From NCBI RefSeq assembly GCF_003286125.1, contig NZ_QMED01000002.1, forward strand, positions 212,634 through 276,633: a DNA stretch of 64,000 nt, written 5' to 3'. This stretch comes from Algibacillus agarilyticus (lineage in GTDB: Bacteria > Pseudomonadota > Gammaproteobacteria > Enterobacterales > Alteromonadaceae). The number at the start of each line of letters is the position of its first letter. Positions within the stretch are counted from its first letter, which is position 1. The notes under the pieces were generated by a model. That model saw only the letters and a program-made list of their open reading frames with translations. It ran no database searches and had not been told where the DNA came from. The translations under genes and the position numbers were made by a program. Below are positions 1-64,000 of the stretch, in pieces.

Positions 1-3
1 ACC

Positions 4-600
4 ATGTTACCTGGCAACGTGCCGATAGATCGCGAAGTAGACCGCTTACTCAGTCACCGTCAAAGTTTCCATCTAGCCTATTTAGACCTAGACAACTTCA
101 AACCGTTTAATGATTTGTATGGTTACAGCAAAGGCGATTTAGCGATCACACTCGTCGCCAGGTTGCTGCGTAAATACACCGAAAAGACCCAAGCTAATGT
201 CGGACACATCGGCGGAGACGACTTTGTGATCATATTTCAACATGCGGGTTGGTACGAAATACTACAACAAATACTGTTTGAGTTTGACCATAAAGTGCTT
301 GAGCTCTTTACTTCAGAGCACATTAAAAATAAAGGTTATTATGCTAACTCTCGTGTAGGACAAGAATGCTTTTACCCGTTATTAAGTTTGTCTGCTGCTG
401 TTGTCTCGCCAGACCCAACACAATGCCGCACAAATCATGAAGTAGCCGAACTTGCTTCAAGCGCAAAAAAACAAGCGAAAAAGCAAGCAGGTAGTTCTAT
501 CTTTGTTTGTCGCCGACGCAGTAAACATAACCTAGCCGCAAATCCAACAACAAAATGCACGACGCCCATCGTGCCACAACCTGCAGAGTATTTGTGTTAA
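4..600 (+). CDS. GGDEF-domain (diguanylate-cyclase-like) protein, C-terminal fragment truncated by window start; signature reads GGDDF (degenerate)
   Basis: Motifs LDLDNFKPFNDLYG and HIGGDDFVIIF are typical of a GGDEF domain; the ORF is open at the window edge. Confidence 0.6.
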   Translation: MLPGNVPIDREVDRLLSHRQSFHLAYLDLDNFKPFNDLYGYSKGDLAITLVARLLRKYTEKTQANVGHIGGDDFVIIFQHAGWYEILQQILFEFDHKVLELFTSEHIKNKGYYANSRVGQECFYPLLSLSAAVVSPDPTQCRTNHEVAELASSAKKQAKKQAGSSIFVCRRRSKHNLAANPTTKCTTPIVPQPAEYLC

Positions 601-668
601 TAAAAAGCAAGACTAAACAAAGACATTAACAGCGGATAAATACATGGCGTATTCCGCTCTACCACGTG

Positions 669-1451
669 TTAATAAATCAAACAACTACCATACCCTGTAA
701 AGGGTTGATGTTTTGGGTTCACTTCATAGCTGTGTTGATAATTGATGAGTTTTACCAACATATTTTTTTGATGCCAATAACTAGATAGCATATTTAGCAA
801 GGCCGCCGCACTAGCCGATTGATTAACAGCCAATGAATGGCGCGCAATAAGCGCATCAAGTGTCGCTTTATCAAAAGCACACGCATCTGGGTATTCAACG
901 CCTTGACTTAAATTGCTACAAACAATAAGTAACGTTTTATCATCCCAGCAACTATCCAATAAGTGATTCAACTCCGTATCAGCATATTCGCCAACCAAAA
1001 CCGGCAATAAGGTAAAATTAGACAAACATAATTGCAAAAAAGGCAATTGCACATCTAATGCTAACGCTTGCTTAAACAAGTCATCATCAAATGAAATCGT
1101 TTTCGCTTGCAACGCATCAAAACAACCTTGTTCGATCTTAATGTCACCAATAGGGGAGCAGAAAAAGGAAGCCGAAGAGGTAACAAGTTGGTCAATGTGG
1201 GGGGAAGGATGCGCAGCTAAAATAATAACCCGATTTATCATGCTCGAATATTTGCGCAAAGACAAATAAGCCTTTGCCGCAACATAGCCACTTAACGACA
1301 CGGGATCGTGAGGTACAATTAAACCACGTGGACGAGTAGCACGCTTTTCGGCTTGAAAAAACAAACTCGCCAAGTGATAACTTAATTCATCAGGGTCAAC
1401 GGCATGATATTCATGCAGTTGACTTGCATAACGTTTCATAATGCATCTCAA
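669..1451 (-). CDS. MEMO1-family protein (AmmeMemoRadiSam system protein B-like)
   Basis: GLIVPHDPVSLSGYVAAKAY resembles the MEMO1 IVPHAGYxYSG motif; length about 250-260 aa; true start may be the internal Met MKRY. Confidence 0.55.
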   Translation of the reverse strand: MRCIMKRYASQLHEYHAVDPDELSYHLASLFFQAEKRATRPRGLIVPHDPVSLSGYVAAKAYLSLRKYSSMINRVIILAAHPSPHIDQLVTSSASFFCSPIGDIKIEQGCFDALQAKTISFDDDLFKQALALDVQLPFLQLCLSNFTLLPVLVGEYADTELNHLLDSCWDDKTLLIVCSNLSQGVEYPDACAFDKATLDALIARHSLAVNQSASAAALLNMLSSYWHQKNMLVKLINYQHSYEVNPKHQPFTGYGSCLIY

Positions 1452-1598
1452 TTGAACTTACACGCTAGATCAAGTGTAGTTCATTCAACGCATATTTAGC
1501 GCTATTAACCTAAAAAAGCCGACTTAAACATTAATTTAAATATGAATCTAAACGTGAATATAAACGCGAACTGCTCAATTCACTGATTAAAGCGGTTA

Positions 1599-1985
1599 TT
1601 AACTTAAATCGTCGTCACTATCATCACCTAAATCCAGATCATCCATATCATCGTCACTTGAGTCATCAACATCGTCAGTGTTAATTTTAGTGCCGTAAAT
1701 ACTGCCCATTTTAGGACGGTTAATTCGGTCTATGTATTTTTTCCATGCTTTAGTAGCATAGGTATCAGCAGGAACCTCGCCGCGCAATACGGCAACAATA
1801 TGATGGTCTTCATCATCAGCCGCCTCATACACACCTTTTTCTAGGGCAATAATTAAATTACCTAACTGTTCAAGCGCATCCGCCTCTTTAATCGAAAAAT
1901 CACCAGAACGGCGAAATCCACGTGGATAGTTTTTTACATCAGAAAATAAACGATAGACTAAGTCTTGTTTTGTGGGTGCTGCCAT
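1599..1985 (-). CDS. maoP: DUF413 protein, macrodomain Ori protein MaoP/YifE homolog
   Basis: YPRGFRRSGDFSIKEADALEQLG closely matches E. coli YifE ([20 protein letters not shown]); acidic C-terminal tail. Confidence 0.7.
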   Translation of the reverse strand: MAAPTKQDLVYRLFSDVKNYPRGFRRSGDFSIKEADALEQLGNLIIALEKGVYEAADDEDHHIVAVLRGEVPADTYATKAWKKYIDRINRPKMGSIYGTKINTDDVDDSSDDDMDDLDLGDDSDDDLS

Positions 1986-2142
1986 ATTCTTCTCCGTACA
2001 AACACAATAACGACAAAAACAAAAAAATTAAAACGCTTTAACTCTAAGAGCGTTTTAGTTCTAGTTGATTTTTTTGTCAATATGTTTACAGACAGAAAAA
2101 AAATATTTTCTAAATAAAATAAAAACGAGTCAAAATAGGTAT

Positions 2143-2181
2143 AAAAAAACGGCAAAAAAAGTCAATTTTAATGCCGTTTTA
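2143..2181 (-). terminator. Putative rho-independent terminator downstream of prkB
   Basis: Stem ACGGCA/TGCCGT with a large loop, followed by a T-run on the minus strand immediately after the prkB stop. Confidence 0.35.
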
Positions 2182-2207
2182 CACTAGCGAATATAGATGA
2201 TTAAAAT

Positions 2208-3098
2208 TTACTCACTATACACATCATTCCAAGCTTTGCGCTTTTTGGTCATCAAACGCTGAATCAAAGGCGTTAAAATAAGCTCCATGGCAAAGCCCAT
2301 TTTACCACCAGGAACAACCAGTGTATTAACACGCGACATAAAAGAACCATCAATCATCTGTAACAGATACGGAAAATCGACATTTTTCATATCTCTAAAC
2401 CGAATAACCACAAAGCTTTCGTCTAACGTTGGAATATCTTTAGCCGAAAAAGGGTTCGACGTATCAACCGTTGGTACACGTTGAAAATTAATATGTGTAC
2501 GACTAAATTGCGGGGTAATAAACGAAAAATAATCATCCATACTGCGAATAATAGACGACATGACGGCTTCACGAGAATGGCCCCGATCAGACGTATCGCG
2601 AATAATTTTTTGGATCCACTCTAAATTGACAATAGGCACCAAGCCAATCAGCAAATCCACAAAATGAGCGGCATTCGTTTCACCGTTAACCACACCGCCA
2701 TGCAAACCTTCATAATACAATAAATCAGTTTCAGCGGGTAAAGGCTGCCAAGGCGTAAACGTACCCGGCATTTGGTTATACGGTACGGCTTGATCAAAAG
2801 TGTGTAAGTATCGACGGAATTGGCCTTGACCCGTTTCATGATAACTTTTAAACGTCTCAGCTAATAAAGCAAAATCATTGGCCTCTTGGCCAAAATAACT
2901 GATGTGCTTGCCCTGCTCAGATGCTTTACGTATTTGAACTTCCATTTCAGGGCGCGTAAACCGATGATAACTATCACCCTCGATACAAGCCGCTTTAATG
3001 TCTAAATTACGAAAAATATGACGCAAGGCCTTGGTTGTAGTCGATGTACCGGCTCCTGATGAACCCGTCACAGCAATAATGGGATACTTTGCTGACAT
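2208..3098 (-). CDS. prkB: Phosphoribulokinase
   Basis: Near-colinear with E. coli PrkB (IAVTGSSGAGTSTT P-loop, EGDSYHRFTRPEM, LVVPGGKMG); 296 aa. Confidence 0.9.
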   Translation of the reverse strand: MSAKYPIIAVTGSSGAGTSTTTKALRHIFRNLDIKAACIEGDSYHRFTRPEMEVQIRKASEQGKHISYFGQEANDFALLAETFKSYHETGQGQFRRYLHTFDQAVPYNQMPGTFTPWQPLPAETDLLYYEGLHGGVVNGETNAAHFVDLLIGLVPIVNLEWIQKIIRDTSDRGHSREAVMSSIIRSMDDYFSFITPQFSRTHINFQRVPTVDTSNPFSAKDIPTLDESFVVIRFRDMKNVDFPYLLQMIDGSFMSRVNTLVVPGGKMGFAMELILTPLIQRLMTKKRKAWNDVYSE

Positions 3099-3223
3099 AA
3101 TTAAATTAATCCTTAAATCGTGATCTTTTACACTTTATCAACCTGATAAATATCAATAAACCGAATAAAGCACTTTAACCGAAAACAAATTGATAACAAG
3201 TGGCTTACGTACAGCATATTGAC

Positions 3224-3727
3224 TTACAACAAAAAATGCTCATCTATTTCGGTATAACGCTGTGCAGATTGGACTAATGAATTAGCCGTAAGCGACAACA
3301 CACCATAAACATGAGTTTCAACTTGATATAACTGAAAGATACGTTGCAGCAATAAATCAAAATCGCCATCACCCGACAACAAAATAACTTTATCGACTTT
3401 ACTCGCGAGCGACATCACATCAATCGCGATCCCGACATCCCAATCACCTTTAGACGAACCATCAGAACGCTGAATATACGGCTTTAATTTAACCTCGAAG
3501 CCAATATGCTTCAACGCATCTTGAAACTTCAGTTGCTTCTCATCTCCTCGATCAATAGCATATGCGAAAGCAAACTCAACATCGCCTTCGGCTGCAATCG
3601 TTTGCCATAACAACCGATAATTAAACTGTCGGCCATACGCCTGGCGAGTGGTGTAATAAATATTTTGCACATCTACAAAAACGGCAATTTTAGGTTTATT
3701 CATTATTATCTCTAAAGCTAACATCAA
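3224..3727 (-). CDS. NYN-domain (LabA/DUF88-like) protein
   Basis: KIAVFVDVQNIYY ... ILLSGDGDF pattern of NYN/LabA nuclease-fold proteins. Confidence 0.6.
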   Translation of the reverse strand: MMLALEIIMNKPKIAVFVDVQNIYYTTRQAYGRQFNYRLLWQTIAAEGDVEFAFAYAIDRGDEKQLKFQDALKHIGFEVKLKPYIQRSDGSSKGDWDVGIAIDVMSLASKVDKVILLSGDGDFDLLLQRIFQLYQVETHVYGVLSLTANSLVQSAQRYTEIDEHFLL

Positions 3728-3733
3728 TCATGG

Positions 3734-4003
3734 CTAGGGCGTGTTTATCTTTGTCGTATAGATTTTGTTCAATTCCAAAGCGTTTTGATCGCGGCATTGG
3801 CTTGATGGCATAGTGGTTCTACGTCAAAAGCCAATAACAAAGAGCAAAACGTTTTGGATTGAACCCAAAGGGCAGCGCATTTGCACTATTTCTACTACGT
3901 TATCGCTCTTTTATGTAGAATAACTACACCGCAATCGCTCTGCCTTGTATAAATCGTGCAGATACGGCTGCAAAAGCATACACAAAAGATAAACACGCCC
4001 TAG
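3734..4003. repeat. About 270 bp intergenic element bounded by about 21 bp near-perfect inverted repeats (CTAGGGCGTGTTTATCTTTGT ... ACAAAAGATAAACACGCCCTAG)
   Basis: Direct reading of both ends, 21/22 complementary; sits in the divergent NYN-gene/yaiI promoter region. Confidence 0.45.
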
Positions 4004-4079
4004 CAAAGTGCATTAAACAAAATAGGCATCAATAGCCAATATGTTATGCTAGTCAAAATTTAAATAGGGAATCAAAAAG

Positions 4080-4538
4080 ATGAAAATTTGGGTCGATGCA
4101 GATGCCTGCCCTGTTGCCATCAAAGAAATTTTATTTCGTTTAGCGCAACGCACAAAAATACACCTAACCTTAGTTGCCAATCATAGCATGCGCGTGCCCA
4201 ATTCACCTTATATAAGCTTTGTGCATGTACAACAAGGCTTTGATGTGGCCGATAACGAAATCGTTAAGCGTATCAACCCCAATGATTTAGTGATCACCGG
4301 CGATATACCACTCGCCGACGAAATCATCACCGCAGGCGGCCAAGCCTTAAACCCGCGTGGCGAATTATTTACCAAAGAAAACATCAAACAACGTTTAAAC
4401 ATACGCGATTTCATGGACAACATGCGCGCCAGTGGCGTCGAAACACAAGGGCCACCGCCATTAAATCAAACTGACCGCCAAAATTTTGCTAACAACCTCG
4501 ATCGTATTGTCTCTCAATACTTACGCAGCCAAAAATAA
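4080..4538 (+). CDS. yaiI: UPF0178 protein YaiI (DUF188)
   Basis: [18 protein letters not shown] ... VADNEIV ... [11 protein letters not shown] is near-identical in pattern to E. coli YaiI. Confidence 0.85.
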
Positions 4539-4570
4539 ATACGATCATAGGCTGAGCTGATTTTAAATAC

Positions 4571-4606
4571 AAAAAAGCCCGCATAAATCATCATCTGCGG
4601 GCTTTT
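4571..4606. terminator. Bidirectional rho-independent terminator between yaiI (+) and pyrE (-)
   Basis: AAAAAAGCCCGCA...TGCGGGCTTTT: GC stem flanked by an A-run and a T-run. Confidence 0.7.
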
Positions 4607-4646
4607 AATTAACAAACTATCGAACTCAATAGATAAACAGGGCTAT

Positions 4647-5288
4647 TTAAATACCATATTGCGCACGATACGCTTTCATTGATTCGATATGGTCGGCCAA
4701 TTCAGGCTTATCCGCTAAATAAATAATAATATCGCTCATCGAGACAATAGAAATAACCTGCGTGTCAAAATCGCGCTCAACTTCTTGAATAGCCGACAAC
4801 TCACCCTTGCCTTTCTCTTGACGATCAAGCGCAATTAAAACACCCGATAAATTAGCATCAGCCGCTTTAATAATTTCCATTGATTCACGAATAGCCGTGC
4901 CAGCCGTGATCACATCATCAACCAACATCACATTACCGACCAATTCAGAACCCACTAAGCTTCCTCCTTCACCGTGTGCTTTTTTCTCTTTACGGTTAAA
5001 GCAGTAAGGCACATCTTTATTATAATGCTCAGACAACGCAACAGCCGTTGTTGTCGCAATCGGAATACCTTTATAAGCGGGGCCAAATAATAAATCATAA
5101 TCAACACCAGCAGCCGCCAACGCCGCTGCATAATATTGGCCTAAACGCGCCAAATCACGCCCCGTATTAAACAAACCCGCATTAAAAAAATAAGGGCTAA
5201 CACGACCCGATTTTAACGTAAACTCACCAAACCGTAACACGTTACGAGATAAAGCAAATTCAATAAACTCTTTTTGATAATCTTGCAT
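4647..5288 (-). CDS. pyrE: Orotate phosphoribosyltransferase
   Basis: Full-length match to the PyrE pattern ([23 protein letters not shown]-binding [13 protein letters not shown]). Confidence 0.95.
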
Positions 5289-5353
5289 AAAATAAATACT
5301 TTTTTAAATTTTTAATAAACAACAAAATGAACAACAAACACAAATCAAAACGC

Positions 5354-6067
5354 TTAAGCAAGCGCTGCTTTTTGTTCAGCCGTGATCTCGCGAATAGCAT
5401 GCTTAGCTAACGAAAGCATCTCGTCCATTTCTTCAAAACTAAACGGTTCGCCTTCAGCCGTACCCTGAACTTCAATAAGCTTACCGGTTTCAGTCATTAC
5501 CACATTCATATCCGTTTCAGCATCCGAATCTTCAACATACTCTAAATCAGCAATCGCCTCGCCTTTATAAACCCCAACTGAAATAGCGGCAATCAAATGC
5601 TTAAGCGGATTCGTTTTAATTAAATTTTTGCTACGCATATAAGTCAACGCATCAACCAACGCCACACAAGCACCGGTAATAGAAGCCGTTCGAGTGCCAC
5701 CATCCGCCTGTAAAACATCACAATCAATCGTAATGGTGTTTTCACCTAAGGCTTTAAGGTCAACCGCCGCTCTTAACGAGCGCGCAATCAAACGCTGAAT
5801 TTCCATTGTACGGCCAGTTTGCTTGCCGCGCGCGGCTTCACGTTGATTACGCGTATGCGTAGAACGAGGCAACATACCGTATTCAGCCGTGATCCAACCT
5901 TCGCCTTTACCTTTCATAAAACGAGGCACACCGGTTTCCACCGTAGCGGTACAAATGACTTTGGTATCACCAAACTCAACTAAAATAGAACCTTCAGCAT
6001 GAGCTGTAAAATTACGAGTAATAGTAATAGGACGAATTTGACCGGGCGTACGACCACTTGGACGCAT
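5354..6067 (-). CDS. rph: Ribonuclease PH
   Basis: MRPSGR...IRPI...[17 protein letters not shown]; classical rph-pyrE adjacency. Confidence 0.95.
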
Positions 6068-6198
6068 GTTAATCTCCTTGATTAAGCAACGGAATAATAT
6101 AAATGCCGCATATTATAGAGGTCATTAGTTGATTAACCAATACCAATCCCACATAAGCAAGGCTATAATCATTTTTTTAAACTGCATTTTAGGTAATT

Positions 6199-7065
6199 AT
6201 GTCAATTCACAGTATGACCGCTTTCGCCCGCATCGAAACTAAAAACGATTGGGGATCAGCCACATGGGAACTTCGTTCAGTTAATCAACGCTACTTAGAA
6301 ACCTATTTTAGGTTACCCGAGCAACAGCGAAGTTTAGAACCCGTACTGCGAGAAAAATTACGAAAAAACCTACAACGCGGCAAAGTAGAATGCAGCTTAA
6401 AGCTAACTGACGACGGCGGAAAAACCGGCGAGCTCAGTTTAAACCAAGAACTCGCCAAACAAATAATCGACAGCGCCAACTGGGTAACCGAGCAAACCAG
6501 CAATAGCCAGCTCAACCCAATAGATGTATTGCGCTGGCCTGGTGTAGTATCAGCTCAAACCCAAGATCTAGACACACTGCGCGCAGAGCTCAACACTCAA
6601 TTTGATCAGCTCATCAAAGACTTCATCAAATCACGTGCAGCCGAAGGTAAAAATTTATATCAAATGATAGAGCAGCGCCTCGACACCATCGCCGAGCAAG
6701 TTGAAATCGTAAAAACAGAAATGCCAGCCGTTATGGTTTGGCAACGTGAACGATTAACCACCCGTTTAGCTGAATTACAAAGCGACATAGATCAAAACCG
6801 CTTAGAACAAGAACTCATCTACCTCGCACAAAAAATAGATGTAGCCGAAGAGCTCGACCGCTTAGAGTCACATATCAAAGAAACAAAAAAAATACTAAAA
6901 AAAGGCGGCGCATGTGGCCGACGTTTAGATTTTATGATGCAAGAATTTAACCGCGAAGCAAACACCCTAGCCTCAAAATCAATCAATACCACCATCACCA
7001 ACGCAGCCGTTGAAGTAAAAGTGCTGATAGAGCAAATGCGCGAGCAAATACAAAATATCGAATAA
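6199..7065 (+). CDS. yicC: YicC-family stress-induced protein (endoribonuclease YicC)
   Basis: MTAFAR...WELRSVNQRYLE N-terminus and a C-terminal DUF1732-like region; rph/yicC divergent synteny as in E. coli. Confidence 0.9.
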   Translation: MSIHSMTAFARIETKNDWGSATWELRSVNQRYLETYFRLPEQQRSLEPVLREKLRKNLQRGKVECSLKLTDDGGKTGELSLNQELAKQIIDSANWVTEQTSNSQLNPIDVLRWPGVVSAQTQDLDTLRAELNTQFDQLIKDFIKSRAAEGKNLYQMIEQRLDTIAEQVEIVKTEMPAVMVWQRERLTTRLAELQSDIDQNRLEQELIYLAQKIDVAEELDRLESHIKETKKILKKGGACGRRLDFMMQEFNREANTLASKSINTTITNAAVEVKVLIEQMREQIQNIE

Positions 7066-7106
7066 GTTCCTGGGTAGAAAGTTACCCGTCCAAGAATGTA
7101 TTAAAC

Positions 7107-7153
7107 GCCCTGTGTTTCCTGGTAAAGAGCCTTGTAAATACAGGGCTTTTTTA
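7107..7153 (+). terminator. Putative rho-independent terminator after yicC
   Basis: GCCCTGT...ACAGGGC stem followed by TTTTTT. Confidence 0.5.
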
Positions 7154-7288
7154 TTGCCTCCGTCCAAATCGGCTTGCAGATATGCGTTACCCGTTGCCGT
7201 TTAAATGGTGAGCAAAATGGTGGGTAGTTGGGGCAACAGGGGCAATATGACCGACCCCTCTGCATTTTTGTACACGTCGGTTCTGATT

Positions 7289-8518
7289 TTAGCGCAGCGG
7301 TATGCTACGTAAGTGTGTCTCGATTGCTTCAATCATCGACTTGGTAAGCGGTAAATGTGCTTTTTCTTTCGCCCAGATTTCATGGAAACCAGCTACGGTT
7401 TGCTTGGCAGTATCTAACACCAATTTTTCTGGCAACATAGCTTTAGCCGCTAAATGTGATAACTCATCCAGCGTGAAATCACTGAATTTTTTACTACGGC
7501 TCACCTTTAACGACGCACTATCATCAAAGATATAAGGAATGGTTGAGACAAAGTCATAAGCGGGCGCAATCGATGCGGTGCGCTGGTCTTTATAAATCAC
7601 AGACCAATTCTTCAAATGCATATCAGCATTACCAATTAAGGTATTGAACACCAACCTGCGCGTAAATTCTGCTATGTCCTCGTCTTGACCTTCGATGCCG
7701 ATAACCTGAGCAATATTCCGCATACTGGCTTTTTTGTATTTATCTTGAGGATAGACCCCAAAAACTTGCGCAAAATCCTCAATATGTATCGCTTGACCAT
7801 CAACACGGTCAAAACGATTGATCACAAAGGCCTGAGCATTTTTAAAAGAGTCACCAAATTTGCCAATGCCATTTGGGATATTAGCAATCTGATTAATAGG
7901 GAGTAGCCGCGTTTCTGGCACATCCATTCCCAACATTCGAGCCAGTTCCATCATCGAATATTCATTTTCTGGCACAGCGTCAAATCGAGATGACGGCAAT
8001 TTCACAATCCAAGAACCGCCTTGACCGGTTGCAGGGATGGTAAAACCACCGTTAGCCTGTTGCACAGCTGAAAACTTCAACTGCACACCCGCCAATGAAA
8101 AACGCATTGGGGCTTCAATTTTCGTTTCATCGTCAATGTCTTGATTCGCATTAGGCGGCAGTGCTTCACCATCAGCAGGTTCAACCGTGATCGCGCCAGC
8201 TAAATCTTGCCCTAACACCCACAATAGAAAAAACTCGCGCGCGGGGTTAACACCGGCACGCTCTGCCAGGTAATAGCGCATCGTTTCTTCTGGTAAAAGG
8301 TTGGAGAAAAACGGAGTTAACTTGGTTTGAGTAGGTTTAAAATGAGTCAGCAAGCCGCCTAGCGCATCTTTAAAGCCAAGCCCTAACACAGGCCGCGATT
8401 CGTCATTAATGTACGAATCCATAAAAGCAAATAGTGTTCTGTCATTGCCCACGTTAGTGATCGTTGCGATGGGTTCGCCGTAGAGCAAAACGTTTAACGT
8501 AGAGACATGATTAGTCAT
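7289..8518 (-). CDS. hipA: HipA-family serine/threonine kinase toxin (type II TA)
   Basis: SLAGVQLKFS (HipA N-domain), catalytic DMHLKNWS motif, 409 aa; 8-bp overlap with the upstream HTH gene. Confidence 0.85.
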   Translation of the reverse strand: MTNHVSTLNVLLYGEPIATITNVGNDRTLFAFMDSYINDESRPVLGLGFKDALGGLLTHFKPTQTKLTPFFSNLLPEETMRYYLAERAGVNPAREFFLLWVLGQDLAGAITVEPADGEALPPNANQDIDDETKIEAPMRFSLAGVQLKFSAVQQANGGFTIPATGQGGSWIVKLPSSRFDAVPENEYSMMELARMLGMDVPETRLLPINQIANIPNGIGKFGDSFKNAQAFVINRFDRVDGQAIHIEDFAQVFGVYPQDKYKKASMRNIAQVIGIEGQDEDIAEFTRRLVFNTLIGNADMHLKNWSVIYKDQRTASIAPAYDFVSTIPYIFDDSASLKVSRSKKFSDFTLDELSHLAAKAMLPEKLVLDTAKQTVAGFHEIWAKEKAHLPLTKSMIEAIETHLRSIPLR

Positions 8519-8837
8519 CGTCGTCTTCCTCTAACTGATATGCAGGCGACATTAGCTCAGCTTCATCGTTGATACCGTTGTTGCTTGAGCCTTGGCTACT
8601 TCGAATGATCGACTTAATGGCAGGTACAGATTTTTTTGGTGCGACAAATAACTCTAGGTCGAGCACACGGGCAAGTGCAATCAAACTGGACATTCTTAAA
8701 TCAACGCCGCCAGACTCGATTTTCGAAATATGGCTTTGCGGTACACCCGAACGAGCACTTAATTCTCTCTGGCTAAACCCCTTACGTGCCCGAGCTTCTC
8801 GAAGGGCTTCTAATATCGGCTTTGTTACATAGCTCAT
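8511..8837 (-). CDS. hipB: HipB-like XRE-family HTH antitoxin
   Basis: LREARARKGFSQRELSARSGVPQSHISKIESG is a typical XRE HTH; overlaps the hipA start; start chosen at the internal Met MSYV, so the ORF may extend to 8870. Confidence 0.7.
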   Translation of the reverse strand: MSYVTKPILEALREARARKGFSQRELSARSGVPQSHISKIESGGVDLRMSSLIALARVLDLELFVAPKKSVPAIKSIIRSSQGSSNNGINDEAELMSPAYQLEEDDDD

Positions 8838-9366
8838 TTCGATACGCCTTGATACATCACTAAAGAACAATTATATACAAAAACATATCACCCTAATCCC
8901 GCGAACACAAGAATGATTACCTATTGCATATCACTAGTATATTTTGATATGTAACTATAGATAAACCATGACATACGTGATCACTTGCTACATTGAAAGT
9001 GCGCACCCAGTAAAACGTTTAAGTTAACAGGTACACAAGGCTCATCAACGTTAGAACACACCAATATCGTGATGCCCTTGTACTTCACTCAATATTTGCC
9101 GCTAAGATGGTAAAAGCGCTTTAGTCACGGATCCATAAGTAAATTTAAAATAGAGACGTGCCTCAATAATGATCCACCACGTTGGGTAAATCATTTCGCA
9201 TGCCAAGATAGATAAATATTAAATAACCAATACCAGTGAATTTAACCAAATAAACAGATGATCAGCTACACGCTTAATGAGTACTTAAAGCCAGAACAAC
9301 TCAGCCCATATCTAAAGTACTAGCTCAAGTACATATCTAAATAAAGCGCGTATCTAAAGAGAAAAC

Positions 9367-10365
9367 CTAAAACGCAAACTTAAACGTTTGCGACAATAAA
9401 GGCTGAATATTCGCGTTTATAGGTAAAGGCTCATTATTTTCAAAACGTTTTGGATTTACCGTGACAAATCCCCAAAACTCTAAAAAACGCATCACAAAAC
9501 GAGATTCAATCAAAAAGCCTAAATTATCTTGCTTAGATGAAAGTTCGCTTGCCGATACTTCTTCTACCAACGCCGGAAAAGCCACACAAACCTCAGCGAC
9601 TAACTGATCAACCGAACCATGCTTTTGCAAGCGCCAAAGCATAAACACCCAAAAAAGTCGCAAATTAACATCATCGGCAAAACCATCAAAGTATCCCCAG
9701 TTATATTGACCCGTCGCCGCTTTTAACATAGGCACATAAAAAGCATTTAGTCCGTCTTTTTTATACTGTGCTTGGGCCGACTTTTTAACATGAAAACGTC
9801 CTGCTTTATGATAAATAATACCGGCTAGCTCAGCCAATATACGGGCATAATGCAACGCATTAAATTTATCTTCATTACTACCCGCAAACTCACTAATACT
9901 GATATCGGCATTAAACTCAGCCACGGCAAACTCAGGCAATAAAGCGCTCGCCTTAGCCACGAGTTTGGCCGGTAAATTACCTTTAGCGGTCAATTTAAAC
10001 GCGCCATCTTGCTGCATTGCTTCATCTAAAATAAGCGCTAAATAACGCATCACCGGGCTAGCCGACAAATCATCAGGACAACGAATAACCACATCGGCTA
10101 ACTCATCAAACGGCGCATACAACCAATTAGATATTTGATCGGGTGTTAAACCACAAAAATCATCAAGCCCCTGCATATTTTGCTTTGTCACTTTATGTTG
10201 AACAACCTGATCTAACGCATCCATATTCAAACCTGGAGAGCTCGCAACCACTTGAGCTATATCATCAAATACCGCGGCATGTTGCCTCGCAATAGAATTC
10301 ATACAACAACGTTTATATTTTTTGCCACTGCTACAAGGGCATAAATCATTACGGCCAATTTTCAT
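9367..10365 (-). CDS. SEC-C motif domain protein (YecA-like N-terminus), function unknown
   Basis: N-terminal CPCSSGKKYKRCC metal-binding SEC-C motif; rest unrecognised. Confidence 0.55.
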   Translation of the reverse strand: MKIGRNDLCPCSSGKKYKRCCMNSIARQHAAVFDDIAQVVASSPGLNMDALDQVVQHKVTKQNMQGLDDFCGLTPDQISNWLYAPFDELADVVIRCPDDLSASPVMRYLALILDEAMQQDGAFKLTAKGNLPAKLVAKASALLPEFAVAEFNADISISEFAGSNEDKFNALHYARILAELAGIIYHKAGRFHVKKSAQAQYKKDGLNAFYVPMLKAATGQYNWGYFDGFADDVNLRLFWVFMLWRLQKHGSVDQLVAEVCVAFPALVEEVSASELSSKQDNLGFLIESRFVMRFLEFWGFVTVNPKRFENNEPLPINANIQPLLSQTFKFAF

Positions 10366-10725
10366 CTATTTTTATTTCTCTTTTATCTTAAATTTGCGGT
10401 TAAATGCCATCTTAAATTACCTATCAACTTTGCACACAGAATAAAATAAAAAGGATCAATCTGCTACTACGCACTTAACATCAGCAAAAATCATTAAAGA
10501 CAGATCACATGAGCGGGAAAAAAACGGGTAAATTGAAGGTTAAAGCCTTTGCTCTTCAGCAAGTCCTTGCTAGGCTTTAGTTTGTTGGGCTTGAGCTTGT
10601 TGCATTAATTCAGTCGCCAGCGTGGTTAACTTAAAGTTAAATAAAATTATAGGCTTAATGCTGCCTGTCCCACACGATTCCTTCAATTGGCTGCCAGTCG
10701 GCATAGACTTCAACGATTTCACGGC

Positions 10726-11031
10726 TCATCTTGAACCTTCTAGCAATTTTATATTTTGCAGCTTGATACCCACTTCATCATGGGCAGCCATTTCTGCAAA
10801 ATTATTCTCCATGCCAAGAACGGCCATCACTTTTAAGTAAGTGCCTATGGCAACGCCAGGATCACCTGCGAAAACTTTGTTCACGGTTTTATGATCAAAG
10901 CCAGTACGTTCACACAGCAGCTTTTTAGTAAAACCACGTCGTTTCATCGCCAACAGCAAATCTTCACCAAAATGAGTCAGGATTTTGCGCTGCTTTGGAA
11001 ACAGTACATTGTGCAAATCGCGCTTAGCCAT
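10726..11031 (-). CDS. XRE-family helix-turn-helix transcriptional regulator
   Basis: FTKKLLCERTGFDHKTVNKVFAGDP HTH-like segment; 101 aa; operator-like repeats directly upstream. Confidence 0.55.
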   Translation of the reverse strand: MAKRDLHNVLFPKQRKILTHFGEDLLLAMKRRGFTKKLLCERTGFDHKTVNKVFAGDPGVAIGTYLKVMAVLGMENNFAEMAAHDEVGIKLQNIKLLEGSR

Positions 11032-11044
11032 ATTACCAACCCAA

Positions 11045-11144
11045 GGGACTATAATCCCATTATATAAACATTAATAGGAATATAGTCCAACTTAAATATC
11101 CAAGCAACTCCAACAAGCCAAACATGGGACTATATTCCCATTTT
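11045..11144. promoter_or_regulatory. Three copies of a 17-18 bp motif GGGACTATA(A/T)TCC(C/T)ATT; two form an imperfect palindrome with an 8-bp spacer. Candidate operator in the promoter of the XRE regulator
   Basis: Copies read directly at 11045-11062 (+), 11072-11090 (inverted) and 11124-11144 (+). Confidence 0.4.
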
Positions 11145-11300
11145 ACTCGGTATAATTGGATTTACATCCCACTTTTAGATTTAATTTGCGCGTTGGCCAA
11201 GGTGATGCAATATCATTTTTCGTTAGATACTTTATTACTTATTTCTCTGCAAGAGCCAACGACAGAGATACAATAGTGTAGTCATCGATATTTTTTCAAA

Positions 11301-12776
11301 TTACTCACACGTTAATTTAGTTACTCTATTTTCAAAGTTTAATAACTCAACTACTCGGCTATGATCTGGATCGTATATCCACTCATGATCAAATAGACTT
11401 TTTAATCTATGATTCATAAAGCAAGAGTCGATAACTAAGGAGTTAAACTTATTGCCCCCTTCTCTCAGTTTTTCAATTTTATCCAACAGACTAGTCGGTA
11501 GCCCAGACATAACAAAATCGGAAATAATCAACATATCTGCATTTTTATACTTATCTGTTTCCATAGCTGAAATCCCTTCGCTAATAGCTGGAGCAACATC
11601 AGTGCCGCCATGAAATGATTTTTGTAAAAAACTAGTTAAGTTCTTTAATGCAAAATCACCTGATAGATCTAGTGTTTCAATGCTTGTTGAAAAGTTAATT
11701 AGATAACAGTTTCTATTTTCTTGTTTTGCTTTCACTACCATGAGCATTGTAACTGCTTTTGCAATAGTTTCTGGTGCACCATACATTGAACCACTTGTAT
11801 CAACACAAATGATCATGGGACCTTTAGTCTCTTTTTCAGTTACTGATTGTTCAACTTCTATTTCGTATTTGCTCTCAATAAATTGCGTACCTTTCATATC
11901 AAAACACATGAGTCCTGATTCAATATATTTAAGGTCAAATAGTAAAGATGTATCCGGATCCGCCATTAGTGCTAACTCACTAGGTAAAGCATGTTCAATA
12001 TCCTTGCCTAGCCGTAAACCAATGATCTCTTCTTTAGAGTTGATATCAGGTACAGGGACTCTTTCAGAAACTGATTTCTGTATTATTTCAATTTTCTCAC
12101 TTTGTTTAACTTGGTTAATTCGCCCCATCATTTCTAATAAGTCTTGAACGCCTTGGTCATTTTTTAAACATTCCAACCAGCGCTTGATAGGAGCGATATC
12201 GTCAATGGACAAACTTCCTTTAGATAAGTCAAAAAAAACACCCTGTTCTAACCCTAAAGACTCTAACGTATGGAATAACTCTAAAAGTGCATCAAGGCTT
12301 TCAAATAAACTTTTTAAAAACTCTTCTCTCAACCTTCTTAACTGTTCAAGTTCCCATTGAGATCTTAATTTGTCTAGTAACTTCCTCCTTTCATTTCGAA
12401 GTAAACTATGCGTACTTTGTAAGTCTCGTTCTACTTTGTCATTAGGAACGGTTTTCTTCATAGAAGTGATTTTAATAATCTCTTGCTCCCAGAATTTATT
12501 AAATTGATTTCCAGAATTGAGACATAACGCCTTATAATCATTAATTTCATTTCTAATAACTTCTATATTACTTAAGCTATTCAGCGAGGTGGTAAATATA
12601 GCCTCATCCTCAAAGTAAGGGTAATCAACATCGAAGCTTCGTTTGGTATCGCTTTGCCAATTTGAGAGGCGCGCCTCTACTTTAACTCTAGTTTCAGGAC
12701 TCGCTAGAAGAAAATGATGATACTTATTTTTAATTTGTATCATCATTGTTTGAGCTTGTTGCTTTATATTACACAC
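11301..12776 (-). CDS. viaA: VWA-domain protein, ViaA-like partner of RavA
   Basis: C-terminal VWA domain with MIDAS motif DTSGSM; 8-bp overlap with the upstream MoxR ATPase gene; size (491 aa) like ViaA. Confidence 0.75.
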   Translation of the reverse strand: MCNIKQQAQTMMIQIKNKYHHFLLASPETRVKVEARLSNWQSDTKRSFDVDYPYFEDEAIFTTSLNSLSNIEVIRNEINDYKALCLNSGNQFNKFWEQEIIKITSMKKTVPNDKVERDLQSTHSLLRNERRKLLDKLRSQWELEQLRRLREEFLKSLFESLDALLELFHTLESLGLEQGVFFDLSKGSLSIDDIAPIKRWLECLKNDQGVQDLLEMMGRINQVKQSEKIEIIQKSVSERVPVPDINSKEEIIGLRLGKDIEHALPSELALMADPDTSLLFDLKYIESGLMCFDMKGTQFIESKYEIEVEQSVTEKETKGPMIICVDTSGSMYGAPETIAKAVTMLMVVKAKQENRNCYLINFSTSIETLDLSGDFALKNLTSFLQKSFHGGTDVAPAISEGISAMETDKYKNADMLIISDFVMSGLPTSLLDKIEKLREGGNKFNSLVIDSCFMNHRLKSLFDHEWIYDPDHSRVVELLNFENRVTKLTCE

Positions 12777-14337
12777 TACAAAGAACCTCTAAACGTTGGC
12801 AGTCTTTAATGCTAAGTTCAATATTTTTTAGCTGGTTTTCAATAGCAACCAAGGGGATTTTTAATAACTCTTCATTAATAAATGGCGAAGCTAACTGAGC
12901 TTTATATTCGTTATTTTTATCTTGGCAATTTTTTAATAAGACCATTAATTTTTTTCTTATTTCAATTACCGAGCCGTTTAAAGAGTCTATAAGCCGAGTA
13001 TTAATATCGTCTTTTTTATCACCTTTATGAAATAAGATAGTAGGCGTGAAGGTTACTGTATCTTCATAAGCATAATTATACGTCTTAAGGTTTTCAATTT
13101 TGCAGGATCCTTGCCCATTAAATGTACAGTCAAAATGAGAAAGCTCATTTAAATTATTATCAAGTGGGAAAAACGTATCTGTAGTCTTTAAGTTGGAATA
13201 AGGTAAAAATACAATTTCTTTTTCAGTATTTATTGTTCTATGGTGTTTGTGCTTAAACTCTAAAATAGCTTTAAAATATTTTTTATTGCCTATTTTTTCT
13301 GTTTTATAAACATCATTTCTAAAAAAAAGCTCCTTGTGAATTTCTTTATCTAATGATTCTTTTTCTTTATCTAATTCCTCTAGACTAATATCTGAAGTAA
13401 AACCAACGGCTTTAATAGCATCATGGACAATTTTAATAACAGGCTCATGATTATCTGCAGTTGTCCAAATACAATGGCTTAAAAGCAACGCATCACTATG
13501 GTTAGTTTCTTTTCTGTCATTAAAAAAAGCTGACGCTTTAAGTAATTGCGCTGCCTTTTGCCAACGTCTGTCAGAAACATACACACCTAACTCTTCAAAC
13601 TGCTCTGATAGCGATTTACGAATAGCGTGGATAATCAGTAATGTTTCTTTAGATAGGCAAACAGTATCTATCTTCTTACGCCAGCTATTCCACTCATTTT
13701 GAGACACCGCAATTTTACTCGGCAGCTTTATATTGGCTTGAGTGGGTTTACCGTTTATTAAATTCTCGAAATTATCTTTACGTGCAATTGGCGCAACCAT
13801 TAAACGGATGATAAAACGATCATATAATGCATCTAAGCCCTGATTGCCTTCAGGGGTTTCATTAGATGCCACAATTAATGCTTTCAATGGTGTATTTTCA
13901 ATCACGTCACCATTCTTAAACGTTTTCTCATTAATCATTGTTAATAAGGAATTTAAAATAGCTGGACTCGATTTCCATATTTCATCTAAAAAAGCAAACT
14001 CAGCTTTGGGTAAGTAGTTACTAGTTTTTCTCGTATATTTATCTTCTTTAAGCGCTTTAATAGAAACGGGTCCAAACAACTCTTCGGGTGTACTAAAACG
14101 GTTCATTAAATATTCAAAGTATGCTGGTTCTTTAAAAGCACAAGCAATACGACGAGATATTAAGCTTTTGGCCGTACCTGGAGAGCCAAATAGAAAAGTG
14201 TTTTGATTTGATAGCGCCCCTAACAATGATATTGATATAATATCTTCTCGTTCATGCATACCTGTTGATATATGCTCTACAATGTTTTTAATCCTTGCTT
14301 GTAAACTCATTTCGATTGCCTTTTTATTATGCTTCAA
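12769..14337 (-). CDS. ravA: MoxR-family AAA+ ATPase RavA-like
   Basis: Long colinear match to E. coli RavA (FLFGSPGTAKSLISRRI, AFEYLMNRFSTPEE, YLPKAEFAFLDEIWK, LIVASNE); 522 aa. Confidence 0.85.
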   Translation of the reverse strand: MKHNKKAIEMSLQARIKNIVEHISTGMHEREDIISISLLGALSNQNTFLFGSPGTAKSLISRRIACAFKEPAYFEYLMNRFSTPEELFGPVSIKALKEDKYTRKTSNYLPKAEFAFLDEIWKSSPAILNSLLTMINEKTFKNGDVIENTPLKALIVASNETPEGNQGLDALYDRFIIRLMVAPIARKDNFENLINGKPTQANIKLPSKIAVSQNEWNSWRKKIDTVCLSKETLLIIHAIRKSLSEQFEELGVYVSDRRWQKAAQLLKASAFFNDRKETNHSDALLLSHCIWTTADNHEPVIKIVHDAIKAVGFTSDISLEELDKEKESLDKEIHKELFFRNDVYKTEKIGNKKYFKAILEFKHKHHRTINTEKEIVFLPYSNLKTTDTFFPLDNNLNELSHFDCTFNGQGSCKIENLKTYNYAYEDTVTFTPTILFHKGDKKDDINTRLIDSLNGSVIEIRKKLMVLLKNCQDKNNEYKAQLASPFINEELLKIPLVAIENQLKNIELSIKDCQRLEVLCSV

Positions 14338-14352
14338 GTTATCTATAGCTTT

Positions 14353-14391
14353 AAAAAATTAAGTGCTCACAATTCTTATGAGCACTTTTTC
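14353..14391. terminator. Bidirectional rho-independent terminator
   Basis: AAAAAA-AAGTGCTCA-loop-TGAGCACTT-TTTT; downstream of the RelE-like transcript on the minus strand. Confidence 0.6.
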
Positions 14392-14595
14392 TATTAGTTA
14401 ATGGTTATGGTTGTTACTTTTTTTGCTGCTGAATTTGCTTGCTACGGTTACCTTGAGCCTGATCGTATTGACGATTAGTACCTGAAGTCCCTTTATTAGC
14501 GTTTTGTTGATTAGCTGCATTGTCTTTAGGTTTAATATTTTTACTCATTTTGTTTTCCTTAATATTGTTAAATTGAAAATCACGAAGTCACATGA

Positions 14596-14913
14596 CTAAC
14601 GCCTTCGTCGATTTAATAATGTCGTAAAATGCTGGCGAATATAGATACCTAAGGCGGTCCAACATTCACCTTTAACCCCTATTAACATTCGATAGCTATG
14701 GCTAAGACGCATACGATAAAGGTTTGGTAAACACCGGATTTTTTTTGCTCCGAAAGATTGGGGGTGCCTGCCTGACTGTAATTGACCAAGCACTTCTGAG
14801 CTTTTTGTTAGCACTGAGTTAGGGAGGATTTTACTTGAGCAGGCACTGTAGCCATTTTTATCAGAAGGCGCGTCTAAGCTAATAAGCAACTTTTCTATAG
14901 ACTTAAGCATCAT
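14596..14913 (-). CDS. RelE/ParE/HigB-superfamily toxin-like protein
   Basis: C-terminal LYRMRLSHSYRMLIGVKGECWTALGIYIRQHF fits the RelE/ParE fold consensus (YR.R....YR.I.......v.l.....R); weak call. Confidence 0.4.
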   Translation of the reverse strand: MMLKSIEKLLISLDAPSDKNGYSACSSKILPNSVLTKSSEVLGQLQSGRHPQSFGAKKIRCLPNLYRMRLSHSYRMLIGVKGECWTALGIYIRQHFTTLLNRRRR

Positions 14914-15125
14914 GCTTTCCCGTAACCATTTTATTAGCCGAGAGAAATTGGGACATTAATTGATATTTTATTGCTTTATCTGCGGGACTTAAGTGCTTAG
15001 CATTAAGTAAACAAAGCAAAATTAAATGATACATATTGAGCTCCTGTTCATCACCGCACTATGCGATGACTTCAGGAGCAAGTATCAAACTGTGAATTTC
15101 ACAAAAAAGGGTTTAATGAAAAAAA

Positions 15126-15797
15126 TTAATATTTATTTAAGAGCTCGTTGAATTCTTCGTATTCTTTGCGTTTAGCTTGATAAAGAAGGTTTAACCACTG
15201 TCCGTCACCATTAACAAATTCAGCAGAAGCCTGATCTAAGATCTGACCTAGCTCACCAAATTGATTATTTATAACCGCCTTAATCGCGCTATCGTAAGGT
15301 GAAGGGGTATTATCTGCAGTAATAACGTTGGCAATTAATTCAACAGAGGTAAACTCTCCAGCACTAAAAGGGTAAGGTATTTCATCTTTTACCCAGTCAA
15401 TATTGCCTTTAGATAAAAATTCACCTAATTCAGGCAACCGAGACTCTAATGCCTGATAAAGCATTTTTTTAGCACGCCATTCAGCAAAGTGTTTTTCTAG
15501 CTTATCTTGAGGGATCTCCGCCCCATTTAACCAGTTTGTTACGAGTTTTTTATCCTCAAACAAAGTATCAAGAATGATTAAATTTCGGATAAAGTTTTTA
15601 TTGCCGGCTCGAATAGGACGAGATGTGTACTTATCAGCTTCAGAATATAAATCAGCTTCGTCTAAAAGCTGTTCTTTTAAGCTTTCATCTTTAACATAAT
15701 AATTTAGTCTATTACGTAAACGTTCCGGTAAAAATCTTTGTTCAATTCCTAACGCTCTTGATGCAATTGCAGCAATACTATTACCTTTTTTAGCCAT
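15126..15797 (-). CDS. Hypothetical cytoplasmic protein (223 aa), no recognised domain
   Basis: Clean ORF, AT-rich codon usage matching its neighbours, last gene of a tightly packed three-gene cassette. Confidence 0.5.
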   Translation of the reverse strand: MAKKGNSIAAIASRALGIEQRFLPERLRNRLNYYVKDESLKEQLLDEADLYSEADKYTSRPIRAGNKNFIRNLIILDTLFEDKKLVTNWLNGAEIPQDKLEKHFAEWRAKKMLYQALESRLPELGEFLSKGNIDWVKDEIPYPFSAGEFTSVELIANVITADNTPSPYDSAIKAVINNQFGELGQILDQASAEFVNGDGQWLNLLYQAKRKEYEEFNELLNKY

Positions 15798-15806
15798 TAT
15801 AGTCCC

Positions 15807-16268
15807 TTAATGGCAATTCAATGCTGCTGATATATAAGCTAAAGCTTCAGTCTCATTCATATTATTCATACCCCTGGCAATAACTAGGTATTGAATATAC
15901 TGCTCACCTACACCACAATTATACGCCACCTTATATATGGCACCGGTACACATTCCTGCAAGCATAGCTTCCTTTAACGTAGTACTCATATTAAGCGGGA
16001 GAAGTGCTTCTTTTTGCTCAACAAATTCAGAGCAAGCTCTAGATAACTCTTTGAAAGCCTGTGCCTTATAAGTGCTTTTATAATAAGTATTTTGATAACC
16101 AATACACTGCCCAGCAAGAAAGGCTTCGGTTATTGACGTTGACATTTTACTGAGCAATGCATTTTCCTGCTCATCTCGCTCTTCACATGCTTTGTCAATA
16201 TCAATACCTACTGCAGTGGCAGATAAACTATAAAAGCACAGTATTAAAACAATTATGAAACGAAACAT
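15807..16268 (-). CDS. Hypothetical secreted protein with an internal two-fold repeat
   Basis: N-terminal signal peptide (MFRFIIVLILCFYSLSATAVG); duplicated Cys-containing module LSKMSTSITEAFLAGQCIGY / LNMSTTLKEAMLAGMCTGAIY. Confidence 0.5.
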   Translation of the reverse strand: MFRFIIVLILCFYSLSATAVGIDIDKACEERDEQENALLSKMSTSITEAFLAGQCIGYQNTYYKSTYKAQAFKELSRACSEFVEQKEALLPLNMSTTLKEAMLAGMCTGAIYKVAYNCGVGEQYIQYLVIARGMNNMNETEALAYISAALNCH

Positions 16269-17176
16269 TACTTTATGGCCTCAACGTTTGATAAATTAGC
16301 TGTTTCTTCTGGTGGAGCTTCTGGTGGAGCTTCTGGTGGAGCTTCTGCAGAGTGACCGAACATAATAAAAGTGAAAATACACAAGCCAATAATTAACACA
16401 TCGTCACGCCAAATTGGCTTAAATTCCCAAGCTATAAAAGCAGGAATCGCAATAAGTGTCACTGCATAAAGTAAGGTTGTTAATGAACAAATACTGAAGA
16501 GACTCGTTGTAAATCGAATAGGAGTTGTTGCACTTACTTTATAACTTCTAATTTTTGTTTTTACTATGCCAAAAGTAGTCCATAAGATTGCAGCCAATAA
16601 TAACAGTACGATGCCGTTCATTTGGCTTAACACTGCAACTACAACACCACCAATAACGAGCACTAACGTTGCAAAAATAAGCAGTAGGAAATGGCAGAAG
16701 GTAAATACCCAAGGAATAGTTTTTTCTTGCTGCTTAATATGTTTGTTTCTAGAAAAGAAATAAAATTTCACGTTTTTATCCTCTTCGTCTTTAGATTTTT
16801 TTTCTTGGTGCAGTTGAGTCAAGTAACTCACAAGAGTTAAGTTAGCCGACTGGTATTTCTCAAAACCGGCCTCAGATAGTGCAAAGTCATCATGCTCCAG
16901 AAGCAAATTATCAGTTTTAGTTAAATACTCTAACTTCTCATTGATATCAGGTGTAAAGCCGTTTATTTCATCAGCACAGTTATTTTCAGAAATAGAGAAG
17001 CCAAGATCTTTTAATAGTTGCTGAAGATTAAGACGCCATTGAGCAATAAGCTCTAATTGAGTTAACTCCGGTGTAGAAGATATTTCTTCTTCGGAGGATG
17101 CTTTCTCTAACTCCACATCTACTTTAGTTGAATTTTGCTGACATTCATTAACATTTTTTTTAAAGGACGATTCCAT
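16268..17176 (-). CDS. Hypothetical membrane protein (4 predicted TM helices) with a C-terminal (APPE)n repeat tail
   Basis: Hydrophobic stretches at about aa 150-260; stop codon overlaps the start of the next gene; C-terminal EAPPEAPPEAPPEE. Confidence 0.5.
   Translation of the reverse strand: MESSFKKNVNECQQNSTKVDVELEKASSEEEISSTPELTQLELIAQWRLNLQQLLKDLGFSISENNCADEINGFTPDINEKLEYLTKTDNLLLEHDDFALSEAGFEKYQSANLTLVSYLTQLHQEKKSKDEEDKNVKFYFFSRNKHIKQQEKTIPWVFTFCHFLLLIFATLVLVIGGVVVAVLSQMNGIVLLLLAAILWTTFGIVKTKIRSYKVSATTPIRFTTSLFSICSLTTLLYAVTLIAIPAFIAWEFKPIWRDDVLIIGLCIFTFIMFGHSAEAPPEAPPEAPPEETANLSNVEAIK
16307..16348. repeat. 12-bp tandem repeat TTCTGGTGGAGC x3.5, in frame (APPE repeats)
   Basis: Read directly; lies in the 3-prime end of the 302-aa membrane-protein gene. 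Confidence 0.8.
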
Positions 17177-17318
17177 TCTGGTTTCTTTAATAATTACTAC
17201 TTAAAATCATTATCGCACTATAGTTTAAAAACTAAAATAATAATTACATCCACAATGGTTCGTAGAACAGACACTTGAGATAAATATTCAGCATTGTCTT
17301 TGTGTTTAACTATCGTGG

Positions 17319-18689
17319 TTAGTTAAACACAAGTGTAACTTGGGTGCCCTCTCCGCTTTGGCTTGCAACCGTTAATTGCCAACCGAGTTGCCACGTGATG
17401 CGTTGCACTATCGACATGCCTAAACCCACGCCGTCGGGCTGTAAGCTATAAAACGCTTGGTTAATGTTAGACAGTTCATTTTGTGGAATACCAAAACCGG
17501 TGTCGCTAATGGTTAACGCCTTGTTATTGCATTCAATACACACATGGCCTTGATGAGTATATTGAAACGCATTGCGCAACAAGTTGCTTAATACAATCTC
17601 GAATAGGGCTTGGTTGGTGTGGCAAGTGATGTGAGCGGGCACGTTATTCATGATTTTTATGGGTTTGTAGCTGAATAAGTAACTGAGCTTATCGATAACT
17701 AAATCGGTTTGCGCAGCTACGTTAATGGCTTCGTTAATAGCTTCGTGCGTGTGCCCGGTTGCGGTGTTTTTAGCTAATTGCAAAAAAGTATTAATGAGCT
17801 GGGTCATTTCGGTATTGGCGCGTTGCATGCGGCCAATCAATTTACGTTGATTGGCGTCTAGCTCGGTGTTTTGCAATAAATCAAGCGCCATGGTTAAGCT
17901 GGTGGTGGGGGTGCGCAGCTCGTGACTCACTTCGCGGGTAAAGCGTTTTTCACTCTCAACATAATCATCTATCCGTGTTAATAGCGTGCTGAGTGTTTGC
18001 GCTAAAGTGCCTACCTCGTCCGGAAAAAACGAACCAGTAAACTGACGTGGTAAATGTTCGGGTTGCACGTTTTCGACTTGAGCGGCTAATTGCGTTAATG
18101 GTTTTAATACGCTGCGGGTTAAAAATAGGCTCAGCAAAATAGCCAACAGGGTTACCAGTATGGCTAAGGGGATCAAGATGATCAGCACAAATTTATCGGC
18201 ATTGAGCGAGCTCGGGTCGCTCGCTTGCGCAAATCCACTCACATCATAAATCGAATATAACGTTTGGTTTTGCCAAGGCACGGCGACCACTTGTAAAGCC
18301 GGTTCTTGCGAGCTGCCTTCGATATCTATCACTTTATAGCCCTCGGGGTATTCGGTAATGTGCGATAAGTTAGATAGCTGCGCGAGTGTTTGTTTGGCGG
18401 TTGATAGTTCATCCGCCAACGCAATTTGATAATGCTGCTGCAAATACTTGAGCAAATGTTGCTCGTTGCCCACAAAACTCACCGAGTTAACGGTGTTAGC
18501 CGGTATTTGTTGGGTTTTAACCGCATGTTTGGTGATTTCGAGTGCGTACCAGTTAAAAAGCCGATCGTCAGTTACATCGTAAATAAACCACGCAAACGCC
18601 GAGTAGCCCATTGCACTCACACACGCTAAGGTGGTAAACGCTAATACAATGCGCACCCGTAAACTTTTTAAATAGCGCGTTATTTGCAT
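17319..18689 (-). CDS. Sensor histidine kinase with two TM segments and a periplasmic sensor domain
   Basis: H-box SHELRTPTTSL, and N/G-box-like ATP-binding region (LLRNAFQYT ... SDTGFGIP ... GVGLGMSIV); 10-bp overlap with the response-regulator gene. Confidence 0.85.
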   Translation of the reverse strand: MQITRYLKSLRVRIVLAFTTLACVSAMGYSAFAWFIYDVTDDRLFNWYALEITKHAVKTQQIPANTVNSVSFVGNEQHLLKYLQQHYQIALADELSTAKQTLAQLSNLSHITEYPEGYKVIDIEGSSQEPALQVVAVPWQNQTLYSIYDVSGFAQASDPSSLNADKFVLIILIPLAILVTLLAILLSLFLTRSVLKPLTQLAAQVENVQPEHLPRQFTGSFFPDEVGTLAQTLSTLLTRIDDYVESEKRFTREVSHELRTPTTSLTMALDLLQNTELDANQRKLIGRMQRANTEMTQLINTFLQLAKNTATGHTHEAINEAINVAAQTDLVIDKLSYLFSYKPIKIMNNVPAHITCHTNQALFEIVLSNLLRNAFQYTHQGHVCIECNNKALTISDTGFGIPQNELSNINQAFYSLQPDGVGLGMSIVQRITWQLGWQLTVASQSGEGTQVTLVFN

Positions 18690-19351
18690 AATTTGAATCC
18701 ACGTTTGGCTAGGGTATGCAGTAAGGGCACGGCAAAGGGTTTATCTATTTTTTGGCGCAGGCTGTATAAATGGCTGCGCAGGGCGTCGCTGTCGGGGGCG
18801 GTGTCTTGCCATATTTCAGATTCGAGCCGTTGCCTGCTCACCACATTAGGCGAGGCTTGCGCTAACACCAGCAATAGCTGATACCCCATCGGCGATAGCG
18901 TAATGGTTTGGCCTTGGCGTGTCACTTCGCATTGGCGGGTGTTAATAATGAGGTCTTCGATTTGAATGATTGCTTGCTGTTGGTTATTGCAACGCTTAAT
19001 TAACGCTTTAACGCGCGCAAGCAGCTCGGCGAGCTGAAAAGGCTTAACGAGATAATCATCGCCACCAGCATCAAACCCTGCGAGTTTGTCTTCTAACCGA
19101 TCGCGCGCGGTTAAAAATAAAACGGGGGTGGTATTAACCGGATTTTTGCGCAATAACTGACACAGCGATAAGCCATCCATACCCGGTAAACCAATATCGA
19201 ATATGTATAGATCATAAGTTTGTTGACTGGCTAAGTTTGATGCCGTTAATCCGTCGGCGGCAAAATCAACCATAAAGCCGTGCAAGGCTAAAAAGTCGCC
19301 TATGCTTTCGGCAATGTCGCGTTGATCTTCAACCACTAATATTGTTGCCAC
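18680..19351 (-). CDS. OmpR-family two-component response regulator
   Basis: Receiver domain (ILVVEDQ...DLYIFDIGLPGMDG) plus a winged-helix C-terminus. Confidence 0.9.
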   Translation of the reverse strand: MATILVVEDQRDIAESIGDFLALHGFMVDFAADGLTASNLASQQTYDLYIFDIGLPGMDGLSLCQLLRKNPVNTTPVLFLTARDRLEDKLAGFDAGGDDYLVKPFQLAELLARVKALIKRCNNQQQAIIQIEDLIINTRQCEVTRQGQTITLSPMGYQLLLVLAQASPNVVSRQRLESEIWQDTAPDSDALRSHLYSLRQKIDKPFAVPLLHTLAKRGFKLCK

Positions 19352-19427
19352 CCCATTACTCCTTTATTTTTTATAAGCGTATTTAAAAACGTACCATTTA
19401 AAACGCAGGGCTTAAATAAACATGCTT

Positions 19428-19496
19428 AAACGACTTGCTTAAAAACAATTGACTTAAAAACGACTTATTTAGAAACGACTTATTTAGAAACGAACA
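19428..19496. promoter_or_regulatory. Direct repeats of AAACGACTT (3 full copies and 1 partial; copies 2 and 3 are a 15-bp tandem) in the response-regulator promoter region
   Basis: Copies at 19428, 19458, 19473 and a partial one at 19488; OmpR-type regulators bind direct repeats. Confidence 0.35.
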
Positions 19497-21595
19497 GATA
19501 CGCCAATACCCGGAAACATTTCATCTGGAAATTCATAATCCGGTGTTTTTTCGGTGTAATCGGCGTTCCATTCATCTTCTTGTATGCGTTGGTTGCCATA
19601 CACATTTAACACATCTAAATACACGTTAACCGCATGGTTGGCGATATGTGTATGGTAATCAACTCGTATATCCATTCGATGACCGGCTTCTCGGCGCTGG
19701 TCGTTAAATGTACCGTACATTGGTTGATAAAATAAAGGGGCTTGTGTGGTATCGGGCTCGCCATTTTCGGTGGGATAAACCGGTTGAGCCGATAAAACCT
19801 CGGTGTAACGACGGCCACTTTGATACGCCCATTTTACGCCAATATGCCATTTATCGTTAATTTGATATTTAGCCACGAGGTTGGCAATAATGGGTAAATC
19901 GAATTCGTATTCAAATTTTTCGCCTGTCATTTTGTTTTTGCGCTCGGTGTTTGCATAGGCCAATGTAAACCAACCATACCAGTTGTCTTGCAGCGATTTG
20001 TTTATCATTAACTCGGCGCCCCAAGCAGTGCCCTCACCTTGGTTAACAAATTGCGGTTCAAGGCTTATTTCATTTGGGTTTAGTTCGGTTTGTTGGCTCG
20101 CAGGGTTGGCCATAATAAGCTTATCGAGTTGCTTGTAATAAACGTCGATTTTCCATTGCCATGCATTAGTTAAGGTTTGCTCAAAACTTGCACCGATCAT
20201 ATTAGCCGTGCTTTGTTTTAAATCAGGGTTGCCAAATGTGGTGCTTAAATAATTTAAGTTACGAAACCATTGGTGATATTGCCCCAATGACAAACCAATG
20301 CGGCTATGGCTATTAACCTGATATTGGGCCGACAAACGCGGCTCTAAAAAAGTTTCGCTGGTATAATCGTTATAACTTAATGCCGCACCTAAGGTAGTTT
20401 GCCAGCGCTCAGTTTGTTGTATGGCTAAATCACTAAACACGGATGCAAAGTTAACATCAACCTCGGTATTGTCATTTACAATCGGGCTAAAACCACTTGG
20501 CAAGCAGTTTTCGAATTCGCGATTACAGGCTTGCAAACGGCTGGTATTATTTAAGCTGATGTTTTGCTGCTTTATTTCGGCTCCCCACGTTAAGGAATGA
20601 TCGCTTAAGCTAGTTTGCGTTACGCTTTTTAGCATTAGCTCATCTACAGTAGATTCACTTTGCTCGGCAATGCCCTCACTCACCTTTAATTGGGTGGTTA
20701 GGTAGTTTATGGCGGCGGTGGTTTCGCCTAGGCCCGACGAGTTTAACCAAATTAATCCCACGTTATTGTAATTGCTTGTATAACCTTCTCCACTCGCTAA
20801 ATCAGGATTACGGGCAACCGAACTAGCACCCGGTTTAAACGCTTGGCGCACTTTGTCTTTGGCCCCTGTCGCAACCAATTTAAAAGCGTTGTTTGGGTTG
20901 GCGTCCCATACCATTTTGGCTTGAAAATCGTGATTACGCGGCGGTTGTGAAAACGTAAAGTCTTCGTCTTCAACCATGTCGTCAACAAAATTGTGAATAA
21001 GTGATTCACGATACGAAAGATAAAACGCCAGATCATCGGTAATAGGCGATTCAACCAACAAGCCCGAGCGTATCATGCTTAAATCAAGCACGGCTTGCGC
21101 CTTTTCAAAAGACGGATCACGCAGTTCAGTGGCAATAACACCGCCAATTGCATCATTGTATTGCCCTGACCAACCCGCCGTTTTAAGCTCAAAGCCCGAT
21201 ATTAGCTCGGGGTTGAAGGTGCTTAAGCTGTCTTGGTGAAATACATAACCTATGGGTAAAAAATCACTAAAGTATTGATTATCCATTGGCGAGCTGCCTC
21301 TGATCGCCGGTTGGGCTACCGGCCCACCACTTGATGGTGTGGCTAATACCACACCAGGTAAAGCATCAATGGCTTTGAGTGGATCACCAAAGCCCCCCGG
21401 CATGTTGACGATTTGCTTAGACGAAACCAAAATACCTTGGGGTTTGGTGGCCACCACTTCAATAGTTTCGGTTTCTAATTCAGCTTTAGATGAATCTGTA
21501 TTCACTTTTTTGATTTGATTTTGCGCTAAAGCATAATTGCCCGCCGCGTTACTCATACCTAAAACAACGGCGATTGATAGTGTAGTGAGTCTCAT
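19484..21595 (-). CDS. TonB-dependent outer-membrane receptor
   Basis: Signal peptide, plug and barrel length of 703 aa, C-terminal aromatic (…GVSVRF). Confidence 0.8.
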   Translation of the reverse strand: MRLTTLSIAVVLGMSNAAGNYALAQNQIKKVNTDSSKAELETETIEVVATKPQGILVSSKQIVNMPGGFGDPLKAIDALPGVVLATPSSGGPVAQPAIRGSSPMDNQYFSDFLPIGYVFHQDSLSTFNPELISGFELKTAGWSGQYNDAIGGVIATELRDPSFEKAQAVLDLSMIRSGLLVESPITDDLAFYLSYRESLIHNFVDDMVEDEDFTFSQPPRNHDFQAKMVWDANPNNAFKLVATGAKDKVRQAFKPGASSVARNPDLASGEGYTSNYNNVGLIWLNSSGLGETTAAINYLTTQLKVSEGIAEQSESTVDELMLKSVTQTSLSDHSLTWGAEIKQQNISLNNTSRLQACNREFENCLPSGFSPIVNDNTEVDVNFASVFSDLAIQQTERWQTTLGAALSYNDYTSETFLEPRLSAQYQVNSHSRIGLSLGQYHQWFRNLNYLSTTFGNPDLKQSTANMIGASFEQTLTNAWQWKIDVYYKQLDKLIMANPASQQTELNPNEISLEPQFVNQGEGTAWGAELMINKSLQDNWYGWFTLAYANTERKNKMTGEKFEYEFDLPIIANLVAKYQINDKWHIGVKWAYQSGRRYTEVLSAQPVYPTENGEPDTTQAPLFYQPMYGTFNDQRREAGHRMDIRVDYHTHIANHAVNVYLDVLNVYGNQRIQEDEWNADYTEKTPDYEFPDEMFPGIGVSVRF

Positions 21596-21734
21596 TGTGC
21601 TGTCCTTGTTGGTTAAATACTGGCGCTATTGTGAAGTACGCAGTGCAAGGCTCTGACAAATTGGCGTGAAGGAAATGTGAAAAGGCGGCTTTTAATGCGA
21701 GTTGAGGTTATTTTATTTAGCACTAACCTAATGC

Positions 21735-21762
21735 CAAATATCAAATATCAAATATCAAATAC
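21735..21762. repeat. Heptamer tandem repeat CAAATAT x4 upstream of the TonB-dependent receptor
   Basis: Read directly. Confidence 0.6.
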
Positions 21763-21860
21763 CTTCAAGCATCAAACACAAAAAAAAACCTGCGAACAAA
21801 AGAACACAGGGCTTTAATTTTTATACTGATACGCAAAAATTGAGGGTATTTAAATGCGCT

Positions 21861-22736
21861 TTATTTTTTGCTTTCACGCATATCCATAATCGGCATAACG
21901 CCATCACCCATCATAGTGGTTGGTAATTTGCCATCCCATGCTTGCGCTTCGGTTAATTTTACAATTAATGGGTTATCTTTAAGTGATTTACCTTTTGCTT
22001 CAATGGCTTCAGCTTCGGCTTTACCGCGTAATAAAATAGATTGCGCTTCGGCTTCGGCTATTTTCAAAATACCTTTGGCTTTAGCATCAGCGGTGTTTAC
22101 CGCACGTAACGCTTCTAAGCGTTGGCGTTCTAATTTGTGCTCTTCTGCGGCGGCTAAGTTTTTCTCGGTTTGTTTGATTTCAATCGAGTTAATGTATTTT
22201 TGAGGTAACACAATATTTTCGATTTGAATGTTATCAACAACAACCGGAAAGCCAGCCATTTCTTCAGTTAAACGACGCTCAATACCTTGAATAGCTGAAG
22301 CACGATCTTGAATAAGCTGTTCTGCTTCAAACTGTGGAATAGTGTCTTTAGTGGCTGAACGAAAACGCGGGTCTAAAATGCGCTGTTCAAACTGATTTAA
22401 ACCGCCGTAACGCTTAAATAAGTCCATCGCGGCTTCTTTATTCACGGTCCAGTTAACCGACACTTCAATAGTTACCGGCATTTGCTCTTTGGTGCTTGAT
22501 GCCATTTTTTCTGCATTTTTGCGGGTTCTCACTTCAATTAGTTCAACGGTTTCGATAAACGGTAATTTAAAATGTAAGCCGGGGTTTTCTTGGTGTTTGG
22601 CTTCGCCAAAGCGTTTAACAATACCCACATGCCCTTCTATTACAATGTAATAAGAGTTAAAGATGGCAATCACCGCCAATAATAATGGAATGCCTTTTGA
22701 GAAGTTACCAAGCGACAGTAAACCTTTAATATTCAT
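21861..22736 (-). CDS. SPFH/band-7 (prohibitin/HflC-like) membrane protein
   Basis: N-terminal TM then an SPFH core (VGIVKRFGE...) and an Ala/Glu-rich coiled coil; start set at the internal ATG (MNIKG), which is preceded by AAGGAA. Confidence 0.8.
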   Translation of the reverse strand: MNIKGLLSLGNFSKGIPLLLAVIAIFNSYYIVIEGHVGIVKRFGEAKHQENPGLHFKLPFIETVELIEVRTRKNAEKMASSTKEQMPVTIEVSVNWTVNKEAAMDLFKRYGGLNQFEQRILDPRFRSATKDTIPQFEAEQLIQDRASAIQGIERRLTEEMAGFPVVVDNIQIENIVLPQKYINSIEIKQTEKNLAAAEEHKLERQRLEALRAVNTADAKAKGILKIAEAEAQSILLRGKAEAEAIEAKGKSLKDNPLIVKLTEAQAWDGKLPTTMMGDGVMPIMDMRESKK

Positions 22737-23070
22737 ATTGTTCCTTAATTTAGAAATATATTGAGCGCGCAATAGTACGTTAAATTAAGTAACAAGTTAA
22801 TAACATTTAATTTTGTTGAATATTACGAATTTGAATAATGGTAAGTTGAGTTAATAAAATACGGTTTTTAACTCAAAAAAGCTTATTTATGCGTTAAAAG
22901 AGAGGCCGAGTTAAAAACCATGTGTTTAAGAAGTTAAACAATGTTAAACAATGTTGAACAAGCCGGTAATAGAGATGAATTTATAGCGGCTACGTTAGAC
23001 AAACTATTAAAAAATATTCAACGTAATATCGATTTTCATCAAGATATATCAAACCCTAAACTGTTAGAAC

Positions 23071-23248
23071 TATAGTCTTCTCACTCAAGTTTTATGGTTC
23101 ATTGTCAGCGCTTACTCGCCCCAATCACATAGTAGAGCATATGCTCATGGCGTCTCGAAGCTTGACGGCTTTGCTTACATGGATGTAAGTACTTCGGTTT
23201 CGTCTGGAACGAGAAACCTGCCCCTAAAACCCGATCGCTTTGACTATA
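23071..23248 (+). repeat. Copy 1 of a modular repeat element with TATAGTC...GACTATA termini (178 bp)
   Basis: Long near-identical matches to 36485-36613 (same orientation) and 56204-56429 (reverse complement). Confidence 0.75.
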
Positions 23249-23352
23249 ATAGAGCATTTCGAGCAGCTAGCGGATGGTAATAATGCGGCATTAGAAAAAC
23301 TCGCTAAGTTTAAAAATTAGCGAGCTTTTAATGCACTTCAAACGTGATGCGT

Positions 23353-23883
23353 TTAACGGCTTAATTGTTCGACTAAAGCATGTAATTGCGCATTAATATC
23401 GGCATTGGTTACCGCGTGTGTTTGTGCATCAACATTATCATAATAGCTCGGCACCGATAACTCGCCTTTCAACACGCCTCCAAAATAGGGTAATGACGTG
23501 GTTGCCGTTTTTAATACATTAACCGCACCACCCGGCCCCGGTGATGTCGCTAACATTATCACGGGCTTGTTTTGAAAAAAGTTGCGCTCGTGACGCGAAG
23601 TCCAATCGAATAAGTTTTTATAAGCCGCGGTATAAGTGCCGTTGTGCTCTGCAAACGAAATAACAATCGCGTCAGCTTCACCTAGTGTGTTAAAAAAATC
23701 GACAGCTTGAGCTGGAATGCCCGATTCAGTTTCGCGATCACTGCTATAAATAGGCATTTCGTAATCATTTAAATCAAGCACATTAACTTGTGCATTGGGT
23801 ACTAAATTAGCCGTGTAACGCGCTAATTGTTTATTGATAGACTGTTTACTGTTACTTGCGGCAAAAGCGACAATTTTCATCAT
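23353..23883 (-). CDS. NAD(P)H-dependent FMN reductase / flavodoxin-like oxidoreductase
   Basis: MKIVAFAASNSKQSINKQL N-terminus and the GTYTAAYKN pattern of NADPH-dependent FMN reductases; divergent from a LysR gene. Confidence 0.75.
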   Translation of the reverse strand: MMKIVAFAASNSKQSINKQLARYTANLVPNAQVNVLDLNDYEMPIYSSDRETESGIPAQAVDFFNTLGEADAIVISFAEHNGTYTAAYKNLFDWTSRHERNFFQNKPVIMLATSPGPGGAVNVLKTATTSLPYFGGVLKGELSVPSYYDNVDAQTHAVTNADINAQLHALVEQLSR

Positions 23884-24016
23884 GATTATTCCTAAATGTC
23901 AGTATTTAACTTGATGAACTCACTATAAATTAAAAACGGTTAAGCATTAATAGCTCATTTGTGTAATGATTGTTTCCATATGAAGCATAATAAACAAACA
24001 TCGTTAGGTTTTAAAA

Positions 24017-24934
24017 ATGCGCTTAAATACCCAATTATTTGAAGGCATGATCATTTTTGTTGAAGTGGTTAACGGTGGCAGTTTTACTAAAGCCGCAGAT
24101 AACACTCAGCATTCAACGTCTTACATCAGTAAAGAAATCGCCAAACTAGAAGCTCGTTTAGGTTTGCGTTTATTAAATCGCACCACTCGATCATTAAGCT
24201 TAACCGCCGAAGGTGAATTATATTTTCAGCAATGCCAACAAATTATTTATGATGCAGAACAAGCTGAACGCTTGATTTCGGGCGCACAACAAAACCCAAA
24301 AGGAAAATTGCGTATTAGCTGCCCAGTGAGTTTTGGCTTATCGCATTTGCAGCCTGTTATAGCGCAGTTTTTAGCTCAATACCCTGATATTACGTTAGAT
24401 CTCGATTTAGACGACCGCAAAGTCGATATTATCGCCGAAGGATTTGATTTAGTGATCAGGGGCACTGAATTACTTAACGATTCAAGTTTAATCAGTCGGC
24501 AATTTTTAAACTCTCGCGTATTAACGGTTGCAACACCTGACTACATTAAACGCCACGGAATGCCGCAAAAACCGGAAGATTTAGTAAACCACACCGTACT
24601 CAGTTATCGTTATTTAAAATCACCTAATATTTGGAACTTCATTGATAAAGCAGGTAACGAGCAGCTAATCGAACTGAAAAGTCGTGTTATTACTAATAGT
24701 CCTCAAATGCAACTATCGTTATGCTTAGCTTCGCAAGGTATTATTCGTATGCCTGACTTTAATTTAGGCCAACACCTAGAAACCGGTGAACTCGTTGAAA
24801 TATTTAGTGACTTACCGTATCGGCAGGTCAATATGTATTTGGTTTACCCAAGCCGCAAACATATGTCGTCTAAGGTCAGGTGCTTTATTGATTTTGCCTT
24901 AGCTTATTTTTCTGATGATTCTTTGGCTCATTAA
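24017..24934 (+). CDS. LysR-family transcriptional regulator
   Basis: N-terminal HTH (FVEVVNGGSFTKAADNTQHSTSYISKEIAKLE) and a LysR substrate-binding domain; 305 aa. Confidence 0.9.
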   Translation: MRLNTQLFEGMIIFVEVVNGGSFTKAADNTQHSTSYISKEIAKLEARLGLRLLNRTTRSLSLTAEGELYFQQCQQIIYDAEQAERLISGAQQNPKGKLRISCPVSFGLSHLQPVIAQFLAQYPDITLDLDLDDRKVDIIAEGFDLVIRGTELLNDSSLISRQFLNSRVLTVATPDYIKRHGMPQKPEDLVNHTVLSYRYLKSPNIWNFIDKAGNEQLIELKSRVITNSPQMQLSLCLASQGIIRMPDFNLGQHLETGELVEIFSDLPYRQVNMYLVYPSRKHMSSKVRCFIDFALAYFSDDSLAH

Positions 24935-25015
24935 GTACCGCCGTCAATCTAACAAAAACCTGAAAAAGCGCTAAACACACGTTAAAATACCGGAATTAGA
25001 TAAAAAGAGATAAAT

Positions 25016-25357
25016 ATGATGACTGAATTAAAAATAACCGACTTAGTGGTTGGTGAAGGTAAAGAAGCAGTAAAAGGCGCATTGATCACAACACATTATC
25101 GCGGCCAGTTGCAAGATGGCACGCAATTCGATTCTTCATATGATCGAGGTAAACCGTTTCAATGTGTGATTGGCACAGGCCGGGTGATTAAAGGCTGGGA
25201 TCAAGGTATTGTTGGCATGAAAGTGGGCGGTAAACGTAAATTAGAAGTGCCATCTGAACTTGCTTATGGTGAGCGTGCGATGGGTAATGCTATTCCGGCT
25301 AATTCTGATTTGACCTTCGAAATTGAATTATTAGAAGTGTTAACTCGCGACGAGTAA
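25016..25357 (+). CDS. FKBP-type peptidyl-prolyl cis-trans isomerase
   Basis: HYRGQLQDGTQFDSSYDRGKPF ... GWDQGIVGMKVGGKRKL..P..AYG is the FKBP signature. Confidence 0.85.
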   Translation: MMTELKITDLVVGEGKEAVKGALITTHYRGQLQDGTQFDSSYDRGKPFQCVIGTGRVIKGWDQGIVGMKVGGKRKLEVPSELAYGERAMGNAIPANSDLTFEIELLEVLTRDE

Positions 25358-25424
25358 TAAGCATGTTTGATGCTTTGTTTAACAACGCATCAAACATTAG
25401 ATAAATGCCATTAAAAAGCAAAAA

Positions 25425-25727
25425 CTAGCCTAAGTGCTTTAACTTAACAAAGTCAGGCGCTGCCATGGTGGGTACAAACTCGGTGATAGCATAATCAGCA
25501 AGTTCCGCTTGATAAAATGGATCTTGCTGAATAATACTTTCAACTTCTTGCCTATTCACTGCATTTACCAAAATAATCCCGCCCGTTCGAGGCGCTTTTC
25601 GGCCCGACACAATAAACTTTCCTTGTGCGTAATATTTTTCAAGGTAAGCAATATGATCGCTGATATGCTGATCAACTTCGCTTAAATCTACGTTATACGT
25701 TAACGATACAATAAACATTTTAGACAC
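25425..25727 (-). CDS. YciI-like (Dabb-fold) protein
   Basis: 100 aa; MFIVSLTY...YLEKYYAQGKFIVSGR pattern of the YciI family. Confidence 0.7.
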   Translation of the reverse strand: MSKMFIVSLTYNVDLSEVDQHISDHIAYLEKYYAQGKFIVSGRKAPRTGGIILVNAVNRQEVESIIQQDPFYQAELADYAITEFVPTMAAPDFVKLKHLG

Positions 25728-25743
25728 CTCTTGCGTTAAATAT

Positions 25744-25769
25744 AAAAAACGAGCCGCAGCTCGCTTTTT
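25744..25769. terminator. Bidirectional rho-independent terminator downstream of the giant ATPase gene
   Basis: AAAAAACGAGC-CGCA-GCTCGCTTTTT. Confidence 0.6.
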
Positions 25770-25822
25770 ATCTGTTGCTCACACTTTGATCACGCTTCGA
25801 TCAGCATAAGCTTAAAACGGCG

Positions 25823-28800
25823 TTAATCTTTAGCGCCATTTGTACCTGCCCAAGCTCGACCTAAAGCACGCATGGCCTTGCCAATGTCATTAATCGGATC
25901 AATCAATTGTTGTGATTGGCTTTGTGTTAAGCCTTGCTGAATATCACCTAATGTTTGCGCAACTAAAGTGAGTTGGTTCGCCATTTGTTGGCTCGGATCA
26001 CTCTCGTCACCCATGGCTTGTTTACGCTTGTATTGACTACAAATATGCTGCCAACGTTCGTTTTGCTCTTCGTTTAATGCACCGCGTAATTGCGCCAATT
26101 TAAGCAAGTTTTCTTCTGCACCAGAGGTTAAGGTTTGCGCTTCACCAACATAATGATCACCGATTAACCGCATGAGCTCGGCTTTATCCATAACCGATGA
26201 TACTTTTTCGGCCATTTTATTCATGTTGCGGTACGAGCCTTGTAATTTAAAAGGTGGCTCGGTGCGATAATCTTCCGCGGTGGCAGCTGAAGCAATGTAT
26301 TGCAGATTCACTTTTAAGATCACTTTTTGGATCTCAAATAAATGCTGCAACACTTGTATTATTTCGTTACGTTCGGCTGCGCTGTAGTCATACGAAAAAT
26401 CAGTGCTAGCCACTTCGCCGCCGTTGGCAAGCTCAACAAAACGATATAAATCTTGCATATCACGTAAAGCTAACGGGGCAAGAACAGGGTTCGACGTTAA
26501 ACTGTTTTCGATATAGCTTAATGCAAATTGCTCTTCTTTACCGCCTAATACGTCACCTAAATTATAAATATCGGCACGGTTAGCCAACATATCCGGCACT
26601 TTAAACACATCGCCCGATTCGGTATAAGGGTTACCCGACATCACCACGCAAAACTTTTTACCGCGCATGTCATAGGTTTTCGTTTTGCCTTGCCATACAC
26701 CTTCTATTCGACGCGTGCCATCACACAAGGCGATAAATTTTTGTAAAAACTCCGGATGCGTATGCTGTATATCATCTAAATACAACATCACATTACTACC
26801 CATTTCAAAACCTAAATTGATTTTTTCAAGTTCTTGCTGCGCGGTTGCATTGGGTGCTTGCTGCGGATCAAGCGATGTAACGTCGTGACCTAAAGACGGG
26901 CAGTTTATTTTCATAAACACTAAGCCGAGTCGATTAGCCACGTATTCCATTAAGGTGGTTTTACCGTAACCTGGGGGTGAGATTAATAACAATAACCCCA
27001 TTAAGTCGGTACGTTTATCATCACCTACTGTGCCCATTTGCTTAGCTAAATTGTCACCAATAATTTGTAAATAAACCTCGTTTATTAATCGGTTACGAAC
27101 AAATGAACTGAGCGGATTCGCTTTAAATGATTCAAGTTGTAGCTGACTACGGTAATCGTGCATTAATTGATTACGCAAAGCATGGTAGCGTTTAAACGCC
27201 GGCACACTGGTGTTATTAAATGTTGCGAGGCGCGTGTTAAATTCGTCCAGCGACAGCGCTAACGAGCCTTCTTTAATGCGTGAATGGTCGCTCAGTAAAC
27301 CGCTAATTTGCGTATCTAACTGCACCGTTGCCACACTGCGCGGTAAATCTTCACATAACAATAAGGTGGCCGCTTCGGTAATGTAATGACTAGCTTGCTG
27401 GTAAATCGTATTGTCTTCGTGTGTTTGCTTAAGTTTAAACTCAATAAAGGCGTCTAACCATGATGTGCATAAACCCCACTGTTCAGCTAAGCCTAATAGT
27501 GTTTGACCGGGTTGATAATGCGCTGTATCACTTAAGTGGGTAAAACGTGCGATCGCATCTTTGTAATCATTAAGATGACCAATGCTGTCTAAATAATCGA
27601 GTAAATCTTGTGCCAATTGCTGGGCTAATTGGCTATTAACAAATTGTAACTCGGGTGCTGCTAGCACCAAACTTAAATAATCTGCCGCGTTGGCGATTAA
27701 ATTCGAATTAAAAGGTAAATCAGCATCCGTTACAAACTGTTGTAACGCTTGTGTTAATTCGGCCAGTAACTCGGTAAAACCTTTTCGGCTATTCAGTGCG
27801 CTCGCTAATAAATGCGCACTGCGGGCATGACGTTGCCACAAGGCTATTTTTTGCTTAGCAAGTGGTGAGTTTTGCCAAAACAAACTGGCTATTGAACGAG
27901 CAGCCGCAGAATAACGTAACAAACCGGCTTGCTGATGAATAGGCAGCAAGGCTTGCAAAATTAAACTTGCGTCTACATCGTGAATACCTTTTTCGTATCC
28001 TTCTTGATAACGCGGTGTCATGTATTTGCGAATAGCGGTTAATAAATAATCAGGTGTTTCAATGCTTTCGTATAACGCGGTTAAACTTAAACCTTCGGTT
28101 TGGTTTTCAGCATGTTGTAATACGCTATAGGCTAAATATTCACTTCTGGCGACTGCGCTATTTTCAGAGACTAAATTTTGCTGCCAATAAGGCGATAAGG
28201 TCGACAGCTCTTCATGCTCTATTCTTTCAAAGTAATCGGTTCCGGTAAGGTGTTTATACATGCCATCGTCGCGTGGCAATAGCGTTAAATCTAACCCTTG
28301 AGTGTTAACACTAAATTTGTGTTTACCCAATTTGATAATGGCACCGCCATCTTCAAAAATATCTTGTTTGTCACGCAAACTACGAATAGCTTGTTCTTTA
28401 GCAGCCTTTAACTGAGCATCAATATCATCTGCTTTTATAGGATCTGCTAAGTCTCGTAATTGCTGCGCTAAATCAGCTAATTTAAGCACCATCGCATCGG
28501 AGGCAAAATAAGTATTGAGTTGGTCAACATCGCTAAAGCTGGTTGCCCGACGTTCAACGCCAGAAATAATTCGCGCGGCGGCACTGGCTAAATTTTGCGC
28601 TCGACGTTGTTGCTCTTCAACTAAGCTTTGCTTACGGTTTTCGAATGCATCTTGTAACTCTTCGCGCTTGGCTAAAATATCCGATAAAAATTCGTCATAT
28701 TCACTGAATTTAGATTCAAGCTCTTCAAGTTGAATTAATAATCGAGATAGCTGTTCATCCGCTTTTTCAGGAGAATCGGCAATCGCTAACGCACTGGTAA

Positions 28801-30904
28801 TGCTTTGCGAGAATAATCTAAACTGTGCAGCAAACTCAGCGACCGCTTCGCCTGAACCAAGCGATTTTTGTTTTTGTCGGCCTTGGGCTTTTACTTGATT
28901 AAGCTTGGCGTATATTTCAGATATATCATCTAATAATTGAGTACGTACGGTCGCATCTTCAACTTTTAGACCATTAAGCACTTCTGTTAATAAATCAAGG
29001 CCGATTGATAGGCTGTCTAATTCTTCATTGAGCGGTGTTAATTCAACAACTAATTCAACGTCATCAATTTGTTGTTTTAACGTGTTTATTTGCTCATGGT
29101 AAGGCGATAACGCGGTATCACTCGCTAAAAAAGTCACCGTTGCTTGGCTAACTTGCTCAAAGGTTTCGGCGGCTTCTTCATCTAATTCTGTTAAACGCGC
29201 TAAATCAATGTAACGTTGCGCTTTTAAACTAATTAAATGACCACGCTGCTTGCGTAAACGACCCAAGCAATCAACAAATTCACGAGGTAACTGCCAATCA
29301 GGTATGCGCACCGACTGCATTATTTTTTTCTGGTCGGCTTCGGCTTCGGCTAACACTTTTTCAGCTTGGTGACGAATTTGCTCAACTTTAATAAATTCAT
29401 CAATCACTAAATCCGCATTGCTGCTGATCATTTTGACCGTTTCGCCAATAGCTGCAACATCACCCTCTGCTAACCAATAAAACGCATCAAAGAGTGTTTT
29501 GCTTTGGCTAATCAAATCTTCGTATAAATTACGACTTGGCTTAGGGTCAAAAATCATGCGATATAAACTGTTAAGTTCAGAGATGCCACGCACTAATTCT
29601 CGGTTACCAATACGACTGTAAAAGGTATCTTGTGTGGGTTGCTTAGCTGAAAACTCTTGACTGAAATAAGGCGTTTGCCACACCTGCATCGGATGCACGC
29701 GAGTCGGCTCTTCTTCGGCACTAAAAACCAGTGCCTGACCATCTTCATATAAACAATAGCCGTGGCCGTAAATCGGATTTTGTAAACCTTTGCGAATGAG
29801 GTTATACGAGAATAAACCAACAAGCCCTTCTTCGGGCTCATAAAAAACAAACAGAACATCTTCACCATTAGGTGAACGAATCGCACGTTTAAAAACTAAA
29901 CCTTCAATTTGATCGGGAAACGATTTGGTTTCGCCATTTTGCAAATAGTAACCGCCAGGAAAAATAATACCGTGGTCTTCGGGTAATGAAATGCACGCTG
30001 AGCCAATTGCATCAATGCGATCAACTTGGTTATTGCGGGTATTAAATACAAAATACCGATGCTGTTTTTCACGGTATGGCTGTATTTTAAGTAAAACAAG
30101 GCTGCCGACTTCAGCAAATTGAATATCGGCATCGGCTAAGCTTTGATTTTTATCATCGACGGGTTCGCTATAAATCCCCTCGCCTTCTTGGGTATTATTT
30201 TCAACCTTAATGGTTAAATCACCATTAATGGTTTCGACAAAGACTTTATCGAGCACGCTAACATGCGGATACTGACCCGAAACATGATCTTCGCGCGATA
30301 CACTTTGCCATTCAAAATCGTGGGTATTGGCTTTTTTTAAAATGCGTTCGCCACGATTGTCGATATACGTTGCGCTACCATCTTTATTGATTTGCCATTG
30401 AAAAACACGGGTATCAGTAATTTGGCGACCAATTTGAAAAATAGCAAACAGGCGTTCATTTTGAACCTGCAGTTGGATCAGTTTTGAATTTTTGTAATAT
30501 ACATAAAGCTCATTAAAATCTTTTTTAAAGACGGGGTCATCTAAAAAAGTCCCCGCTTGCGCGACTTCGGTTATTTCAAAACTCGAATTGTCATTCGATA
30601 AGGTATATAAACTGAATACATCACTGACTTGAGTTTCTTTTTTTAAGCCAATAAATACGTTGTAACCAAAGAGTAAAACATCGCCAACGCGGACGATATC
30701 GCGCGCAACACAGTTGTTTTCAGTGCGAGCACGCACGCGGCTCACAACTTCAAGCGGCGCTTGGCCAAATTCATCAATTCGAGCTTGGTTAAGCGCTTCA
30801 ACTTGTTGTTTTAATTGAGTGGCTTGTTCATTTAAGCGTGCGCATATTACTTCGTATGCACCGCCTTGTGTTACAGCATTATCAAGCGAGTCGTGTTCCG
30901 ACAT
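25823..30904 (-). CDS. Giant (1693 aa) protein: N-terminal globular region, central coiled coil, C-terminal MoxR/AAA_5-type AAA+ ATPase domain; last gene of the NfeD-flotillin operon
   Basis: P-loop LLISPPGYGKTTL, Walker B VMLYLDDIQH, sensor-1-like VVMSGNPYTES; heptad-rich segments at about aa 600-850; single uninterrupted ORF. Confidence 0.8.
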   Translation of the reverse strand: MSEHDSLDNAVTQGGAYEVICARLNEQATQLKQQVEALNQARIDEFGQAPLEVVSRVRARTENNCVARDIVRVGDVLLFGYNVFIGLKKETQVSDVFSLYTLSNDNSSFEITEVAQAGTFLDDPVFKKDFNELYVYYKNSKLIQLQVQNERLFAIFQIGRQITDTRVFQWQINKDGSATYIDNRGERILKKANTHDFEWQSVSREDHVSGQYPHVSVLDKVFVETINGDLTIKVENNTQEGEGIYSEPVDDKNQSLADADIQFAEVGSLVLLKIQPYREKQHRYFVFNTRNNQVDRIDAIGSACISLPEDHGIIFPGGYYLQNGETKSFPDQIEGLVFKRAIRSPNGEDVLFVFYEPEEGLVGLFSYNLIRKGLQNPIYGHGYCLYEDGQALVFSAEEEPTRVHPMQVWQTPYFSQEFSAKQPTQDTFYSRIGNRELVRGISELNSLYRMIFDPKPSRNLYEDLISQSKTLFDAFYWLAEGDVAAIGETVKMISSNADLVIDEFIKVEQIRHQAEKVLAEAEADQKKIMQSVRIPDWQLPREFVDCLGRLRKQRGHLISLKAQRYIDLARLTELDEEAAETFEQVSQATVTFLASDTALSPYHEQINTLKQQIDDVELVVELTPLNEELDSLSIGLDLLTEVLNGLKVEDATVRTQLLDDISEIYAKLNQVKAQGRQKQKSLGSGEAVAEFAAQFRLFSQSITSALAIADSPEKADEQLSRLLIQLEELESKFSEYDEFLSDILAKREELQDAFENRKQSLVEEQQRRAQNLASAAARIISGVERRATSFSDVDQLNTYFASDAMVLKLADLAQQLRDLADPIKADDIDAQLKAAKEQAIRSLRDKQDIFEDGGAIIKLGKHKFSVNTQGLDLTLLPRDDGMYKHLTGTDYFERIEHEELSTLSPYWQQNLVSENSAVARSEYLAYSVLQHAENQTEGLSLTALYESIETPDYLLTAIRKYMTPRYQEGYEKGIHDVDASLILQALLPIHQQAGLLRYSAAARSIASLFWQNSPLAKQKIALWQRHARSAHLLASALNSRKGFTELLAELTQALQQFVTDADLPFNSNLIANAADYLSLVLAAPELQFVNSQLAQQLAQDLLDYLDSIGHLNDYKDAIARFTHLSDTAHYQPGQTLLGLAEQWGLCTSWLDAFIEFKLKQTHEDNTIYQQASHYITEAATLLLCEDLPRSVATVQLDTQISGLLSDHSRIKEGSLALSLDEFNTRLATFNNTSVPAFKRYHALRNQLMHDYRSQLQLESFKANPLSSFVRNRLINEVYLQIIGDNLAKQMGTVGDDKRTDLMGLLLLISPPGYGKTTLMEYVANRLGLVFMKINCPSLGHDVTSLDPQQAPNATAQQELEKINLGFEMGSNVMLYLDDIQHTHPEFLQKFIALCDGTRRIEGVWQGKTKTYDMRGKKFCVVMSGNPYTESGDVFKVPDMLANRADIYNLGDVLGGKEEQFALSYIENSLTSNPVLAPLALRDMQDLYRFVELANGGEVASTDFSYDYSAAERNEIIQVLQHLFEIQKVILKVNLQYIASAATAEDYRTEPPFKLQGSYRNMNKMAEKVSSVMDKAELMRLIGDHYVGEAQTLTSGAEENLLKLAQLRGALNEEQNERWQHICSQYKRKQAMGDESDPSQQMANQLTLVAQTLGDIQQGLTQSQSQQLIDPINDIGKAMRALGRAWAGTNGAKD

Positions 30905-30998
30905 GGTTTTATTATACTCCCTGGCGAAGATATGGCAGGTAAACAGCAGGTATACGCTTTAAGTGGGCATACCTGTGTTTAATTGAAAGAGACCGGTG

Positions 30999-33002
30999 TT
31001 ACTTTTTACCACCTAGTGCAGAGCTAATCATGTTCATTAATTCTGGATTGCTATCGGCATTTTTAAGTAACTTACCAACTAAGGCCGTTGTCGCGACATC
31101 TTTAATTTCACCGGTTGCACCGCCAAAGCCGGCGACCAACTCTTTTGCATCTTCAACAAAGCTAGCATCACCATTTAAATGGTCTTTAAAGGCGGTACTT
31201 AAAGTGTTACTTTTTTCGATCGCACCATCAATTGATTTACCCACCGCAAGCGATTTAACAAAGCTATCAAAGTAAGCCGTATCACCACCCACAATATCAA
31301 TTTTAGCTTGCTTAAGTGCTTCGGCTAATACAACAGCTTGCTCTTTCGCAATATTTACATTGGCATCAATATTGTGCAATATTTGCTCATGTTGTTTTTC
31401 AAGCTGCATACGGAACTCTTCATGTGCGCGTTGCTGTTCAGACATGGTCTCCATGGCCGCAAATTTCTTAGTCATTCCTTCTGCTTCTGCGGCTGCTTTT
31501 TCAGCTAGCACTTTAGCATCGGCTAAACCGGTTTTTTCTATTGCGTCAGCTTTAGCTTCGGTTACACGCACTTCCGCCATGCCTTCTTGCTCATAAGCAA
31601 TCGCTTTCGCTTCCATGACTTTAGCTTCGGCTAAGCCGGTTGCTGCCGCTAACGCTTCTGTACCTTCAGCTTCGCGTTTTTGCGATAATGCATTTTTCTC
31701 AGCGACTTCTAAGTCTGCTTGCGCAATTAAGGTTTTTTCTTTCGCTAAGTATTCGGCTGATTTCTCTGCGGCTTCTGCGGCTTTAATATCGCGCACTAAT
31801 GCTTGCTCTGCATCGGCTTCGGCATTAATAATAAGTGATTTTTTCTCGCGTTCAGCTTCAGAAACCAAACGAAGTTCTTTTATTTCTTCTTCGCGTTGTG
31901 CAACCGTTTTATCAACTTCAACTCGGCTACGAATAACTTCCGCTATTTCTCGCTTTTCATGTTCAACGAGTTTTTCGTTAGCAATCGTTTGTAACGCAAT
32001 TTCTTTTTCACGTTCAATACGCTCAAGATCACGCGCTTTAATAACACGCTCTTCTTCAATCGCCACCGCACGTTGTTTGTTGTTTTCCGCAACTTCAACT
32101 TCACGTTGTTTATTTTGCTCTTGTACTTCGGCTTCTTGCTCAGTTTGAATACGCGCTTGTTCTGATTTTAAATGCTCTTCGTGTTTAACCCGTTCTGTTT
32201 CAGCGGTTTCGCGAGCAATAACGGTTTCGATTTCGCGCTTTTGCTTTGCTTCAGCATCGGCCTGTTGGCGTTCTAGCTCAAGCATGGCTTCGCGTGTTTC
32301 AACATCTTTACGCTTGATTTTCATTTCTTCATCACGTTGAAAAACATTGGTTTGAATGTTTTGCTCAGCGGTTAATTCAGTAATTTTACGAATACCTTGT
32401 GAATCAAGAATATTATTAGGGTCAAGCTTATTAAGTGGGGTTTGCTCAAGGTAATCGATGGCAACATCTTCAAGCACATAACCATTTAAATCGGTACCAA
32501 TGTTATCAATGATCATATCGCGAAAATTATCGCGCTTGGCATAGAGTTCAACAAACTCTAACGATTTACCCACGGTTTTAAGGGCTTCCGAGAATTTTGC
32601 ACTAAATAGCTCTTCTAACGTCGCAATATTTGAAGCGCGCTCACAACCAATGGCTTGTGCTACTTTTAATACGTCATCACGGTTTTTATTTACGCGAACA
32701 AAAAAGCCCACTTTTATATCGGCTCTAATATTATCTCGACATATCAAACCATCAGAGCCATTACGATCAACTTCTATTGTTTTGAGCGAGATATCCATAA
32801 TCTCCATTTTATGGAATACAGGCACAACAACTGAGCCAGTAAACGTAACATTAGGTTCAGCGCGCATGGTGTTCACAATCATCGCTTTACCTTGTTCAAC
32901 CTTGCGGTATAAGCTCGCTAAAAAAAATAAAATAGCTAACGCAAAAACAGCAATACCAACACCTATGCCTAACCAGACTTCCCACGTAAAACTTAATTCC
33001 AT
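30999..33002 (-). CDS. yqiK: Flotillin-family SPFH protein (YqiK-like, long form)
   Basis: TM helix then an SPFH domain and a very long Ala/Glu/Lys-rich coiled coil; start set at the Met (MELSFT), which is preceded by GGGAG and overlaps the upstream stop (TAATGG). Confidence 0.85.
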   Translation of the reverse strand: MELSFTWEVWLGIGVGIAVFALAILFFLASLYRKVEQGKAMIVNTMRAEPNVTFTGSVVVPVFHKMEIMDISLKTIEVDRNGSDGLICRDNIRADIKVGFFVRVNKNRDDVLKVAQAIGCERASNIATLEELFSAKFSEALKTVGKSLEFVELYAKRDNFRDMIIDNIGTDLNGYVLEDVAIDYLEQTPLNKLDPNNILDSQGIRKITELTAEQNIQTNVFQRDEEMKIKRKDVETREAMLELERQQADAEAKQKREIETVIARETAETERVKHEEHLKSEQARIQTEQEAEVQEQNKQREVEVAENNKQRAVAIEEERVIKARDLERIEREKEIALQTIANEKLVEHEKREIAEVIRSRVEVDKTVAQREEEIKELRLVSEAEREKKSLIINAEADAEQALVRDIKAAEAAEKSAEYLAKEKTLIAQADLEVAEKNALSQKREAEGTEALAAATGLAEAKVMEAKAIAYEQEGMAEVRVTEAKADAIEKTGLADAKVLAEKAAAEAEGMTKKFAAMETMSEQQRAHEEFRMQLEKQHEQILHNIDANVNIAKEQAVVLAEALKQAKIDIVGGDTAYFDSFVKSLAVGKSIDGAIEKSNTLSTAFKDHLNGDASFVEDAKELVAGFGGATGEIKDVATTALVGKLLKNADSNPELMNMISSALGGKK

Positions 33003-33013
33003 TTCTGCTCCCA

Positions 33014-33655
33014 TTAATTTTGATTTAATAATTCGTATTCGGTGACCACCCAAAAGTGATCGTTATTTTTGTCGTAACTAATTAAGGCAATGCGATCGCC
33101 TTTGCTTATGTTATTAGGTTCATCAGCTCTTACACTGAGCACCATACTGCCGTCATCTAAAACAGCCTGACCAAATTTGTTAGTCACTTTAGTCGTGGTA
33201 ACCACGCAAATTTGCCCCGTAATATCTGATTTTGACACTGCTTCGTGTGTATAAAAAAAACGTCTTAATGGCTTTATGCTAATAGCCGTAAGCGGGATCG
33301 CAACAACAACCGCAAATAGCGCAATTAAGCTGCCGAGTACAGCCGAAGTAATCAGCTCATCAGCCAATGGCATCATAAACTTACGTGCCACGTAACTTAA
33401 CCCAAGGCCATAAGCATCTAAAAAGGTCAGCACAACCATTAATGGCGCACCGTCTAGGCCGAGTTTTTGTAACCAAGAGGTTTCGGTTTGATTGTCGTTT
33501 TCTATTTCAGGTTCAATGTCGGCAATTTCAATATCGACAAAACCAAGCAGGGCAACCAGCCAAAAAAAGAAGATAACAACAAGTGGGAGAGAAAAGATAA
33601 TGTTAGGGAAACTAAAAACTTCTGTTAAAAATAAATCCATTTTAATAAACCACAT
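33014..33655 (-). CDS. yqiJ: NfeD-like/YqiJ-family membrane protein (OB-fold C-terminus)
   Basis: Multi-TM N-half and a soluble C-terminal beta-rich domain, as in NfeD/YqiJ proteins encoded upstream of flotillins; the ORF track start is a TTG and the first ATG is used here. Confidence 0.65.
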   Translation of the reverse strand: MWFIKMDLFLTEVFSFPNIIFSLPLVVIFFFWLVALLGFVDIEIADIEPEIENDNQTETSWLQKLGLDGAPLMVVLTFLDAYGLGLSYVARKFMMPLADELITSAVLGSLIALFAVVVAIPLTAISIKPLRRFFYTHEAVSKSDITGQICVVTTTKVTNKFGQAVLDDGSMVLSVRADEPNNISKGDRIALISYDKNNDHFWVVTEYELLNQN

Positions 33656-33825
33656 ACTACATCCGATTAACGCCAATGTAGCTTATTTTTATCGCGCTGT
33701 TAACTAGAATATGACATCAATTGTATGAAATTAAGTTTTTGCCATCTTTTGGTATATTAATTAAATCGTTTGCCAGTCATAATAAAATATACATGATTGA
33801 AATTAGTTAATTAAATGGAATTTAC

Positions 33826-34218
33826 ATGAGCGAAGCACACACAATAGGATTAGGAACAATAAAAGCAATACGCCACGATATTGCCGAAGTTATCTGTCAT
33901 GAAGGCATTGAAATTACATTAGAGATGGTTGCTGAATACCACCAGTTTTTAGCGGATCATTTTGCCTCGCCTTGTTCTGTATTAGTTAATAAAATAAATG
34001 CCTATACTTACACTTTTGAAGCTCAGCTCGAAATAGGCACGGCAGCGCATATTAATTCACTCGCATTTGTTACCTACAACCGAGTCGCTGAAATTGCCGT
34101 ACAAACCTTATCGGCTTATCCGCGTAAAAAAAATTGGCAAGATAATTTTTTTAATGACAAAGAAGACGCGATACAATGGCTTATAGCTCAGCAAGAAAAT
34201 GTGAACACTAAAAAATAA
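33826..34218 (+). CDS. Hypothetical protein (130 aa)
   Basis: Clean ORF with a plausible start; no recognised motif. Confidence 0.4.
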   Translation: MSEAHTIGLGTIKAIRHDIAEVICHEGIEITLEMVAEYHQFLADHFASPCSVLVNKINAYTYTFEAQLEIGTAAHINSLAFVTYNRVAEIAVQTLSAYPRKKNWQDNFFNDKEDAIQWLIAQQENVNTKK

Positions 34219-34327
34219 TGCCATCTTACCTAATTTGATAATAGCGCAACTAGCCGCTGATTAATGATATCTGCTACAATCGCCACTCTTTATACCAATG
34301 TTACTTTAAATTAAGTTTTAACGCGTT

Positions 34328-35692
34328 ATGTCTAATCAGTTATCCCGTTACGAGAAAAAAATAGCAGCCGCTTGTGCCAGTGTATTTGGTTTACGCATGC
34401 TCGGTTTATTCATGTTAATGCCTGTGATGGCCATTTACGGACAAACGCTTGAAGGTTTCTCTCCTATTTGGATTGGTATTATCATTGGCGCTTATGGTTT
34501 AACCCAAGCCTTGTTACAAATACCGATGGGCTTGTTGTCTGATAAATGGGGCCGCCGGCCTGTTATGTTATTGGGTTTAACACTTTTTGCTATTGGCTCA
34601 CTCATTGCCGCCAATTCAGATCATGTTATTGGTGTTGCGATTGGTCGCTTTTTACAAGGTACAGGCGCGATAGCCAGTGCCGTTTTAGCGTTAGCTGCCG
34701 ATTTAACTCGAGAAGAGCAACGCCCTAAAGTAATGGCCATTATTGGCATGTGTATTGGTTTAGCCTTCGCTTTCGCCATGATATTAGGCCCCGTTGTAGC
34801 CGCTAAAGCGGGTATTCATGGTATTTTTTGGTTAACCGCTGTGCTCGCTTTTGTTGGGATAGCCATTGTGTTTTTTACCATTCCCGATACGGTTAACCGC
34901 GGAGCTCAACGCGATGCAATACCGGTTCCGGCGCAATTAAGTCAGATGATCCAACACCCACAACTGAGTAAATTAAATATAGGCGTGTTTTTTCTACATT
35001 TACAATTAACCACGCTGTTTGTCATTATTCCAGGTTTGTTAGTCACCGCAGGCATGCAATCGGAAAGTCATTGGATGATTTATTTTCCGGCATTGTTATG
35101 TTCATTTATTGTGATGGCCCCCATGTTAATGTGGGCCATAAAACAGCATAAAGAAGCGTTTGTGTTTAAACTGTCAATTGCGATTATTGCACTTGCCATG
35201 TTAAGCGTCGGTTTATTTCAAAGTCATACACTCGTTTTAATTTTTTCGTTAATTAGCTTTTTTGCTGCTTTTAACTTTTTAGAAGCCAATTTACCCGCTT
35301 GGGTAAGTCGCATTGCACCTGCGGGTCAAAAAGGATCTGCGATGGGCGTATTCTCAACATGTCAATTTGCGGGGGCTTTTTTTGGTGGCTTACTCGGCGG
35401 TTTACTGCTTGAGCATTCAACCCCGTTAATTGCGTTATCGGTTATTGCGGCCTTAGCCTTACCGTGGATATATTTAAGCCATAAATTAACGCTACCTAAA
35501 CGTACAAAACCTAAAGTGATCAGTGTTGAGGTTGCAGACCATCAAGCAGCAGAATTACTCGCTGAGAGGTTAGTCAAAATAGCAGGCGTAGAAGAAGCAG
35601 TCGTGTTTGTAGAAGAACAAAAAGCCTATTTAAAAGTATTACCCAAAGCGCTAGATGAAGAGCAATTGCAAATAACTATCACCCCGGTCTAA
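34328..35692 (+). CDS. MFS transporter with a hydrophilic C-terminal extension
   Basis: 12-TM pattern and an MFS motif region GLLSDKWGRRPVM; 454 aa. Confidence 0.8.
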   Translation: MSNQLSRYEKKIAAACASVFGLRMLGLFMLMPVMAIYGQTLEGFSPIWIGIIIGAYGLTQALLQIPMGLLSDKWGRRPVMLLGLTLFAIGSLIAANSDHVIGVAIGRFLQGTGAIASAVLALAADLTREEQRPKVMAIIGMCIGLAFAFAMILGPVVAAKAGIHGIFWLTAVLAFVGIAIVFFTIPDTVNRGAQRDAIPVPAQLSQMIQHPQLSKLNIGVFFLHLQLTTLFVIIPGLLVTAGMQSESHWMIYFPALLCSFIVMAPMLMWAIKQHKEAFVFKLSIAIIALAMLSVGLFQSHTLVLIFSLISFFAAFNFLEANLPAWVSRIAPAGQKGSAMGVFSTCQFAGAFFGGLLGGLLLEHSTPLIALSVIAALALPWIYLSHKLTLPKRTKPKVISVEVADHQAAELLAERLVKIAGVEEAVVFVEEQKAYLKVLPKALDEEQLQITITPV

Positions 35693-35824
35693 AAGACCAT
35701 AGCGTTTTAAATCAGACACAAAAAAAGTCGCTCATGAGCGACATTTTGTTTTTAGATTTATTACTTTTTAACCGTAATTTATTTACTGTAAGAACACTTG
35801 GTTTTAGCTAGTTTAGAATTAACT

Positions 35825-36169
35825 TTATTCTAACCTAAGTGTTGTATAAACCTGAGTGTCGTCATCACGTTGAATGACAATAGGCACTAAATCACCCGGA
35901 TGTCGTTTTAGGCGTTGCTTTGCTTCACTTGTTAAACAACCTGGAACCTGACAATCATCAATTGCAACAATGCGATCACCGACTTGTAAGCCTGCTTTTT
36001 CGGCTGGAGAGTTTGATTCAATAAAAGAGATTTCTGCTGATTCTAACACTGAACTGAAAAAGCCGCTCACGCCAACATCTAACTCAAGGCCAGCTTTACC
36101 TTGATCGTCGTTGTATGCATTGCCAGCAAAAGACAAACTTAGAGCGACTAAACCTGTTTGAATTTTCAT
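35825..36169 (-). CDS. Small secreted PDZ-domain protein
   Basis: Signal peptide plus AEKAGLQVGDRIVAIDD, the PDZ carboxylate-binding region. Confidence 0.6.
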   Translation of the reverse strand: MKIQTGLVALSLSFAGNAYNDDQGKAGLELDVGVSGFFSSVLESAEISFIESNSPAEKAGLQVGDRIVAIDDCQVPGCLTSEAKQRLKRHPGDLVPIVIQRDDDTQVYTTLRLE

Positions 36170-36484
36170 ATAACCACCTGACGTTAATATTTATAGTAAT
36201 AGATTAGACAGGTATAACCGATTAAGTTCAACTATTTTTGTTAAAAAAATGTTTATTTTATTTCACTTGTTAATTATTCAATCCATTAGTGATTGAAATA
36301 TATACTTTTTATTTTATTCTAGTTTTTAACTTTTTTGTTAACTTTTAAACCACACCCACCAAACACCTCAGATACAAAGTTACAAAGTTACAAATTAACA
36401 AAAATTAAGGAAAGAATAATATTTAATGACGTAACAAAACAGCCCTAAAAGCGCCTACCAACAATAAGCTATCCAAATCGCTAA

Positions 36485-36613
36485 TATAGTCTTCTCGCTC
36501 AGGTTTTATGGTTCATTGTCAGCGCTTACTCGCCCCAATCACATAGTAGAGCATATGCTCATGGCGTCTCGAAGCTTGACGGCTTCCCCTAAAACCCGAT
36601 CGCTTTGACTATA
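36485..36613 (+). repeat. Copy 2 of the modular repeat element (129 bp, lacks the 49-bp hairpin module)
   Basis: Near-identical to the copy 1 ends; lies in the PDZ/GH16 divergent promoter region. Confidence 0.75.
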
Positions 36614-36762
36614 TATTATTTTACCCACACGAAAATAGTTAACAATCGACATAAAAAATAAATTTAAATTTAACATTATATTGACAACTGTTAACAAAAG
36701 ATCATAAAGTTGCTGCAAGAAAAATGATAACAACCTTAACAATGAATCCAAAAGGGCCAAAA

Positions 36763-38145
36763 ATGAAAAAACAATCAATTTTACTTTTAGGTGCATTAAG
36801 CACTGCTTTTACAGTAAATTCAGCTGATTGGGACAATATACCTTTACCTGTAGCAGCAGGTGATGGGCAAACATGGCAGTTACAAGATAGTTATTCAGAT
36901 TCATTCAATTACACAGGTAAAACGAGTACATTCACCAGTAAGTGGAACGACACTTACTTTCATGGTTGGACAGGTCCAGGGTTAACGTATTGGAATAGCG
37001 ACGAATCTTGGGTATCAGATGGTAACTTAATTATAGGTGCATCTCGCCGAGCTGGCACAAATCAAGTTAATGCAGGTGTTGTAACTTCAAAAACTAAAGT
37101 TAAATACCCTATTTTTTTAGAAGCTAAAATTAAAGTCAGTAATTTAGAATTATCTTCAAATTTTTGGTTACTCAGCGAAAATGATGAACGCGAAATCGAT
37201 GTATTAGAAGTTTACGGTGGCTCACGACAAACTTGGTTTGCACAAAATATGTCAACTAACTTCCATGTATTTTTACGTGACCCGCAAACTAATGAAATCA
37301 TCAGTGATTTTAATGACCAAACGCATGTAACGCCACCATGGGGCACATACTGGCGTGATGGCTTCCATCGTTTTGGTGTTTACTGGAAAAGCCCAACCGA
37401 AGTTACCTTTTACATAGACGGCCAGCAAACAACAGACGGCTCTTGGGCTCAAGTGGTTATGAAAGACAAAGACTACACAGGCGCAATTTTAGATAAAAGC
37501 CAATACAACATAGATGAAGAAGCCTTCATTATTATTGATACTGAAGATCATTCGTGGCGCTCAGAAGCCGGTAATATTGCAACTGATGCCGATTTGGCCG
37601 ATAACAGTAAAAATAAAATGTATGTTGATTGGATCCGTGTTTATAAGCCGGTGTCAGATGGTAGTTCAGGCGGTGACAATGGCGGCGATACGGGTAATGG
37701 CTCTACAAGCGGCGTACCAACCGGTATTACGAATGTACAAGCTAAGCACAGTAGTAAATGCTTAGATGTGGCTAATGGCGCGATGTATAACGGTAGTACT
37801 TATCACCAATGGGGTTGTAATACGAGCAATGCCAATCAACAATTCACGTTCACCAGTTTAGGTAATAGTGAATACGCTATTACTTCGCAGAAAAGTGGTT
37901 TATGTGTTGAACTAAAAGATGGCAGCACCGCTAATGGGGCAACCGTTCAGCAATATGTTTGTAATCACAGTGATGCCAACCAGCGCTGGAAATTAATTGA
38001 CCAAGGCGATGGGTATTACGAAATCCGTTCAACAGTGAGCAATAAGTGTTTAGATGTTGCAGGTCAAGGTACCGCTAATGGGGCCGCATTTAATCAGTGG
38101 AACTGCTTTAATGGCAACAACCAGCGCTTTAAATTTGTTAACTAA
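36763..38145 (+). CDS. Family GH16 glycoside hydrolase (agarase/laminarinase/carrageenase-type) with a C-terminal ricin-B (CBM13-like) lectin domain
   Basis: GH16 catalytic motif EREIDVLEV; signal peptide from the Met (MKKQSILLLG); C-terminal triple QxW-like repeats (HQWGC, QQYVC, NQWNC). Confidence 0.75.
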   Translation: MKKQSILLLGALSTAFTVNSADWDNIPLPVAAGDGQTWQLQDSYSDSFNYTGKTSTFTSKWNDTYFHGWTGPGLTYWNSDESWVSDGNLIIGASRRAGTNQVNAGVVTSKTKVKYPIFLEAKIKVSNLELSSNFWLLSENDEREIDVLEVYGGSRQTWFAQNMSTNFHVFLRDPQTNEIISDFNDQTHVTPPWGTYWRDGFHRFGVYWKSPTEVTFYIDGQQTTDGSWAQVVMKDKDYTGAILDKSQYNIDEEAFIIIDTEDHSWRSEAGNIATDADLADNSKNKMYVDWIRVYKPVSDGSSGGDNGGDTGNGSTSGVPTGITNVQAKHSSKCLDVANGAMYNGSTYHQWGCNTSNANQQFTFTSLGNSEYAITSQKSGLCVELKDGSTANGATVQQYVCNHSDANQRWKLIDQGDGYYEIRSTVSNKCLDVAGQGTANGAAFNQWNCFNGNNQRFKFVN

Positions 38146-38572
38146 TTTAGCCTTTACTCTGTAATGAGTAAATAATTGTAAATTGAAAAATGCCAGCAAA
38201 TCGCTGGCGTTTTTTGTTTAAAGGGTATTTAAAAGGTAAAGTATAAAAAACATTGATGCCACTTTATTTGATAAATCAAAACGTTAGATGAGTTAGTATT
38301 TCAAGTTTTAAACGCTACACTTATTTTATGTTTATTAAATAATTGTACTGTTGAAAAATTTAAACTGATGCCAAGCCTCTTTTTACTTTGCTGCGTCTTA
38401 TCGGTAACAGCCTTTGCTCAAGGCAGTATTATCCTGTTTATAGATCGAGGCGAGTCGACCTTATTTTTACAATTTATAAAAGATGGCGATATAAAGTGCT
38501 TTCAAGTTGGATTAAAATCGTTGCGTCAGGCACATTACGCAATAAAAACAGATAATTAGCACAAGGTGATTA

Positions 38573-38998
38573 ATGATGAGTATTAATCAAATTATGTCGA
38601 CACGGGTGGTGAGTGTGCAAATGGATGACACGCTCGCAACAGCTAAGCAAATATTTGAAAACACAAAATTTCATCACTTATTAGTTATTGAAAAACATAA
38701 GCTAGTTGGTGTTGTATCCGATCGCGATATTTTAAAACAGTTAAGCCCATTTATAGATACGCCAAGAGAACACAATCGTGATACCGCCACGCTCAATAAA
38801 AAAATTCATCAAATGATGTCACGTGATTTGGTTGTTATGTTGGCCAATGAGCCAATTGCTAAAGCGGTTAGCTTATTCAATCAACATGCTATTTCATGCA
38901 TTCCGATTATCGATGAAAACAATGAACCCATTGGCATTGTGTCTTGGCGCGATGTAATGCGCTACCTCGAACACAGAATAAATCAGCGTAATGCATAA
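38573..38998 (+). CDS. CBS-pair domain protein
   Basis: Two CBS motifs (VVSVQMDDTLATA..., HHLLVIE..LVGVVSDRDIL; IPIIDENNEPIGIVSWRDVM). Confidence 0.8.
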   Translation: MMSINQIMSTRVVSVQMDDTLATAKQIFENTKFHHLLVIEKHKLVGVVSDRDILKQLSPFIDTPREHNRDTATLNKKIHQMMSRDLVVMLANEPIAKAVSLFNQHAISCIPIIDENNEPIGIVSWRDVMRYLEHRINQRNA

Positions 38999-39136
38999 AT
39001 AGTTTAATACCAAGTCACGTCAATATACTCGTTCAGCCTATCTGCATCTTGAAGTAACTTGAGTAAATAAATGAAAATGGCATGCGTTTGAGTCTGTGAT
39101 AAAATGCCAATAGAATTTTATTGGGTTAATTTTATC

Positions 39137-41218
39137 ATGACATTTAAGCGTTTAGCTGCACCAAATATATTGCCGCCTGTAGCACCAGAAAAGCCTTTTC
39201 AACAAACTCATCATGGTTATGTATTAGCAGATGAATTTCATTGGCTAAAAGATGCGGATTACCCCGATGTAAAAAATACAGACATTCTTGATTATTTAAA
39301 CCAAGAAAACACGTATTTCAAACAAGTCATGCAACCACATGAAACCTTGGTTGAAACCCTCTTTACCGAATTTAAAAACCGTGAGCAACCCGTTGAAACA
39401 TCTGTACCTTGGCGCGAAAACGGCTTTGAATATCGCTGGTATTTTCCTGAAAACGCAGAATACCGTATATGGGCCAGAACCGCGGTAAACACAAATAATG
39501 AACAAATCTTACTCGATGAAAATATCGAATCGGCCAATACTGAATTTTATACGTTAAGCCACTTGAGCATCAGCCCAAATAATCGTTACATGGCTTGGTC
39601 GGTTGATGACACCGGCTCTGAACGCTTTACTATTTACATTAAAGATTTACAAGATGATTGCCAGCTAGTTGAGGTGATTACACAAACTAGCGGCGAAATC
39701 GAATGGTCGCAAAATAGTACGGGCTTTTTTTATACACTAGTCAGTGAAGAGTGGCGTCCGTATCAGGTTCAATACCATGAATTACACACCGCCATAACCC
39801 GCGATAAAATAATTTATACCGAACAAGATCAAAGTTATTTTGTGGGCATAGACAAAACACAATCGGCCGAATTTTTATTAATTAGTACTGGCAGCCACAC
39901 CACAAATGAAGTTTACATTGTACCGAGTGCATCGCCATTACAGCCGCTCGAATTAATGGCCGGTCGCGAACACAATATGCAATATGATGTTGATCATGCC
40001 CAAGGTTATTTTTATATTCGCACCAATGATCAACACGAAAACTTTCGCATTGCGAAAACAGCCCAAAACACACCCGAGTTAAAAGCATGGCAAACGTGGA
40101 TCACGGGTAGTGATACACACTATATAACCGGGTTAGTTAGCTTTGCGACTTATGCCGCAATTGAGCTACGCGTCGATGGTTTAGCCCAAATTCAAATCAA
40201 GCCTTACCAAGGTGAAGCGCATTATATTCAATTTGACGAAACCGCTTTTGCCGCTCACATCGGTAATAATCCAGAATTTGACCCTGCATTTTTGCGTATT
40301 AATTATGGCTCAATGATCACACCAAATTCAGTATATGATTACCACGTTAACAACCAAACATTAACCTTAAAGAAAACCCAGCAAATACCCTCAGGTTACG
40401 ATAAAGATCAATACATCACCGAGCGTTTATGGGCAAAAGCGAAAGACGGCGCTAAGATCCCGATTTCGATAGTGTATAAAAAAGGCTTTATCGCTGATGG
40501 TTCACGGCCAATGCACCTGTATGGTTATGGCGCATATGCAATGGCAATGGAACCAGAGTTTTCTAAAACCGCACTCAGTTTACTCGATCGTGGCTTCTCT
40601 TATGCCATTGCGCATATTCGGGGTGGTGATGAAATGGGTTACAACTGGTACACCCAAGGTAAACTAGCGCAGAGACAAAACACCTTTAGTGACTTTATTG
40701 ATTGCGCAGAGTATTTAATTGCCGAAAAATATGTCAGTCGCGGTAATATTTCAATTTCGGGTCGCAGCGCGGGCGGCGAATTAATGGGAGCCGTAACAGT
40801 CCAAAACCCTGATTTATGGCGTTCTGTTATTTTAGGTGTGCCGTTTGTGGATGTTCTTAACACTATGCTTGACGATTCGCTGCCGCTAACGCCGATCGAG
40901 TGGCCAGAATGGGGTAACCCACTGGCCGACAAATCCGATTATGAATTGATCGCAAGCTACAGTCCGTACGATAATATCAAGCAACAAGCATATCCACCAA
41001 TGATGGTAACGGGTGGGCTGAATGATCCCCGCGTAACCTATTGGGAACCCGCGAAGTGGACAGCAAAAATGCGAAAACTAAAAACTGATCAACATTTATT
41101 AGTAATGCGTATGCACATGGGTGCAGGCCATTTTAGTAGCTCTGGTCGTTTTGCCCGTTTGAAAGACGATGCAGAAGAATTCACATTTATGTTACTCGCA
41201 CATGGTATAACGGCATAA
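39137..41218 (+). CDS. ptrB: Oligopeptidase B / S9 prolyl oligopeptidase-family protease
   Basis: N-terminal beta-propeller region (HWLKD, YEVL), catalytic GRSAGGELMGAV Ser motif, C-terminal His region; the ORF may start 33 bp earlier. Confidence 0.85.
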   Translation: MTFKRLAAPNILPPVAPEKPFQQTHHGYVLADEFHWLKDADYPDVKNTDILDYLNQENTYFKQVMQPHETLVETLFTEFKNREQPVETSVPWRENGFEYRWYFPENAEYRIWARTAVNTNNEQILLDENIESANTEFYTLSHLSISPNNRYMAWSVDDTGSERFTIYIKDLQDDCQLVEVITQTSGEIEWSQNSTGFFYTLVSEEWRPYQVQYHELHTAITRDKIIYTEQDQSYFVGIDKTQSAEFLLISTGSHTTNEVYIVPSASPLQPLELMAGREHNMQYDVDHAQGYFYIRTNDQHENFRIAKTAQNTPELKAWQTWITGSDTHYITGLVSFATYAAIELRVDGLAQIQIKPYQGEAHYIQFDETAFAAHIGNNPEFDPAFLRINYGSMITPNSVYDYHVNNQTLTLKKTQQIPSGYDKDQYITERLWAKAKDGAKIPISIVYKKGFIADGSRPMHLYGYGAYAMAMEPEFSKTALSLLDRGFSYAIAHIRGGDEMGYNWYTQGKLAQRQNTFSDFIDCAEYLIAEKYVSRGNISISGRSAGGELMGAVTVQNPDLWRSVILGVPFVDVLNTMLDDSLPLTPIEWPEWGNPLADKSDYELIASYSPYDNIKQQAYPPMMVTGGLNDPRVTYWEPAKWTAKMRKLKTDQHLLVMRMHMGAGHFSSSGRFARLKDDAEEFTFMLLAHGITA

Positions 41219-41350
41219 ATAACCATTATAACTATCGTGTTAAGATAAATAGACCAAAAGCGCTTCAATAAAGCACACGAAAACTAAGAAGTTTAACAAC
41301 TCATTTTTATTGACAAGATAATTAAATACACAAGGATTGAACGGCTTAAT

Positions 41351-44320
41351 ATGGCAACTCAAGCACAAAGCCCCGCTTTTTTAACCCGGTTTTTCACTTT
41401 TACAGGAAAATCATTACGTATACTGGTTTATATTTTACTCGGTACATTACTAGCAATTTGGTTATTTTCACCTTTAGCCATCCGCCTTGGCTTAAACCAT
41501 GTGTTAGATGAGCAAAATTTATCAATCGATGATAACAGCATCGTGCGCATTAACCCCTTTCTCGCGCGACTCAGTATTGAAGATTTAGTGTTACATGAAA
41601 ACCAAGAAAAGGTATTGAAAACAGACGCATTAATTGTCGATATCGCTTGGTTACCTTTATTGCAACATGAAGTGAATATCGAAGCGTTTACCATCGCAGG
41701 CTTTAGCATTAATAGTCAGTTTAATAAAAACGGTCAATTACAAAAAATTGCCGGTTTTATTTTACCAAAGGCAACTGAAGAAACAGACACAACTAGCGCA
41801 GAGCAACCCGTGATACCTTGGCGTATCACCGTAAATGAAAGTCTATTTAGCGACAGTATATTTAACCTTTATTTACCCCATAAAAAGCAAGCGATTGCCC
41901 TCACCCATTTAAATTTACGTCAGGTTGAATTAAGTCAACAAATTCAAGCATTGAATTTAGCACTGCAAGTAAAAGTAGATGGAACAACATTAGATCTAAC
42001 AAGCGATATTAAACTGGCTCAAGGTTTAGGTTTAATCGATAGCCAAATAACGTTAAGCCAAATAGATTTAGCCACATTAAAAAGCTGGTTACCGGATCAA
42101 GCTGCATTAAAACCTTTAAAAGGGATTGTTGATATAAAAGTGGCTAGCAAGATAAACATAAGCACCAACAATGTAGATATTGTCAAAAACAAAATCGATA
42201 TTAAACTGGCCGATATTGAATACACTCACGAACAAGGCGATATTTTATTAAGAGACTTTGCATTAAGCCTAAGCGACATTAATGTAAATTTATATCAGGG
42301 TAAACCGACAGCGGTCACGGCCAATATACAACAGCATTTAAGTGATTTAGTGATAGATCAATTACCAGCCCCGAGTCCCAAAATAACATTAGCCGCTTTT
42401 GATTTAACCATAGCAGACCTGAACCTCGAGTTTGAAAACGGCTTACTAAGTGAAGCCAATTTGCCGCTAATAACTAAATTGAGTGATTTATCGACCGTCG
42501 GTGGACCCACTCCCGATATGGTTAGCACTTTAACTCAATTTGATTTCAGCACACCTAAACTTAGTTTACTGTTTGAAGAACAACGTCCACACGCTATTAG
42601 CATGCAAAGCAAGTTAGACTTACATGAATTTAAAGCCGAAAATGCCAATGGCATATTGGCGCATTTTTCGGGTATCTCGTTAGAAGAGCTAGCCGTATTG
42701 GGTGCAATTGAGCAACCGGAAATCAATGTTTCAAATTTGCATATCAAACCTTTTGTTTTATCACAAGTTCACACTATCGCCCCCAGTAAAACTAAAGCAA
42801 TTCAAGCAAGCTCAAATGATGATGAACGGGCAATTGTCGCCGATAGTGTAAAAACAAATGTAACCGTTAATGAAACGGTAACGAATGAAACAGTAACGAA
42901 TGAAACAGTACCGAATCAAACAGTAACGAACCAAACAACCGCTAAGAATAAAACAGAAAAAGAAGAGCAAAATACCCCCACGTCGGCACCCGCTATAAAC
43001 CAAGAGACCTTAGATGTAACACAAACAAGTGCTGAATCCACCGTCGAATTACCGCCATTGTTAAGCAGTAACGGCATCACTATTTCGCATTTCAATATTG
43101 ATCAACAAGATATCGAGATTGGTGATATAGCATTAGATCATATTGAGGCTAATGCCTTTATTAATGCTAAGAAAAAGCTCAGTACCCAAGTTAGCCTAGA
43201 AAGCCAAAATGATACAGACGAGCCAGAATTAAATGAAGAAGCCTCAGCCTCGACAAGCGCGGCAGAAACAGAAACCAGCGCACAAAAACCGGCAATGCGC
43301 ATCAGTTTAAATCGCTTTGAACTGATTAATAACGCCGTTATTAATGTACGTGATGAAAGTATTAACCCCGCTTATGAACGAGGTTTCGAATTCACCACGC
43401 TTAGCTTAGGTCGTATATCAACCACTGAGCCTGAACGTGAAACACCTTATTTAATAAAAGGTAAAAGTGATCGTTATGCCGTCATCGATTTTAACGGCTT
43501 TATAAAACCACTGGCAAAAATCACCCATTACACCGCTCAAGGCCATATAAAAGAGCTTGATTTACCCGGATTGTCGCCGTATTTAAAAGGTCCGTTAAAG
43601 CATGAAATAAAAACCGGCCACTTTGATTTAGGTTTAAAAGTAAAAATAATCAACGAACAAATTGATGGTGATGCCGACATATTATTACGAGGTTTGGAGT
43701 TATCTGCGGCTAATAATATCGAAGCATCAACAATTAAAGACACAACAGCGATGCCATTGAATATGGCAGTAGGCGTGCTTAAAGATAGCGATAACAACCT
43801 TGAACTAAACATTCCATTAAAAGGCAGCCTGAGTGATCCATCATTTGATGGTTTGTCTGGCATTGTGGTTTTACTCAGTAAAAAAGCCGCGATGAAAGCC
43901 GCTACATCGCTATTGATGGATACGTTTGTTCCTTACGCTAATATAGTAAGTGTCGCGATGATGGCAGGTGAATACGCCTTAAAAGTTCGCTTTAATGATT
44001 TAGAGTTTGCTCCAAAACAAAGCGCACTAACCGCCGCACAAATAACCTTTGCAAATGACTTTATTGCGTTAATGAAAGATAAAGAAGACACTCAAATAAA
44101 CCTCTGTGCTATCGCAACGCCAGCCGATATTGATTTACCTGCCAAAAGTGTTTTAACATCATCACAAATAGCACAGCTCAATAAATTATCACAAGCTCGG
44201 CAACATGCATTTAAAGATTATGTATCGCAAGGTGGCGTGGCATCCGCACGCATTTTATTATGCGCCCCAACATTAGATAACAGCAAAGACGCTAAACCTC
44301 GTTTAAGCTTTAGCAGCTAA
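41351..44320 (+). CDS. Large AsmA-like/DUF748-type envelope protein (989 aa) with an internal TVTNE tandem repeat
   Basis: N-terminal TM anchor followed by a long beta-rich repetitive sequence; resemblance to the AsmA/TamB-like family is from memory only. Confidence 0.5.
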   Translation: MATQAQSPAFLTRFFTFTGKSLRILVYILLGTLLAIWLFSPLAIRLGLNHVLDEQNLSIDDNSIVRINPFLARLSIEDLVLHENQEKVLKTDALIVDIAWLPLLQHEVNIEAFTIAGFSINSQFNKNGQLQKIAGFILPKATEETDTTSAEQPVIPWRITVNESLFSDSIFNLYLPHKKQAIALTHLNLRQVELSQQIQALNLALQVKVDGTTLDLTSDIKLAQGLGLIDSQITLSQIDLATLKSWLPDQAALKPLKGIVDIKVASKINISTNNVDIVKNKIDIKLADIEYTHEQGDILLRDFALSLSDINVNLYQGKPTAVTANIQQHLSDLVIDQLPAPSPKITLAAFDLTIADLNLEFENGLLSEANLPLITKLSDLSTVGGPTPDMVSTLTQFDFSTPKLSLLFEEQRPHAISMQSKLDLHEFKAENANGILAHFSGISLEELAVLGAIEQPEINVSNLHIKPFVLSQVHTIAPSKTKAIQASSNDDERAIVADSVKTNVTVNETVTNETVTNETVPNQTVTNQTTAKNKTEKEEQNTPTSAPAINQETLDVTQTSAESTVELPPLLSSNGITISHFNIDQQDIEIGDIALDHIEANAFINAKKKLSTQVSLESQNDTDEPELNEEASASTSAAETETSAQKPAMRISLNRFELINNAVINVRDESINPAYERGFEFTTLSLGRISTTEPERETPYLIKGKSDRYAVIDFNGFIKPLAKITHYTAQGHIKELDLPGLSPYLKGPLKHEIKTGHFDLGLKVKIINEQIDGDADILLRGLELSAANNIEASTIKDTTAMPLNMAVGVLKDSDNNLELNIPLKGSLSDPSFDGLSGIVVLLSKKAAMKAATSLLMDTFVPYANIVSVAMMAGEYALKVRFNDLEFAPKQSALTAAQITFANDFIALMKDKEDTQINLCAIATPADIDLPAKSVLTSSQIAQLNKLSQARQHAFKDYVSQGGVASARILLCAPTLDNSKDAKPRLSFSS
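42861..42936 (+). repeat. 15-bp in-frame tandem repeat (about 5 units) encoding VTNET repeats
   Basis: GTAACGAATGAAACA units read directly. Confidence 0.8.
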
Positions 44321-44354
44321 CCCTTGCGGTCTAATTAAGTCGTTAATTTAAAAA

Positions 44355-44384
44355 CACAAAGGCCGCAAACAAGCGGCCTTTTTA
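44355..44384. terminator. Rho-independent terminator after the 989-aa gene
   Basis: GGCCGC-AAACAA-GCGGCC followed by TTTTT. Confidence 0.7.
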
Positions 44385-44649
44385 GTTCTTAAGAGCAAAA
44401 AACGCACATTACGTATAATACCAATCCGTAATAATAAGTGCCCACTCAGCGAGCGTTTAAATGCGCATACATAAAAGAATAGTGGTGCTCTTTTGAGTTC
44501 GAGCAATACAGAGTAAGCGCATTTAAAACTCGCCTGAAAGGAATGCCCCAGCGACTTTTGACCTGCGTTATCGGTATTTAAAAGGGAACAACCATTCCTA
44601 CACACCGACGCCTTGTTCAAAAACCGCTGGATGCATTCTGAGAGAGCAC

Positions 44650-46101
44650 TTATTTATATGAATTGGTATTAGACGGTGTAACGGTTTCTTCGGTTTTTTT
44701 TGTCACTTCTTTACCTTCTTTACCTTCTTTACCTTCTTTACCTTCTTTAGGTATAGTTAAATTGCGCATCCATTTTTTACTTGCCACCCGCCAACCAAAC
44801 AAGAATGCTTTACAAATTTCTTCTGAGTAGGCAACAAGCGCAACATAAAATAATGGCCACTGTAAATGAAAAGCGGCGTAATACGTTAAAGGTAAACTAA
44901 CAACCCATAAACCAAACGTGTCGGTAAACAAACAAAACTGATTGTCACCACCGGCTCTTAACATCCCCATGGCCAGTGTCATGTTAATCACCTTTATCCA
45001 AGCACTCAACGCGATGATCACAAACACATTTTTCGCCATCTGTTGGGTTTCAATAGGTAAAGCAGCAAAAGGTAAAAACAAGATATCTTGAATCATCAGC
45101 ATCGCTAACCCAAAAGCAAACGCGGCAAAGGGCGCAGCAATTGCAAAGGTGCGAGCGGTTGCCCAAGCCTCATCAAATTTATTAGCACCTAAATTTTGTC
45201 CCACCATAATTGAACAGGCCGATGCAAAACCAAAAAAGAGCGATAAAAAGAGACCTTCAATTGGGGTCAGCATGCTCATAACCGCGAGCTCTTGTGTGCC
45301 CATGCGGCCATATATCAGTTGATAAGCAAAAGTACCTAACGACCATATGCCAAAACTAAACATCATTGGCCAAACAAGCTTAACTAATTTGAACCACTCT
45401 GCTTTGTTATTCAATACAATGAAATCTTTTATGCGAGGATATAAAATATGTTTGGTTTTAGCTAAAATATACAATAAGAATAAAACATGAAAACAGCGTG
45501 AAATAGTCGTCGCCCAAGCTGCACCTTCAACACCTAACGCTGCAATACCCACACCGCCATTAATGAGCCAATAGTTAAGAACAATGTTTAATGCAATCGC
45601 GACCGCGCTAAACACCATAGGCAACTTAACTTGATTTAATGCCCGTAATGCGTTTTCAAATACAAAAATAATGGCGACAAAAAATAAGCTTGGCATGGTG
45701 ATCCATAGATACGCTTCACCTAGATTAATGACATTACTATCTTGGCTACCTAACGCCATGGCATCATCAGCCACAAAATAGGTAGCAAATATAATAGGTA
45801 ATAATGCGACCATAGCGACGGTTAAGCCCATAATAATCGCTTGTCGGATCCGCCTCTTCTGCCCCGCACCAAAATATTGAGCCGAGAGAATACCAACCCC
45901 CCACGCCAAGCCCAGTATGATGATCATCACAACAAACATAATGCGGTTACCCAAACCAACAGATGCCACCGCAGCATCGCCAAGGTGGCTCACCATAATC
46001 ACATCGATCATGCTCAATAATGTAACTAATACGTTTTGTAACGAGATAGGCCATGCAAGTTTAAAACTGCGCTGTAGTGCTTGCATATTAAAACGAGGCA
46101 T
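44650..46101 (-). CDS. MATE-family multidrug efflux transporter with a C-terminal (KEG)n tail
   Basis: 12-TM MATE pattern (WPISLQNVLVTLLSMIDVIMVSHLG); 483 aa. Confidence 0.85.
   Translation of the reverse strand: MPRFNMQALQRSFKLAWPISLQNVLVTLLSMIDVIMVSHLGDAAVASVGLGNRIMFVVMIIILGLAWGVGILSAQYFGAGQKRRIRQAIIMGLTVAMVALLPIIFATYFVADDAMALGSQDSNVINLGEAYLWITMPSLFFVAIIFVFENALRALNQVKLPMVFSAVAIALNIVLNYWLINGGVGIAALGVEGAAWATTISRCFHVLFLLYILAKTKHILYPRIKDFIVLNNKAEWFKLVKLVWPMMFSFGIWSLGTFAYQLIYGRMGTQELAVMSMLTPIEGLFLSLFFGFASACSIMVGQNLGANKFDEAWATARTFAIAAPFAAFAFGLAMLMIQDILFLPFAALPIETQQMAKNVFVIIALSAWIKVINMTLAMGMLRAGGDNQFCLFTDTFGLWVVSLPLTYYAAFHLQWPLFYVALVAYSEEICKAFLFGWRVASKKWMRNLTIPKEGKEGKEGKEGKEVTKKTEETVTPSNTNSYK
44707..44751. 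repeat. 9-bp tandem repeat x5 (encodes KEGKEGKEG...)
   Basis: TTCTTTACC units read directly in the 3-prime end of the MATE gene. Confidence 0.8.
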
Positions 46102-46274
46102 TAAAATTCCTTAAAAGATAATTACGATTGGCTGAACAGGCGCGTATTTTAGAGTTTGCTGAAAAAACAAACAGTATTAAAATTATCAACTTGTATGTTT
46201 AAAACTATCATTTGAAACGCTACACTCTATTTTTAGTTATGAATATTTAACCCCGTTAATACAAGGTTCACCTG

Positions 46275-47144
46275 ATGTTTACAGATGTATTAAACATACA
46301 TGACGATTGTGAAGAAGCCTTTCTCGACTTTACAACGATGGCAGGTAATGGCAACGAGTTTATCGCGTGTGCTGGTGTATCAACATTACGCACTCACTAT
46401 GAAGTGGGGCAACGAGAAAACCAAACCTCGATAAAAGATCATAAAAAACAACAGATACACTACATATTGGCGACACAATCAGGCCAAGGAAAACTCAGAG
46501 TAAGTTCTGGGGAATATGCAATAGAACCCGACAGCATTGTTATTATTCCGGCGGGCCAAGCCTTTAAATATGAATTAACGGGTGATGAATGGACCATGTG
46601 CTGGCTATTATTAAAAGACTGCCCTGCGTATCAATTTATTCATGATATTCCTGCTCACGTTTTTGATAGTAACGAAGCAAAAGGTTTGCATCAAACCATG
46701 TGCATGTTGCTCGATGTATCACGCACAACAAGCTTGCATCAGGCTGATATAGAGATCAGATTAATCGAAATACTGCGCTTTCAAGTCGACCAAGCCTTAA
46801 ACAAAAATATGCGCTTAGACCGACAACAACTTAAATTTAGACACGTTATGCATCATGTTTATAAACAATTACATCACCCTTGGACTGTTGCCGAACTCGC
46901 TGAAAAAATGCATTTATCTGAACCACACTTTTTCCGGCTTTGCCAACAAGAAACAAAGATGAGCCCAATGAAGTTATTAACCAAAGTAAGATTAGAGTAT
47001 GCCTGTCATTTGCTAAAACATACGCAGTTTAATCTTGAACAAATTGCGGCAAGTATTGGCTATAAAGATGGAGCCGCCTTTGCGCATCGCTTTAAAAAAA
47101 CGATGGGGATAGCACCAGGAAAATGGCGAGAGAAAGCGATATAG
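46275..47144 (+). CDS. AraC-family transcriptional regulator
   Basis: C-terminal AraC HTH (AASIGYKDGAAFAHRFKK); divergent from the MATE gene. Confidence 0.8.
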   Translation: MFTDVLNIHDDCEEAFLDFTTMAGNGNEFIACAGVSTLRTHYEVGQRENQTSIKDHKKQQIHYILATQSGQGKLRVSSGEYAIEPDSIVIIPAGQAFKYELTGDEWTMCWLLLKDCPAYQFIHDIPAHVFDSNEAKGLHQTMCMLLDVSRTTSLHQADIEIRLIEILRFQVDQALNKNMRLDRQQLKFRHVMHHVYKQLHHPWTVAELAEKMHLSEPHFFRLCQQETKMSPMKLLTKVRLEYACHLLKHTQFNLEQIAASIGYKDGAAFAHRFKKTMGIAPGKWREKAI

Positions 47145-47210
47145 ATAAGTTTATGCTCAAAATAGCCTGTAGATAACAGCTGAGCGAAGTTGCGCTTTAT
47201 CGCAAAGCGC

Positions 47211-47669
47211 TTAGGTGTATGAGCGAATGTGTAACCATTCGGCTTCTGAAACCGGCATAATTGATAACCGGCAGCCTTTTTTAACGAGTGCCAGCTCGGT
47301 TAATTCAGGCATGTTTTTTAATTCACGTAATGTGATTTCACGTTTAAATTTTTCAACAAACTGTACATCAACCATCCACCAACGCGGGTTGTCTGGATGC
47401 GATTTATCGTCAAAGTATTTAGATTCTGGGTTAAATGCGGTGTGATCGGGATAACTCGCTTTAACCACTTTAGTAATGCCGACAATCGCAGGGGTTTTAC
47501 AGCCACTGTGATAAAAAAATACCGGATCACCAACCTTCATCTCATCACGCATCATATTACGCGCTTGATAATTACGCACACCATCCCAGTGTTCTGTTTG
47601 TAAAGGTCGAGCCGCGAGATCATCAATGCTAAAAGCATCAGGCTCAGTTTTCATTAACCAATATTTCAT
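47211..47669 (-). CDS. EVE (PUA-like) domain protein
   Basis: MKYWLMKTEPD...W.GVRNYQARN is the EVE signature. Confidence 0.8.
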   Translation of the reverse strand: MKYWLMKTEPDAFSIDDLAARPLQTEHWDGVRNYQARNMMRDEMKVGDPVFFYHSGCKTPAIVGITKVVKASYPDHTAFNPESKYFDDKSHPDNPRWWMVDVQFVEKFKREITLRELKNMPELTELALVKKGCRLSIMPVSEAEWLHIRSYT

Positions 47670-47682
47670 TATAAATCTCTGC

Positions 47683-48423
47683 TTATTCTGCTGAATAAGC
47701 GTATCGCGTATTCATATCGGTTTGCGGTAAATGTGAAATTCGACTAATCATGATATGTTTTTCTAACAGAGGTAATTCTTCTAGCAATACCGCTAATGTT
47801 TCTGGGTATGGGTGGCCAATTGCAATGGCAAAACCTTGTTTTTCAGCGGTTTTAATAAGTAACCTTAATTGTTTACGCACAAAGGCTTTGCTTTGAATTG
47901 AATCTAAAAAAACGTGCCGACGCCAATTCGTCACGCCCGTTTCATCAGCAACTTGTTCTGCAAGTGTGTATTTAGTGGTACGGCTATCAACAAAATATAA
48001 ATCACGCTCTTTGAGGGCTTGCATAAACACTTGCATGGGTTTACGCATTTGCGTCAATTTACTGCCCATATGATTATTCACACCAACAGCATAAGGTAAA
48101 GCAACTAAGCTATCGAGTAATTGCTGCTCGATAGCGGCATCTGACATATCGCTGACAATAGCACCGGGGCCTAAACGATAACCTGATAATGTTTCCATCG
48201 GTACATGTAACATAACTTCACGATCAGCTAACGAGGCTCTTTGGGCAATTTGACGGCCATAAGGCGTATGAGGCAAAACAGAAATAGTAACTTCATCAGG
48301 TAAATTCAAAACTTGCGTATCATTATGACTATTACCAACATCGTCAATGATAATGGCAATAGTGGCAGCTTGGGCAGGAGAAAAACACATCAAAACCAAC
48401 ACTGCGAAAAAAAGTCGAACCAT
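47683..48423 (-). CDS. yibQ: Divergent polysaccharide deacetylase family protein YibQ
   Basis: Signal peptide and the YibQ-like pattern; gpmI-envC-yibQ synteny as in E. coli. Confidence 0.7.
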   Translation of the reverse strand: MVRLFFAVLVLMCFSPAQAATIAIIIDDVGNSHNDTQVLNLPDEVTISVLPHTPYGRQIAQRASLADREVMLHVPMETLSGYRLGPGAIVSDMSDAAIEQQLLDSLVALPYAVGVNNHMGSKLTQMRKPMQVFMQALKERDLYFVDSRTTKYTLAEQVADETGVTNWRRHVFLDSIQSKAFVRKQLRLLIKTAEKQGFAIAIGHPYPETLAVLLEELPLLEKHIMISRISHLPQTDMNTRYAYSAE

Positions 48424-48712
48424 GTAAACATCTTCCTACTATTTATAATATTCAGCTATAAGCCTATAAAGAACACATTATGCGAGTAAAACTCGATACG
48501 ACATCCATTATCTAACACGATGGTTGGCGGTTAAACGGCCAAAATACTACCAGATAGCAGAGTAATGCCCAACGCTTAAATGCACCTTTAGCTGACTTTT
48601 TTTTTTAAACTTCAACAAGTCGATCACCTTTGGTTAGAGCTGATCAAAAGTGAAAAAAACAAGCGCTAAAATAGAGAGGCGTTATTACAGAAAATAAGAG
48701 GGGTTAGCTAAT

Positions 48713-49897
48713 TTATTGGCACCAAAGTTTAGGATCAAGTGGTGTGCCTTGATGTCGTATTTCAAAATATAAACTCGGTGACGTTTGCCCACCTGATTGT
48801 CCAACCTCGGCGATCGCTTCTCCGGCCTCGACAATATCACCCACATCTTTTAATAACGACTGATTATGGCCATATAAACTCATATAACCTTTACCGTGAT
48901 CAATCACCAGCACCAAACCAAACCCTTTCATCCAATCAGCAAAAATGACTTGCCCAGCATGAATATTTTTAACATTCGCGCCTAATTTACCGTCAATCAT
49001 TAACCCTTTCCAACGGATTGGGCCGCGTTTTCGTTGACCAAAAACTTTATTAACCCGACCTGATGTTGGCCATTTTAATTTGCCTTTATAATTTTGTAAG
49101 CCTGACCATTCGGTTAAATCGGGAATGTTAGCTACGGCAGAAGCTAGTTGATCTAAAAGTTCATTCAGTGAGTTTTCACTTTCTTTTAAGCGTTTTAAAT
49201 TGGCTTGTTCTGTTTTTAATTTATTGCGCAGCTGCACCAAGCTCATTTTTTGTTGTTGTTTTAACGTGCTTAATTGCTGCTTGCTCTCGATCTGTTGCGC
49301 TAATAATTGGTTTAATTCATTTTTTTGTTCATACAACGCTTGCGCATTTTGCTCAATGGCTGTCACGGTTTGTTTTAATGAATCAACCGCTTTAATCCGT
49401 GCTTTATTGAAATATTGATAGTAAGTAAGCACTCTCTCTAACTTGGCGGGTGATTCTTGATTTAACAACATCATTAAATAATCATGTTGGCCAACCTGAT
49501 AAGCGCTTTTAATTTGCTTAGCCAATACCGTTAATTGCTGTTTTTTAACTTTTTCTAATTCGTTTTTTTGTTTATTTAATTGCACCAGATTATCTTGCAC
49601 GGTCTTTAATTTTTGCTGTGTTTGCTTTAATTGTCGTGCGGTTTTACCAATATTGACATCGGTTTTTTGAATAGCGACTTCGGTTTGGTTTTGTTTATTT
49701 TTGCCTTGGATGATCGCTTGGTTTTTATCTTTTATCTGCGTTTGAATGTCTTGTAATTTTTGTTTGGCTTCTAACTGTTGCTCTGTTTGCTGATCCGCTA
49801 ATGCGGTATTTATAAAGGCGAATGTAAAACACAAAAACGCAAAACAGCCAGCAAAAATGCTGGCTGTTTTATTGTTTACGCGTTTATGAGTTAACAA
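48713..49897 (-). CDS. envC: Murein hydrolase activator EnvC (coiled coil plus degenerate LytM/M23 domain)
   Basis: Gln-rich coiled coil then a C-terminal M23 fold (…GVDIKA..G..V.A…); synteny. Confidence 0.8.
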   Translation of the reverse strand: MLTHKRVNNKTASIFAGCFAFLCFTFAFINTALADQQTEQQLEAKQKLQDIQTQIKDKNQAIIQGKNKQNQTEVAIQKTDVNIGKTARQLKQTQQKLKTVQDNLVQLNKQKNELEKVKKQQLTVLAKQIKSAYQVGQHDYLMMLLNQESPAKLERVLTYYQYFNKARIKAVDSLKQTVTAIEQNAQALYEQKNELNQLLAQQIESKQQLSTLKQQQKMSLVQLRNKLKTEQANLKRLKESENSLNELLDQLASAVANIPDLTEWSGLQNYKGKLKWPTSGRVNKVFGQRKRGPIRWKGLMIDGKLGANVKNIHAGQVIFADWMKGFGLVLVIDHGKGYMSLYGHNQSLLKDVGDIVEAGEAIAEVGQSGGQTSPSLYFEIRHQGTPLDPKLWCQ

Positions 49898-49905
49898 GAT
49901 GCAGA

Positions 49906-51450
49906 CTAAACCAATTTCATAATTGATTTACCCGTCATTTCTGCAGGTTGTTCCATACCCATTAAATAAAGCATTGTCGGCGCAACATCACTTAATTTAC
50001 CTTCTTTTGTCGCAACTTCAGCATTTCGACCATAATAAATAAACGGTACCGGTTCGCTGGTATGTGCAGTATGGTTTTGACCGGTATTAGCATCAGCCAT
50101 TTGCTCTGCGTTACCGTGATCAGCTGTAATTAAACATTCGCCGCCCACCTCATCTAACGCTTCAACCACACGACCAATGGCAACATCAACGGCTTCACAT
50201 GCTTTAACCGCTGCTTCAAATACACCGGTGTGCCCTACCATATCACCATTTGGATAATTACAAATAATGGCATCAAACTCTTGGCTACGAATAGCCGCAC
50301 ATAATTTATCGGTTAATAGTACCGAGTTCATTTCAGGCTGTAAGTCATAGGTTGCAACTTGTGGCGATGGGATCAATTCACGAGATTCACCATCATATAA
50401 GTCTTCACGACCACCACTAAAGAAAAACGTCACGTGAGCATACTTTTCAGTTTCGGAGATACGTAATTGCGTTTTACCTTTTTGAGCCAACCAATCAGGG
50501 AATGTATTAGCTAAATCTTCTGGAGGGTAAGCTGAAGGCGCATCAATATCGGCCGCATATTGTGTCATCATAACAAATTCACTTAACGCCGGTACTTTTT
50601 GACGCTCAAAGCCATCAAAATCAGCATCAGTAAAAGCACGTGTAATTTCACGCGCTCTATCCGCACGAAAGTTAACAAAAATAAGCGTGTCGCCATCATT
50701 AATCGTCGCGGCTTTACCATCTTCACCTGTAATCGTGGTTGCAGGCATAAATTCATCATTTTTATCATCTGCATAAGCGGCTTCTAATGCTTCTAATGCC
50801 GTCGTGGTTGTATTTAAACATTTACCTTCGGTCATTAATTCATAAGATGCTTGTACACGATCCCAACGGTTATCACGATCCATTGCATAATAACGACCAA
50901 TTACACTCGCAATACGGCCATTGCCGGTTTCAGCGAATTTTGCATCAATTTTTTTAATTGGGTTTTCGGCACTGCGTGGTGGTGTATCGCGACCATCTAA
51001 AAAGGCATGCACATAAACTTCTTTAGCGCCTCTAGCCGTTGCTAACTCAATAGCCGCAACCAAATGACTATCATGGCTATGCACACCACCGGGTGATAAT
51101 AAGCCCATTAAATGCACCGCTTTATTTTGGCTAACTGCTTTATCAATCGCGCTAACTAAATTGGGGTTTTCGAAAAACGTACCATCTTGGATATCTTTTG
51201 TAATACGGGTGAAATCTTGATAAACAATGCGACCCGCACCTAAATTGACATGGCCAACTTCACTATTACCCATTTGGCCATCGGGTAAACCAACGTCCAT
51301 ACCTGAACCAGAAATAAGCGTGCTTGGCTTAGTTGCCCAAAGATTATCTAAAACGGGCGTATTCGCATGATGTATCGCATTAGATTCGGTTGATTCTGAA
51401 TAGCCCCAGCCATCCATAATAATTAGTACTAGTGGTTTTTTAGCCGCCAT
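49906..51450 (-). CDS. gpmI: 2,3-bisphosphoglycerate-independent phosphoglycerate mutase
   Basis: Full-length iPGM pattern ([29 protein letters not shown]). Confidence 0.95.
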
Positions 51451-51991
51451 AATTTTTTCCTCAGTGTGAGCTTTAAAAGACTCTAATCGTGACGTATTAA
51501 AGATATTGCGCTAGAAACGATTACAGTATTTTTGAATTGGATATTATTTTTTCATCAATTCTACATGATTTATCAGCAAACTACTCATAAGCAAGATTTA
51601 TGTTATATAACGTCTTGATGAATACTCAAGCCGATGTTTAGCTTAAACAGCGTAATTTAACTCAACTCTGGTTAAGGTCGATAATAAAACATTAGTTATT
51701 ACTTGTTTTTCAAATACTTAAGAATATAAGCAACATAAATAAATGGCCATTTAACGTTTTAGTGATAAATTTTCGACTCGGCTTAGACTCGTTTTGGTGT
51801 TAATAGCAGGCGTGTTGCAAGTAAACTTAACGCCAGCTTAAGTAAAAAGCACCATTAAAAATAAATTTTTTAGCCAAAGTTAAGGTTAATGGTTAAACCG
51901 TGAACAACAAAAAACCCAATTACGCATTATTCGCATGTTTAAAGAGTCCATGTATAATGCGTTCCAAAATGCTTATTAGGAACTTATTTTA

Positions 51992-52420
51992 GTGGAACAA
52001 TATATCGAATTTATCGGCAACAACCCTATTTTATCTGGTATTTGGCTAGTTTTATTTTTTGCTATTACTTATCATTTCTTTCAAGCCAAACTTTCGGCTT
52101 TTAAGCGCGTTAATAATAGTCAATTAACCCAATTAGTTAATAAAGAAGACGCGATTGTCGTCGATGTTCGCGCCAAAGACGATTATAAAAAAGGTCATAT
52201 CGCGGGCGCTAAAAATCTTTTATTATCGCAAATTGACCAAGGTGAAATTGGGACGCTTGAAAAACAAAAAGATACCCCCATAATTTTAGTTTGCACAGCC
52301 GGGCTTTCTGCCTCTAAAGGCGCTAACAAGCTCGTTAAAGAAGGCTTTAACCAAGTTTATTTGCTCGAAGGCGGAATGAATAGCTGGACAGGTGCGAATT
52401 TACCCTTAGTAAAATCATAA
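51992..52420 (+). CDS. yibN: Rhodanese-domain protein YibN-like
   Basis: N-terminal TM plus a rhodanese domain with active-site Cys (LVCTAG); yibN-grxC-secB-gpsA synteny. Confidence 0.8.
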   Translation: MEQYIEFIGNNPILSGIWLVLFFAITYHFFQAKLSAFKRVNNSQLTQLVNKEDAIVVDVRAKDDYKKGHIAGAKNLLLSQIDQGEIGTLEKQKDTPIILVCTAGLSASKGANKLVKEGFNQVYLLEGGMNSWTGANLPLVKS

Positions 52421-52431
52421 AAGAGAAATAC

Positions 52432-52689
52432 ATGGCCAACATTATTGTTTACACCAAAGCGTATTGCCCATTTTGTACTCATGCTAAGTCACTTTTAAAC
52501 AGTAAAGGTGCTGAGTTTACCGAAATCAATATTGGTGGCGATGCGGCACTACGCGATGAAATGATCGCTAAAAGTGGTGGTGGATACACAGTGCCACAAA
52601 TTTTCATTAACGATATGCATATAGGTGGATGTGATGACTTGGTGGCATTTAATGCTCAAGGTAAATTAGATCCCTTACTACAAGACTAA
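52432..52689 (+). CDS. grxC: Glutaredoxin 3
   Basis: CPFC active site, 85 aa, GG..DL motif. Confidence 0.9.
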   Translation: MANIIVYTKAYCPFCTHAKSLLNSKGAEFTEINIGGDAALRDEMIAKSGGGYTVPQIFINDMHIGGCDDLVAFNAQGKLDPLLQD

Positions 52690-52707
52690 CAACAAGGTAT
52701 AAAAACA

Positions 52708-53217
52708 ATGACAGATCAAGCTCCAGCTGCAGGCGAAGCAACAGAAAACACAGCACCACAATTTAATATTTCTCGCATTTATGTACGTGACATCTCGTTT
52801 GAATCACCTAATGCACCGGGGATTTTTACTAACGAATGGACACCTGAAGTTAATTTAGATTTAGATACTAAAAGCAATAAATTAGCTGAAGACACTTATG
52901 AAGTTATTTTATCAGTAACCGTGACAGCAAAAGTAGGTGATAAAACTGCATTTTTAGCTGAAGTTCAACAAGCAGGTATTTTCAACGCCGTTAACTTTAG
53001 TGAGCAAGCATTAGCACATTGTTTAGGTTCTAATTGTCCAAATATTTTATTCCCTTATGCACGCGAAGCCATTGCTAACTTAGTTAATCGCGGTACTTTC
53101 CCTGTATTAAATTTAGCGCCAGTAAACTTTGATGCAATGTTTGCACAATTTATTCAACAAAAAGCAGCTGAAATTCAGCAAGCTGAAGCTGAAAAACCAG
53201 AGCAATTGGATTCTTAA
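52708..53217 (+). CDS. secB: Protein-export chaperone SecB
   Basis: [17 protein letters not shown]...; acidic C-terminus; synteny. Confidence 0.9.
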
Positions 53218-54225
53218 ATGCAAAATTCAGAGTTTGATGTTGTTGTATTAGGCGCCGGTTCATATGGGACTGCGCTCGCTTTATGCATGGCCCGAACAGG
53301 TAAAAATGTTTTAATGTGGGGACGCAACAAAGAGCATATTGCGGCGATCACAACGTCAAATGAAAATGCGCGTTATTTACCTGGCACCCAATTTCCAGAT
53401 AATTTATCGGTCACCGACGATTTAAATAAAGCGGTAAAACAAAGCCGCAATATTTTAGTCGTTGTGCCGAGCCACGCATTTGCTGAAACATTAGATTTAA
53501 TAAAACCAGACTTACGCGACGATGTTCGTTTAGCTTGGGCAACAAAAGGTTTAGAACCTGATACCGGTCGTTTATTACAAGATGTAGCGCGTGAAAAATT
53601 AGGCCCAGATGTCGCCTTAGCGGTTATTTCAGGTCCGACTTTTGCAAAAGAAATGGCCGTAGGTATGCCAACTGCCATTTCGGTTTCGTCGACAGATAAC
53701 GAATTCACTCAAGTCATTTCAAATTTACTCCATTGCGAAAAGCGCTTTAGAGTTTATAAAAACAATGACTTTATTGGTGTTCAAATGGGCGGCGCCGTTA
53801 AAAATGTGATCGCCATTGGTGCTGGTATGGCCGATGGTATCGGTTTTGGCGCTAACGCACGTACTGCATTAATTACACGTGGTTTAACTGAGCTTTGTCG
53901 TTTAGGGGCTGCGCTTGGCGCTGAACAATCAACCTTTATGGGCATGGCCGGTTTAGGCGACTTAGTATTAACCTGCACCGATAACCAATCACGTAATCGC
54001 CGCTTTGGTTTAGCGCTCGGTCAAGGTAAAACCGTTGACGAAGCCATGACATCAATCGGCCAAGTGGTTGAAGGGTATAGAAACACAAAAGAAGTCCATG
54101 TGTTAGCCCAACGCTATGATGTTGAAATGCCGATTACAGAACAAATATTTAACGTTCTGTATAAAGGAAAAGCCCCACAAGAAGCCGCATTAGCACTCCT
54201 CAGCCGAGAGCCTAAATTTGAATAA
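53218..54225 (+). CDS. gpsA: Glycerol-3-phosphate dehydrogenase [NAD(P)+]
   Basis: [12 protein letters not shown] Rossmann motif and full-length GpsA pattern. Confidence 0.95.
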
Positions 54226-54246
54226 TTGCGTTTAAGCATTCATATC

Positions 54247-54277
54247 AAAAAAGGCGTTTTTATTAACGCCTTTTTTA
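54247..54277. terminator. Rho-independent terminator after gpsA
   Basis: AAAAAAGGCGTT-TTTATT-AACGCCTTTTTT. Confidence 0.65.
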
Positions 54278-54370
54278 TTGCCCAATTTAAAATATTTGGT
54301 GTGAATAACGGCTGAAGCTAAACATCAACGACACATTAAGTTAAACTCTGGGTAATTGTATTAATCAGAG

Positions 54371-55201
54371 TTGCACATGCTAGGCCATATCAAAAAATTA
54401 ACCGCCCAACTGGATCCAAACACGCATCAAATCACTTATCAATTGCCGTTAGACGAGCAAAAATTAGAATTAAACCCGTATATCGGTAAAACACTCTCGA
54501 TGCACTTTACGGGACAAATTAGCTGCAGTAACTGTGGAAAAAAAACGAAAAAGAGCTTCTCGCAAGGTTTTTGCTTTCCTTGTATGCGTAAAATCGCGTC
54601 TTGCGATATGTGCATAATGAAACCTGAAACCTGTCATTACGATCAAGGCACGTGCCGTGAACCTGAGTGGGGCGAAGCCAATTGCATGATCCCACATTAT
54701 GTCTATTTATCGAATACGTCAGGCTTAAAAGTCGGTATCACTCGGCATACACAAGTACCAACCCGCTGGATAGACCAAGGCGCAACACAAGCCTTATTAT
54801 TGTATCAAGTCAATACACGCCAATTATCAGGTTTAATTGAAGTCGCATTAGGCGAGTTTATTGCCGACAAAACCAATTGGCGCGCGATGCTTAAAGGCAA
54901 TAATGATAACCTCGATTTAAAAGCCGTTGCCGCAGAGCTTAAACCCAAAATACAAGAAAGAATGAACGAATTAACCGCACTTTACGGCTCAGAAGCCATA
55001 ACAGAATTAGAGGGTGATATTTGGCATTTAGACTTTCCGGTTAGCGAGTTTCCAACCAAAGTCACCTCGTTTAATTTTGATAAAACGCCGGATGTCTCAG
55101 GCATACTTAAAGGCATTAAAGGTCAATATTTAATATTTGATACTGGGGTGATCAATATGCGTAAATTTTCATCGTATCAAATTGAAGTATCTCCTGTTTA
55201 A
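54371..55201 (+). CDS. Conserved hypothetical Cys-rich (zinc-ribbon) protein, DUF2797-like
   Basis: CSNCGKK...CFPC...CDMC...C Cys cluster; family assignment from memory; TTG start per the ORF track. Confidence 0.45.
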   Translation: MHMLGHIKKLTAQLDPNTHQITYQLPLDEQKLELNPYIGKTLSMHFTGQISCSNCGKKTKKSFSQGFCFPCMRKIASCDMCIMKPETCHYDQGTCREPEWGEANCMIPHYVYLSNTSGLKVGITRHTQVPTRWIDQGATQALLLYQVNTRQLSGLIEVALGEFIADKTNWRAMLKGNNDNLDLKAVAAELKPKIQERMNELTALYGSEAITELEGDIWHLDFPVSEFPTKVTSFNFDKTPDVSGILKGIKGQYLIFDTGVINMRKFSSYQIEVSPV

Positions 55202-55248
55202 TCTGTTTAATCTGTTTAATCTGTTTAATCTGTTTAATCTGTTTAATG
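55195..55248. repeat. 9-bp tandem repeat TGTTTAATC x6 forming the entire spacer between two genes
   Basis: Read directly; the first unit contains the upstream stop codon and the last unit contains the downstream ATG. Confidence 0.85.
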
Positions 55249-56145
55249 AGCGAATCGACCATGTTAACCGTCACGGCACTTTATATTTACCCGGTTAAAT
55301 CGCTGGGTGGCATAAAACTTAATTCAGCAAAACTAACCGTTCAAGGTTTAGCCTATGATCGACGGTGGATGGTGATTGATCATCAAGGTTGTTTTGTTAC
55401 CCAAAGAACACTCGCGCAGATGGCATTAATTGAGGTTGATATAAATGACGAATATCTCATTTTATCGGCCAGTGGATATGAAGATTTTAAAGTACCACTC
55501 ACTAAATCATTCTCACCTACCGACAACGTGAATACCGAAGTTTGGCGTGACAAGGTTATAGGGTTCAACGAGGGCTTTGAAGCCGAAGAATGGTTAACGC
55601 GAGTTCTTGGCTTATATCACGGTCATCCTCTTCGCCTTGTACGTTTTGCTGATAATCAGATTCGACAAGTCGATAAAAATTATTTACCTAAACCCAATTC
55701 AACTCATAACTTAAATACACAAGCCAGCCATACTGCCTATGCTGATGGTTTTCCTTTTTTATTAACCAATACCATGTCGCTTACCGCGCTTAACCACCAA
55801 TTAACACAGCAAGGTAAACAAGCGGTTAGCATGTCGCGCTTTCGCAGTAATATTGTGGTTAAGGGATTGGAGGCTTGGCAAGAAAATACAGTTACAACAC
55901 TCGTATCAGAGTCAGCAGATGAACAACGATGGCAATTTGAATTGTGCAAACCATGCGAGCGCTGCCCAATAACTAAAATAGACCCGTTCACCGCACAAGT
56001 CCCTGATAAGTTAGAACCTTTAAAAACATTAGCCGCGATGGATACACACGTACCGTTAACCGGTGCGTACTTTGGCCAGAATGCGGTTTTGTCAGTGGGT
56101 GAAAGTGCCGTGATTTCGGTGGGCGATAAATTTACGTTTAGTTAA
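55246..56145 (+). CDS. MOSC-domain protein (YcbX-like)
   Basis: N-terminal MOSC beta-barrel (LYIYPVKSLGG) and MOSC domain with conserved Cys (CERCPITKID). Confidence 0.8.
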   Translation: MSESTMLTVTALYIYPVKSLGGIKLNSAKLTVQGLAYDRRWMVIDHQGCFVTQRTLAQMALIEVDINDEYLILSASGYEDFKVPLTKSFSPTDNVNTEVWRDKVIGFNEGFEAEEWLTRVLGLYHGHPLRLVRFADNQIRQVDKNYLPKPNSTHNLNTQASHTAYADGFPFLLTNTMSLTALNHQLTQQGKQAVSMSRFRSNIVVKGLEAWQENTVTTLVSESADEQRWQFELCKPCERCPITKIDPFTAQVPDKLEPLKTLAAMDTHVPLTGAYFGQNAVLSVGESAVISVGDKFTFS

Positions 56146-56203
56146 ACGCATTGTGCGTAACAGGATGGGATAAAGAACCATGAAAATGCCGATCAAGCAA
56201 AAA

Positions 56204-56429
56204 TATAGTCAAAGCGATCGGGTTTTAGGGGCAGGTTTCTCGTTCCAGACGAAACCGAAGTACTTACATCCATGATAAGCAAAGCCGTCAAGCTTCGAGA
56301 CCCCATGAGCATATGCTCTATTATGTGATTGGAGCCGCCTAAATGGATTTAGGTGTTAGAACGACGCAGGAGCCAAAGTCGAGAGTAAGCGCTGACAATG
56401 AACCATAAAACCTGAGCGAGAAGACTATA
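56204..56429 (-). repeat. Copy 3 of the modular repeat element (226 bp, inverted orientation, carries an extra about 50-bp hairpin module)
   Basis: Reverse-complement match to copies 1 and 2, including the TATAGTC/GACTATA termini. Confidence 0.75.
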
Positions 56430-56496
56430 GAATACATGGCAGTTATGCGATTAGTTAATGCTAACTGCCACCTATTTCTTAACACTAAAACGAGTA

Positions 56497-56841
56497 TTAA
56501 ACGCTGAAGCTAGCGCCACATCCGCAAGTCGTTGTCGCATTAGGATTGTTTATAAAGAAGCGAGAACCTTCTAAACCTTCCATATAATCCACTTCGCTAT
56601 TAACCAGATATTGTAAACTCATCGGGTCAACCACAAGGCTGACACCTTGCTTTTCTATTTCGGTATCACCTTCATTTACTTTTTCATCAAATGTAAAGCC
56701 ATACGAAAAACCTGAACAGCCGCCGCCCGTAATATACACACGAAGCTTAAGATTAGGGTTCTCTTCTTCAGCAACCAGTGTTTTTACTTTTTCAGCTGCT
56801 TTATCTGTAAATTGAATGGGTAAATCATTCATAGACAACAC
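56497..56841 (-). CDS. erpA: Iron-sulfur cluster insertion protein ErpA (HesB/IscA family)
   Basis: C-terminal CGCGASF; 114 aa; adjacent to clcA and hemL as in E. coli. Confidence 0.9.
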
Positions 56842-56906
56842 CTACTTATAAATAATAAAAACTAATTATCTAATACCTGACTAAATCAGTCAATTATTCG
56901 ATTGAT

Positions 56907-57653
56907 TTATTCAATATGCTGAACCCCAGGCGACCAAACAAAGTCAGTTTCTAGGCGACTTTCTTTTTGCCAACGCGTTTTAGGCACAATAACAGATAAA
57001 AACACGCGCTCGGCTTGAAAATCGGCACTTAACACAAATTCACCTTCTAACACTTGAAAGTATCTAAAATTAAATTTTGTTGAGGTTAAATCAGTTGAGG
57101 TTAAGTCACTTATATCAATTTCTTTAATTTGCCCGGCTTCTTGGCCCGCTATTTTTAATTTAACATAGCCTTTAGCATGACTTTTTTGCTTACGCGTTTG
57201 AACCAAGACAATTTTATAGCGAAAACGATTTTCGTTTAAGGTTGGCTCAATAATAAAGTTTTCGAGCACCACGCCTTCTGCATGCATCTCGGGGGCCATC
57301 ACATTTTGATAAAAAGTGATCTCTTTTTTAAGCTCAGTGTAACTTCGTTGCACTTGTAATAAATCAGCTTGCACTTGTTTAATCGCGGCTTTTTCAACTT
57401 CTAATTCCACCCGCACATAATTTAACTCTTGCTTGGCACTGGCTAGCTCAACTTCTCGCTGGGTAAGCAAATCAATATAATGGGTATTTTTATCTTGAAG
57501 CTCGGCTTGCTGACGTTGCGATATGTGATAACCCAAAACGCCAACAAGAATAAGCATGGCGATGCCAAATACCCCCGTATAAAAAGCCGTTAAATTATGC
57601 CAAATAATCTCTAAATTGTTATAAATTTTTTTATTAGATGATTTATTATCCAA
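56907..57653 (-). CDS. Hypothetical membrane-anchored coiled-coil protein
   Basis: N-terminal TM (LTAFYTGVFGIAMLILVGVLGY), coiled coil, internal DLTSTDLTST duplication. Confidence 0.5.
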   Translation of the reverse strand: MDNKSSNKKIYNNLEIIWHNLTAFYTGVFGIAMLILVGVLGYHISQRQQAELQDKNTHYIDLLTQREVELASAKQELNYVRVELEVEKAAIKQVQADLLQVQRSYTELKKEITFYQNVMAPEMHAEGVVLENFIIEPTLNENRFRYKIVLVQTRKQKSHAKGYVKLKIAGQEAGQIKEIDISDLTSTDLTSTKFNFRYFQVLEGEFVLSADFQAERVFLSVIVPKTRWQKESRLETDFVWSPGVQHIE

Positions 57654-57738
57654 GATATTAATTCTCTTTATTTTTATTATGGTACACTGCTTTTAAGCAC
57701 GGAACGGCCATCAAACAGAAGATTAAGTATTCAGCGTA

Positions 57739-59421
57739 ATGCAATTATCTAAACTGCGACACCAACTCGCAATTCCTAGAACATCGATACAACTCAGTCT
57801 ATTAGGCCTGTTTGGCGGCATATGTGCTGCATTATTGATTATCGCGTTTCGTTGGTCTATCGAAAACATTCAACTGCTTTACCTCGAAAAAGAAGATGAT
57901 TTTACCACCCTTCCCGCTTTTATGCGCTTTTGTTTACCCTTAATTGGCGTTGCTTGCATTTTACTCATTGCCAAAATAACTAAATTCAAAGTCGCCCGTA
58001 CTGGCATTCCTTTTGTGATTTATCGCATGAAAAGCTTCTACGGCATGATGCCATTAAAAAATACGTTAAATCAATTTTTTGCGGGAATAGCCGCATTATC
58101 AACGGGGTTTTCTGTGGGGCGAGAAGGCCCAAGTGTGCATTTAGGGGCAGCAGGTACCAGTTTTATTGGTAGTTGGTTAAAGCTACCTTACAACGCCGTT
58201 AAAACATTAAGTGCGTGTGGCATTGCCGCCGGTATTGCGGCGTCATTTAACACGCCATTAGCTGCTGTCATTTTTGTTATGGAAGTGGTGGTGCGAGAAT
58301 ATAAAACCCATGTTTTTATTCCCGTTATGTTAGCGTCGGTCGCGGGAGCGATTTTAACCCAAGCCGTATTTGGCGATGATCAAGCATTAGTCGGTTTAAA
58401 CATTACTCAACTGGGTATAATTCATTACCCTTATTTAGTTTTTATGGGCATAGTGATCGCGGCATTTGCGTTTGCTTTTAATCGCCAATTATTAGAAATA
58501 CTCCGTTCTTTTAAACCCTTCAAAATGGCACCTCGTTTAATATTAGCCGGCTTAATAACCGGTTGTATTGGCTATTTAGTGCCTGAAGCATTGGGCTCAG
58601 GTTTCAGTGCAATATCGTTTACCCAAGCAGCATCCGATAATGCGAATTTGCTCATGATCGTATTTGTTACCAAGGCCATTTTAACGTTTTTTGCCATTGG
58701 CTTGGGTGTGCCCGGTGGCGTTATCGGCCCTATTTTAGGGTTGGGTATGTTACTTGGCACACTATTAGCCATTATGGGGTCAGCATTAATTGGTAATATG
58801 CATGAATACGTCGATATTTATGGTGTTCTCGGCTTAGCCGGTTTAATGGCTGCCACATTAGGTGCGCCATTGGCCGCTTTAGTTACCGTACTCGAATTAA
58901 CACAATCACCCGATGTGATTGTGCCCGCGATGCTGGTTATCGTAACCGCTCATGTTGTTGCGGTTCAATATTTTAAAAACAGATCCATCTTTTTGCTGCA
59001 GCTTGAATTCCAAAAGCTTGAGTATCAAAATCCCCCCGCGTTTGAAGCCTTACAAAAAGTAGGCATTTTAGCCGATATGAATACCAACTTTGTTTTAGTT
59101 ACGTCTTGCGACGATGACGTTTTACGCCAAGCGCTCGACAATGCAGGCAATCGGCCCGTTATTTTACGTAAAAGCATCGGCCTTGATGCAAGCTTCTATC
59201 TTGTTCATTACAACGTGAGTTTAGATCCCAATGCGGAGTCACCTTTTGATTTAGAGATGATCCAAGGTGTTGATTCACGTTATACCCTCGCCGAACCTTT
59301 TGATATTTTAAAAGATAAACGGGGTGGTTCTATTTATGTATTTGAAGAGCAATTAGATAATATTGTCGGTGTAATGAGTTGGGACGAAGTGCGAGCGCGC
59401 TTAATTAAAGGCACATTGTAG
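57739..59421 (+). CDS. clcA: ClC-family chloride channel / H+-Cl- antiporter with a C-terminal cytoplasmic domain
   Basis: GREGP selectivity motif (SVGREGPSVHLGA), GIPGG-like motif (GVPGGVIGP), multi-TM; 560 aa. Confidence 0.85.
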   Translation: MQLSKLRHQLAIPRTSIQLSLLGLFGGICAALLIIAFRWSIENIQLLYLEKEDDFTTLPAFMRFCLPLIGVACILLIAKITKFKVARTGIPFVIYRMKSFYGMMPLKNTLNQFFAGIAALSTGFSVGREGPSVHLGAAGTSFIGSWLKLPYNAVKTLSACGIAAGIAASFNTPLAAVIFVMEVVVREYKTHVFIPVMLASVAGAILTQAVFGDDQALVGLNITQLGIIHYPYLVFMGIVIAAFAFAFNRQLLEILRSFKPFKMAPRLILAGLITGCIGYLVPEALGSGFSAISFTQAASDNANLLMIVFVTKAILTFFAIGLGVPGGVIGPILGLGMLLGTLLAIMGSALIGNMHEYVDIYGVLGLAGLMAATLGAPLAALVTVLELTQSPDVIVPAMLVIVTAHVVAVQYFKNRSIFLLQLEFQKLEYQNPPAFEALQKVGILADMNTNFVLVTSCDDDVLRQALDNAGNRPVILRKSIGLDASFYLVHYNVSLDPNAESPFDLEMIQGVDSRYTLAEPFDILKDKRGGSIYVFEEQLDNIVGVMSWDEVRARLIKGTL

Positions 59422-59525
59422 TAACCCTAAAAAAATGAAACACGAATGAGCATAAGATTCAATTATCTAAACCATGCCACGTGAACTCTTTATACCAACT
59501 AATAACCCATTTATAGGTAAAAAAC

Positions 59526-59957
59526 ATGACGACTATTTTATGGCTTAAAGCCTTGCATATTTCATTTATGGTTGCTTGGTTTGCGGGTATTTTTTATCTA
59601 CCTCGTTTATTTGTTTATCATGCTGAATCCCAACAAAAAGATTGCCAATCACAATTTAAAATAATGGAACGCCGTTTGCTGTTATTTGTCACACCTTGGG
59701 CTATTTTAACTTTAGTTTTTGGTGTCGCGTTGATCATGGCTTATGGTTCAGAGTGGTTTGCGGCAAGTAAGTGGTTACATATTAAAATAACCTTAGTCGG
59801 TTTACTCTATGCTTATCATGGCTATTGCTTTAAATTACTCAATGATTTTAAGCACGACCGTAACACTAAATCACCGCGCTTTTATCGCCTTTTTAATGAA
59901 GCCCCTGTGCTTATATTATTTGCTGTGGTTATTTTAGCGGTTGTAAAACCGATTTAA
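59526..59957 (+). CDS. hemJ: Protoporphyrinogen oxidase HemJ (UPF0093 family)
   Basis: WLKALHISFMVAWFAGIFYLPRLFVYH N-terminus characteristic of HemJ; 143 aa, 4 TM. Confidence 0.7.
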   Translation: MTTILWLKALHISFMVAWFAGIFYLPRLFVYHAESQQKDCQSQFKIMERRLLLFVTPWAILTLVFGVALIMAYGSEWFAASKWLHIKITLVGLLYAYHGYCFKLLNDFKHDRNTKSPRFYRLFNEAPVLILFAVVILAVVKPI

Positions 59958-60083
59958 TCTTGAGCCTTGCAGACAAAAACACCGTCATAAAAAGTTAAAT
60001 TTGCAGACAAAATTAACGACTTTTTGCTATAGTTAGCGCCCAGCAACGCTAATCCCTATCATCCTCGCTACAGGTATAAACAC

Positions 60084-61106
60084 ATGTTTAAGTTTCAAGG
60101 CGCAGATATCTTATCTGTTAACCAATTCGACCATGCAAGCATTGAATATCTCTTTACTATTGCTGACACCATGCAACCTTATGCACATCGTAAAAAACGG
60201 ACACGTGTTTTAGATGGCGCGATTTTAGGTAATTTATTTTTTGAACCGAGTACTCGCACCCGAGTTAGTTTTGGTACGGCTTTTAACCTGTTAGGCGGGC
60301 ATGTTCGTGAAACAGTCGGTTTAAGCTCTTCTGCTTTAGCAAAAGGTGAATCACTGTATGATACTGCGCGTGTATTAAGTAGTTATAGTGATATTATCGC
60401 AATGCGACACCCTGATTCTGGCTCGGTAGCCGAATTTGCCGAAGGGAGTCGTGTGCCGGTAATTAATGGTGGCGATGGTGCAAACGAGCATCCAACCCAA
60501 GCATTATTAGATTTATATACCATCAGCAAAGAGCAATCGAGCCATGGCAAAACCATCGATGGCATGCACATTGCGATGGTTGGCGATTTAAAATATGGCC
60601 GAACCGTACACTCGCTTTCTAAATTACTTAGCTTATATAAAAATATTAAATTTACTTTTATCGCCCCCGATGAATTAGCCATGCCTAGCTACATTATTGA
60701 TATTGTTGATAAAGCAGGTCACCAATATGAAATAACAGAACAGCTTGAAGGCAATTTAGATGCCGACATCGTGTATCAAACTCGTATTCAGCAAGAACGT
60801 TTTCCATCTGAAGAAGAAGCGAATAAATACCGCGGTAAATTTAGATTAAACCAAGCCATTTATACCCAGCACTGTAAATCAAACACCGTTATTATGCATC
60901 CTTTGCCTCGCGATTCGCGTGCAGATGCAAATGAGCTCGACAACGATATGAATCAAAACCCTAATTTAGCTATATTCCGCCAAGCGGATAATGGCGTACT
61001 GGTGCGTATGGCGCTTTTCGCCACCACATTAGGTGTTGAAAGCATATTAAAAGATCATGAATGTGATGTAATTTGGCACAGCCAAAAAGCCAACTTAGGA
61101 TTATAA
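60084..61106 (+). CDS. pyrB: Aspartate carbamoyltransferase catalytic chain (PyrB-like, long form)
   Basis: FFEPSTRTRVSF carbamoyl-phosphate motif, HPLPR, and QALLD...G..IAMVGDL..GRTVHS pattern; no pyrI downstream. Confidence 0.7.
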   Translation: MFKFQGADILSVNQFDHASIEYLFTIADTMQPYAHRKKRTRVLDGAILGNLFFEPSTRTRVSFGTAFNLLGGHVRETVGLSSSALAKGESLYDTARVLSSYSDIIAMRHPDSGSVAEFAEGSRVPVINGGDGANEHPTQALLDLYTISKEQSSHGKTIDGMHIAMVGDLKYGRTVHSLSKLLSLYKNIKFTFIAPDELAMPSYIIDIVDKAGHQYEITEQLEGNLDADIVYQTRIQQERFPSEEEANKYRGKFRLNQAIYTQHCKSNTVIMHPLPRDSRADANELDNDMNQNPNLAIFRQADNGVLVRMALFATTLGVESILKDHECDVIWHSQKANLGL

Positions 61107-61118
61107 GAAGTAGAGACT

Positions 61119-62405
61119 ATGACCCGATCTGAACAACTTTTTTCACAAGCCAAGAAAAGCATTCCTGGCGGCGTAAATTCTCCCGTTCGAGCCTTTAATG
61201 GCGTAGGCGGCGATCCTGTTTTTATTCAAAAAGCCGATGGTGCTTATTTATTTGATGCCGATGATAAACAATACATTGATTATGTCGGCAGCTGGGGGCC
61301 TATGATTTTAGGCCATAACAATAGTGCGATCCGTGAAGCTGTGCATCAAGCAGTAGAACGTGGTTTAAGCTACGGTGCGCCAACAGAAAATGAAATCGTG
61401 ATGGCAGAGCTAGTTAAAAAGCTCGTCCCTTCAATGGAAAAAGTCCGCATGGTTAATTCGGGAACCGAAGCCACCATGACCGCCATTCGTTTAGCTCGTG
61501 GGTATACTGGCAAAAACAAATTACTCAAATTTGAAGGTTGTTACCACGGTCACGCTGATAGCTTATTAGTTAAAGCGGGTTCGGGCATGTTAACACTCGG
61601 CGAGCCTAGTTCACCAGGCGTGCCGGCTGATGTAGCGAAACATACGTTAACAGCAACTTACAATGATTTAGCTTCAGTTGAAGCCTTGTTTGCCGAATTT
61701 GGTGATGATATCGCTTGTATAATTGTTGAACCGGTAGCAGGCAACATGAACTGTATTCCGCCAACTAACGATTTTTTACAAGGCCTCAGAGCAATTTGCG
61801 ATAAATACAATGCGGTATTTATTTTAGATGAAGTAATGACAGGCTTTAGAGTTGCGTTAGGCGGAGCACAAGCACACTACAAGGTAACTCCAGATTTAAC
61901 CACACTAGGTAAAGTGATTGGCGGCGGCATGCCTGTTGGCGCTTTTGGTGGTAAAGCCGAAATAATGGCCTGTATTGCACCTGAAGGCCCTGTATATCAA
62001 GCCGGTACATTATCGGGTAACCCGATAGCCATGGCAGCGGGTATTGCAGCTTTAACGCAATTAGATGAAAACCGCGACGCTATTTACGCGGATATCACTG
62101 CAAAAGCTAAACGCATTGTTGAAGGGTTTCAACAGGCGGCCGATGATGCCGGTATTGCGTTAACCACAAATCAAGTTGGCGGTATGTTTGGCTTTTTCTT
62201 TACCGATGAAAAACATATCACCTCATTTGCTCAAGCAACACAATGCAATATGGAACAATTTAAAAAGTTCTATCATTTAATGCTTGAACAAGGTGTGTAT
62301 TTAGCGCCAAGTGCATATGAAGCCGGTTTTACTTCAACCGCTCATACCGATGACGATATTGAAAATACAATAAAAGCGGCAGCTCACGCATTCAAACAGC
62401 TTTAA
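61119..62405 (+). CDS. hemL: Glutamate-1-semialdehyde 2,1-aminomutase
   Basis: Full-length HemL pattern ([24 protein letters not shown]-lysine region TLGKVIGGG). Confidence 0.95.
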
Positions 62406-62427
62406 TAAACAAAGATTTAAAGCAAGA

Positions 62428-62458
62428 AAGGCAGCTACTTTAGCTGCCTTTTATTTTT
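62428..62458. terminator. Bidirectional rho-independent terminator between hemL and the DUF445 gene
   Basis: AAAGGCAGCTA-CTT-TAGCTGCCTTTTATTTTT. Confidence 0.65.
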
Positions 62459-62485
62459 ATATACCCAAGCCACTTGAGGGTAATA

Positions 62486-63193
62486 TTAAAAGCCAGCGAG
62501 CTCAGCAATCAAACCAATTAAACCGCCAAACACACCACCCCAAACAACTAACCAACCTAAATGCTGTCTGATCATCTCTTGAATAATGTTTTTAACCAGC
62601 GCCGGCGTTAACTCATTCAAGCGTTTTTCAATAATGGTTTCTATCTTAACCATTAAATCGCCTTGTAACCCTGGTTGTGTCATTTGTTCAGCTAGCGCTT
62701 GATTAAAAGATTCACTACTGGCGATCTCAGCTAACGTCGTTTTCATTTTTACAATAAAAGGTTCTTTTAACGGAACCAGTGCTTCGGCACCGCCAACCAT
62801 CGCTAACATGCCACCAAATGATGATTCTTGAATGGTACTCACTAATGAATCAAACGCTGGCGATAAATCTGTATTTTCAATAATCGGCTCTAAGTTTAAA
62901 GCGGGAGCAACAGCACTGTCACTACTCAAAAATTGATTAATATTTTCGGGGGTAAAAAATTGCTTCATCATCAGTGTTTTAATACCGACTTTAAAATCTT
63001 CAAAGCGAGCAGGAATAACGCCAGAGCCATATAATCCCGGTATTTTTTCAAACAACATATGAATAGCAAGCCAGTTAGTAATGCTACCCGCTAATGCAAA
63101 AACGCCGATACTAAAAATGAGATTATATTGAAGAAAGTAGCCGATTAAAGCCGTGCTTAACGCTAATAGATTGGTTACTAAACTTTTGTTCAT
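62486..63193 (-). CDS. DUF445-family membrane protein
   Basis: N- and C-terminal TM helices flanking a soluble region; pattern recalled as DUF445. Confidence 0.55.
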   Translation of the reverse strand: MNKSLVTNLLALSTALIGYFLQYNLIFSIGVFALAGSITNWLAIHMLFEKIPGLYGSGVIPARFEDFKVGIKTLMMKQFFTPENINQFLSSDSAVAPALNLEPIIENTDLSPAFDSLVSTIQESSFGGMLAMVGGAEALVPLKEPFIVKMKTTLAEIASSESFNQALAEQMTQPGLQGDLMVKIETIIEKRLNELTPALVKNIIQEMIRQHLGWLVVWGGVFGGLIGLIAELAGF

Positions 63194-63523
63194 GGTGCTG
63201 ACTTATTACTAAATTTGAGAATAGGCGGATTCTACCGTGTAATTTTTGAATAATAAACATGCGCTCTCTTTTGATACCTTCCTTTTATAATAAGAAAGAG
63301 CAAAAGAAAGACACCTTGCTATTTAATTGGTTATTAAATAAACAGATTTTTAATTAGTTTTAAAAAAATAACAAAAATGTTACAACGAAGTATTTACTAG
63401 AGCTACTTTTTATTGAATAGCGATGCTAAACTGATATTTAAACAACGTTTATATTTTACTAACGGTATCAGTCACCTGTCTCTCTGATATCGCCTCATCT
63501 AATTTTAAAGGGAGAATTGACCC

Positions 63524-63817
63524 TTGTTTGACAATAATTCGGTTACTTATTCAGTAAATAACAGCACAATTACGCTACGTGATGATAAAAAAGAACTTTT
63601 ATTAGTTACAGCGCCTGATTACCAAAACATCTCGGTAACACGCCATGGCGTTAAATTTGTAAATGATGAGCCGCAAAAACGCTCTGGTATTAAGAATGTG
63701 TTTTTGCATGAAGTTTTTAAAAAAGACAAAGATTTTTTCTTTATTAAAGCCGGTAGTACTGAATATCAGGTCGATTTAAAATATAAAGAAAAGCCGATCA
63801 CCGTTATGAAATTCTAA
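63524..63817 (+). CDS. Hypothetical small protein (97 aa)
   Basis: Clean ORF with an RBS-like GGGAGAATTGA upstream; stop overlaps the start of the next ORF (TAATG). Confidence 0.35.
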   Translation: MFDNNSVTYSVNNSTITLRDDKKELLLVTAPDYQNISVTRHGVKFVNDEPQKRSGIKNVFLHEVFKKDKDFFFIKAGSTEYQVDLKYKEKPITVMKF

Positions 63818-64000
63818 TGCAATTTATTCTAGAATACCGCGCCTACTTTGATATCGCTATTGTCATTGTAGGCGTCATTACTTTACTGCTTTTATTAAGG
63901 CCCGTTTTTGCTTGGTACTTTAAGTATGATGAGCAAATACATGAGTTAAAACGAGTTAATGAACAGCTTAAAAAGCAAAATGAAAACGTTGTGAAACTGC
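63818..64000 (+). CDS. Hypothetical membrane-anchored coiled-coil protein, N-terminal fragment (runs off the window end)
   Basis: ATG at 63818 overlapping the upstream stop; TM helix (IAIVIVGVITLLLLL) then heptad-like HELKRVNEQLKKQNENV. Confidence 0.3.

Follow-up and report, generated by a model that had tools for sequence, protein, structure and literature searches.

What do three tightly packed genes on the minus strand of an AT-rich island in Algibacillus agarilyticus do for their host? The genes, here called A, B and C, lie in the window, meaning the whole stretch of 64,000 nucleotides that was analysed, and an initial annotation had compared them to toxin/immunity or envelope-associated defence cassettes. 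Our results suggest that the trio is most likely an envelope-linked switch for downstream antiviral or antiviral-like genes rather than a toxin/immunity pair, because it always fronts such genes, with a near-invariant DNA control site in between.

The three genes and their products

The three open reading frames that had been reported were recovered with the same boundaries, together with two further features:

16268..17176, minus strand: gene A, inner-membrane protein of 302 aa (from hydropathy and charge)
16307..16342, minus strand: perfect 3 x 12-nt tandem repeat, which codes for the (APPE)3 tail of A
15807..16268, minus strand: gene B, secreted periplasmic protein of 153 aa, with two Cys modules and an extension
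15126..15797, minus strand: gene C, soluble all-alpha protein of 223 aa, candidate operator-binding regulator
17208..17236, minus strand: promoter-like stretch upstream of A (TTTAGT...TATAGTGCGATAATG)

Full-length homologues with 45-100% identity (23 for A, 28 for B and 85 for C), found solely in marine Gammaproteobacteria, indicate that A, B and C are real genes and not chance reading frames. As first noted, none of the three matches a named family; Pfam, NCBIfam, PHROGs and PADLOC gave no match, Rfam matched nothing on the region, and when PDB sequences were searched with a profile of C or of its N-terminus alone, nothing but noise came back.

Protein A has a cytoplasmic N-terminal domain of ~150 aa, four transmembrane (TM) segments (about 164-182, 187-205, 226-248 and 257-277) and an acidic C-tail. 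Hydropathy thus agrees with the four helices proposed earlier, and the positive-inside rule predicts that both termini are cytoplasmic. No transporter signature was found in A with Pfam or NCBIfam. The N-terminal domain is confined to the main clade, and in the divergent and remote lineages A consists of the 4-TM part alone (140-190 aa). The (APPE)n tail pointed out before is present, as (APPE)3, but the expansion is private to this genome; the homologues carry a single unit, and hence it is no family feature.

Protein B is, as had been described, a signal-peptide protein with a duplicated Cys module. The signal peptide is of the Sec type, each of the two C-x26/27-C modules shows the motif [ST][ST]xxEAxxAGxCxG, and there is a third Cys pair in addition. 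All six mature Cys are invariant in the 28 homologues, and three disulfides are predicted. Protein C has neither TM segments nor Cys. B and C are indeed 9 nt apart. The junction between A and B, previously given as ATGA-type, is in fact a TAATG junction with an overlap of 1 nt and not 4 nt.

The stretch upstream of A is conserved in L005, L017 and L015, the closest relatives of the window, and has a looser, A/T-rich and -10-like counterpart in L006 and L019. It contains no copy of the palindrome described below and is likely the promoter of the trio itself.

Conservation and genomic setting

The initial annotation held that a lack of conserved co-occurrence would speak against its cassette. 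The opposite was found, as every one of the 49 related loci retrieved, from at least nine genera, has the order A-B-C. Apart from the trio and the module behind it, termed cargo from here on, no flanking genes are common across the loci, and the insertion sites vary (after gcvP, after glmS, in an ICE).

The GC profile of the window confirms the AT-rich island: GC content is 0.32-0.36 over 11-17 kb vs mostly 0.37-0.45 (mean about 0.40) in the remainder, where a few other 1-kb bins are as low as 0.33-0.36. The island also carries HipBA and a ParE-like gene. A phage origin was considered and rejected, with no matches in 50,697 phage records, none in IMG/VR by protein or by element, no tRNA in the window and no integrase in the island.

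Exchangeable modules behind a constant front end

Wherever downstream sequence exists, a variable module lies 3' of the trio on the same strand. It contains prokaryotic viperin (pVip) in ~23 loci, with or without its kinase VakA, PDC-M51, a candidate system of a B12-radical-SAM enzyme and a kinase, in ~13 loci, and a pair of a MoxR ATPase and a vWA protein (MoxR-vWA) in three; the pair of the window also follows the trio in L005 and L004. Other radical-SAM pairs also occur, and the majority of cargos combine a radical-SAM enzyme with a nucleotide kinase. Profile matches support the assignment of pVip (NCBIfam viperin_w_prok, 337 bits vs a cut-off of 180; PADLOC pVip, E 1e-102) and of PDC-M51A (E 2e-171). 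The coupling between trio and cargo persists into very remote lineages. The part of the first description that saw a defence-type setting therefore stands, with pVip/VakA, PDC-M51 or MoxR-vWA adjoining the trio, while its toxin/immunity part found no support.

No viperin-family radical-SAM gene is present in the window itself. C proteins that are 86-89% identical to the C of the window front pVip instead of MoxR-vWA (L015-L018), which shows that cargo is swapped behind a constant front end. The pVip/VakA genes, PDC-M51 and the RavA-ViaA-like pair are partners of the trio as cargo, not its relatives, and pVip is also found without the trio. Expressed alone, pVip genes protect E. coli (10.1101/2023.09.13.557418), so the trio is not needed for catalysis.

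A palindromic, operator/promoter-like element follows C

Directly after C lies the site that separates the trio from its cargo:

15081..15109, minus strand: cargo control element, immediately 3' of the stop codon of C, made of a T-run, a palindrome and a -10-like hexamer
15091..15103, minus strand: perfect, dyad-symmetric 13-bp palindrome TGTGAAATTCACA (TGTGAA-A-TTCACA)
15081..15086, minus strand: -10-like hexamer GATACT, its start exactly 11 nt from the centre of the dyad
15040..15079, minus strand: 5'-UTR hairpin predicted by folding, whose 3' arm includes AGGAG, the Shine-Dalgarno sequence for the ORF that follows

All loci with sequence available beyond the stop codon of C have the element there. 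No other part of the locus is conserved as well, the mean pairwise identity being 0.95 vs 0.58-0.83 (about 67%) in the coding sequence of C. Eight lineages of C have differing palindromes. Symmetry is perfect in seven of them and broken by one mismatch in L046, and the half-sites vary in a compensatory manner (GTGAA/TTCAC, GTGGA/TCCAC, GTGCA/TGCAC, GTGCT/AGCAC). Each of the eight also has a hexamer, with A as its second and T as its sixth base, whose start lies exactly 11 nt from the centre. The symmetry reaches the bases beside the centre, which are unable to pair in an RNA hairpin, and this speaks for a dimer's site in double-stranded DNA. The reading of the palindrome as an RNA hairpin or terminator was rejected, given the symmetry up to the single central base and a T-run that lies upstream, not downstream, of it. 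CRP, LexA and sigma-54 sites were likewise rejected, as the spacing is wrong and the half-sites vary between lineages. No -35 hexamer is recognisable in the element, which leaves the spacer length undefined, and a sigma-70 scan did not flag the element.

A second copy of the element precedes the p43-pVip unit in loci where VakA comes first (p43 is a small ORF described below), and no extra copies were found with nhmmer before MoxR or PDC-M51A. In 7.3 Gb of plasmids the element was present in only three records, all of them trio-bearing, and 11 other plasmids carry pVip without trio and without element.

The hairpin that follows has a free energy of -25.2 kcal/mol (z -4.9). In an alignment of 36 sequences, 93.7% of the cells are paired and covariation is weak. 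The divergent loci L011, L012 and L013 have hairpins of other sequence at the equivalent place, and that of L004 is weaker. Together, T-run, palindrome, hexamer and hairpin make up a sharply defined control element of 90 nt.

The unit behind the element in the window

The cassette had been taken as self-contained. Instead, the unit runs on through the control element into the following genes, none of which had been linked to the trio before:

14903..15034, minus strand: small ORF p43 (MYHLILLCLLNAKHLSPADK...), first gene behind the control element, overlapping the start of the ParE-like gene
14596..14913, minus strand: ParE-like toxin-domain gene (Pfam PF24732, E 5.7e-8, 33.1 bits vs a cut-off of 24.4)
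14414..14548, minus strand: NQ44, an ORF for a 44-aa N/Q/K-rich peptide
14361..14387, minus strand: terminator-like hairpin, a 12-bp stem followed by a T-run, at the end of the proposed inducible unit
12769..14310, minus strand: MoxR-type AAA+ ATPase, RavA-like in its N-terminal half (Pfam bpMoxR, E 5.8e-51; AAA_5, AAA_lid_8), probably starting at the ATG at 14310
11301..12776, minus strand: ViaA-like partner of the MoxR ATPase, with a vWA domain (Pfam VWA_CoxE, VWA_2)

At the peptide level, p43 is conserved between loci of the ParE and the pVip type and within the 80-aa proteins that the divergent group encodes, and it is missing in three remote lineages. It overlaps the ParE-like gene from upstream, the place considered for a cognate antitoxin, and also occurs in pVip loci that have no ParE-like gene. 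The latter gene is conserved in MoxR-type and PDC-M51-type loci, with a homologue in L013 (E 1e-16, 61 bits). NQ44 is highly conserved in 14 loci including the window, and annotated as a 44-aa gene in L001. Neither p43 nor NQ44 matched a family in Pfam, NCBIfam, PHROGs or PADLOC. The MoxR ATPase and the vWA protein both miss the equivalog level of their namesakes: the former reaches 331 bits vs an NCBIfam cut-off of 681 for RavA, with only residues 10-324 aligning and no match that takes in the C-terminal LARA region of RavA, and the latter 230 bits vs 500 for ViaA.

In the window, the genes directly behind the element are thus p43, the ParE-like gene and NQ44, and MoxR-vWA lies beyond the terminator-like hairpin. 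The 12-bp stem of this hairpin is conserved in PDC-M51 loci, there without the T-run. A terminator between the regulated unit and MoxR-vWA counts against the regulatory reading set out below.

Is C the protein that binds the palindrome?

The sole genes common to all palindrome-bearing lineages are A, B and C, and C is their only cytoplasmic soluble member. Moreover, the operator variants track the clades of C. A one-to-one code between residue x in the LN-x-Y helix of C and the operator base was considered and rejected, since Ser occurs with both GTGCA and GTGAA.

MerR-family regulators bind dyads in promoter spacers. In the structural model of C, the order of elements (a helix-turn-helix-like N-terminus, a wing-like segment and a long helix) appears similar to theirs, and five of the eight top Foldseek matches, the best-ranking ones included, are MerR-family regulators (3hh0, CueR, MtaN, BmrR), with E >= 0.75. 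By sequence, Pfam and NCBIfam detect no DNA-binding domain in C. In its N-terminal 130 aa, the MerR-type winged HTH (PF13411/PF00376) gave no Pfam match even at E <= 10, and hhalign of the C alignment against a six-member MerR profile, assembled by hand, returned a probability of 0.2%. Neither a WYL plus wHTH architecture nor an XRE-HTH plus metallopeptidase pair was found in A, B or C with Pfam, PADLOC or NCBIfam. A sigma factor was rejected as an identity for C, because the operator is dyad-symmetric and no Sigma70 domain is present.

Proposed mechanism and alternatives

We tentatively favour, short of calling it probable, the reading of A-B-C as a conserved front end that serves a modular antiviral locus in sensing and regulation and makes the cargo inducible, with C binding the operator and A and B acting as envelope sensor. 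C, probably as a dimer, would bind the 13-bp palindrome overlapping the spacer of a promoter right after its own gene, and this binding would repress, keeping the downstream cargo silent. A and B, presumably translationally coupled to each other with C close behind, would tie the activity of C to an envelope event such as phage attack; a possible route is that C is held at, or released from, the membrane by A/B. Where the cargo transcript begins, the stable hairpin would mask the ribosome-binding site and act as a second lock. Counting against this reading are that sequence searches detect no DNA-binding domain in C, that the element has no recognisable -35 hexamer and was not flagged by the sigma-70 scan, that no one-to-one code relates C to the operator variants, that covariation in the hairpin is weak, and that a terminator precedes MoxR-vWA in the window. 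A more specific version, which we regard as possible though somewhat doubtful, is that of an undescribed envelope-spanning switch consisting of a periplasmic sensor, a transducer with four TM helices and a DNA-binding regulator whose MerR-like family would be new or extremely divergent, through which viperin and the other cargos would become inducible on phage attack.

Alternatively, the trio could be an autonomous envelope-level defence or exclusion module that travels with nucleotide-based defence, the element being a cargo promoter bound by a host factor. The layout over membrane, periplasm and cytoplasm recalls Kiwa or T4 Imm/Sp, the locus lies in a defence island, the trio has its own promoter-like region without the palindrome, and Kiwa offers the example of a 4-TM protein that, with its cytoplasmic partner, is proposed to detect phage at the membrane (PMC11785009). 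We nevertheless consider this unlikely: where downstream sequence exists, the trio was never seen without cargo directly downstream, nor the element without the trio, palindromes that differ by lineage would not be explained by a single global regulator of the host, and PADLOC gives no Kiwa or other match. Slightly less likely still is that A, B and C assist the cargo enzymes in their function instead of regulating them, for example as a membrane complex which exports, imports or compartmentalises the modified nucleotides from radical-SAM/kinase pairs or protects the host from them. Most cargos, with their radical-SAM enzyme and nucleotide kinase, and a coupling that reaches very remote lineages would suit such a partnership, but pVips work alone in E. 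coli (10.1101/2023.09.13.557418), the MoxR-vWA cargo contains no enzyme that modifies nucleotides, A is small, with four TM helices and no transporter signature, and the symmetric operator would be left unexplained.

The exchange of cargo exactly behind the element, and the two element copies that bracket VakA, could also be read as signs of a recombination site, with the trio as the fixed flank of a cassette-exchange hotspot and functionally unlinked to the cargo. This is very unlikely given that no integrase or recombinase lies in or beside the unit, that the spacing to the -10-like hexamer, the Shine-Dalgarno sequence and the start codon is fixed, and that the palindromes diverge together with C. 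The toxin/immunity cassette of the initial annotation, in which B would be a periplasmic immunity protein, appears extremely improbable, as the trio contains no toxin domain, no T6SS or secretion genes lie nearby, and B has no Rap1a/Tai4 match in Pfam.

Comparison with known systems

The known systems closest to the proposed front end include the WYL-family BrxR/CapW and RptR, which are dedicated repressors acting on inverted repeats or palindromes in defence promoters; like C, they are encoded at the margin of defence loci that are diverse and can be exchanged (PMC9122601; PMC12255303). C has neither a WYL domain nor a recognisable wHTH and no sequence or domain relation to them. They are single cytoplasmic proteins, whereas the trio adds obligatory membrane and periplasmic proteins and an RBS-masking hairpin. 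MerR-family regulators (CueR, MtaN, BmrR) bind a dyad operator inside a promoter spacer, an arrangement that the locus may share, and the model of C appears to have a similar order of elements. The locus differs in a shorter palindrome (13-17 bp vs about 18-22 bp), in having no definable -35 element or 19-20-bp spacer, and in the extra helical C-terminal half of C (~100 aa).

Kiwa likewise consists of a small multi-pass membrane protein (KwaA) with a cytoplasmic partner (KwaB), for which sensing of phage-induced membrane changes has been proposed (PMC11785009). Unlike the trio, it lacks a part in the periplasm and targets phage DNA itself, not via downstream genes; nor is there homology, as A, B and C matched none of the PADLOC families, KwaA/KwaB (DUF4868) included. 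Control of a cytoplasmic transcription factor by a membrane protein is familiar from RseA/RseB-sigmaE, where RseB is a periplasmic accessory, and from Mlc, which is sequestered by PtsG. No sequence similarity to these systems is known, C is no sigma factor, and A is no single-pass anti-sigma factor.

Implications

To our knowledge, little is understood of how bacteria silence antiviral genes that are costly or toxic and turn them on upon infection, and the few defence regulators that we know of (BrxR/CapW, CapH/CapP, RptR) are purely cytoplasmic. The locus offers a compact and testable candidate, in which three uncharacterised proteins and one element would couple the envelope to viperin and at least three other modules. 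If the proposed switch is real, it would be a bacterial counterpart of the signal-induced expression of viperin in animals, and the operator with its RBS lock would form a portable cassette behind which defence genes are exchanged. PDC-M51 and MoxR-vWA occupy the same slot as validated antiviral genes, which is indirect evidence that both are antiviral. The element could also serve as a search handle for further cargo.

The trio and its distribution

Three minus-strand genes lie where the initial annotation had placed them:

16268-17176, minus: A, 302 aa, four hydrophobic segments
15807-16268, minus: B, 153 aa, Sec signal peptide
15126-15797, minus: C, 223 aa, soluble
16307-16342, minus: (APPE)3 repeat in the A tail, a perfect tandem of three 12-nt units

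Their products largely resemble what had been described. The four hydrophobic segments of A agree with the four transmembrane helices proposed, and its charge distribution predicts that both termini are cytoplasmic. Only two short loops are exposed to the periplasm, the second of which carries the conserved motif AWEFKPxWRDD, a candidate docking site for B. Besides the signal peptide and the two Cys-bracketed modules already recognized, B has a third Cys pair, and all six cysteines are invariant among 28 homologues. C, taken to be cytoplasmic, is soluble by prediction. The A/B junction is not of the ATGA type but TAATG, with a 1-nt overlap, while the 9-nt gap between B and C was confirmed; the translational coupling that this spacing implies would fit a stoichiometric complex. 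The (APPE)n tail of A exists, but as a repeat private to this genome: A homologues carry one unit, and the tandem is a recent expansion. The AT-rich island was also recovered (GC 0.32-0.36 over 11-17 kb, against an average of about 0.40 elsewhere), and A, B and C are indeed without a match in Pfam, NCBIfam, PHROGs and PADLOC.

For B and C, 100%-identity matches exist in Algibacillus agarilyticus, the source of the window. Homologues (85 of C, 23 of A, 28 of B) are confined to marine Gammaproteobacteria, including Colwellia, Cognaticolwellia, Shewanella, Psychromonas, Pseudocolwellia, Pseudoalteromonas, Psychrosphaera, Endozoicomonas and one Oceanospirillales bacterium. When 1.84 billion representatives were searched exhaustively with a profile, only four C clusters scored below 1e-30, and another four, remote ones, came in near 1e-4; phage records and viral contigs gave no match. 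Components of 49 related loci were mapped by tblastn and ORF clustering. The initial annotation had staked its cassette on conserved co-occurrence, and the order A-B-C is kept in all 49. In a divergent group, whose C proteins show about 30% identity, and in remote lineages, A is reduced to its four-helix core (140-190 aa) and B to a single Cys module, which retains TTSxxEAxxAGxCxG. Apart from the cargo, ORF clustering revealed no flanking gene common to the loci, and insertion sites vary (after gcvTHP, after glmS, in an ICE next to AbiE).

Cargo behind the trio

Every locus with downstream sequence carries a variable same-strand module, the cargo, 3' of the trio.

Cargo types
pVip, with or without the kinase VakA: about 23 loci
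p43, ParE-like gene and 44-aa N/Q-rich peptide, then PDC-M51A/B: about 13 loci
p43, ParE-like gene and 44-aa peptide, then MoxR-vWA: window, L005 and the ICE-borne L004
Other radical-SAM pairs: L011, L043, L044

The assignments rest on strong matches for pVip (NCBIfam viperin_w_prok, 337 bits, cut-off 180; PADLOC E 1e-102) and PDC-M51A/B (PADLOC E 2e-171 and 4e-72). In four loci (L015-L018) C is 86-89% identical to that of the window, yet pVip lies downstream instead of MoxR-vWA; the cargo has therefore been exchanged behind a constant front end. Cargo also occurs without the trio, since pVip was present in 14 plasmid records and the trio in three. The trio without cargo was never observed.

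In the window, p43, the ParE-like gene and the peptide gene NQ44 form a unit that ends at a terminator, followed by MoxR-vWA:

14414-14548, minus: NQ44, 44-aa N/Q/K-rich peptide (MSKNIKPKDNAANQQNANKGTSGTNRQYDQAQGNRSKQIQQQKK), with its own Shine-Dalgarno sequence
14361-14387, minus: terminator-shaped hairpin AAGTGCTCAT...ATGAGCACTT, 3' of NQ44

NQ44 has no family match, is highly conserved in 14 loci including the window, and always lies 3' of the ParE-like gene or is fused to the p80 protein (L004, L011). The hairpin, conserved in MoxR-type and PDC-M51-type loci, marks the exchange junction between these cargoes. Only in the MoxR type is the stem followed by a T-run, so read-through into the PDC-M51 enzymes is likely.

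A DUF4145/Sel1/SEC-C protein often comes next after pVip. L016 (4149-5749) is a natural pVip deletion, in which p43 is fused to a C-terminal pVip remnant, yet the next gene, DUF4145/Sel1/SEC-C, has stayed intact. In the most remote trio-like locus (L041, 1849-2355), a non-enzymatic-looking, Cys-rich protein of 168 aa (PF27765 UCP032817-like; weak GRDP-like match) replaces the radical-SAM gene.

A conserved element between C and the cargo

A non-coding element lies 10-25 nt past the C stop in all loci and directly precedes the p43 unit in the window:

15091-15103: perfect palindrome TGTGAA-A-TTCACA, accompanied by a T-run
15081-15086: GATACT hexamer, preceded by GTTT
15040-15079: hairpin GCTCCTGAAGTCATCGCAtagTGCGGTGATGAACAGGAGC, with a 3' arm that is the Shine-Dalgarno sequence of the following ORF

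Over the first 25 nt of the element, which take in the T-run, the palindrome and most of the -10-like hexamer, pairwise identity averages 0.95; across the C coding sequence it is 0.58-0.83. In loci whose cargo begins with VakA, the element is repeated in full ahead of p43-pVip. The loci and the window contain no other copies, and among 7.3 Gb of plasmids only trio-bearing records carry it. The ribosome-binding-site (RBS) hairpin (-25.2 kcal/mol, z -4.9) is 93.7% paired among 36 sequences and too conserved for strong covariation. Hairpins of other sequence occupy the same site in the divergent L011, L012 and L013, and a weaker one in L004. The region has no match in Rfam.

Eight C lineages have distinct palindromes.

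Palindromes by lineage
Main (window): TTGTGAA-A-TTCACA
Divergent group: TTGTGGA-C-TCCACAA
L046: TTGTGTA-A-TTCACAA (one mismatch)
L048: TTGTGCA-A-TGCACAA
L044: GTGCA-G-TGCAC
L043: TTAGTGCA-T-TGCACTAA
L049: TTAGTGCA-A-TGCACTAA
L041: TGTGCT-G-AGCACA

Changes are compensated in both arms, and the symmetry extends to the bases beside the single central nucleotide, where pairing in an RNA hairpin is impossible. Selection therefore maintains dyad symmetry at the level of double-stranded DNA, as is typical of a site for a dimeric DNA-binding protein. Each of the eight lineages has a hexamer (GATACT, CAAACT/CATACT, AATAAT, GACACT, GACACT, TACATT, AATAGT, GAAACT) with A as its second and T as its sixth base, and this hexamer always starts exactly 11 nt from the centre of the dyad. 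The operator would thus span about -29 to -17 of a promoter whose -35 region is T-rich and non-consensus.

A, B and C alone occur in all palindrome-bearing lineages; each of p43, the ParE-like gene and NQ44 is missing from some. Together with the facts that C is the sole soluble cytoplasmic protein of the trio, that its gene abuts the putative operator and that operator variants follow C clades, this argues moderately for C as the operator-binding regulator. A plausible recognition helix in C is the conserved basic and polar LPERLRNRLNYYVK; its residues do not, however, map onto operator bases by a simple code.

Regulation or autonomous defence

We tentatively favour a switch: A and B would act as envelope sensors controlling C, which would sit on the operator of the cargo, and a second lock would come from the RBS hairpin. 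pVips alone act in E. coli (10.1101/2023.09.13.557418), and this activity without the trio argues for a regulatory rather than a catalytic role. A trio serving as functional partner of nucleotide-modifying cargo is accordingly doubtful. An autonomous envelope defence resembling Kiwa (PMC11785009), whose membrane sensor makes it the closest system in architecture, seems unlikely, if slightly less so; when tested, the trio did not belong to Kiwa. That the trio merely flanks a recombination hotspot is improbable, as the trio-cargo unit contains no recombinase. The toxin/immunity cassette suggested by the initial annotation ranks lowest, and we consider it very improbable.

Closest in function are the dedicated defence-island regulators BrxR (PMC9122601) and RptR (PMC12255303), to which the trio likewise did not belong. 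Under the regulatory reading, the trio may be a defence-locus regulator of this kind, one made of unrelated proteins and with parts that span the envelope. Searches of the literature turned up no account of the trio, the element or PDC-M51.

Neighbouring genes and atypical copies

A HipBA pair (7289-8870, minus) occupies the far end of the AT-rich island, beside yicC: a HipA kinase toxin of 409 aa and an overlapping HipB-like HTH gene (119 aa). Between this pair and vWA are a protein of 332 aa that has a SEC-C motif at its N terminus (9367-10365, minus) and a 101-aa Cro/C1-type HTH protein (10726-11031, minus). The SEC-C protein directly after pVip in pVip-type loci is a different one (DUF4145, Sel1 and C-terminal SEC-C, 435-453 aa).

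In the ICE-borne L004 (7444-9999), beside AbiE and an integrase, an IS with a DDE_Tnp_1 transposase separates A' from B'. In Psychrosphaera algicola G1-22 (L010, 8758-13065), A, B, VakA and pVip are fragmented and C is intact, reflecting either a decaying locus or assembly indel errors. Some copies have other regulator genes as neighbours. A Phage_AlpA gene lies immediately upstream of A in L046 (4389-4772), and an upstream fragment in L044 (2-448) resembles, by eye, a WYL-type regulator. In Pseudoalteromonas (L040, 18590-18669), a protein annotated with a WYL domain lies downstream, as does a GmrSD pair.

Follow-up and report, generated by a model that had tools for sequence, protein, structure and literature searches.

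The window, by which we mean the whole 64,000-nucleotide stretch of Algibacillus agarilyticus DNA analysed here (contig NZ_QMED01000002.1, positions 212,634 to 276,633), contains three copies of a repeat built on a common 129-bp core. Copy 1 (23071–23248, plus strand) is 178 bp long, comprising the core plus an internal block that we designate module B, and lies between the genes of a tandem pair encoding an SPFH/Band 7 protein (21861–22772, minus strand) and an FMN reductase (23353–23883, minus strand). Copy 2 (36485–36613, plus strand) is the bare core of 129 bp, located 111 bp upstream of the start codon of a GH16/ricin-B gene, with the start of the divergent PDZ gene at 316 bp. Copy 3 (56204–56429, minus strand) is 226 bp in length, possesses a further block (module A) in addition to the core and module B, and occupies the spacer of convergent MOSC and ErpA-like (Fe-S_biosyn) genes. 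The MOSC protein has 100% identity to an A. agarilyticus entry.

A first-pass annotation had described three such copies, and they are indeed found at the coordinates and on the strands that it gave, with unrelated flanks. Each of the long near-identical blocks it listed matches three times at ≤3 mismatches (none expected from 100 shuffles), TATAGTC...GACTATA ends are present in all three copies, and the divergent PDZ/GH16 and convergent contexts proposed for copies 2 and 3 are borne out by the gene map. The three cores are 96–98% identical to one another over 129 bp. Other TATAGTC motifs, at 11047–11134, belong to unrelated operator-like palindromes.

Termini, size and distribution of the core

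The core ends in imperfect 24-bp terminal inverted repeats (TIRs) with the consensus TATAGTCnnnnCGnTCrGGTTTTA, 18 of whose 24 positions match; inverted termini had been noted previously, but as 7-bp sequences, considerably shorter than those seen here. In copy 1, the 5' TIR (23071–23094, plus strand) is TATAGTCTTCTCACTCAAGTTTTA, with two substitutions relative to the family, and the 3' TIR (23225–23248, plus strand) is TAAAACCCGATCGCTTTGACTATA. Nine further copies are found on the 208 kb plasmid NZ_CP026605.1 of Saccharobesus litoralis, giving 12 copies for alignment (three from the window and nine from the plasmid). All 12 have the 24-bp TIR at each end, and at a tolerance of ≤6 mismatches it occurs nowhere else in the window or the plasmid. 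Similarity stops exactly at TATAGTC...GACTATA in every aligned copy, beyond which the flanks do not align. TA is found at both ends of ten copies, with altered terminal dinucleotides in the remaining two, a distribution compatible with duplication of a TA target site. Both the duplication and the exact ends of the element are inferred from the aligned copies rather than from a pair of filled and empty sites: flank searches found no paralogous empty site for any of the nine plasmid copies, and the S. litoralis MOSC–ErpA region, considered as a candidate empty site, proved to be rearranged and to contain an RND pump, a group II intron and IS66.

Elements range in size from 129 to 270 bp and are without coding capacity, the only ORFs being read-through artefacts that stop at an internal stop codon. 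Variants longer than the core (178, 225/226 and 270 bp) differ by precise blocks of 47–50 bp at three internal sites. The central segment of the core includes a perfect 12-bp palindrome, GAGCATATGCTC, and the only GTAG in the core is also central (column 62), being replaced by ATAG in half of the copies. A candidate IHF site in the core (AATCACATAGTAG, compared with WATCAANNNNTTR) has two mismatches.

Mean core identity is 95.1% between the two genera and 95.4% within the plasmid, and the copies form no genus-specific clades, as predicted if the family has spread recently. Orthologous genes from the same two genera show nucleotide identities of 66.7% (MOSC) and 80.6% (ErpA). Such high between-genus identity could alternatively stem from selection on the sequence itself, a point to which we return below. 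A diverged relative is found in Alteromonadaceae bacterium M269, with a matching G/C swap at both termini (TATACTC...GAGTAT), and probably represents an older subfamily; the segment best conserved in this distant relative is the centre, CCCCAATCACATAGTA...ATGCTCATGGGG. Insertion sites are unrelated and mostly intergenic. Several plasmid copies are close to genes, including one inside the ahpC–ahpF spacer and one 14 bp upstream of a GH97 start, whilst the copy designated S7 lies 66 bp past the end of a group II intron, outside the intron itself.

Wider searches added no further copies. A 22-mer of the 3' TIR was absent from the matches listed in genome_contigs, where the closest relatives show ≤67% identity (using a DUF3686 ATPase as anchor) and the source genome is apparently absent. 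No match was found to a core 22-mer (exact pattern) in metagenome_contigs or to a degenerate TIR pattern in metagenome_contigs and viral_contigs, and a literature search with element sequences returned only primer matches to the 9-mer.

The element has also entered genes. Two A. agarilyticus proteins, P0121 and P0122, have C-termini reading YSQSDRVLG(E/A)AVKLRD(A/P)MSICSTM, which corresponds to a minus-strand frame of the element and brings the inferred total for A. agarilyticus to at least five copies (three in the window and two from protein ends). P0121 is a VOC/glyoxalase protein whose Pfam domain breaks off at position 86 of 121, and its closest homologues (69–75% identical, 121–134 amino acids) continue for ~35–50 residues past the end of the matched stretch. 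On this sequence evidence, P0121 is the product of a VOC gene truncated by insertion of the element. Annotation is affected too, with element-encoded C-termini on at least two A. agarilyticus proteins, one of them from a truncated VOC gene.

Internal modules A and B

The extra 49-bp block previously noted in copy 1 is present and corresponds to module B (23172–23220, plus strand). It comprises two hairpins, CTTAC-ATGGAT-GTAAG and GGTTTC-GTCTGGAAC-GAGAAACC. The 50-bp module B of copy 3 (56232–56281, minus strand) has a 1-nt insertion that disrupts hairpin 1 (CTTATCATGGATGTAAG), but its 3' 43 nt and the 3' TIR match copy 1 with 100% identity across 71 nt. Copy 3 had been thought to carry a different block in place of that in copy 1; the additional block is there (module A, 47 bp, 56336–56382, minus strand, with CCTAAATGGATTTAGG on the plus strand), but not as a substitute, since module B is present too. 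Module A points the opposite way to module B, with its GGA loops on the plus strand of the window, and has the hairpins CCTAA-ATGGAT-TTAGG and CGAC-GCAGGAGCCAAA-GTCG. Copy 2 has neither module, as had been stated.

In the 12-copy alignment the blocks are present or absent precisely, leaving the core intact, and they are found at three different positions in the core and in both orientations. The composite of core, A and B is present in both genera, with 92.8% identity between them. Stand-alone modules are found in Saccharobesus, Catenovulum and Pseudoalteromonas, scattered through intergenic DNA and in mosaic clusters with other repeats, with no target duplication on insertion and in mixed orientation relative to genes. 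Module stems covary and every loop contains GGA, the loops being conserved and the stems variable; the module tag also varies (GTAGG, GTAAG, GCAGG or TTAGG). The modules constitute a second, independent family of double-hairpin repeats, separate from the core.

CsrA/RsmA proteins bind a consensus of approximately WCANGGANGW on the transcribed strand, with GGA in hairpin loops and at least two sites a few tens of nucleotides apart. The sequence motif itself is present in the modules: hairpin 1 includes ACAUGGAUGU, and the hairpin 2 loop holds a second GGA 24 nt downstream. It is conceivable, if rather speculative, that the modules are portable two-site GGA-loop cassettes for CsrA/RsmA-type binding (GGAs ~24 nt apart) that spread through Alteromonadales intergenic DNA and into mobile elements by orientation-free HUH/IS200-like insertion, often 3' of ...YTT and with no target duplication. 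Were this so, the modules would seed new post-transcriptional regulatory sites and be carried from genus to genus by the larger element. In hairpin 2, CTGGAAC...TGC was considered as a sigma-54-like sequence and discarded, the GG–GC spacing being two bases too long.

A probable MITE family and the alternatives to it

We consider it very probable that the three loci are copies of a new, previously undescribed MITE family of A. agarilyticus, an element of a well-known kind. The copies display the features by which MITEs are recognised: a size below ~300 bp with no coding capacity, TIRs, and dispersed copies with unrelated flanks. The TA ends, the size variants and the truncated gene lend further weight to this reading, which the first-pass annotation had itself put forward alongside a REP/BIME-like one.

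That annotation had also offered a structured small RNA as the alternative, in which the copies would be an unannotated family of independently transcribed genes with modular stem-loops. The elements are certainly hairpin-rich, and the GGA motifs of the module loops resemble those of RNAs that titrate CsrA/RsmA. Such a family is nonetheless extremely unlikely. An Rfam scan, which had been proposed as a check, found no known family: there were no matches at the gathering threshold anywhere in the window, only chance-level matches at E ≤ 10 around copy 3, and none in the related Pseudoalteromonas and Catenovulum loci. Consensus scans found no promoter or terminator common to the copies; the TATAGT and TTGACT hexamers at the termini were considered as halves of hybrid promoters and rejected, no matching partner hexamer being present in the flanks of copy 2. 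The core does not covary (compensatory change is absent from all 39 predicted pairs of the long hairpin, and pairing is broken in 12 cells of the TIR helix), the element is found in both orientations relative to its neighbours and overlaps coding sequence, and modules A and B lie in opposite orientations within a single element.

Many of these observations bear equally on the idea that the repeat is not selfish but is maintained by the host, either as a regulatory or structural DNA site acting in cis or as a co-transcribed hairpin of the sort proposed to modulate mRNA stability in the case of ERIC, with the 95% identity reflecting purifying selection. The core is far more similar between genera (95%) than are orthologous genes (67–81%), it is the central segment, with GAGCATATGCTC, that the distant M269 relative has kept, on each strand the core folds better than its shuffled counterparts (z ~ −3.5 and −3.8), and copies lie close to gene starts and stops, such as those in the ahpC–ahpF spacer and upstream of GH97. 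Selection of this kind remains unlikely, however: identity between genera is no different from that within a replicon and the copies do not group by genus, no orientation bias is seen with respect to co-directional neighbours (three sense, four antisense), compensatory changes and shared promoters or terminators are lacking, and one copy destroys a gene.

The whole element is predicted to be able to fold as one long hairpin, which would also suit a REPIN/BIME-type inverted pair of REP sequences that a RAYT (Y1/HUH) transposase moves in single-stranded form with no target duplication; the TA ends would then belong either to the element or to a favoured target. REP superfamilies are defined by a GTAG or CGTC tag and a palindrome of 20–40 bp (PMC3733652), and neither tag is conserved at the termini of the core, the central GTAG being ATAG in half of the copies. 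The S. litoralis plasmid, on which transposases of the IS110, IS4, ISAs1-like and Y1 types are annotated, does encode a Y1 protein with a weak match to REP_Tyr_transpos, but at 39.9 bits this falls short of the 80 bits required for the family; the gene is absent from the window, and neither core nor modules occur in its flanks. We therefore regard a REPIN origin of the core as very unlikely. The REP/BIME-like label used earlier does not suit the 129-bp core, with its lack of a terminal tag, but describes the internal modules fairly well. In favour of a REPIN is that no DDE partner was found: the search for an autonomous partner suggested at the outset revealed no additional TIR match and no IS630/Tc1 DDE motif (by regular expression) in the window, the plasmid or 87 other loci.

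If the family is indeed a MITE, its copies would be moved by cut-and-paste at TA by a DDE transposase acting in trans and supplied by an autonomous IS630/Tc1-mariner-type element whose ends match. The 47–50-bp blocks would have arrived by nested insertion, with the composites then spreading as units, and transfer between Algibacillus and Saccharobesus would be recent, plausibly via plasmids. Effects on neighbouring genes (read-through hairpins, displaced promoters and truncated genes) would be by-products of insertion.

Alga-degrading marine bacteria, a group that has received little study, would thereby gain an undescribed MITE family. The near-identity of this family across genera would mark recent horizontal exchange and make it of practical use for tracing plasmid and chromosome traffic, and the family could serve in the search for an active transposase. 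The nested modules would illustrate, cleanly and in nature, the insertion of one small repeat family into another, and their conserved GGA loops provide a testable lead for a regulatory role.

Relationship to known repeat families

Amongst known systems, REP/BIME/REPIN sequences resemble the internal modules rather than the core: both are short palindromic units with covarying stems that are scattered between genes with no target duplication. The modules differ in that their loops are conserved and their stems vary (typical REPs show the opposite pattern), the GTAG tag is variable and no flanking RAYT gene was found for them.

ERIC sequences are unrelated to the present element in sequence; they are conserved across genera far beyond neutral expectation, their longer variants represent internal insertions at fixed sites, and they have orientation-dependent effects on mRNA stability. 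Like the element described here, ERIC/IRU of enterobacteria is an intergenic imperfect palindrome (of ~127 bp) with TA at its termini, but its TIR is short (7 bp contiguous) (PMC2229807). RUP of S. pneumoniae, derived from IS630-Spn1, is likewise a MITE of ~100–130 bp with TA at its insertion sites (PMC2229807) and has highly similar copies suggestive of recent mobility. For RUP, however, the putative partner IS630-Spn1, with matching TIRs, is known, whereas none was found for the present element.

The element is closest in design to Correia/NEMIS of Neisseria, which likewise is not known to have a parent transposase. The Correia TIR shares only its first 5 nt (TATAG) with the TIR here and does not belong to the same sequence family. 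The present element is distinguished by its own TIR (TATAGTCTTCTCGCTCAGG...), its marine Alteromonadaceae host and internal blocks that belong to an independent repeat family, occurring at three sites and in both orientations with no established IHF site. In other respects the two are alike: neither has coding capacity, and each has TIRs of ~24 bp, TA at the two ends and TATAG as its opening bases; both are mostly intergenic, with occasional ORF fusions, and can form a long hairpin when transcribed; and both occur in two or more size classes set by an internal block of ~50 bp, 129 versus 178 bp here and 107 versus 155 bp in Neisseria (PMC2229807).

Three copies of an inverted-repeat element and their common core

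The first-pass annotation had flagged three intergenic repeats, and both reading and alignment of the sequence bear out a shared element at the three loci: each of three long blocks occurs three times at three or fewer mismatches, against zero expected from shuffles. Copy 1 (23071-23248, plus strand, 178 bp), copy 2 (36485-36613, plus strand, 129 bp) and copy 3 (56204-56429, minus strand, 226 bp) lie in the gene contexts originally described. On alignment, copy 2 is the bare common core, copy 1 is the core with a 49 bp internal block (module B, 23172-23220) and copy 3 is the core with two modules: module B, as in copy 1 with a 1-nt insertion (56232-56281), and a 47 bp module A found at a different internal site and unique in the window (56336-56382). 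The earlier suggestion that the block of copy 1 is replaced by a different one in copy 3 is thus wrong.

The cores are 96–98% identical to one another (mean 97.4%). TATAGTC...GACTATA marks the exact limit of similarity between copies, beyond which the flanks have nothing in common. These inverted termini had been noted before but are not limited to 7 bp: the terminal inverted repeat (TIR) is 24 bp long with 18 matching positions, reads TATAGTCnnnnCGnTCrGGTTTTA at both ends and, in a pattern search, is confined to the ends of the element.

Several other features of the window were recorded. An operator-like repeat set (11040-11165) separates the minus-strand ORFs 10726-11031 and 11301-12776, with GGGACTATA(A/T)TCCCATT twice in direct orientation (at 11046 and 11127) and an inverted GGAATATAGTCC at 11076-11088; kinship with the MITE was considered and rejected, the common heptamer TATAGTC being a coincidence. 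About six copies of a 9-bp tandem unit, CTGTTTAAT, run from the end of ORF 54371-55201 to the MOSC start codon region at 55246 (55185-55256) and may represent an array of binding sites or a tract prone to slippage. Inside the 989-aa ORF 41351-44320 there is a 15-bp tandem repeat, AATGAAACAGTAACG, in about four to five copies (42869-42943), so that the protein has a short peptide repeat. Finally, of three tandem ORFs at 25823-33676 (minus strand), the first encodes a 1693-aa DUF3686 + DUF7902 + AAA ATPase with relatives in 418 Gammaproteobacteria stretches (52–67% identity in 80 of the 418 loci), and the next two encode proteins of 684 and 220 aa that match nothing in Pfam.

Relatives in other genomes and evidence for mobility

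The MOSC protein adjoining copy 3 is 100% identical to an A. agarilyticus entry and next most similar (61%) to a protein of Saccharobesus litoralis. A blastn search of plasmid records led to the S. litoralis plasmid NZ_CP026605.1, and local blastn of the whole plasmid identified nine full MITE copies: seven bare 129-bp cores, one 225-bp copy with core, A and B (222 nt of it align with window copy 3 at 92.8% identity) and one 270-bp copy that carries module A, a variant of B and a further, new module, C. Core identity averages 95.4% among the plasmid copies and 95.1% between genera, and the cores do not sort by genus; nucleotide identity between the two species is 66.7% for the MOSC orthologues and 80.6% for those of ErpA. 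The plasmid's intergenic DNA is mosaic, with several more repeat families besides the MITE and the modules (83258-83451, 89082-89665 and 107520-107618, for example), and the flanks of four of its MITE copies (S3, S4, S5 and S6) each match 4–10 other places.

A profile of the cores detected one distant relative (E = 3.6e-4), in Alteromonadaceae bacterium M269 (locus L002, 9835-9990), directly upstream of a DUF3686 gene. It has diverged to roughly 55–60% identity but retains the centre CCCCAATCACATAGTA...ATGCTCATGGGG, and its termini, TATACTC...GAGTAT, differ from TATAGTC...GACTATA by a G/C swap at one end that is mirrored at the other. Searches for exact patterns in metagenome, viral and genome collections returned no element among the matches listed, the element sequences were not found in the searchable literature, and the papers that mention either host species deal with subjects other than repeats.

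When the element's open frames were translated and used as protein queries, two A. agarilyticus proteins encoded on other contigs (P0121 and P0122) were found to terminate YSQSDRVLG(E/A)AVKLRD(A/P)MSICSTM, the product of the element's minus-strand frame entered from the 3' end and read up to an internal stop. P0121 is a VOC/glyoxalase protein whose Pfam domain ends at profile position 86 of 121; its closest homologues (69–75% identical, 121–134 aa) match to about residue 90 and extend about 35–50 residues further, placing the MITE inside the VOC gene.

Both ends are TA in ten of the 12 copies, the pattern that TA duplication by an IS630/Tc1-type transposase would leave. No empty site for checking this was found at the S. 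litoralis orthologous locus or through searches with plasmid-copy flanks. Nor did a partner element turn up: across the window, the S. litoralis plasmid and the other loci compared, there were no TIR matches beyond the MITE copies and no IS630-like catalytic motif; the plasmid's transposases are of IS110, IS4, ISAs1-like and, in one case, Y1 type.

Might the core instead be a structured small RNA, the alternative initially offered? Either strand of the core can fold into a single long hairpin (-38 and -43 kcal/mol; z ~ -3.5 and -3.8), but any TIR element would do so. Rfam gave no match in the whole window at the gathering threshold and, around copy 3, nothing above chance level, and the copies share neither a sigma-70-like promoter nor an intrinsic terminator. 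In the 12-copy core alignment none of 39 predicted pairs is changed on both sides, and in the TIR helix 12 cells have lost their pairing through substitution. According to gene tables and copy strands, the seven copies between co-directional genes are mixed in orientation (three sense, four antisense). Neither pair changes nor orientation supports a host function for the core, and the small-RNA reading gains no support. The MITE reading, by contrast, is upheld by the TIRs, dispersed copies, unrelated flanks and gene insertion; together with the shared A+B composite and a divergence that is the same between genera as within them, these point to a non-autonomous transposon that was active recently and has spread horizontally.

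A second repeat family within the element

Modules A (on the opposite strand), B and C have one common design. Each starts with TTGC, followed by a hairpin with a UGGA-containing loop and a covarying stem (CTTAC/GTAAG, CCTGC/GCAGG, CCTAA/TTAGG or CCTAC/GTAGG), a short linker and a second hairpin whose stem differs wholly between variants and whose loop is GTCTGGAAC or (A)GCAGGA. Among 12 instances of hairpin 1, both partners have changed in three of six pairs, pairing holds in 94% of cells and G-G-A never varies; its covariation score was not reached once in 500 shuffles. GTCTGGAAC occurs ten times on the S. litoralis plasmid (1.6 expected), nine of these in double-hairpin context and mostly outside the MITE. 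An A-type copy is present on a Catenovulum adriaticum plasmid, and C-type copies, 92% identical, on Pseudoalteromonas chromids. The modules form an independent repeat family.

On two such chromids a conserved repeat of ~170 bp begins with a C-type module (L089 1200-1400; L088 1200-1340). In L089 a second, 48-nt module (TTCTTACATGGATGTAAGCC...GCAGGAGCAGTTACCGA) is inserted precisely after ...TTTTTACTTA, whereas the repeat is uninterrupted in L088, from another strain; this is the same behaviour as inside the MITE. In L089 some 95 bp separate the repeat from the start of an IS4-family transposase gene, and unrelated sequence replaces the 5' end of the first module; the first module of L088 starts 24 bp past the stop of an ISAs1-family transposase gene. 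Modules insert directly 3' of ...CTT or ...GTT, with target duplication absent from four filled/empty comparisons, and in both orientations, A being inverted relative to B and C within one element. From the module family and the precise present/absent blocks we conclude that the modularity first noticed reflects a second small element that inserted into the first, the composites then spreading.

The modules could be REP- or IS200-like single-strand elements. The S. litoralis plasmid does encode a weakly RAYT-like Y1 protein, a 364-aa 'transposase' (plasmid 167548-168642; L084 17548-18642) that weakly matches Y1/IS200-like (E = 2e-4 in Pfam) and REP-associated tyrosine transposases (39.9 bits in NCBIfam, where the cut-off is 80), but its gene is not flanked by modules. 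Alternatively, they could be GGA-presenting RNA hairpins and, judged by motif, candidate CsrA/RsmE sites: ACAUGGAUGU agrees with the CsrA/RsmE consensus WCANGGANGW, and a further GGA lies 24 nt downstream. Their mixed orientation relative to plasmid genes lends no weight to a strand-specific RNA role, and the motif matches no Rfam family. Across all loci compared, perfect 5-bp stems flanking A(T/C)GGAT number 22 against 4 expected, mostly in Saccharobesus and Pseudoalteromonas. Two-hairpin arrangements with GGA loops were also seen outside Alteromonadales, in a Bacterioplanoides MAG (L016, minus strand, reverse-complement position ~5809: GCCACAGGATGTGGC...ACAGGGACG) and Pseudomonas sp. PA27 (L059, minus strand, ~8334: CCCACATGGATGTGGGAAATGCCGC...); both could be RNA hairpins of the Csr/Rsm type or have arisen by chance.

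Comparison with known systems

The element is real and very probably represents a MITE family, not described before, that Algibacillus and Saccharobesus share. It is unusual both in its near-identity across genera and in hosting another widespread repeat, a double hairpin whose GGA loops are conserved. The REP/BIME-like label also applied to it fits the modules loosely but not the core, and the GTAG or CGTC tag by which REP/BIME are defined (PMC3733652) is not conserved. By sequence the MITE belongs to none of Correia/NEMIS, RUP and ERIC, although RUP (derived from IS630-Spn1) and ERIC are similar to it in kind. ERIC is conserved across genera and has fixed internal insertion sites, and in both respects resembles the MITE. 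The closest known design is that of Neisseria Correia/NEMIS, for which, to our knowledge, no transposase has been identified. Correia/NEMIS have a 24-bp TIR with TA termini and come in size classes of 107 and 155 bp, an internal block of 50 bp making the difference (PMC2229807).

Follow-up and report, generated by a model that had tools for sequence, protein, structure and literature searches.

In E. coli (yqiJ-yqiK) and B. subtilis (yuaF-floT), the genes for an NfeD-like protein and a flotillin form a tightly coupled two-gene unit, with the same gene order as at the locus studied here. Downstream of yqiK, the E. coli K-12 genome has sibD/ibsD and hldE instead of an ATPase gene. In contrast, the unit of Algibacillus agarilyticus is followed by the gene for an ATPase of 1693 residues, which raises the question of what such a giant protein does behind a flotillin.

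The original prediction, made from the sequence of the window, i.e. the whole 64-kb stretch of DNA analysed here, regarded the three genes as a candidate for an undescribed system. This does not apply, as Ravi et al. 2024 (mSystems 9:e00847-23; bioRxiv 2020) already report this neighbourhood. They describe a YqiJ-flotillin-AAA+ operon with a CesT/Tir-PspA dyad as well as an abbreviated form without the dyad, and draw the same contextual inference as the one proposed below in one paragraph, which contains no linkage counts, structure or experiment. Among the relatives of the locus, we recovered the full versions of these operons (with DUF2170 and PspA, sometimes also with PLD), while the Algibacillus agarilyticus locus consists of the three-gene core alone, i.e. 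the abbreviated form. The locus is real and interesting, but it had already been noticed in the comparative-genomics literature (2020/2024).

Organization of the three-gene operon

The three open reading frames (33014..33676, 30999..33053 and 25823..30904) are all located on the minus strand, and the coordinates of the original prediction were reproduced. The genes are closely spaced between 25823 and 33640, a single terminator is found at the end, and together they are a three-gene operon (Table 1). Judged from the sequence, the most likely start of the YqiJ-like gene is the ATG at 33640 (MDLFL..., 208 aa), because it agrees with the N-termini of 22 homologues and with the tblastn alignments. 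The flotillin gene most likely starts with the ATG at 33002 (MELSF..., 667 aa), because this start corresponds to the deposited protein and has a GGGAG motif 5 nt upstream; a start at 33014, within the predicted overlap with the YqiJ-like gene (TAATG), is possible as well, but less probable. Depending on the flotillin start, the two genes overlap by 1 nt or are separated by 11 nt, and are therefore translationally coupled in both cases.

Table 1. Features of the YqiJ-like/flotillin/ATPase operon and the evidence for each of them. Positions refer to the window.
Feature	Position	Strand	Basis
YqiJ/DUF1449-like (NfeD-like) small membrane protein, 208 aa	33014..33640	-	ORF and start inferred from homologues
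Flotillin (YqiK-type SPFH protein), 667 aa	30999..33002 (alternative start 33014)	-	Similarity to YqiK
Intercistronic hairpin, ~15 bp stem	30940..30981	-	Folding of the spacer
Giant soluble ATPase, 1693 aa, DUF3686 / "DNA repair ATPase" family	25823..30904	-	Pfam
N-terminal long helix, residues 15-46, before the propeller	30767..30862	-	AF2, pLDDT 81-93
β-Propeller, residues ~52-410, core of Pfam DUF3686	29675..30751	-	AF2 and Foldseek
Helical middle region, residues ~428-1260	27125..29623	-	Pfam, conservation, heptad score, AF2
DUF7902, residues 598-681	28862-29113	-	Pfam, E 1.4e-28
AAA+ module and conserved C-terminal helical domain, residues 1262-1610	26075..27121	-	Pfam, alignment
Intrinsic terminator closing the operon	25744..25769	-	Read from the sequence
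Promoter-like site 5' of the YqiJ-like gene, TTAACA-17-TACATT	33675..33703	-	Consensus match, weak

The spacer between the flotillin gene and the giant gene has a length of 94 nt (30905-30998; about 95 bp had been given), and a search of this spacer found no terminator-like site, as predicted. Its length is not conserved among relatives and ranges from an overlap (-4) to 218 bp in most loci. The 15-bp hairpin within the spacer has no U-tract and a folding energy of -21.2 kcal/mol (z = -2.09; 4 of 200 shuffles were equally good), and is possibly an mRNA-stability or dosage element. Of all promoter-like matches in the region, the best one (CTGCCA-16-TATAAT) also lies within the spacer. Promoter-like sites are, however, fewer in the region than in shuffled sequences, and TTAACA-17-TACATT upstream of the operon is a consensus match alone. 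Taken together, the promoter-like site and the hairpin would leave room for a partly independent expression of the ATPase. The predicted terminator downstream of the giant gene is real, i.e. CGAGC-TGCG-GCTCG is followed by TTTTTT on the minus strand; the same stem was also picked up on the plus strand, and the terminator is bidirectional because A5 is present on its other side. The Rfam search revealed no known RNA anywhere in the 64-kb window.

The two membrane proteins

The YqiJ-like protein has three hydrophobic segments according to its hydropathy (residues 14-32, 67-85 and 97-115), an acidic loop between the first and the second of them, and a C-terminal β-rich soluble domain. In the flotillin, a single N-terminal transmembrane segment (residues 11-29) is followed by an SPFH domain, an extended coiled coil rich in E and A, and the C-terminal region of flotillins. 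Neither protein has a match in Pfam or NCBIfam even at E = 10, including NfeD and DUF1449 for the former and PF01145 for the latter, and their identities were set by pairwise and profile comparisons with E. coli YqiJ and YqiK. An hhalign comparison with E. coli YqiJ had a probability of 90.5% (E 1.4e-6) over 131 columns that include the C-terminal β-rich part, which supports the predicted yqiJ-like identity of the small gene. The middle gene encodes the predicted flotillin, which is YqiK-like, with 30% identity to E. coli YqiK over 419 aa that comprise the TM, SPFH and coiled-coil regions (E 9e-40); YqiK and flotillin family are the names given to its homologues, some of which, though few, carry PF01145.

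Using tblastn, 43-51% identity was found to the flotillins that are encoded in the same three-gene context (the triad) in Pseudomonas, Deinococcus, Streptomyces and Hymenobacter. This similarity across phyla, compared to only 30% to E. coli YqiK, points to the triad flotillins being a dedicated subfamily. They are also longer than E. coli YqiK (~640-720 aa versus 553 aa). We searched the triad flotillins for a conserved C-terminal docking tail; the last ~60 aa are not conserved, and therefore an obvious universal docking tail is not present.

The giant protein belongs to the DUF3686 family

The original prediction could not assign the giant protein to any characterised family. However, it is 100% identical to an Algibacillus agarilyticus protein named "DNA repair ATPase" at NCBI, and Pfam PF12458 (DUF3686) matches residues 31-476 over nearly the whole profile (positions 2-448 of 448) with 661.3 bits versus a cut-off of 25 (E 7.6e-199). 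Further Pfam matches are PF25472 (DUF7902; 97.7 bits), PF00004 (AAA; 30.2 bits) and PF07728 (AAA_5; 28 bits). The architecture of DUF3686, DUF7902 and a C-terminal AAA domain is colinear over the full length of homologues of 1600-1800 aa, with alignments down to 28% identity, and the family comprises 1356 clusters at 50% identity and is present in at least 584 species genomes. By its sequence, the protein is a full-length member of this catalogued family. Hydropathy revealed no transmembrane segment, so that the protein is regarded as soluble.

The AF2 models cover the parts before residue 560 and after residue 1229. The model of the N-terminal part (mean pLDDT 85.7, pTM 0.78) contains the long helix and about 28 β-strands, and according to this model residues ~52-410 are a roughly seven-bladed β-propeller with four-stranded blades. 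The leading Foldseek matches in the PDB are mostly proteins that contain β-propellers, i.e. the WD40 domains of DCAF1 and LRRK2, sialidase/pseudaminidase, prolyl oligopeptidase, and Cdh1 (E 2e-6 to 1e-4 at ~10% identity). The first 550 aa, which had been described as unrecognisable globular sequence, thus turned out to be a helix and a propeller. The helix and the propeller, as well as the YqiJ-like and flotillin partners, agree with the operons of Ravi et al. 2024. The model continues with helices at residues 428-559. In the middle region, the Pfam scan revealed DUF7902 alone, and two conserved islands are present, GG..I.LG.H.F.VN at ~855-870 and Y.EGY..G.HD.D at 967-978. The predicted heptad-rich coiled coil of about 300 aa is roughly right, but a crude heptad score points to five separate stretches (470-528, 625-660, 713-808, 1027-1063 and 1559-1594).

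The AAA+ module with its C-terminal helical domain is the best-conserved part of the protein (~90% column identity across four phyla). It contains a Walker A motif (S1309-PPGYGKT, 26957-26980), a Walker B motif (D1377-D1378-IQH, 26762-26776), a sensor-1 motif (G1424-N-P), and PDMLANR1443AD (26570-26635), as well as FKLQGSYRNM at residues 1552-1561. The motifs PPGYGKTT, LYLDDIQ and GNP had been recognized correctly and are invariant in 32 homologues with 32-64% identity. The Walker B motif expected for a MoxR-type AAA+ protein is the canonical hhhhDE; in contrast, the two aspartates D1377-D1378 are invariant in these 32 homologues. The invariant DD suggests a slow, switch-like hydrolysis, and the replacement of DE by DD could also result in weak or no hydrolysis.

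To which clade does the module belong? Its AF2 model has a low confidence (pLDDT 70, pTM 0.45). Among the α/β matches, structure searches with this model retrieved AAA+ proteins only; they favour AAA+ proteins of the Clp, MoxR, NtrC and midasin types, with NorQ, CbbQ and midasin among the top matches. AAA_5, the domain of the MoxR group (NorQ, CbbQ, RavA; midasin), is above threshold over residues 1305-1428. The block GNPYTExG..F.PDMLANRAD resembles the sensor-1 / "LPEAQLDRF" region of MoxR proteins. At the sequence level, a profile comparison with PDB sequences revealed similarity of the Walker A region to NVL, Rix7, p97/Cdc48, AFG2 and NSF (E 1.5e-6 to 1e-3), but this similarity to classic AAA proteins is limited to ~35-67 residues around the P-loop. 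A phmmer search of PDB sequences with the flotillin or the full giant protein returned only P-loop noise or no match. A VWA/MIDAS partner of the MoxR type was found neither in the operon proteins, nor among the scanned neighbours in the window, nor in recurrent neighbour clusters. Overall, the structure matches tend towards MoxR/Clp-like ATPases. The domain that had been called MoxR-type is an AAA+ domain with AAA_5 above threshold, but the MoxR type itself is not established, in view of the DD in Walker B and the lack of a VWA partner.

The triad is conserved across phyla

Whether the giant gene is linked to the nfeD-flotillin pair across genomes had been named as a check of the original prediction. 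A flotillin gene of the same subfamily is located upstream on the same strand in 81 of the 81 related loci that have upstream DNA, and 76 related loci also have the YqiJ-like gene 5' of the flotillin gene. The loci span at least six phyla and include Gamma-, Beta- and Zetaproteobacteria, Myxococcota, Actinomycetota, Acidobacteriota, and a Clostridia MAG; the triad is also found on Deinococcota and Bacteroidota plasmids. A search that was begun from a flotillin (P0234) and used independent gene calls yielded the order DUF2170-PspA-109aa-YqiJ-like-flotillin-giant. The triad is an obligate, co-oriented unit across phyla.

For 31 of the 73 evaluable loci, a pair of DUF2170 (CesT/Tir-like) and PspA genes precedes the triad. 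Downstream of the triad, genes for PLD and TelA are each found in 12 of 76 loci and a rhomboid gene in 8 of 76; seven loci have a TerB-like ORF. These accessory genes are all membrane- or stress-related. In the 64-kb window, HMMs for PspA and for DUF2170, each derived from 35 related loci, had no match, and no PLD, TelA or rhomboid gene was found either, so that the connection to PspA is indirect at the Algibacillus agarilyticus locus. The neighbours in the window (LysR, FKBP, YCII, MFS transporter) are housekeeping genes.

Possible functions of the giant ATPase

With a probability of roughly 0.55, the locus is an abbreviated form of a widespread module for envelope stress and membrane maintenance, in which the ATPase remodels flotillin and/or PspA polymers. 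The flotillin and the YqiJ-like protein would form an SPFH scaffold on the cytoplasmic side of the inner membrane. The giant ATPase would oligomerise via its AAA+ module, its propeller and coiled-coil arms would reach the scaffold, and ATP would power the assembly, remodelling or disassembly of polymers of flotillin and/or PspA upon membrane damage. Hexamer formation and substrate threading are assumed, because the confidence of the AAA+ model is low (pLDDT 70, pTM 0.45). In Algibacillus agarilyticus, the module would act together with a PspA that is encoded elsewhere, or on the flotillin alone. In B. subtilis, SPFH proteins reportedly recruit PspA (PMC8581546).

Such an ATPase would be a functional analogue of Vps4 acting on ESCRT-III or of FtsH inside HflK/C, and a homologue of neither. 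What the triad is predicted to have in common with HflK/C-FtsH is an AAA+ ATPase that works together with an SPFH scaffold at the inner membrane. However, FtsH is a membrane-anchored AAA protease of the classic clade, and its gene is not a fusion-type operon partner of hflKC, whereas the giant ATPase is a soluble protein without a protease domain, has five times the size of an AAA module, and may belong to a different AAA+ clade. Vps4/ESCRT-III and PspF-PspA share with the triad an AAA+ ATPase that is genetically tied to a polymer of the ESCRT-III superfamily (PspA in 31/73 loci), and the giant ATPase plausibly controls polymer dynamics as Vps4 does. It differs from Vps4 in that no MIT domain and no second region of homology of the classic clade were recognised, and it is not a σ54 activator like PspF because it has no HTH. 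In addition, its obligate partner is the flotillin and not PspA.

According to a review from 2025, no Vps4-like regulator of PspA is known in bacteria. It is tempting, yet doubtful at present, to see the giant ATPase as this missing counterpart, which would dock on a flotillin cage and drive the assembly or disassembly of flotillin and PspA (ESCRT-III superfamily) polymers to repair or remodel the inner membrane.

Alternatively, the flotillin cage might corral damaged or misassembled membrane proteins, and the ATPase might extract them as an unfoldase or segregase similar to p97, Msp1 or FtsH, without a protease and without remodelling of the scaffold. The resemblance of the Walker A region to classic-clade segregases, the rhomboid intramembrane proteases downstream of some triads, and HflK/C-FtsH, an established SPFH and AAA+ precedent, are compatible with such a quality control. 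We regard it as unlikely, because the classic AAA similarity does not extend beyond the P-loop, structure searches favour other AAA+ types, and the giant protein contains neither a protease domain nor a recognisable substrate-binding N-domain of the p97 type.

An even lower probability is assigned to an anti-phage or abortive-infection function, with the flotillin and the YqiJ-like protein sensing the perturbation of the membrane by a phage, and the ATPase activating an effector, e.g. a PLD/HKD hydrolase, or collapsing the membrane. The distribution of the triad is patchy and includes large plasmids such as pQBR103, PLD-family (HKD) genes follow the ATPase gene in a minority of loci, TelA and TerB-like genes are common neighbours, and there is a link between phage stress and PspA, which a 2024 paper on CBASS CD-NTase conjugation reportedly discusses at length. 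However, an effector domain is lacking in the core triad, and the neighbourhood in the window is not a defence island. The only match in PADLOC-DB v2 was between the giant protein and IetA (E 1.1e-3, 16.4 bits, 29 residues at the P-loop), with none for the other two proteins. A tblastn search that covered 72,556 plasmid records yielded 13 matches, several of which are chromosomes or chromids filed as plasmids.

The least credible explanation by far is that the names used by NCBI and Pfam ("DNA repair ATPase"; "ATPase involved in DNA repair") are right, i.e. that the protein is a DNA-repair ATPase similar to SMC, Rad50 or RuvB with an incidental adjacency to the flotillin. Apart from the names, weak matches to RuvB P-loop models (E 3e-3 to 6e-3) and marginal RuvB matches in the structure search speak for it. 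However, the RuvB models are far below threshold (16-17 bits versus cut-offs of 27 for Pfam and 282-299 for NCBIfam) and match at the P-loop alone, DNA-binding, nuclease and ABC/SMC head domains are lacking, and the single C-terminal AAA+ module is not a split ABC head. The neighbours include PspA, TelA, rhomboid and PLD but no repair genes, literature searches found no paper backing the name, and chance cannot account for a membrane scaffold gene being linked in 81 of 81 loci from several phyla.

Implications for the family

The database name is probably wrong, and it is a probable misannotation that has spread to thousands of database entries without support. Searches of the literature for DUF3686, PF12458 and "DNA repair ATPase" together with flotillin found no experimental work, in agreement with the expectation that no family member has been characterised; wider searches yielded Ravi et al. 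2024 and reviews alone, and Hinderhofer 2009 and a 2026 paper on SPFH proteins of P. aeruginosa do not mention the ATPase.

Bacterial flotillin and PspA/Vipp1 assemblies are well studied, and the giant ATPase is a concrete, genetically tractable candidate for their turnover. It is a candidate for a role like that of Vps4 because hundreds of species obligatorily encode it downstream of a dedicated flotillin, with PspA in ~40% of the evaluable loci. If it were the bacterial counterpart of Vps4, this would be a mechanistically new SPFH-AAA+ remodelling system, with an evolutionary origin separate from that of the ESCRT-Vps4 pair of archaea and eukaryotes.

Operon layout and conservation

Three consecutive minus-strand genes were confirmed by the ORF listing, encoding a small YqiJ-like protein, a flotillin, and a giant protein of 1693 aa (see the table). 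The terminator that closes the operon lies exactly where the original prediction had placed it. The source organism belongs to the Alteromonadales, and the giant protein and the flotillin are both 100% matches in Algibacillus agarilyticus. Homologue alignments set the start of the YqiJ-like gene at ATG 33640 (MDLFL..., 208 aa). The deposited flotillin (667 aa) starts at ATG 33002, with a GGGAG 5 nt upstream. The TAATG overlap at 33014, initially taken as the junction of the two genes, is a possible but less likely flotillin start; the two genes are translationally coupled whichever start is used.

Features of the operon region
Feature	Position	Strand	Remark
130-aa ORF	33826-34218	+	divergent from operon
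YqiJ-like ORF	33014..33676	-	ORF listing
Flotillin ORF	30999..33053	-	ORF listing
15-bp hairpin, AAACAGCAGGUAUAC/GUAUACCUGCUGUUU-type stem, without U-tract	30940-30981	-	z = -2.1
Giant-protein ORF	25823..30904	-	ORF listing
Terminator, clean and bidirectional	25744-25769		closes operon

The spacer between the flotillin and giant genes is 94 nt long. A scan of the spacer found no terminator-like site, as predicted, and the two genes are likely co-transcribed. The spacer contains a stable hairpin and, just downstream of it, a promoter-like CTGCCA-16-TATAAT, the -10 element of which ends 6 nt before the giant ATG; it may therefore hold an extra internal promoter or dosage element. The hairpin could tune the flotillin:ATPase expression ratio; as spacer length varies widely among relatives, it is probably lineage-specific. 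The divergent 130-aa ORF has a 185-bp upstream region in common with the YqiJ-like gene and a sub-threshold DUF7793 match (E 7.4e-4, 20 bits vs a cut-off of 26); no counterpart adjoins the triad in the other loci.

Four annotated plasmid records (Pseudomonas pQBR103, Deinococcus, Streptomyces, and Hymenobacter) contain a small protein, an SPFH/flotillin protein, and then a “DNA repair ATPase”, with PspA directly upstream in two of the four. We added 80 loci from species-representative genomes, spanning Gamma-, Beta-, and Zetaproteobacteria, Myxococcota, Actinomycetota, Acidobacteriota, and one Clostridia MAG. A flotillin homologue is located upstream on the same strand in all 81 loci with upstream DNA (plasmids included), and in 76 of these the YqiJ-like gene is present too. 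The coupling of the giant ATPase to flotillin is thus genuine and conserved, and the three genes form an obligate unit. Usually no more than 218 bp separate the flotillin gene from the giant gene; the distance is 313-945 bp in 12 loci and 2-6.4 kb in three. A search begun from an Azoarcus flotillin (P0234) recovered the order DUF2170-PspA-109aa-YqiJ-like-flotillin-giant with independent gene calls.

Two further small ORFs recur. One, of 79 aa, is present in seven related loci (e.g. L012:8613-8852), mostly between the flotillin and giant genes, and has a weak TerB/EF-hand-like match (PF05099, E 5.8e-5). The other, of 109-111 aa and without a Pfam match, separates PspA from the YqiJ-like gene in about 12 loci (e.g. 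L086:7947-8276, the Azoarcus locus). The paragraph on this neighbourhood in Ravi et al. 2024 mentions neither.

The flotillin has one N-terminal TM segment and yielded no match of its own in a Pfam search; it aligns with E. coli YqiK at 30% identity across 419 aa (E 9e-40). The YqiJ-like protein has three hydrophobic segments and matches E. coli YqiJ at the profile level (probability 90.5%, E 1.4e-6). The triad flotillins share 43-51% identity across phyla, but only 30% with YqiK, and E. coli yqiK has no DUF3686-type ATPase downstream, which indicates a dedicated flotillin subfamily.

The giant ATPase

The giant protein, at first considered unassignable, covers the whole Pfam profile DUF3686 (“ATPase involved in DNA repair”, E 7.6e-199), also matches DUF7902, exceeds the thresholds for AAA and AAA_5, and is named “DNA repair ATPase” by NCBI. 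Its family is large and of uniform architecture: there are more than 6500 close matches and, at 50% identity, 1356 clusters. Full-length alignments reach as low as 28% identity, and 584 or more species-representative genomes carry a member.

Modelled with AF2 (pLDDT 85.7, pTM 0.78), residues 1-560 begin with a long helix, followed by about 28 β-strands in residues 52-410 and then by helices. The leading Foldseek matches in the PDB are mostly β-propeller-containing proteins at about 10% identity; the region is thus a propeller of generic type, with roughly seven blades and no specific relative. Some 800 residues in the middle of the protein are helical and include heptad-like stretches, and DUF7902 is their only recognised domain. 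Conservation is highest in the AAA+ block (1262-1610), where column identity across four phyla is about 90% and the motifs SPPGYGKT, DDIQH (DD, not DE), GNP, PDMLANR, and FKLQGSYRNM are invariant. The invariant DD in Walker B may point to slow, switch-like hydrolysis. No TM segment was found in the giant protein; it is a soluble ATPase that combines propeller, coiled-coil region, and AAA+ module.

The proposed MoxR type is a lead rather than a finding: AAA_5 is above threshold, but AAA scores almost equally, and the VWA protein that usually accompanies this type is missing. Around the P-loop, and only there, the family profile matches classic-clade segregases and midasin. A weak C-terminal AF2 model (pLDDT 70.2) gave marginal matches to Skd3/ClpB, ClpA, NorQ, CbbQ, midasin, RuvB, and NtrC-type proteins.

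Accessory genes and earlier descriptions

The recurrent partners of the module are membrane-stress proteins. DUF2170 (YjfI, CesT/Tir-like) and PspA/IM30 are found upstream in 31 of 73 evaluable loci; downstream, a PLD-like HKD protein and TelA (toxic anion resistance) each occur in 12 of 76 loci, and a rhomboid protease in eight. TelA lies directly behind the giant ATPase, at times as two tandem genes (e.g. L067:15038-16183 and L029:14274-15038; Xanthomonadales/Lysobacterales). TelA and rhomboid extend the membrane-stress context past PspA and PLD. None of these five genes was found across the 64-kb window, where the triad sits among common housekeeping genes (LysR, FKBP, YCII, MFS transporter). 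Elsewhere in the window, positions 10001-16000 have a G+C content of 0.33-0.37 vs about 0.40 in the rest of it and an AT skew that changes sign; this region may be horizontally acquired, unrelated to the triad.

On the Pseudomonas megaplasmid pQBR103 (NC_009444.1, 85.4-101.5 kb), the triad directly follows a complete yjf-like block (PspA, rhomboid, DUF2491, DUF350, DUF1190, and a glutathionylspermidine-synthase-like gene), thus joining two PspA-centred operon classes of Ravi et al. in one array.

The system had been proposed as undescribed. However, a paragraph in Ravi et al. 2024 (mSystems; bioRxiv 2020) presents the neighbourhood, i.e. a CesT/Tir-PspA dyad with three further genes, one encoding a 3-TM YqiJ/YuaF protein, and sometimes PLD. 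The triad is thus of a kind already known, described by comparative genomics only. Our literature search found no paper naming DUF3686 and none with an experiment on the giant ATPase, in agreement with the predicted lack of experimental characterisation.

Proposed mechanism and alternatives

The flotillin and YqiJ-like proteins would build an SPFH scaffold at the cytoplasmic membrane face. The giant ATPase would oligomerise via its AAA+ module and extend to the scaffold with its propeller and the long helical arms; under envelope stress, it would remodel assemblies of flotillin and/or PspA at the expense of ATP. Such action would resemble that of Vps4-ESCRT-III and FtsH-HflK/C by analogy rather than by homology. 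A 2025 review regards a Vps4-like regulator of PspA as absent in bacteria. Identity and context of the module are near-certain, the remodelling mechanism is tentative, and we give the whole package a probability of about 0.55.

It is unlikely that the ATPase instead acts as a segregase or in quality control of membrane proteins held in flotillin domains. Still less probable is an anti-phage module: its occurrence on plasmids and PLD, TelA, and TerB as neighbours would fit, but there is no significant PADLOC match and no defence-island context, and the core triad lacks an effector. The annotated role in DNA repair, supported by no domain, neighbour, or paper, is very unlikely. Domain content, neighbourhood, and literature appear to give no basis for the names used by NCBI and Pfam (PF12458), which are probably a propagated misannotation.

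The database name of the giant ATPase is likely to mislead, and the triad is a good experimental target for studying the remodelling of flotillin and PspA assemblies in bacteria.
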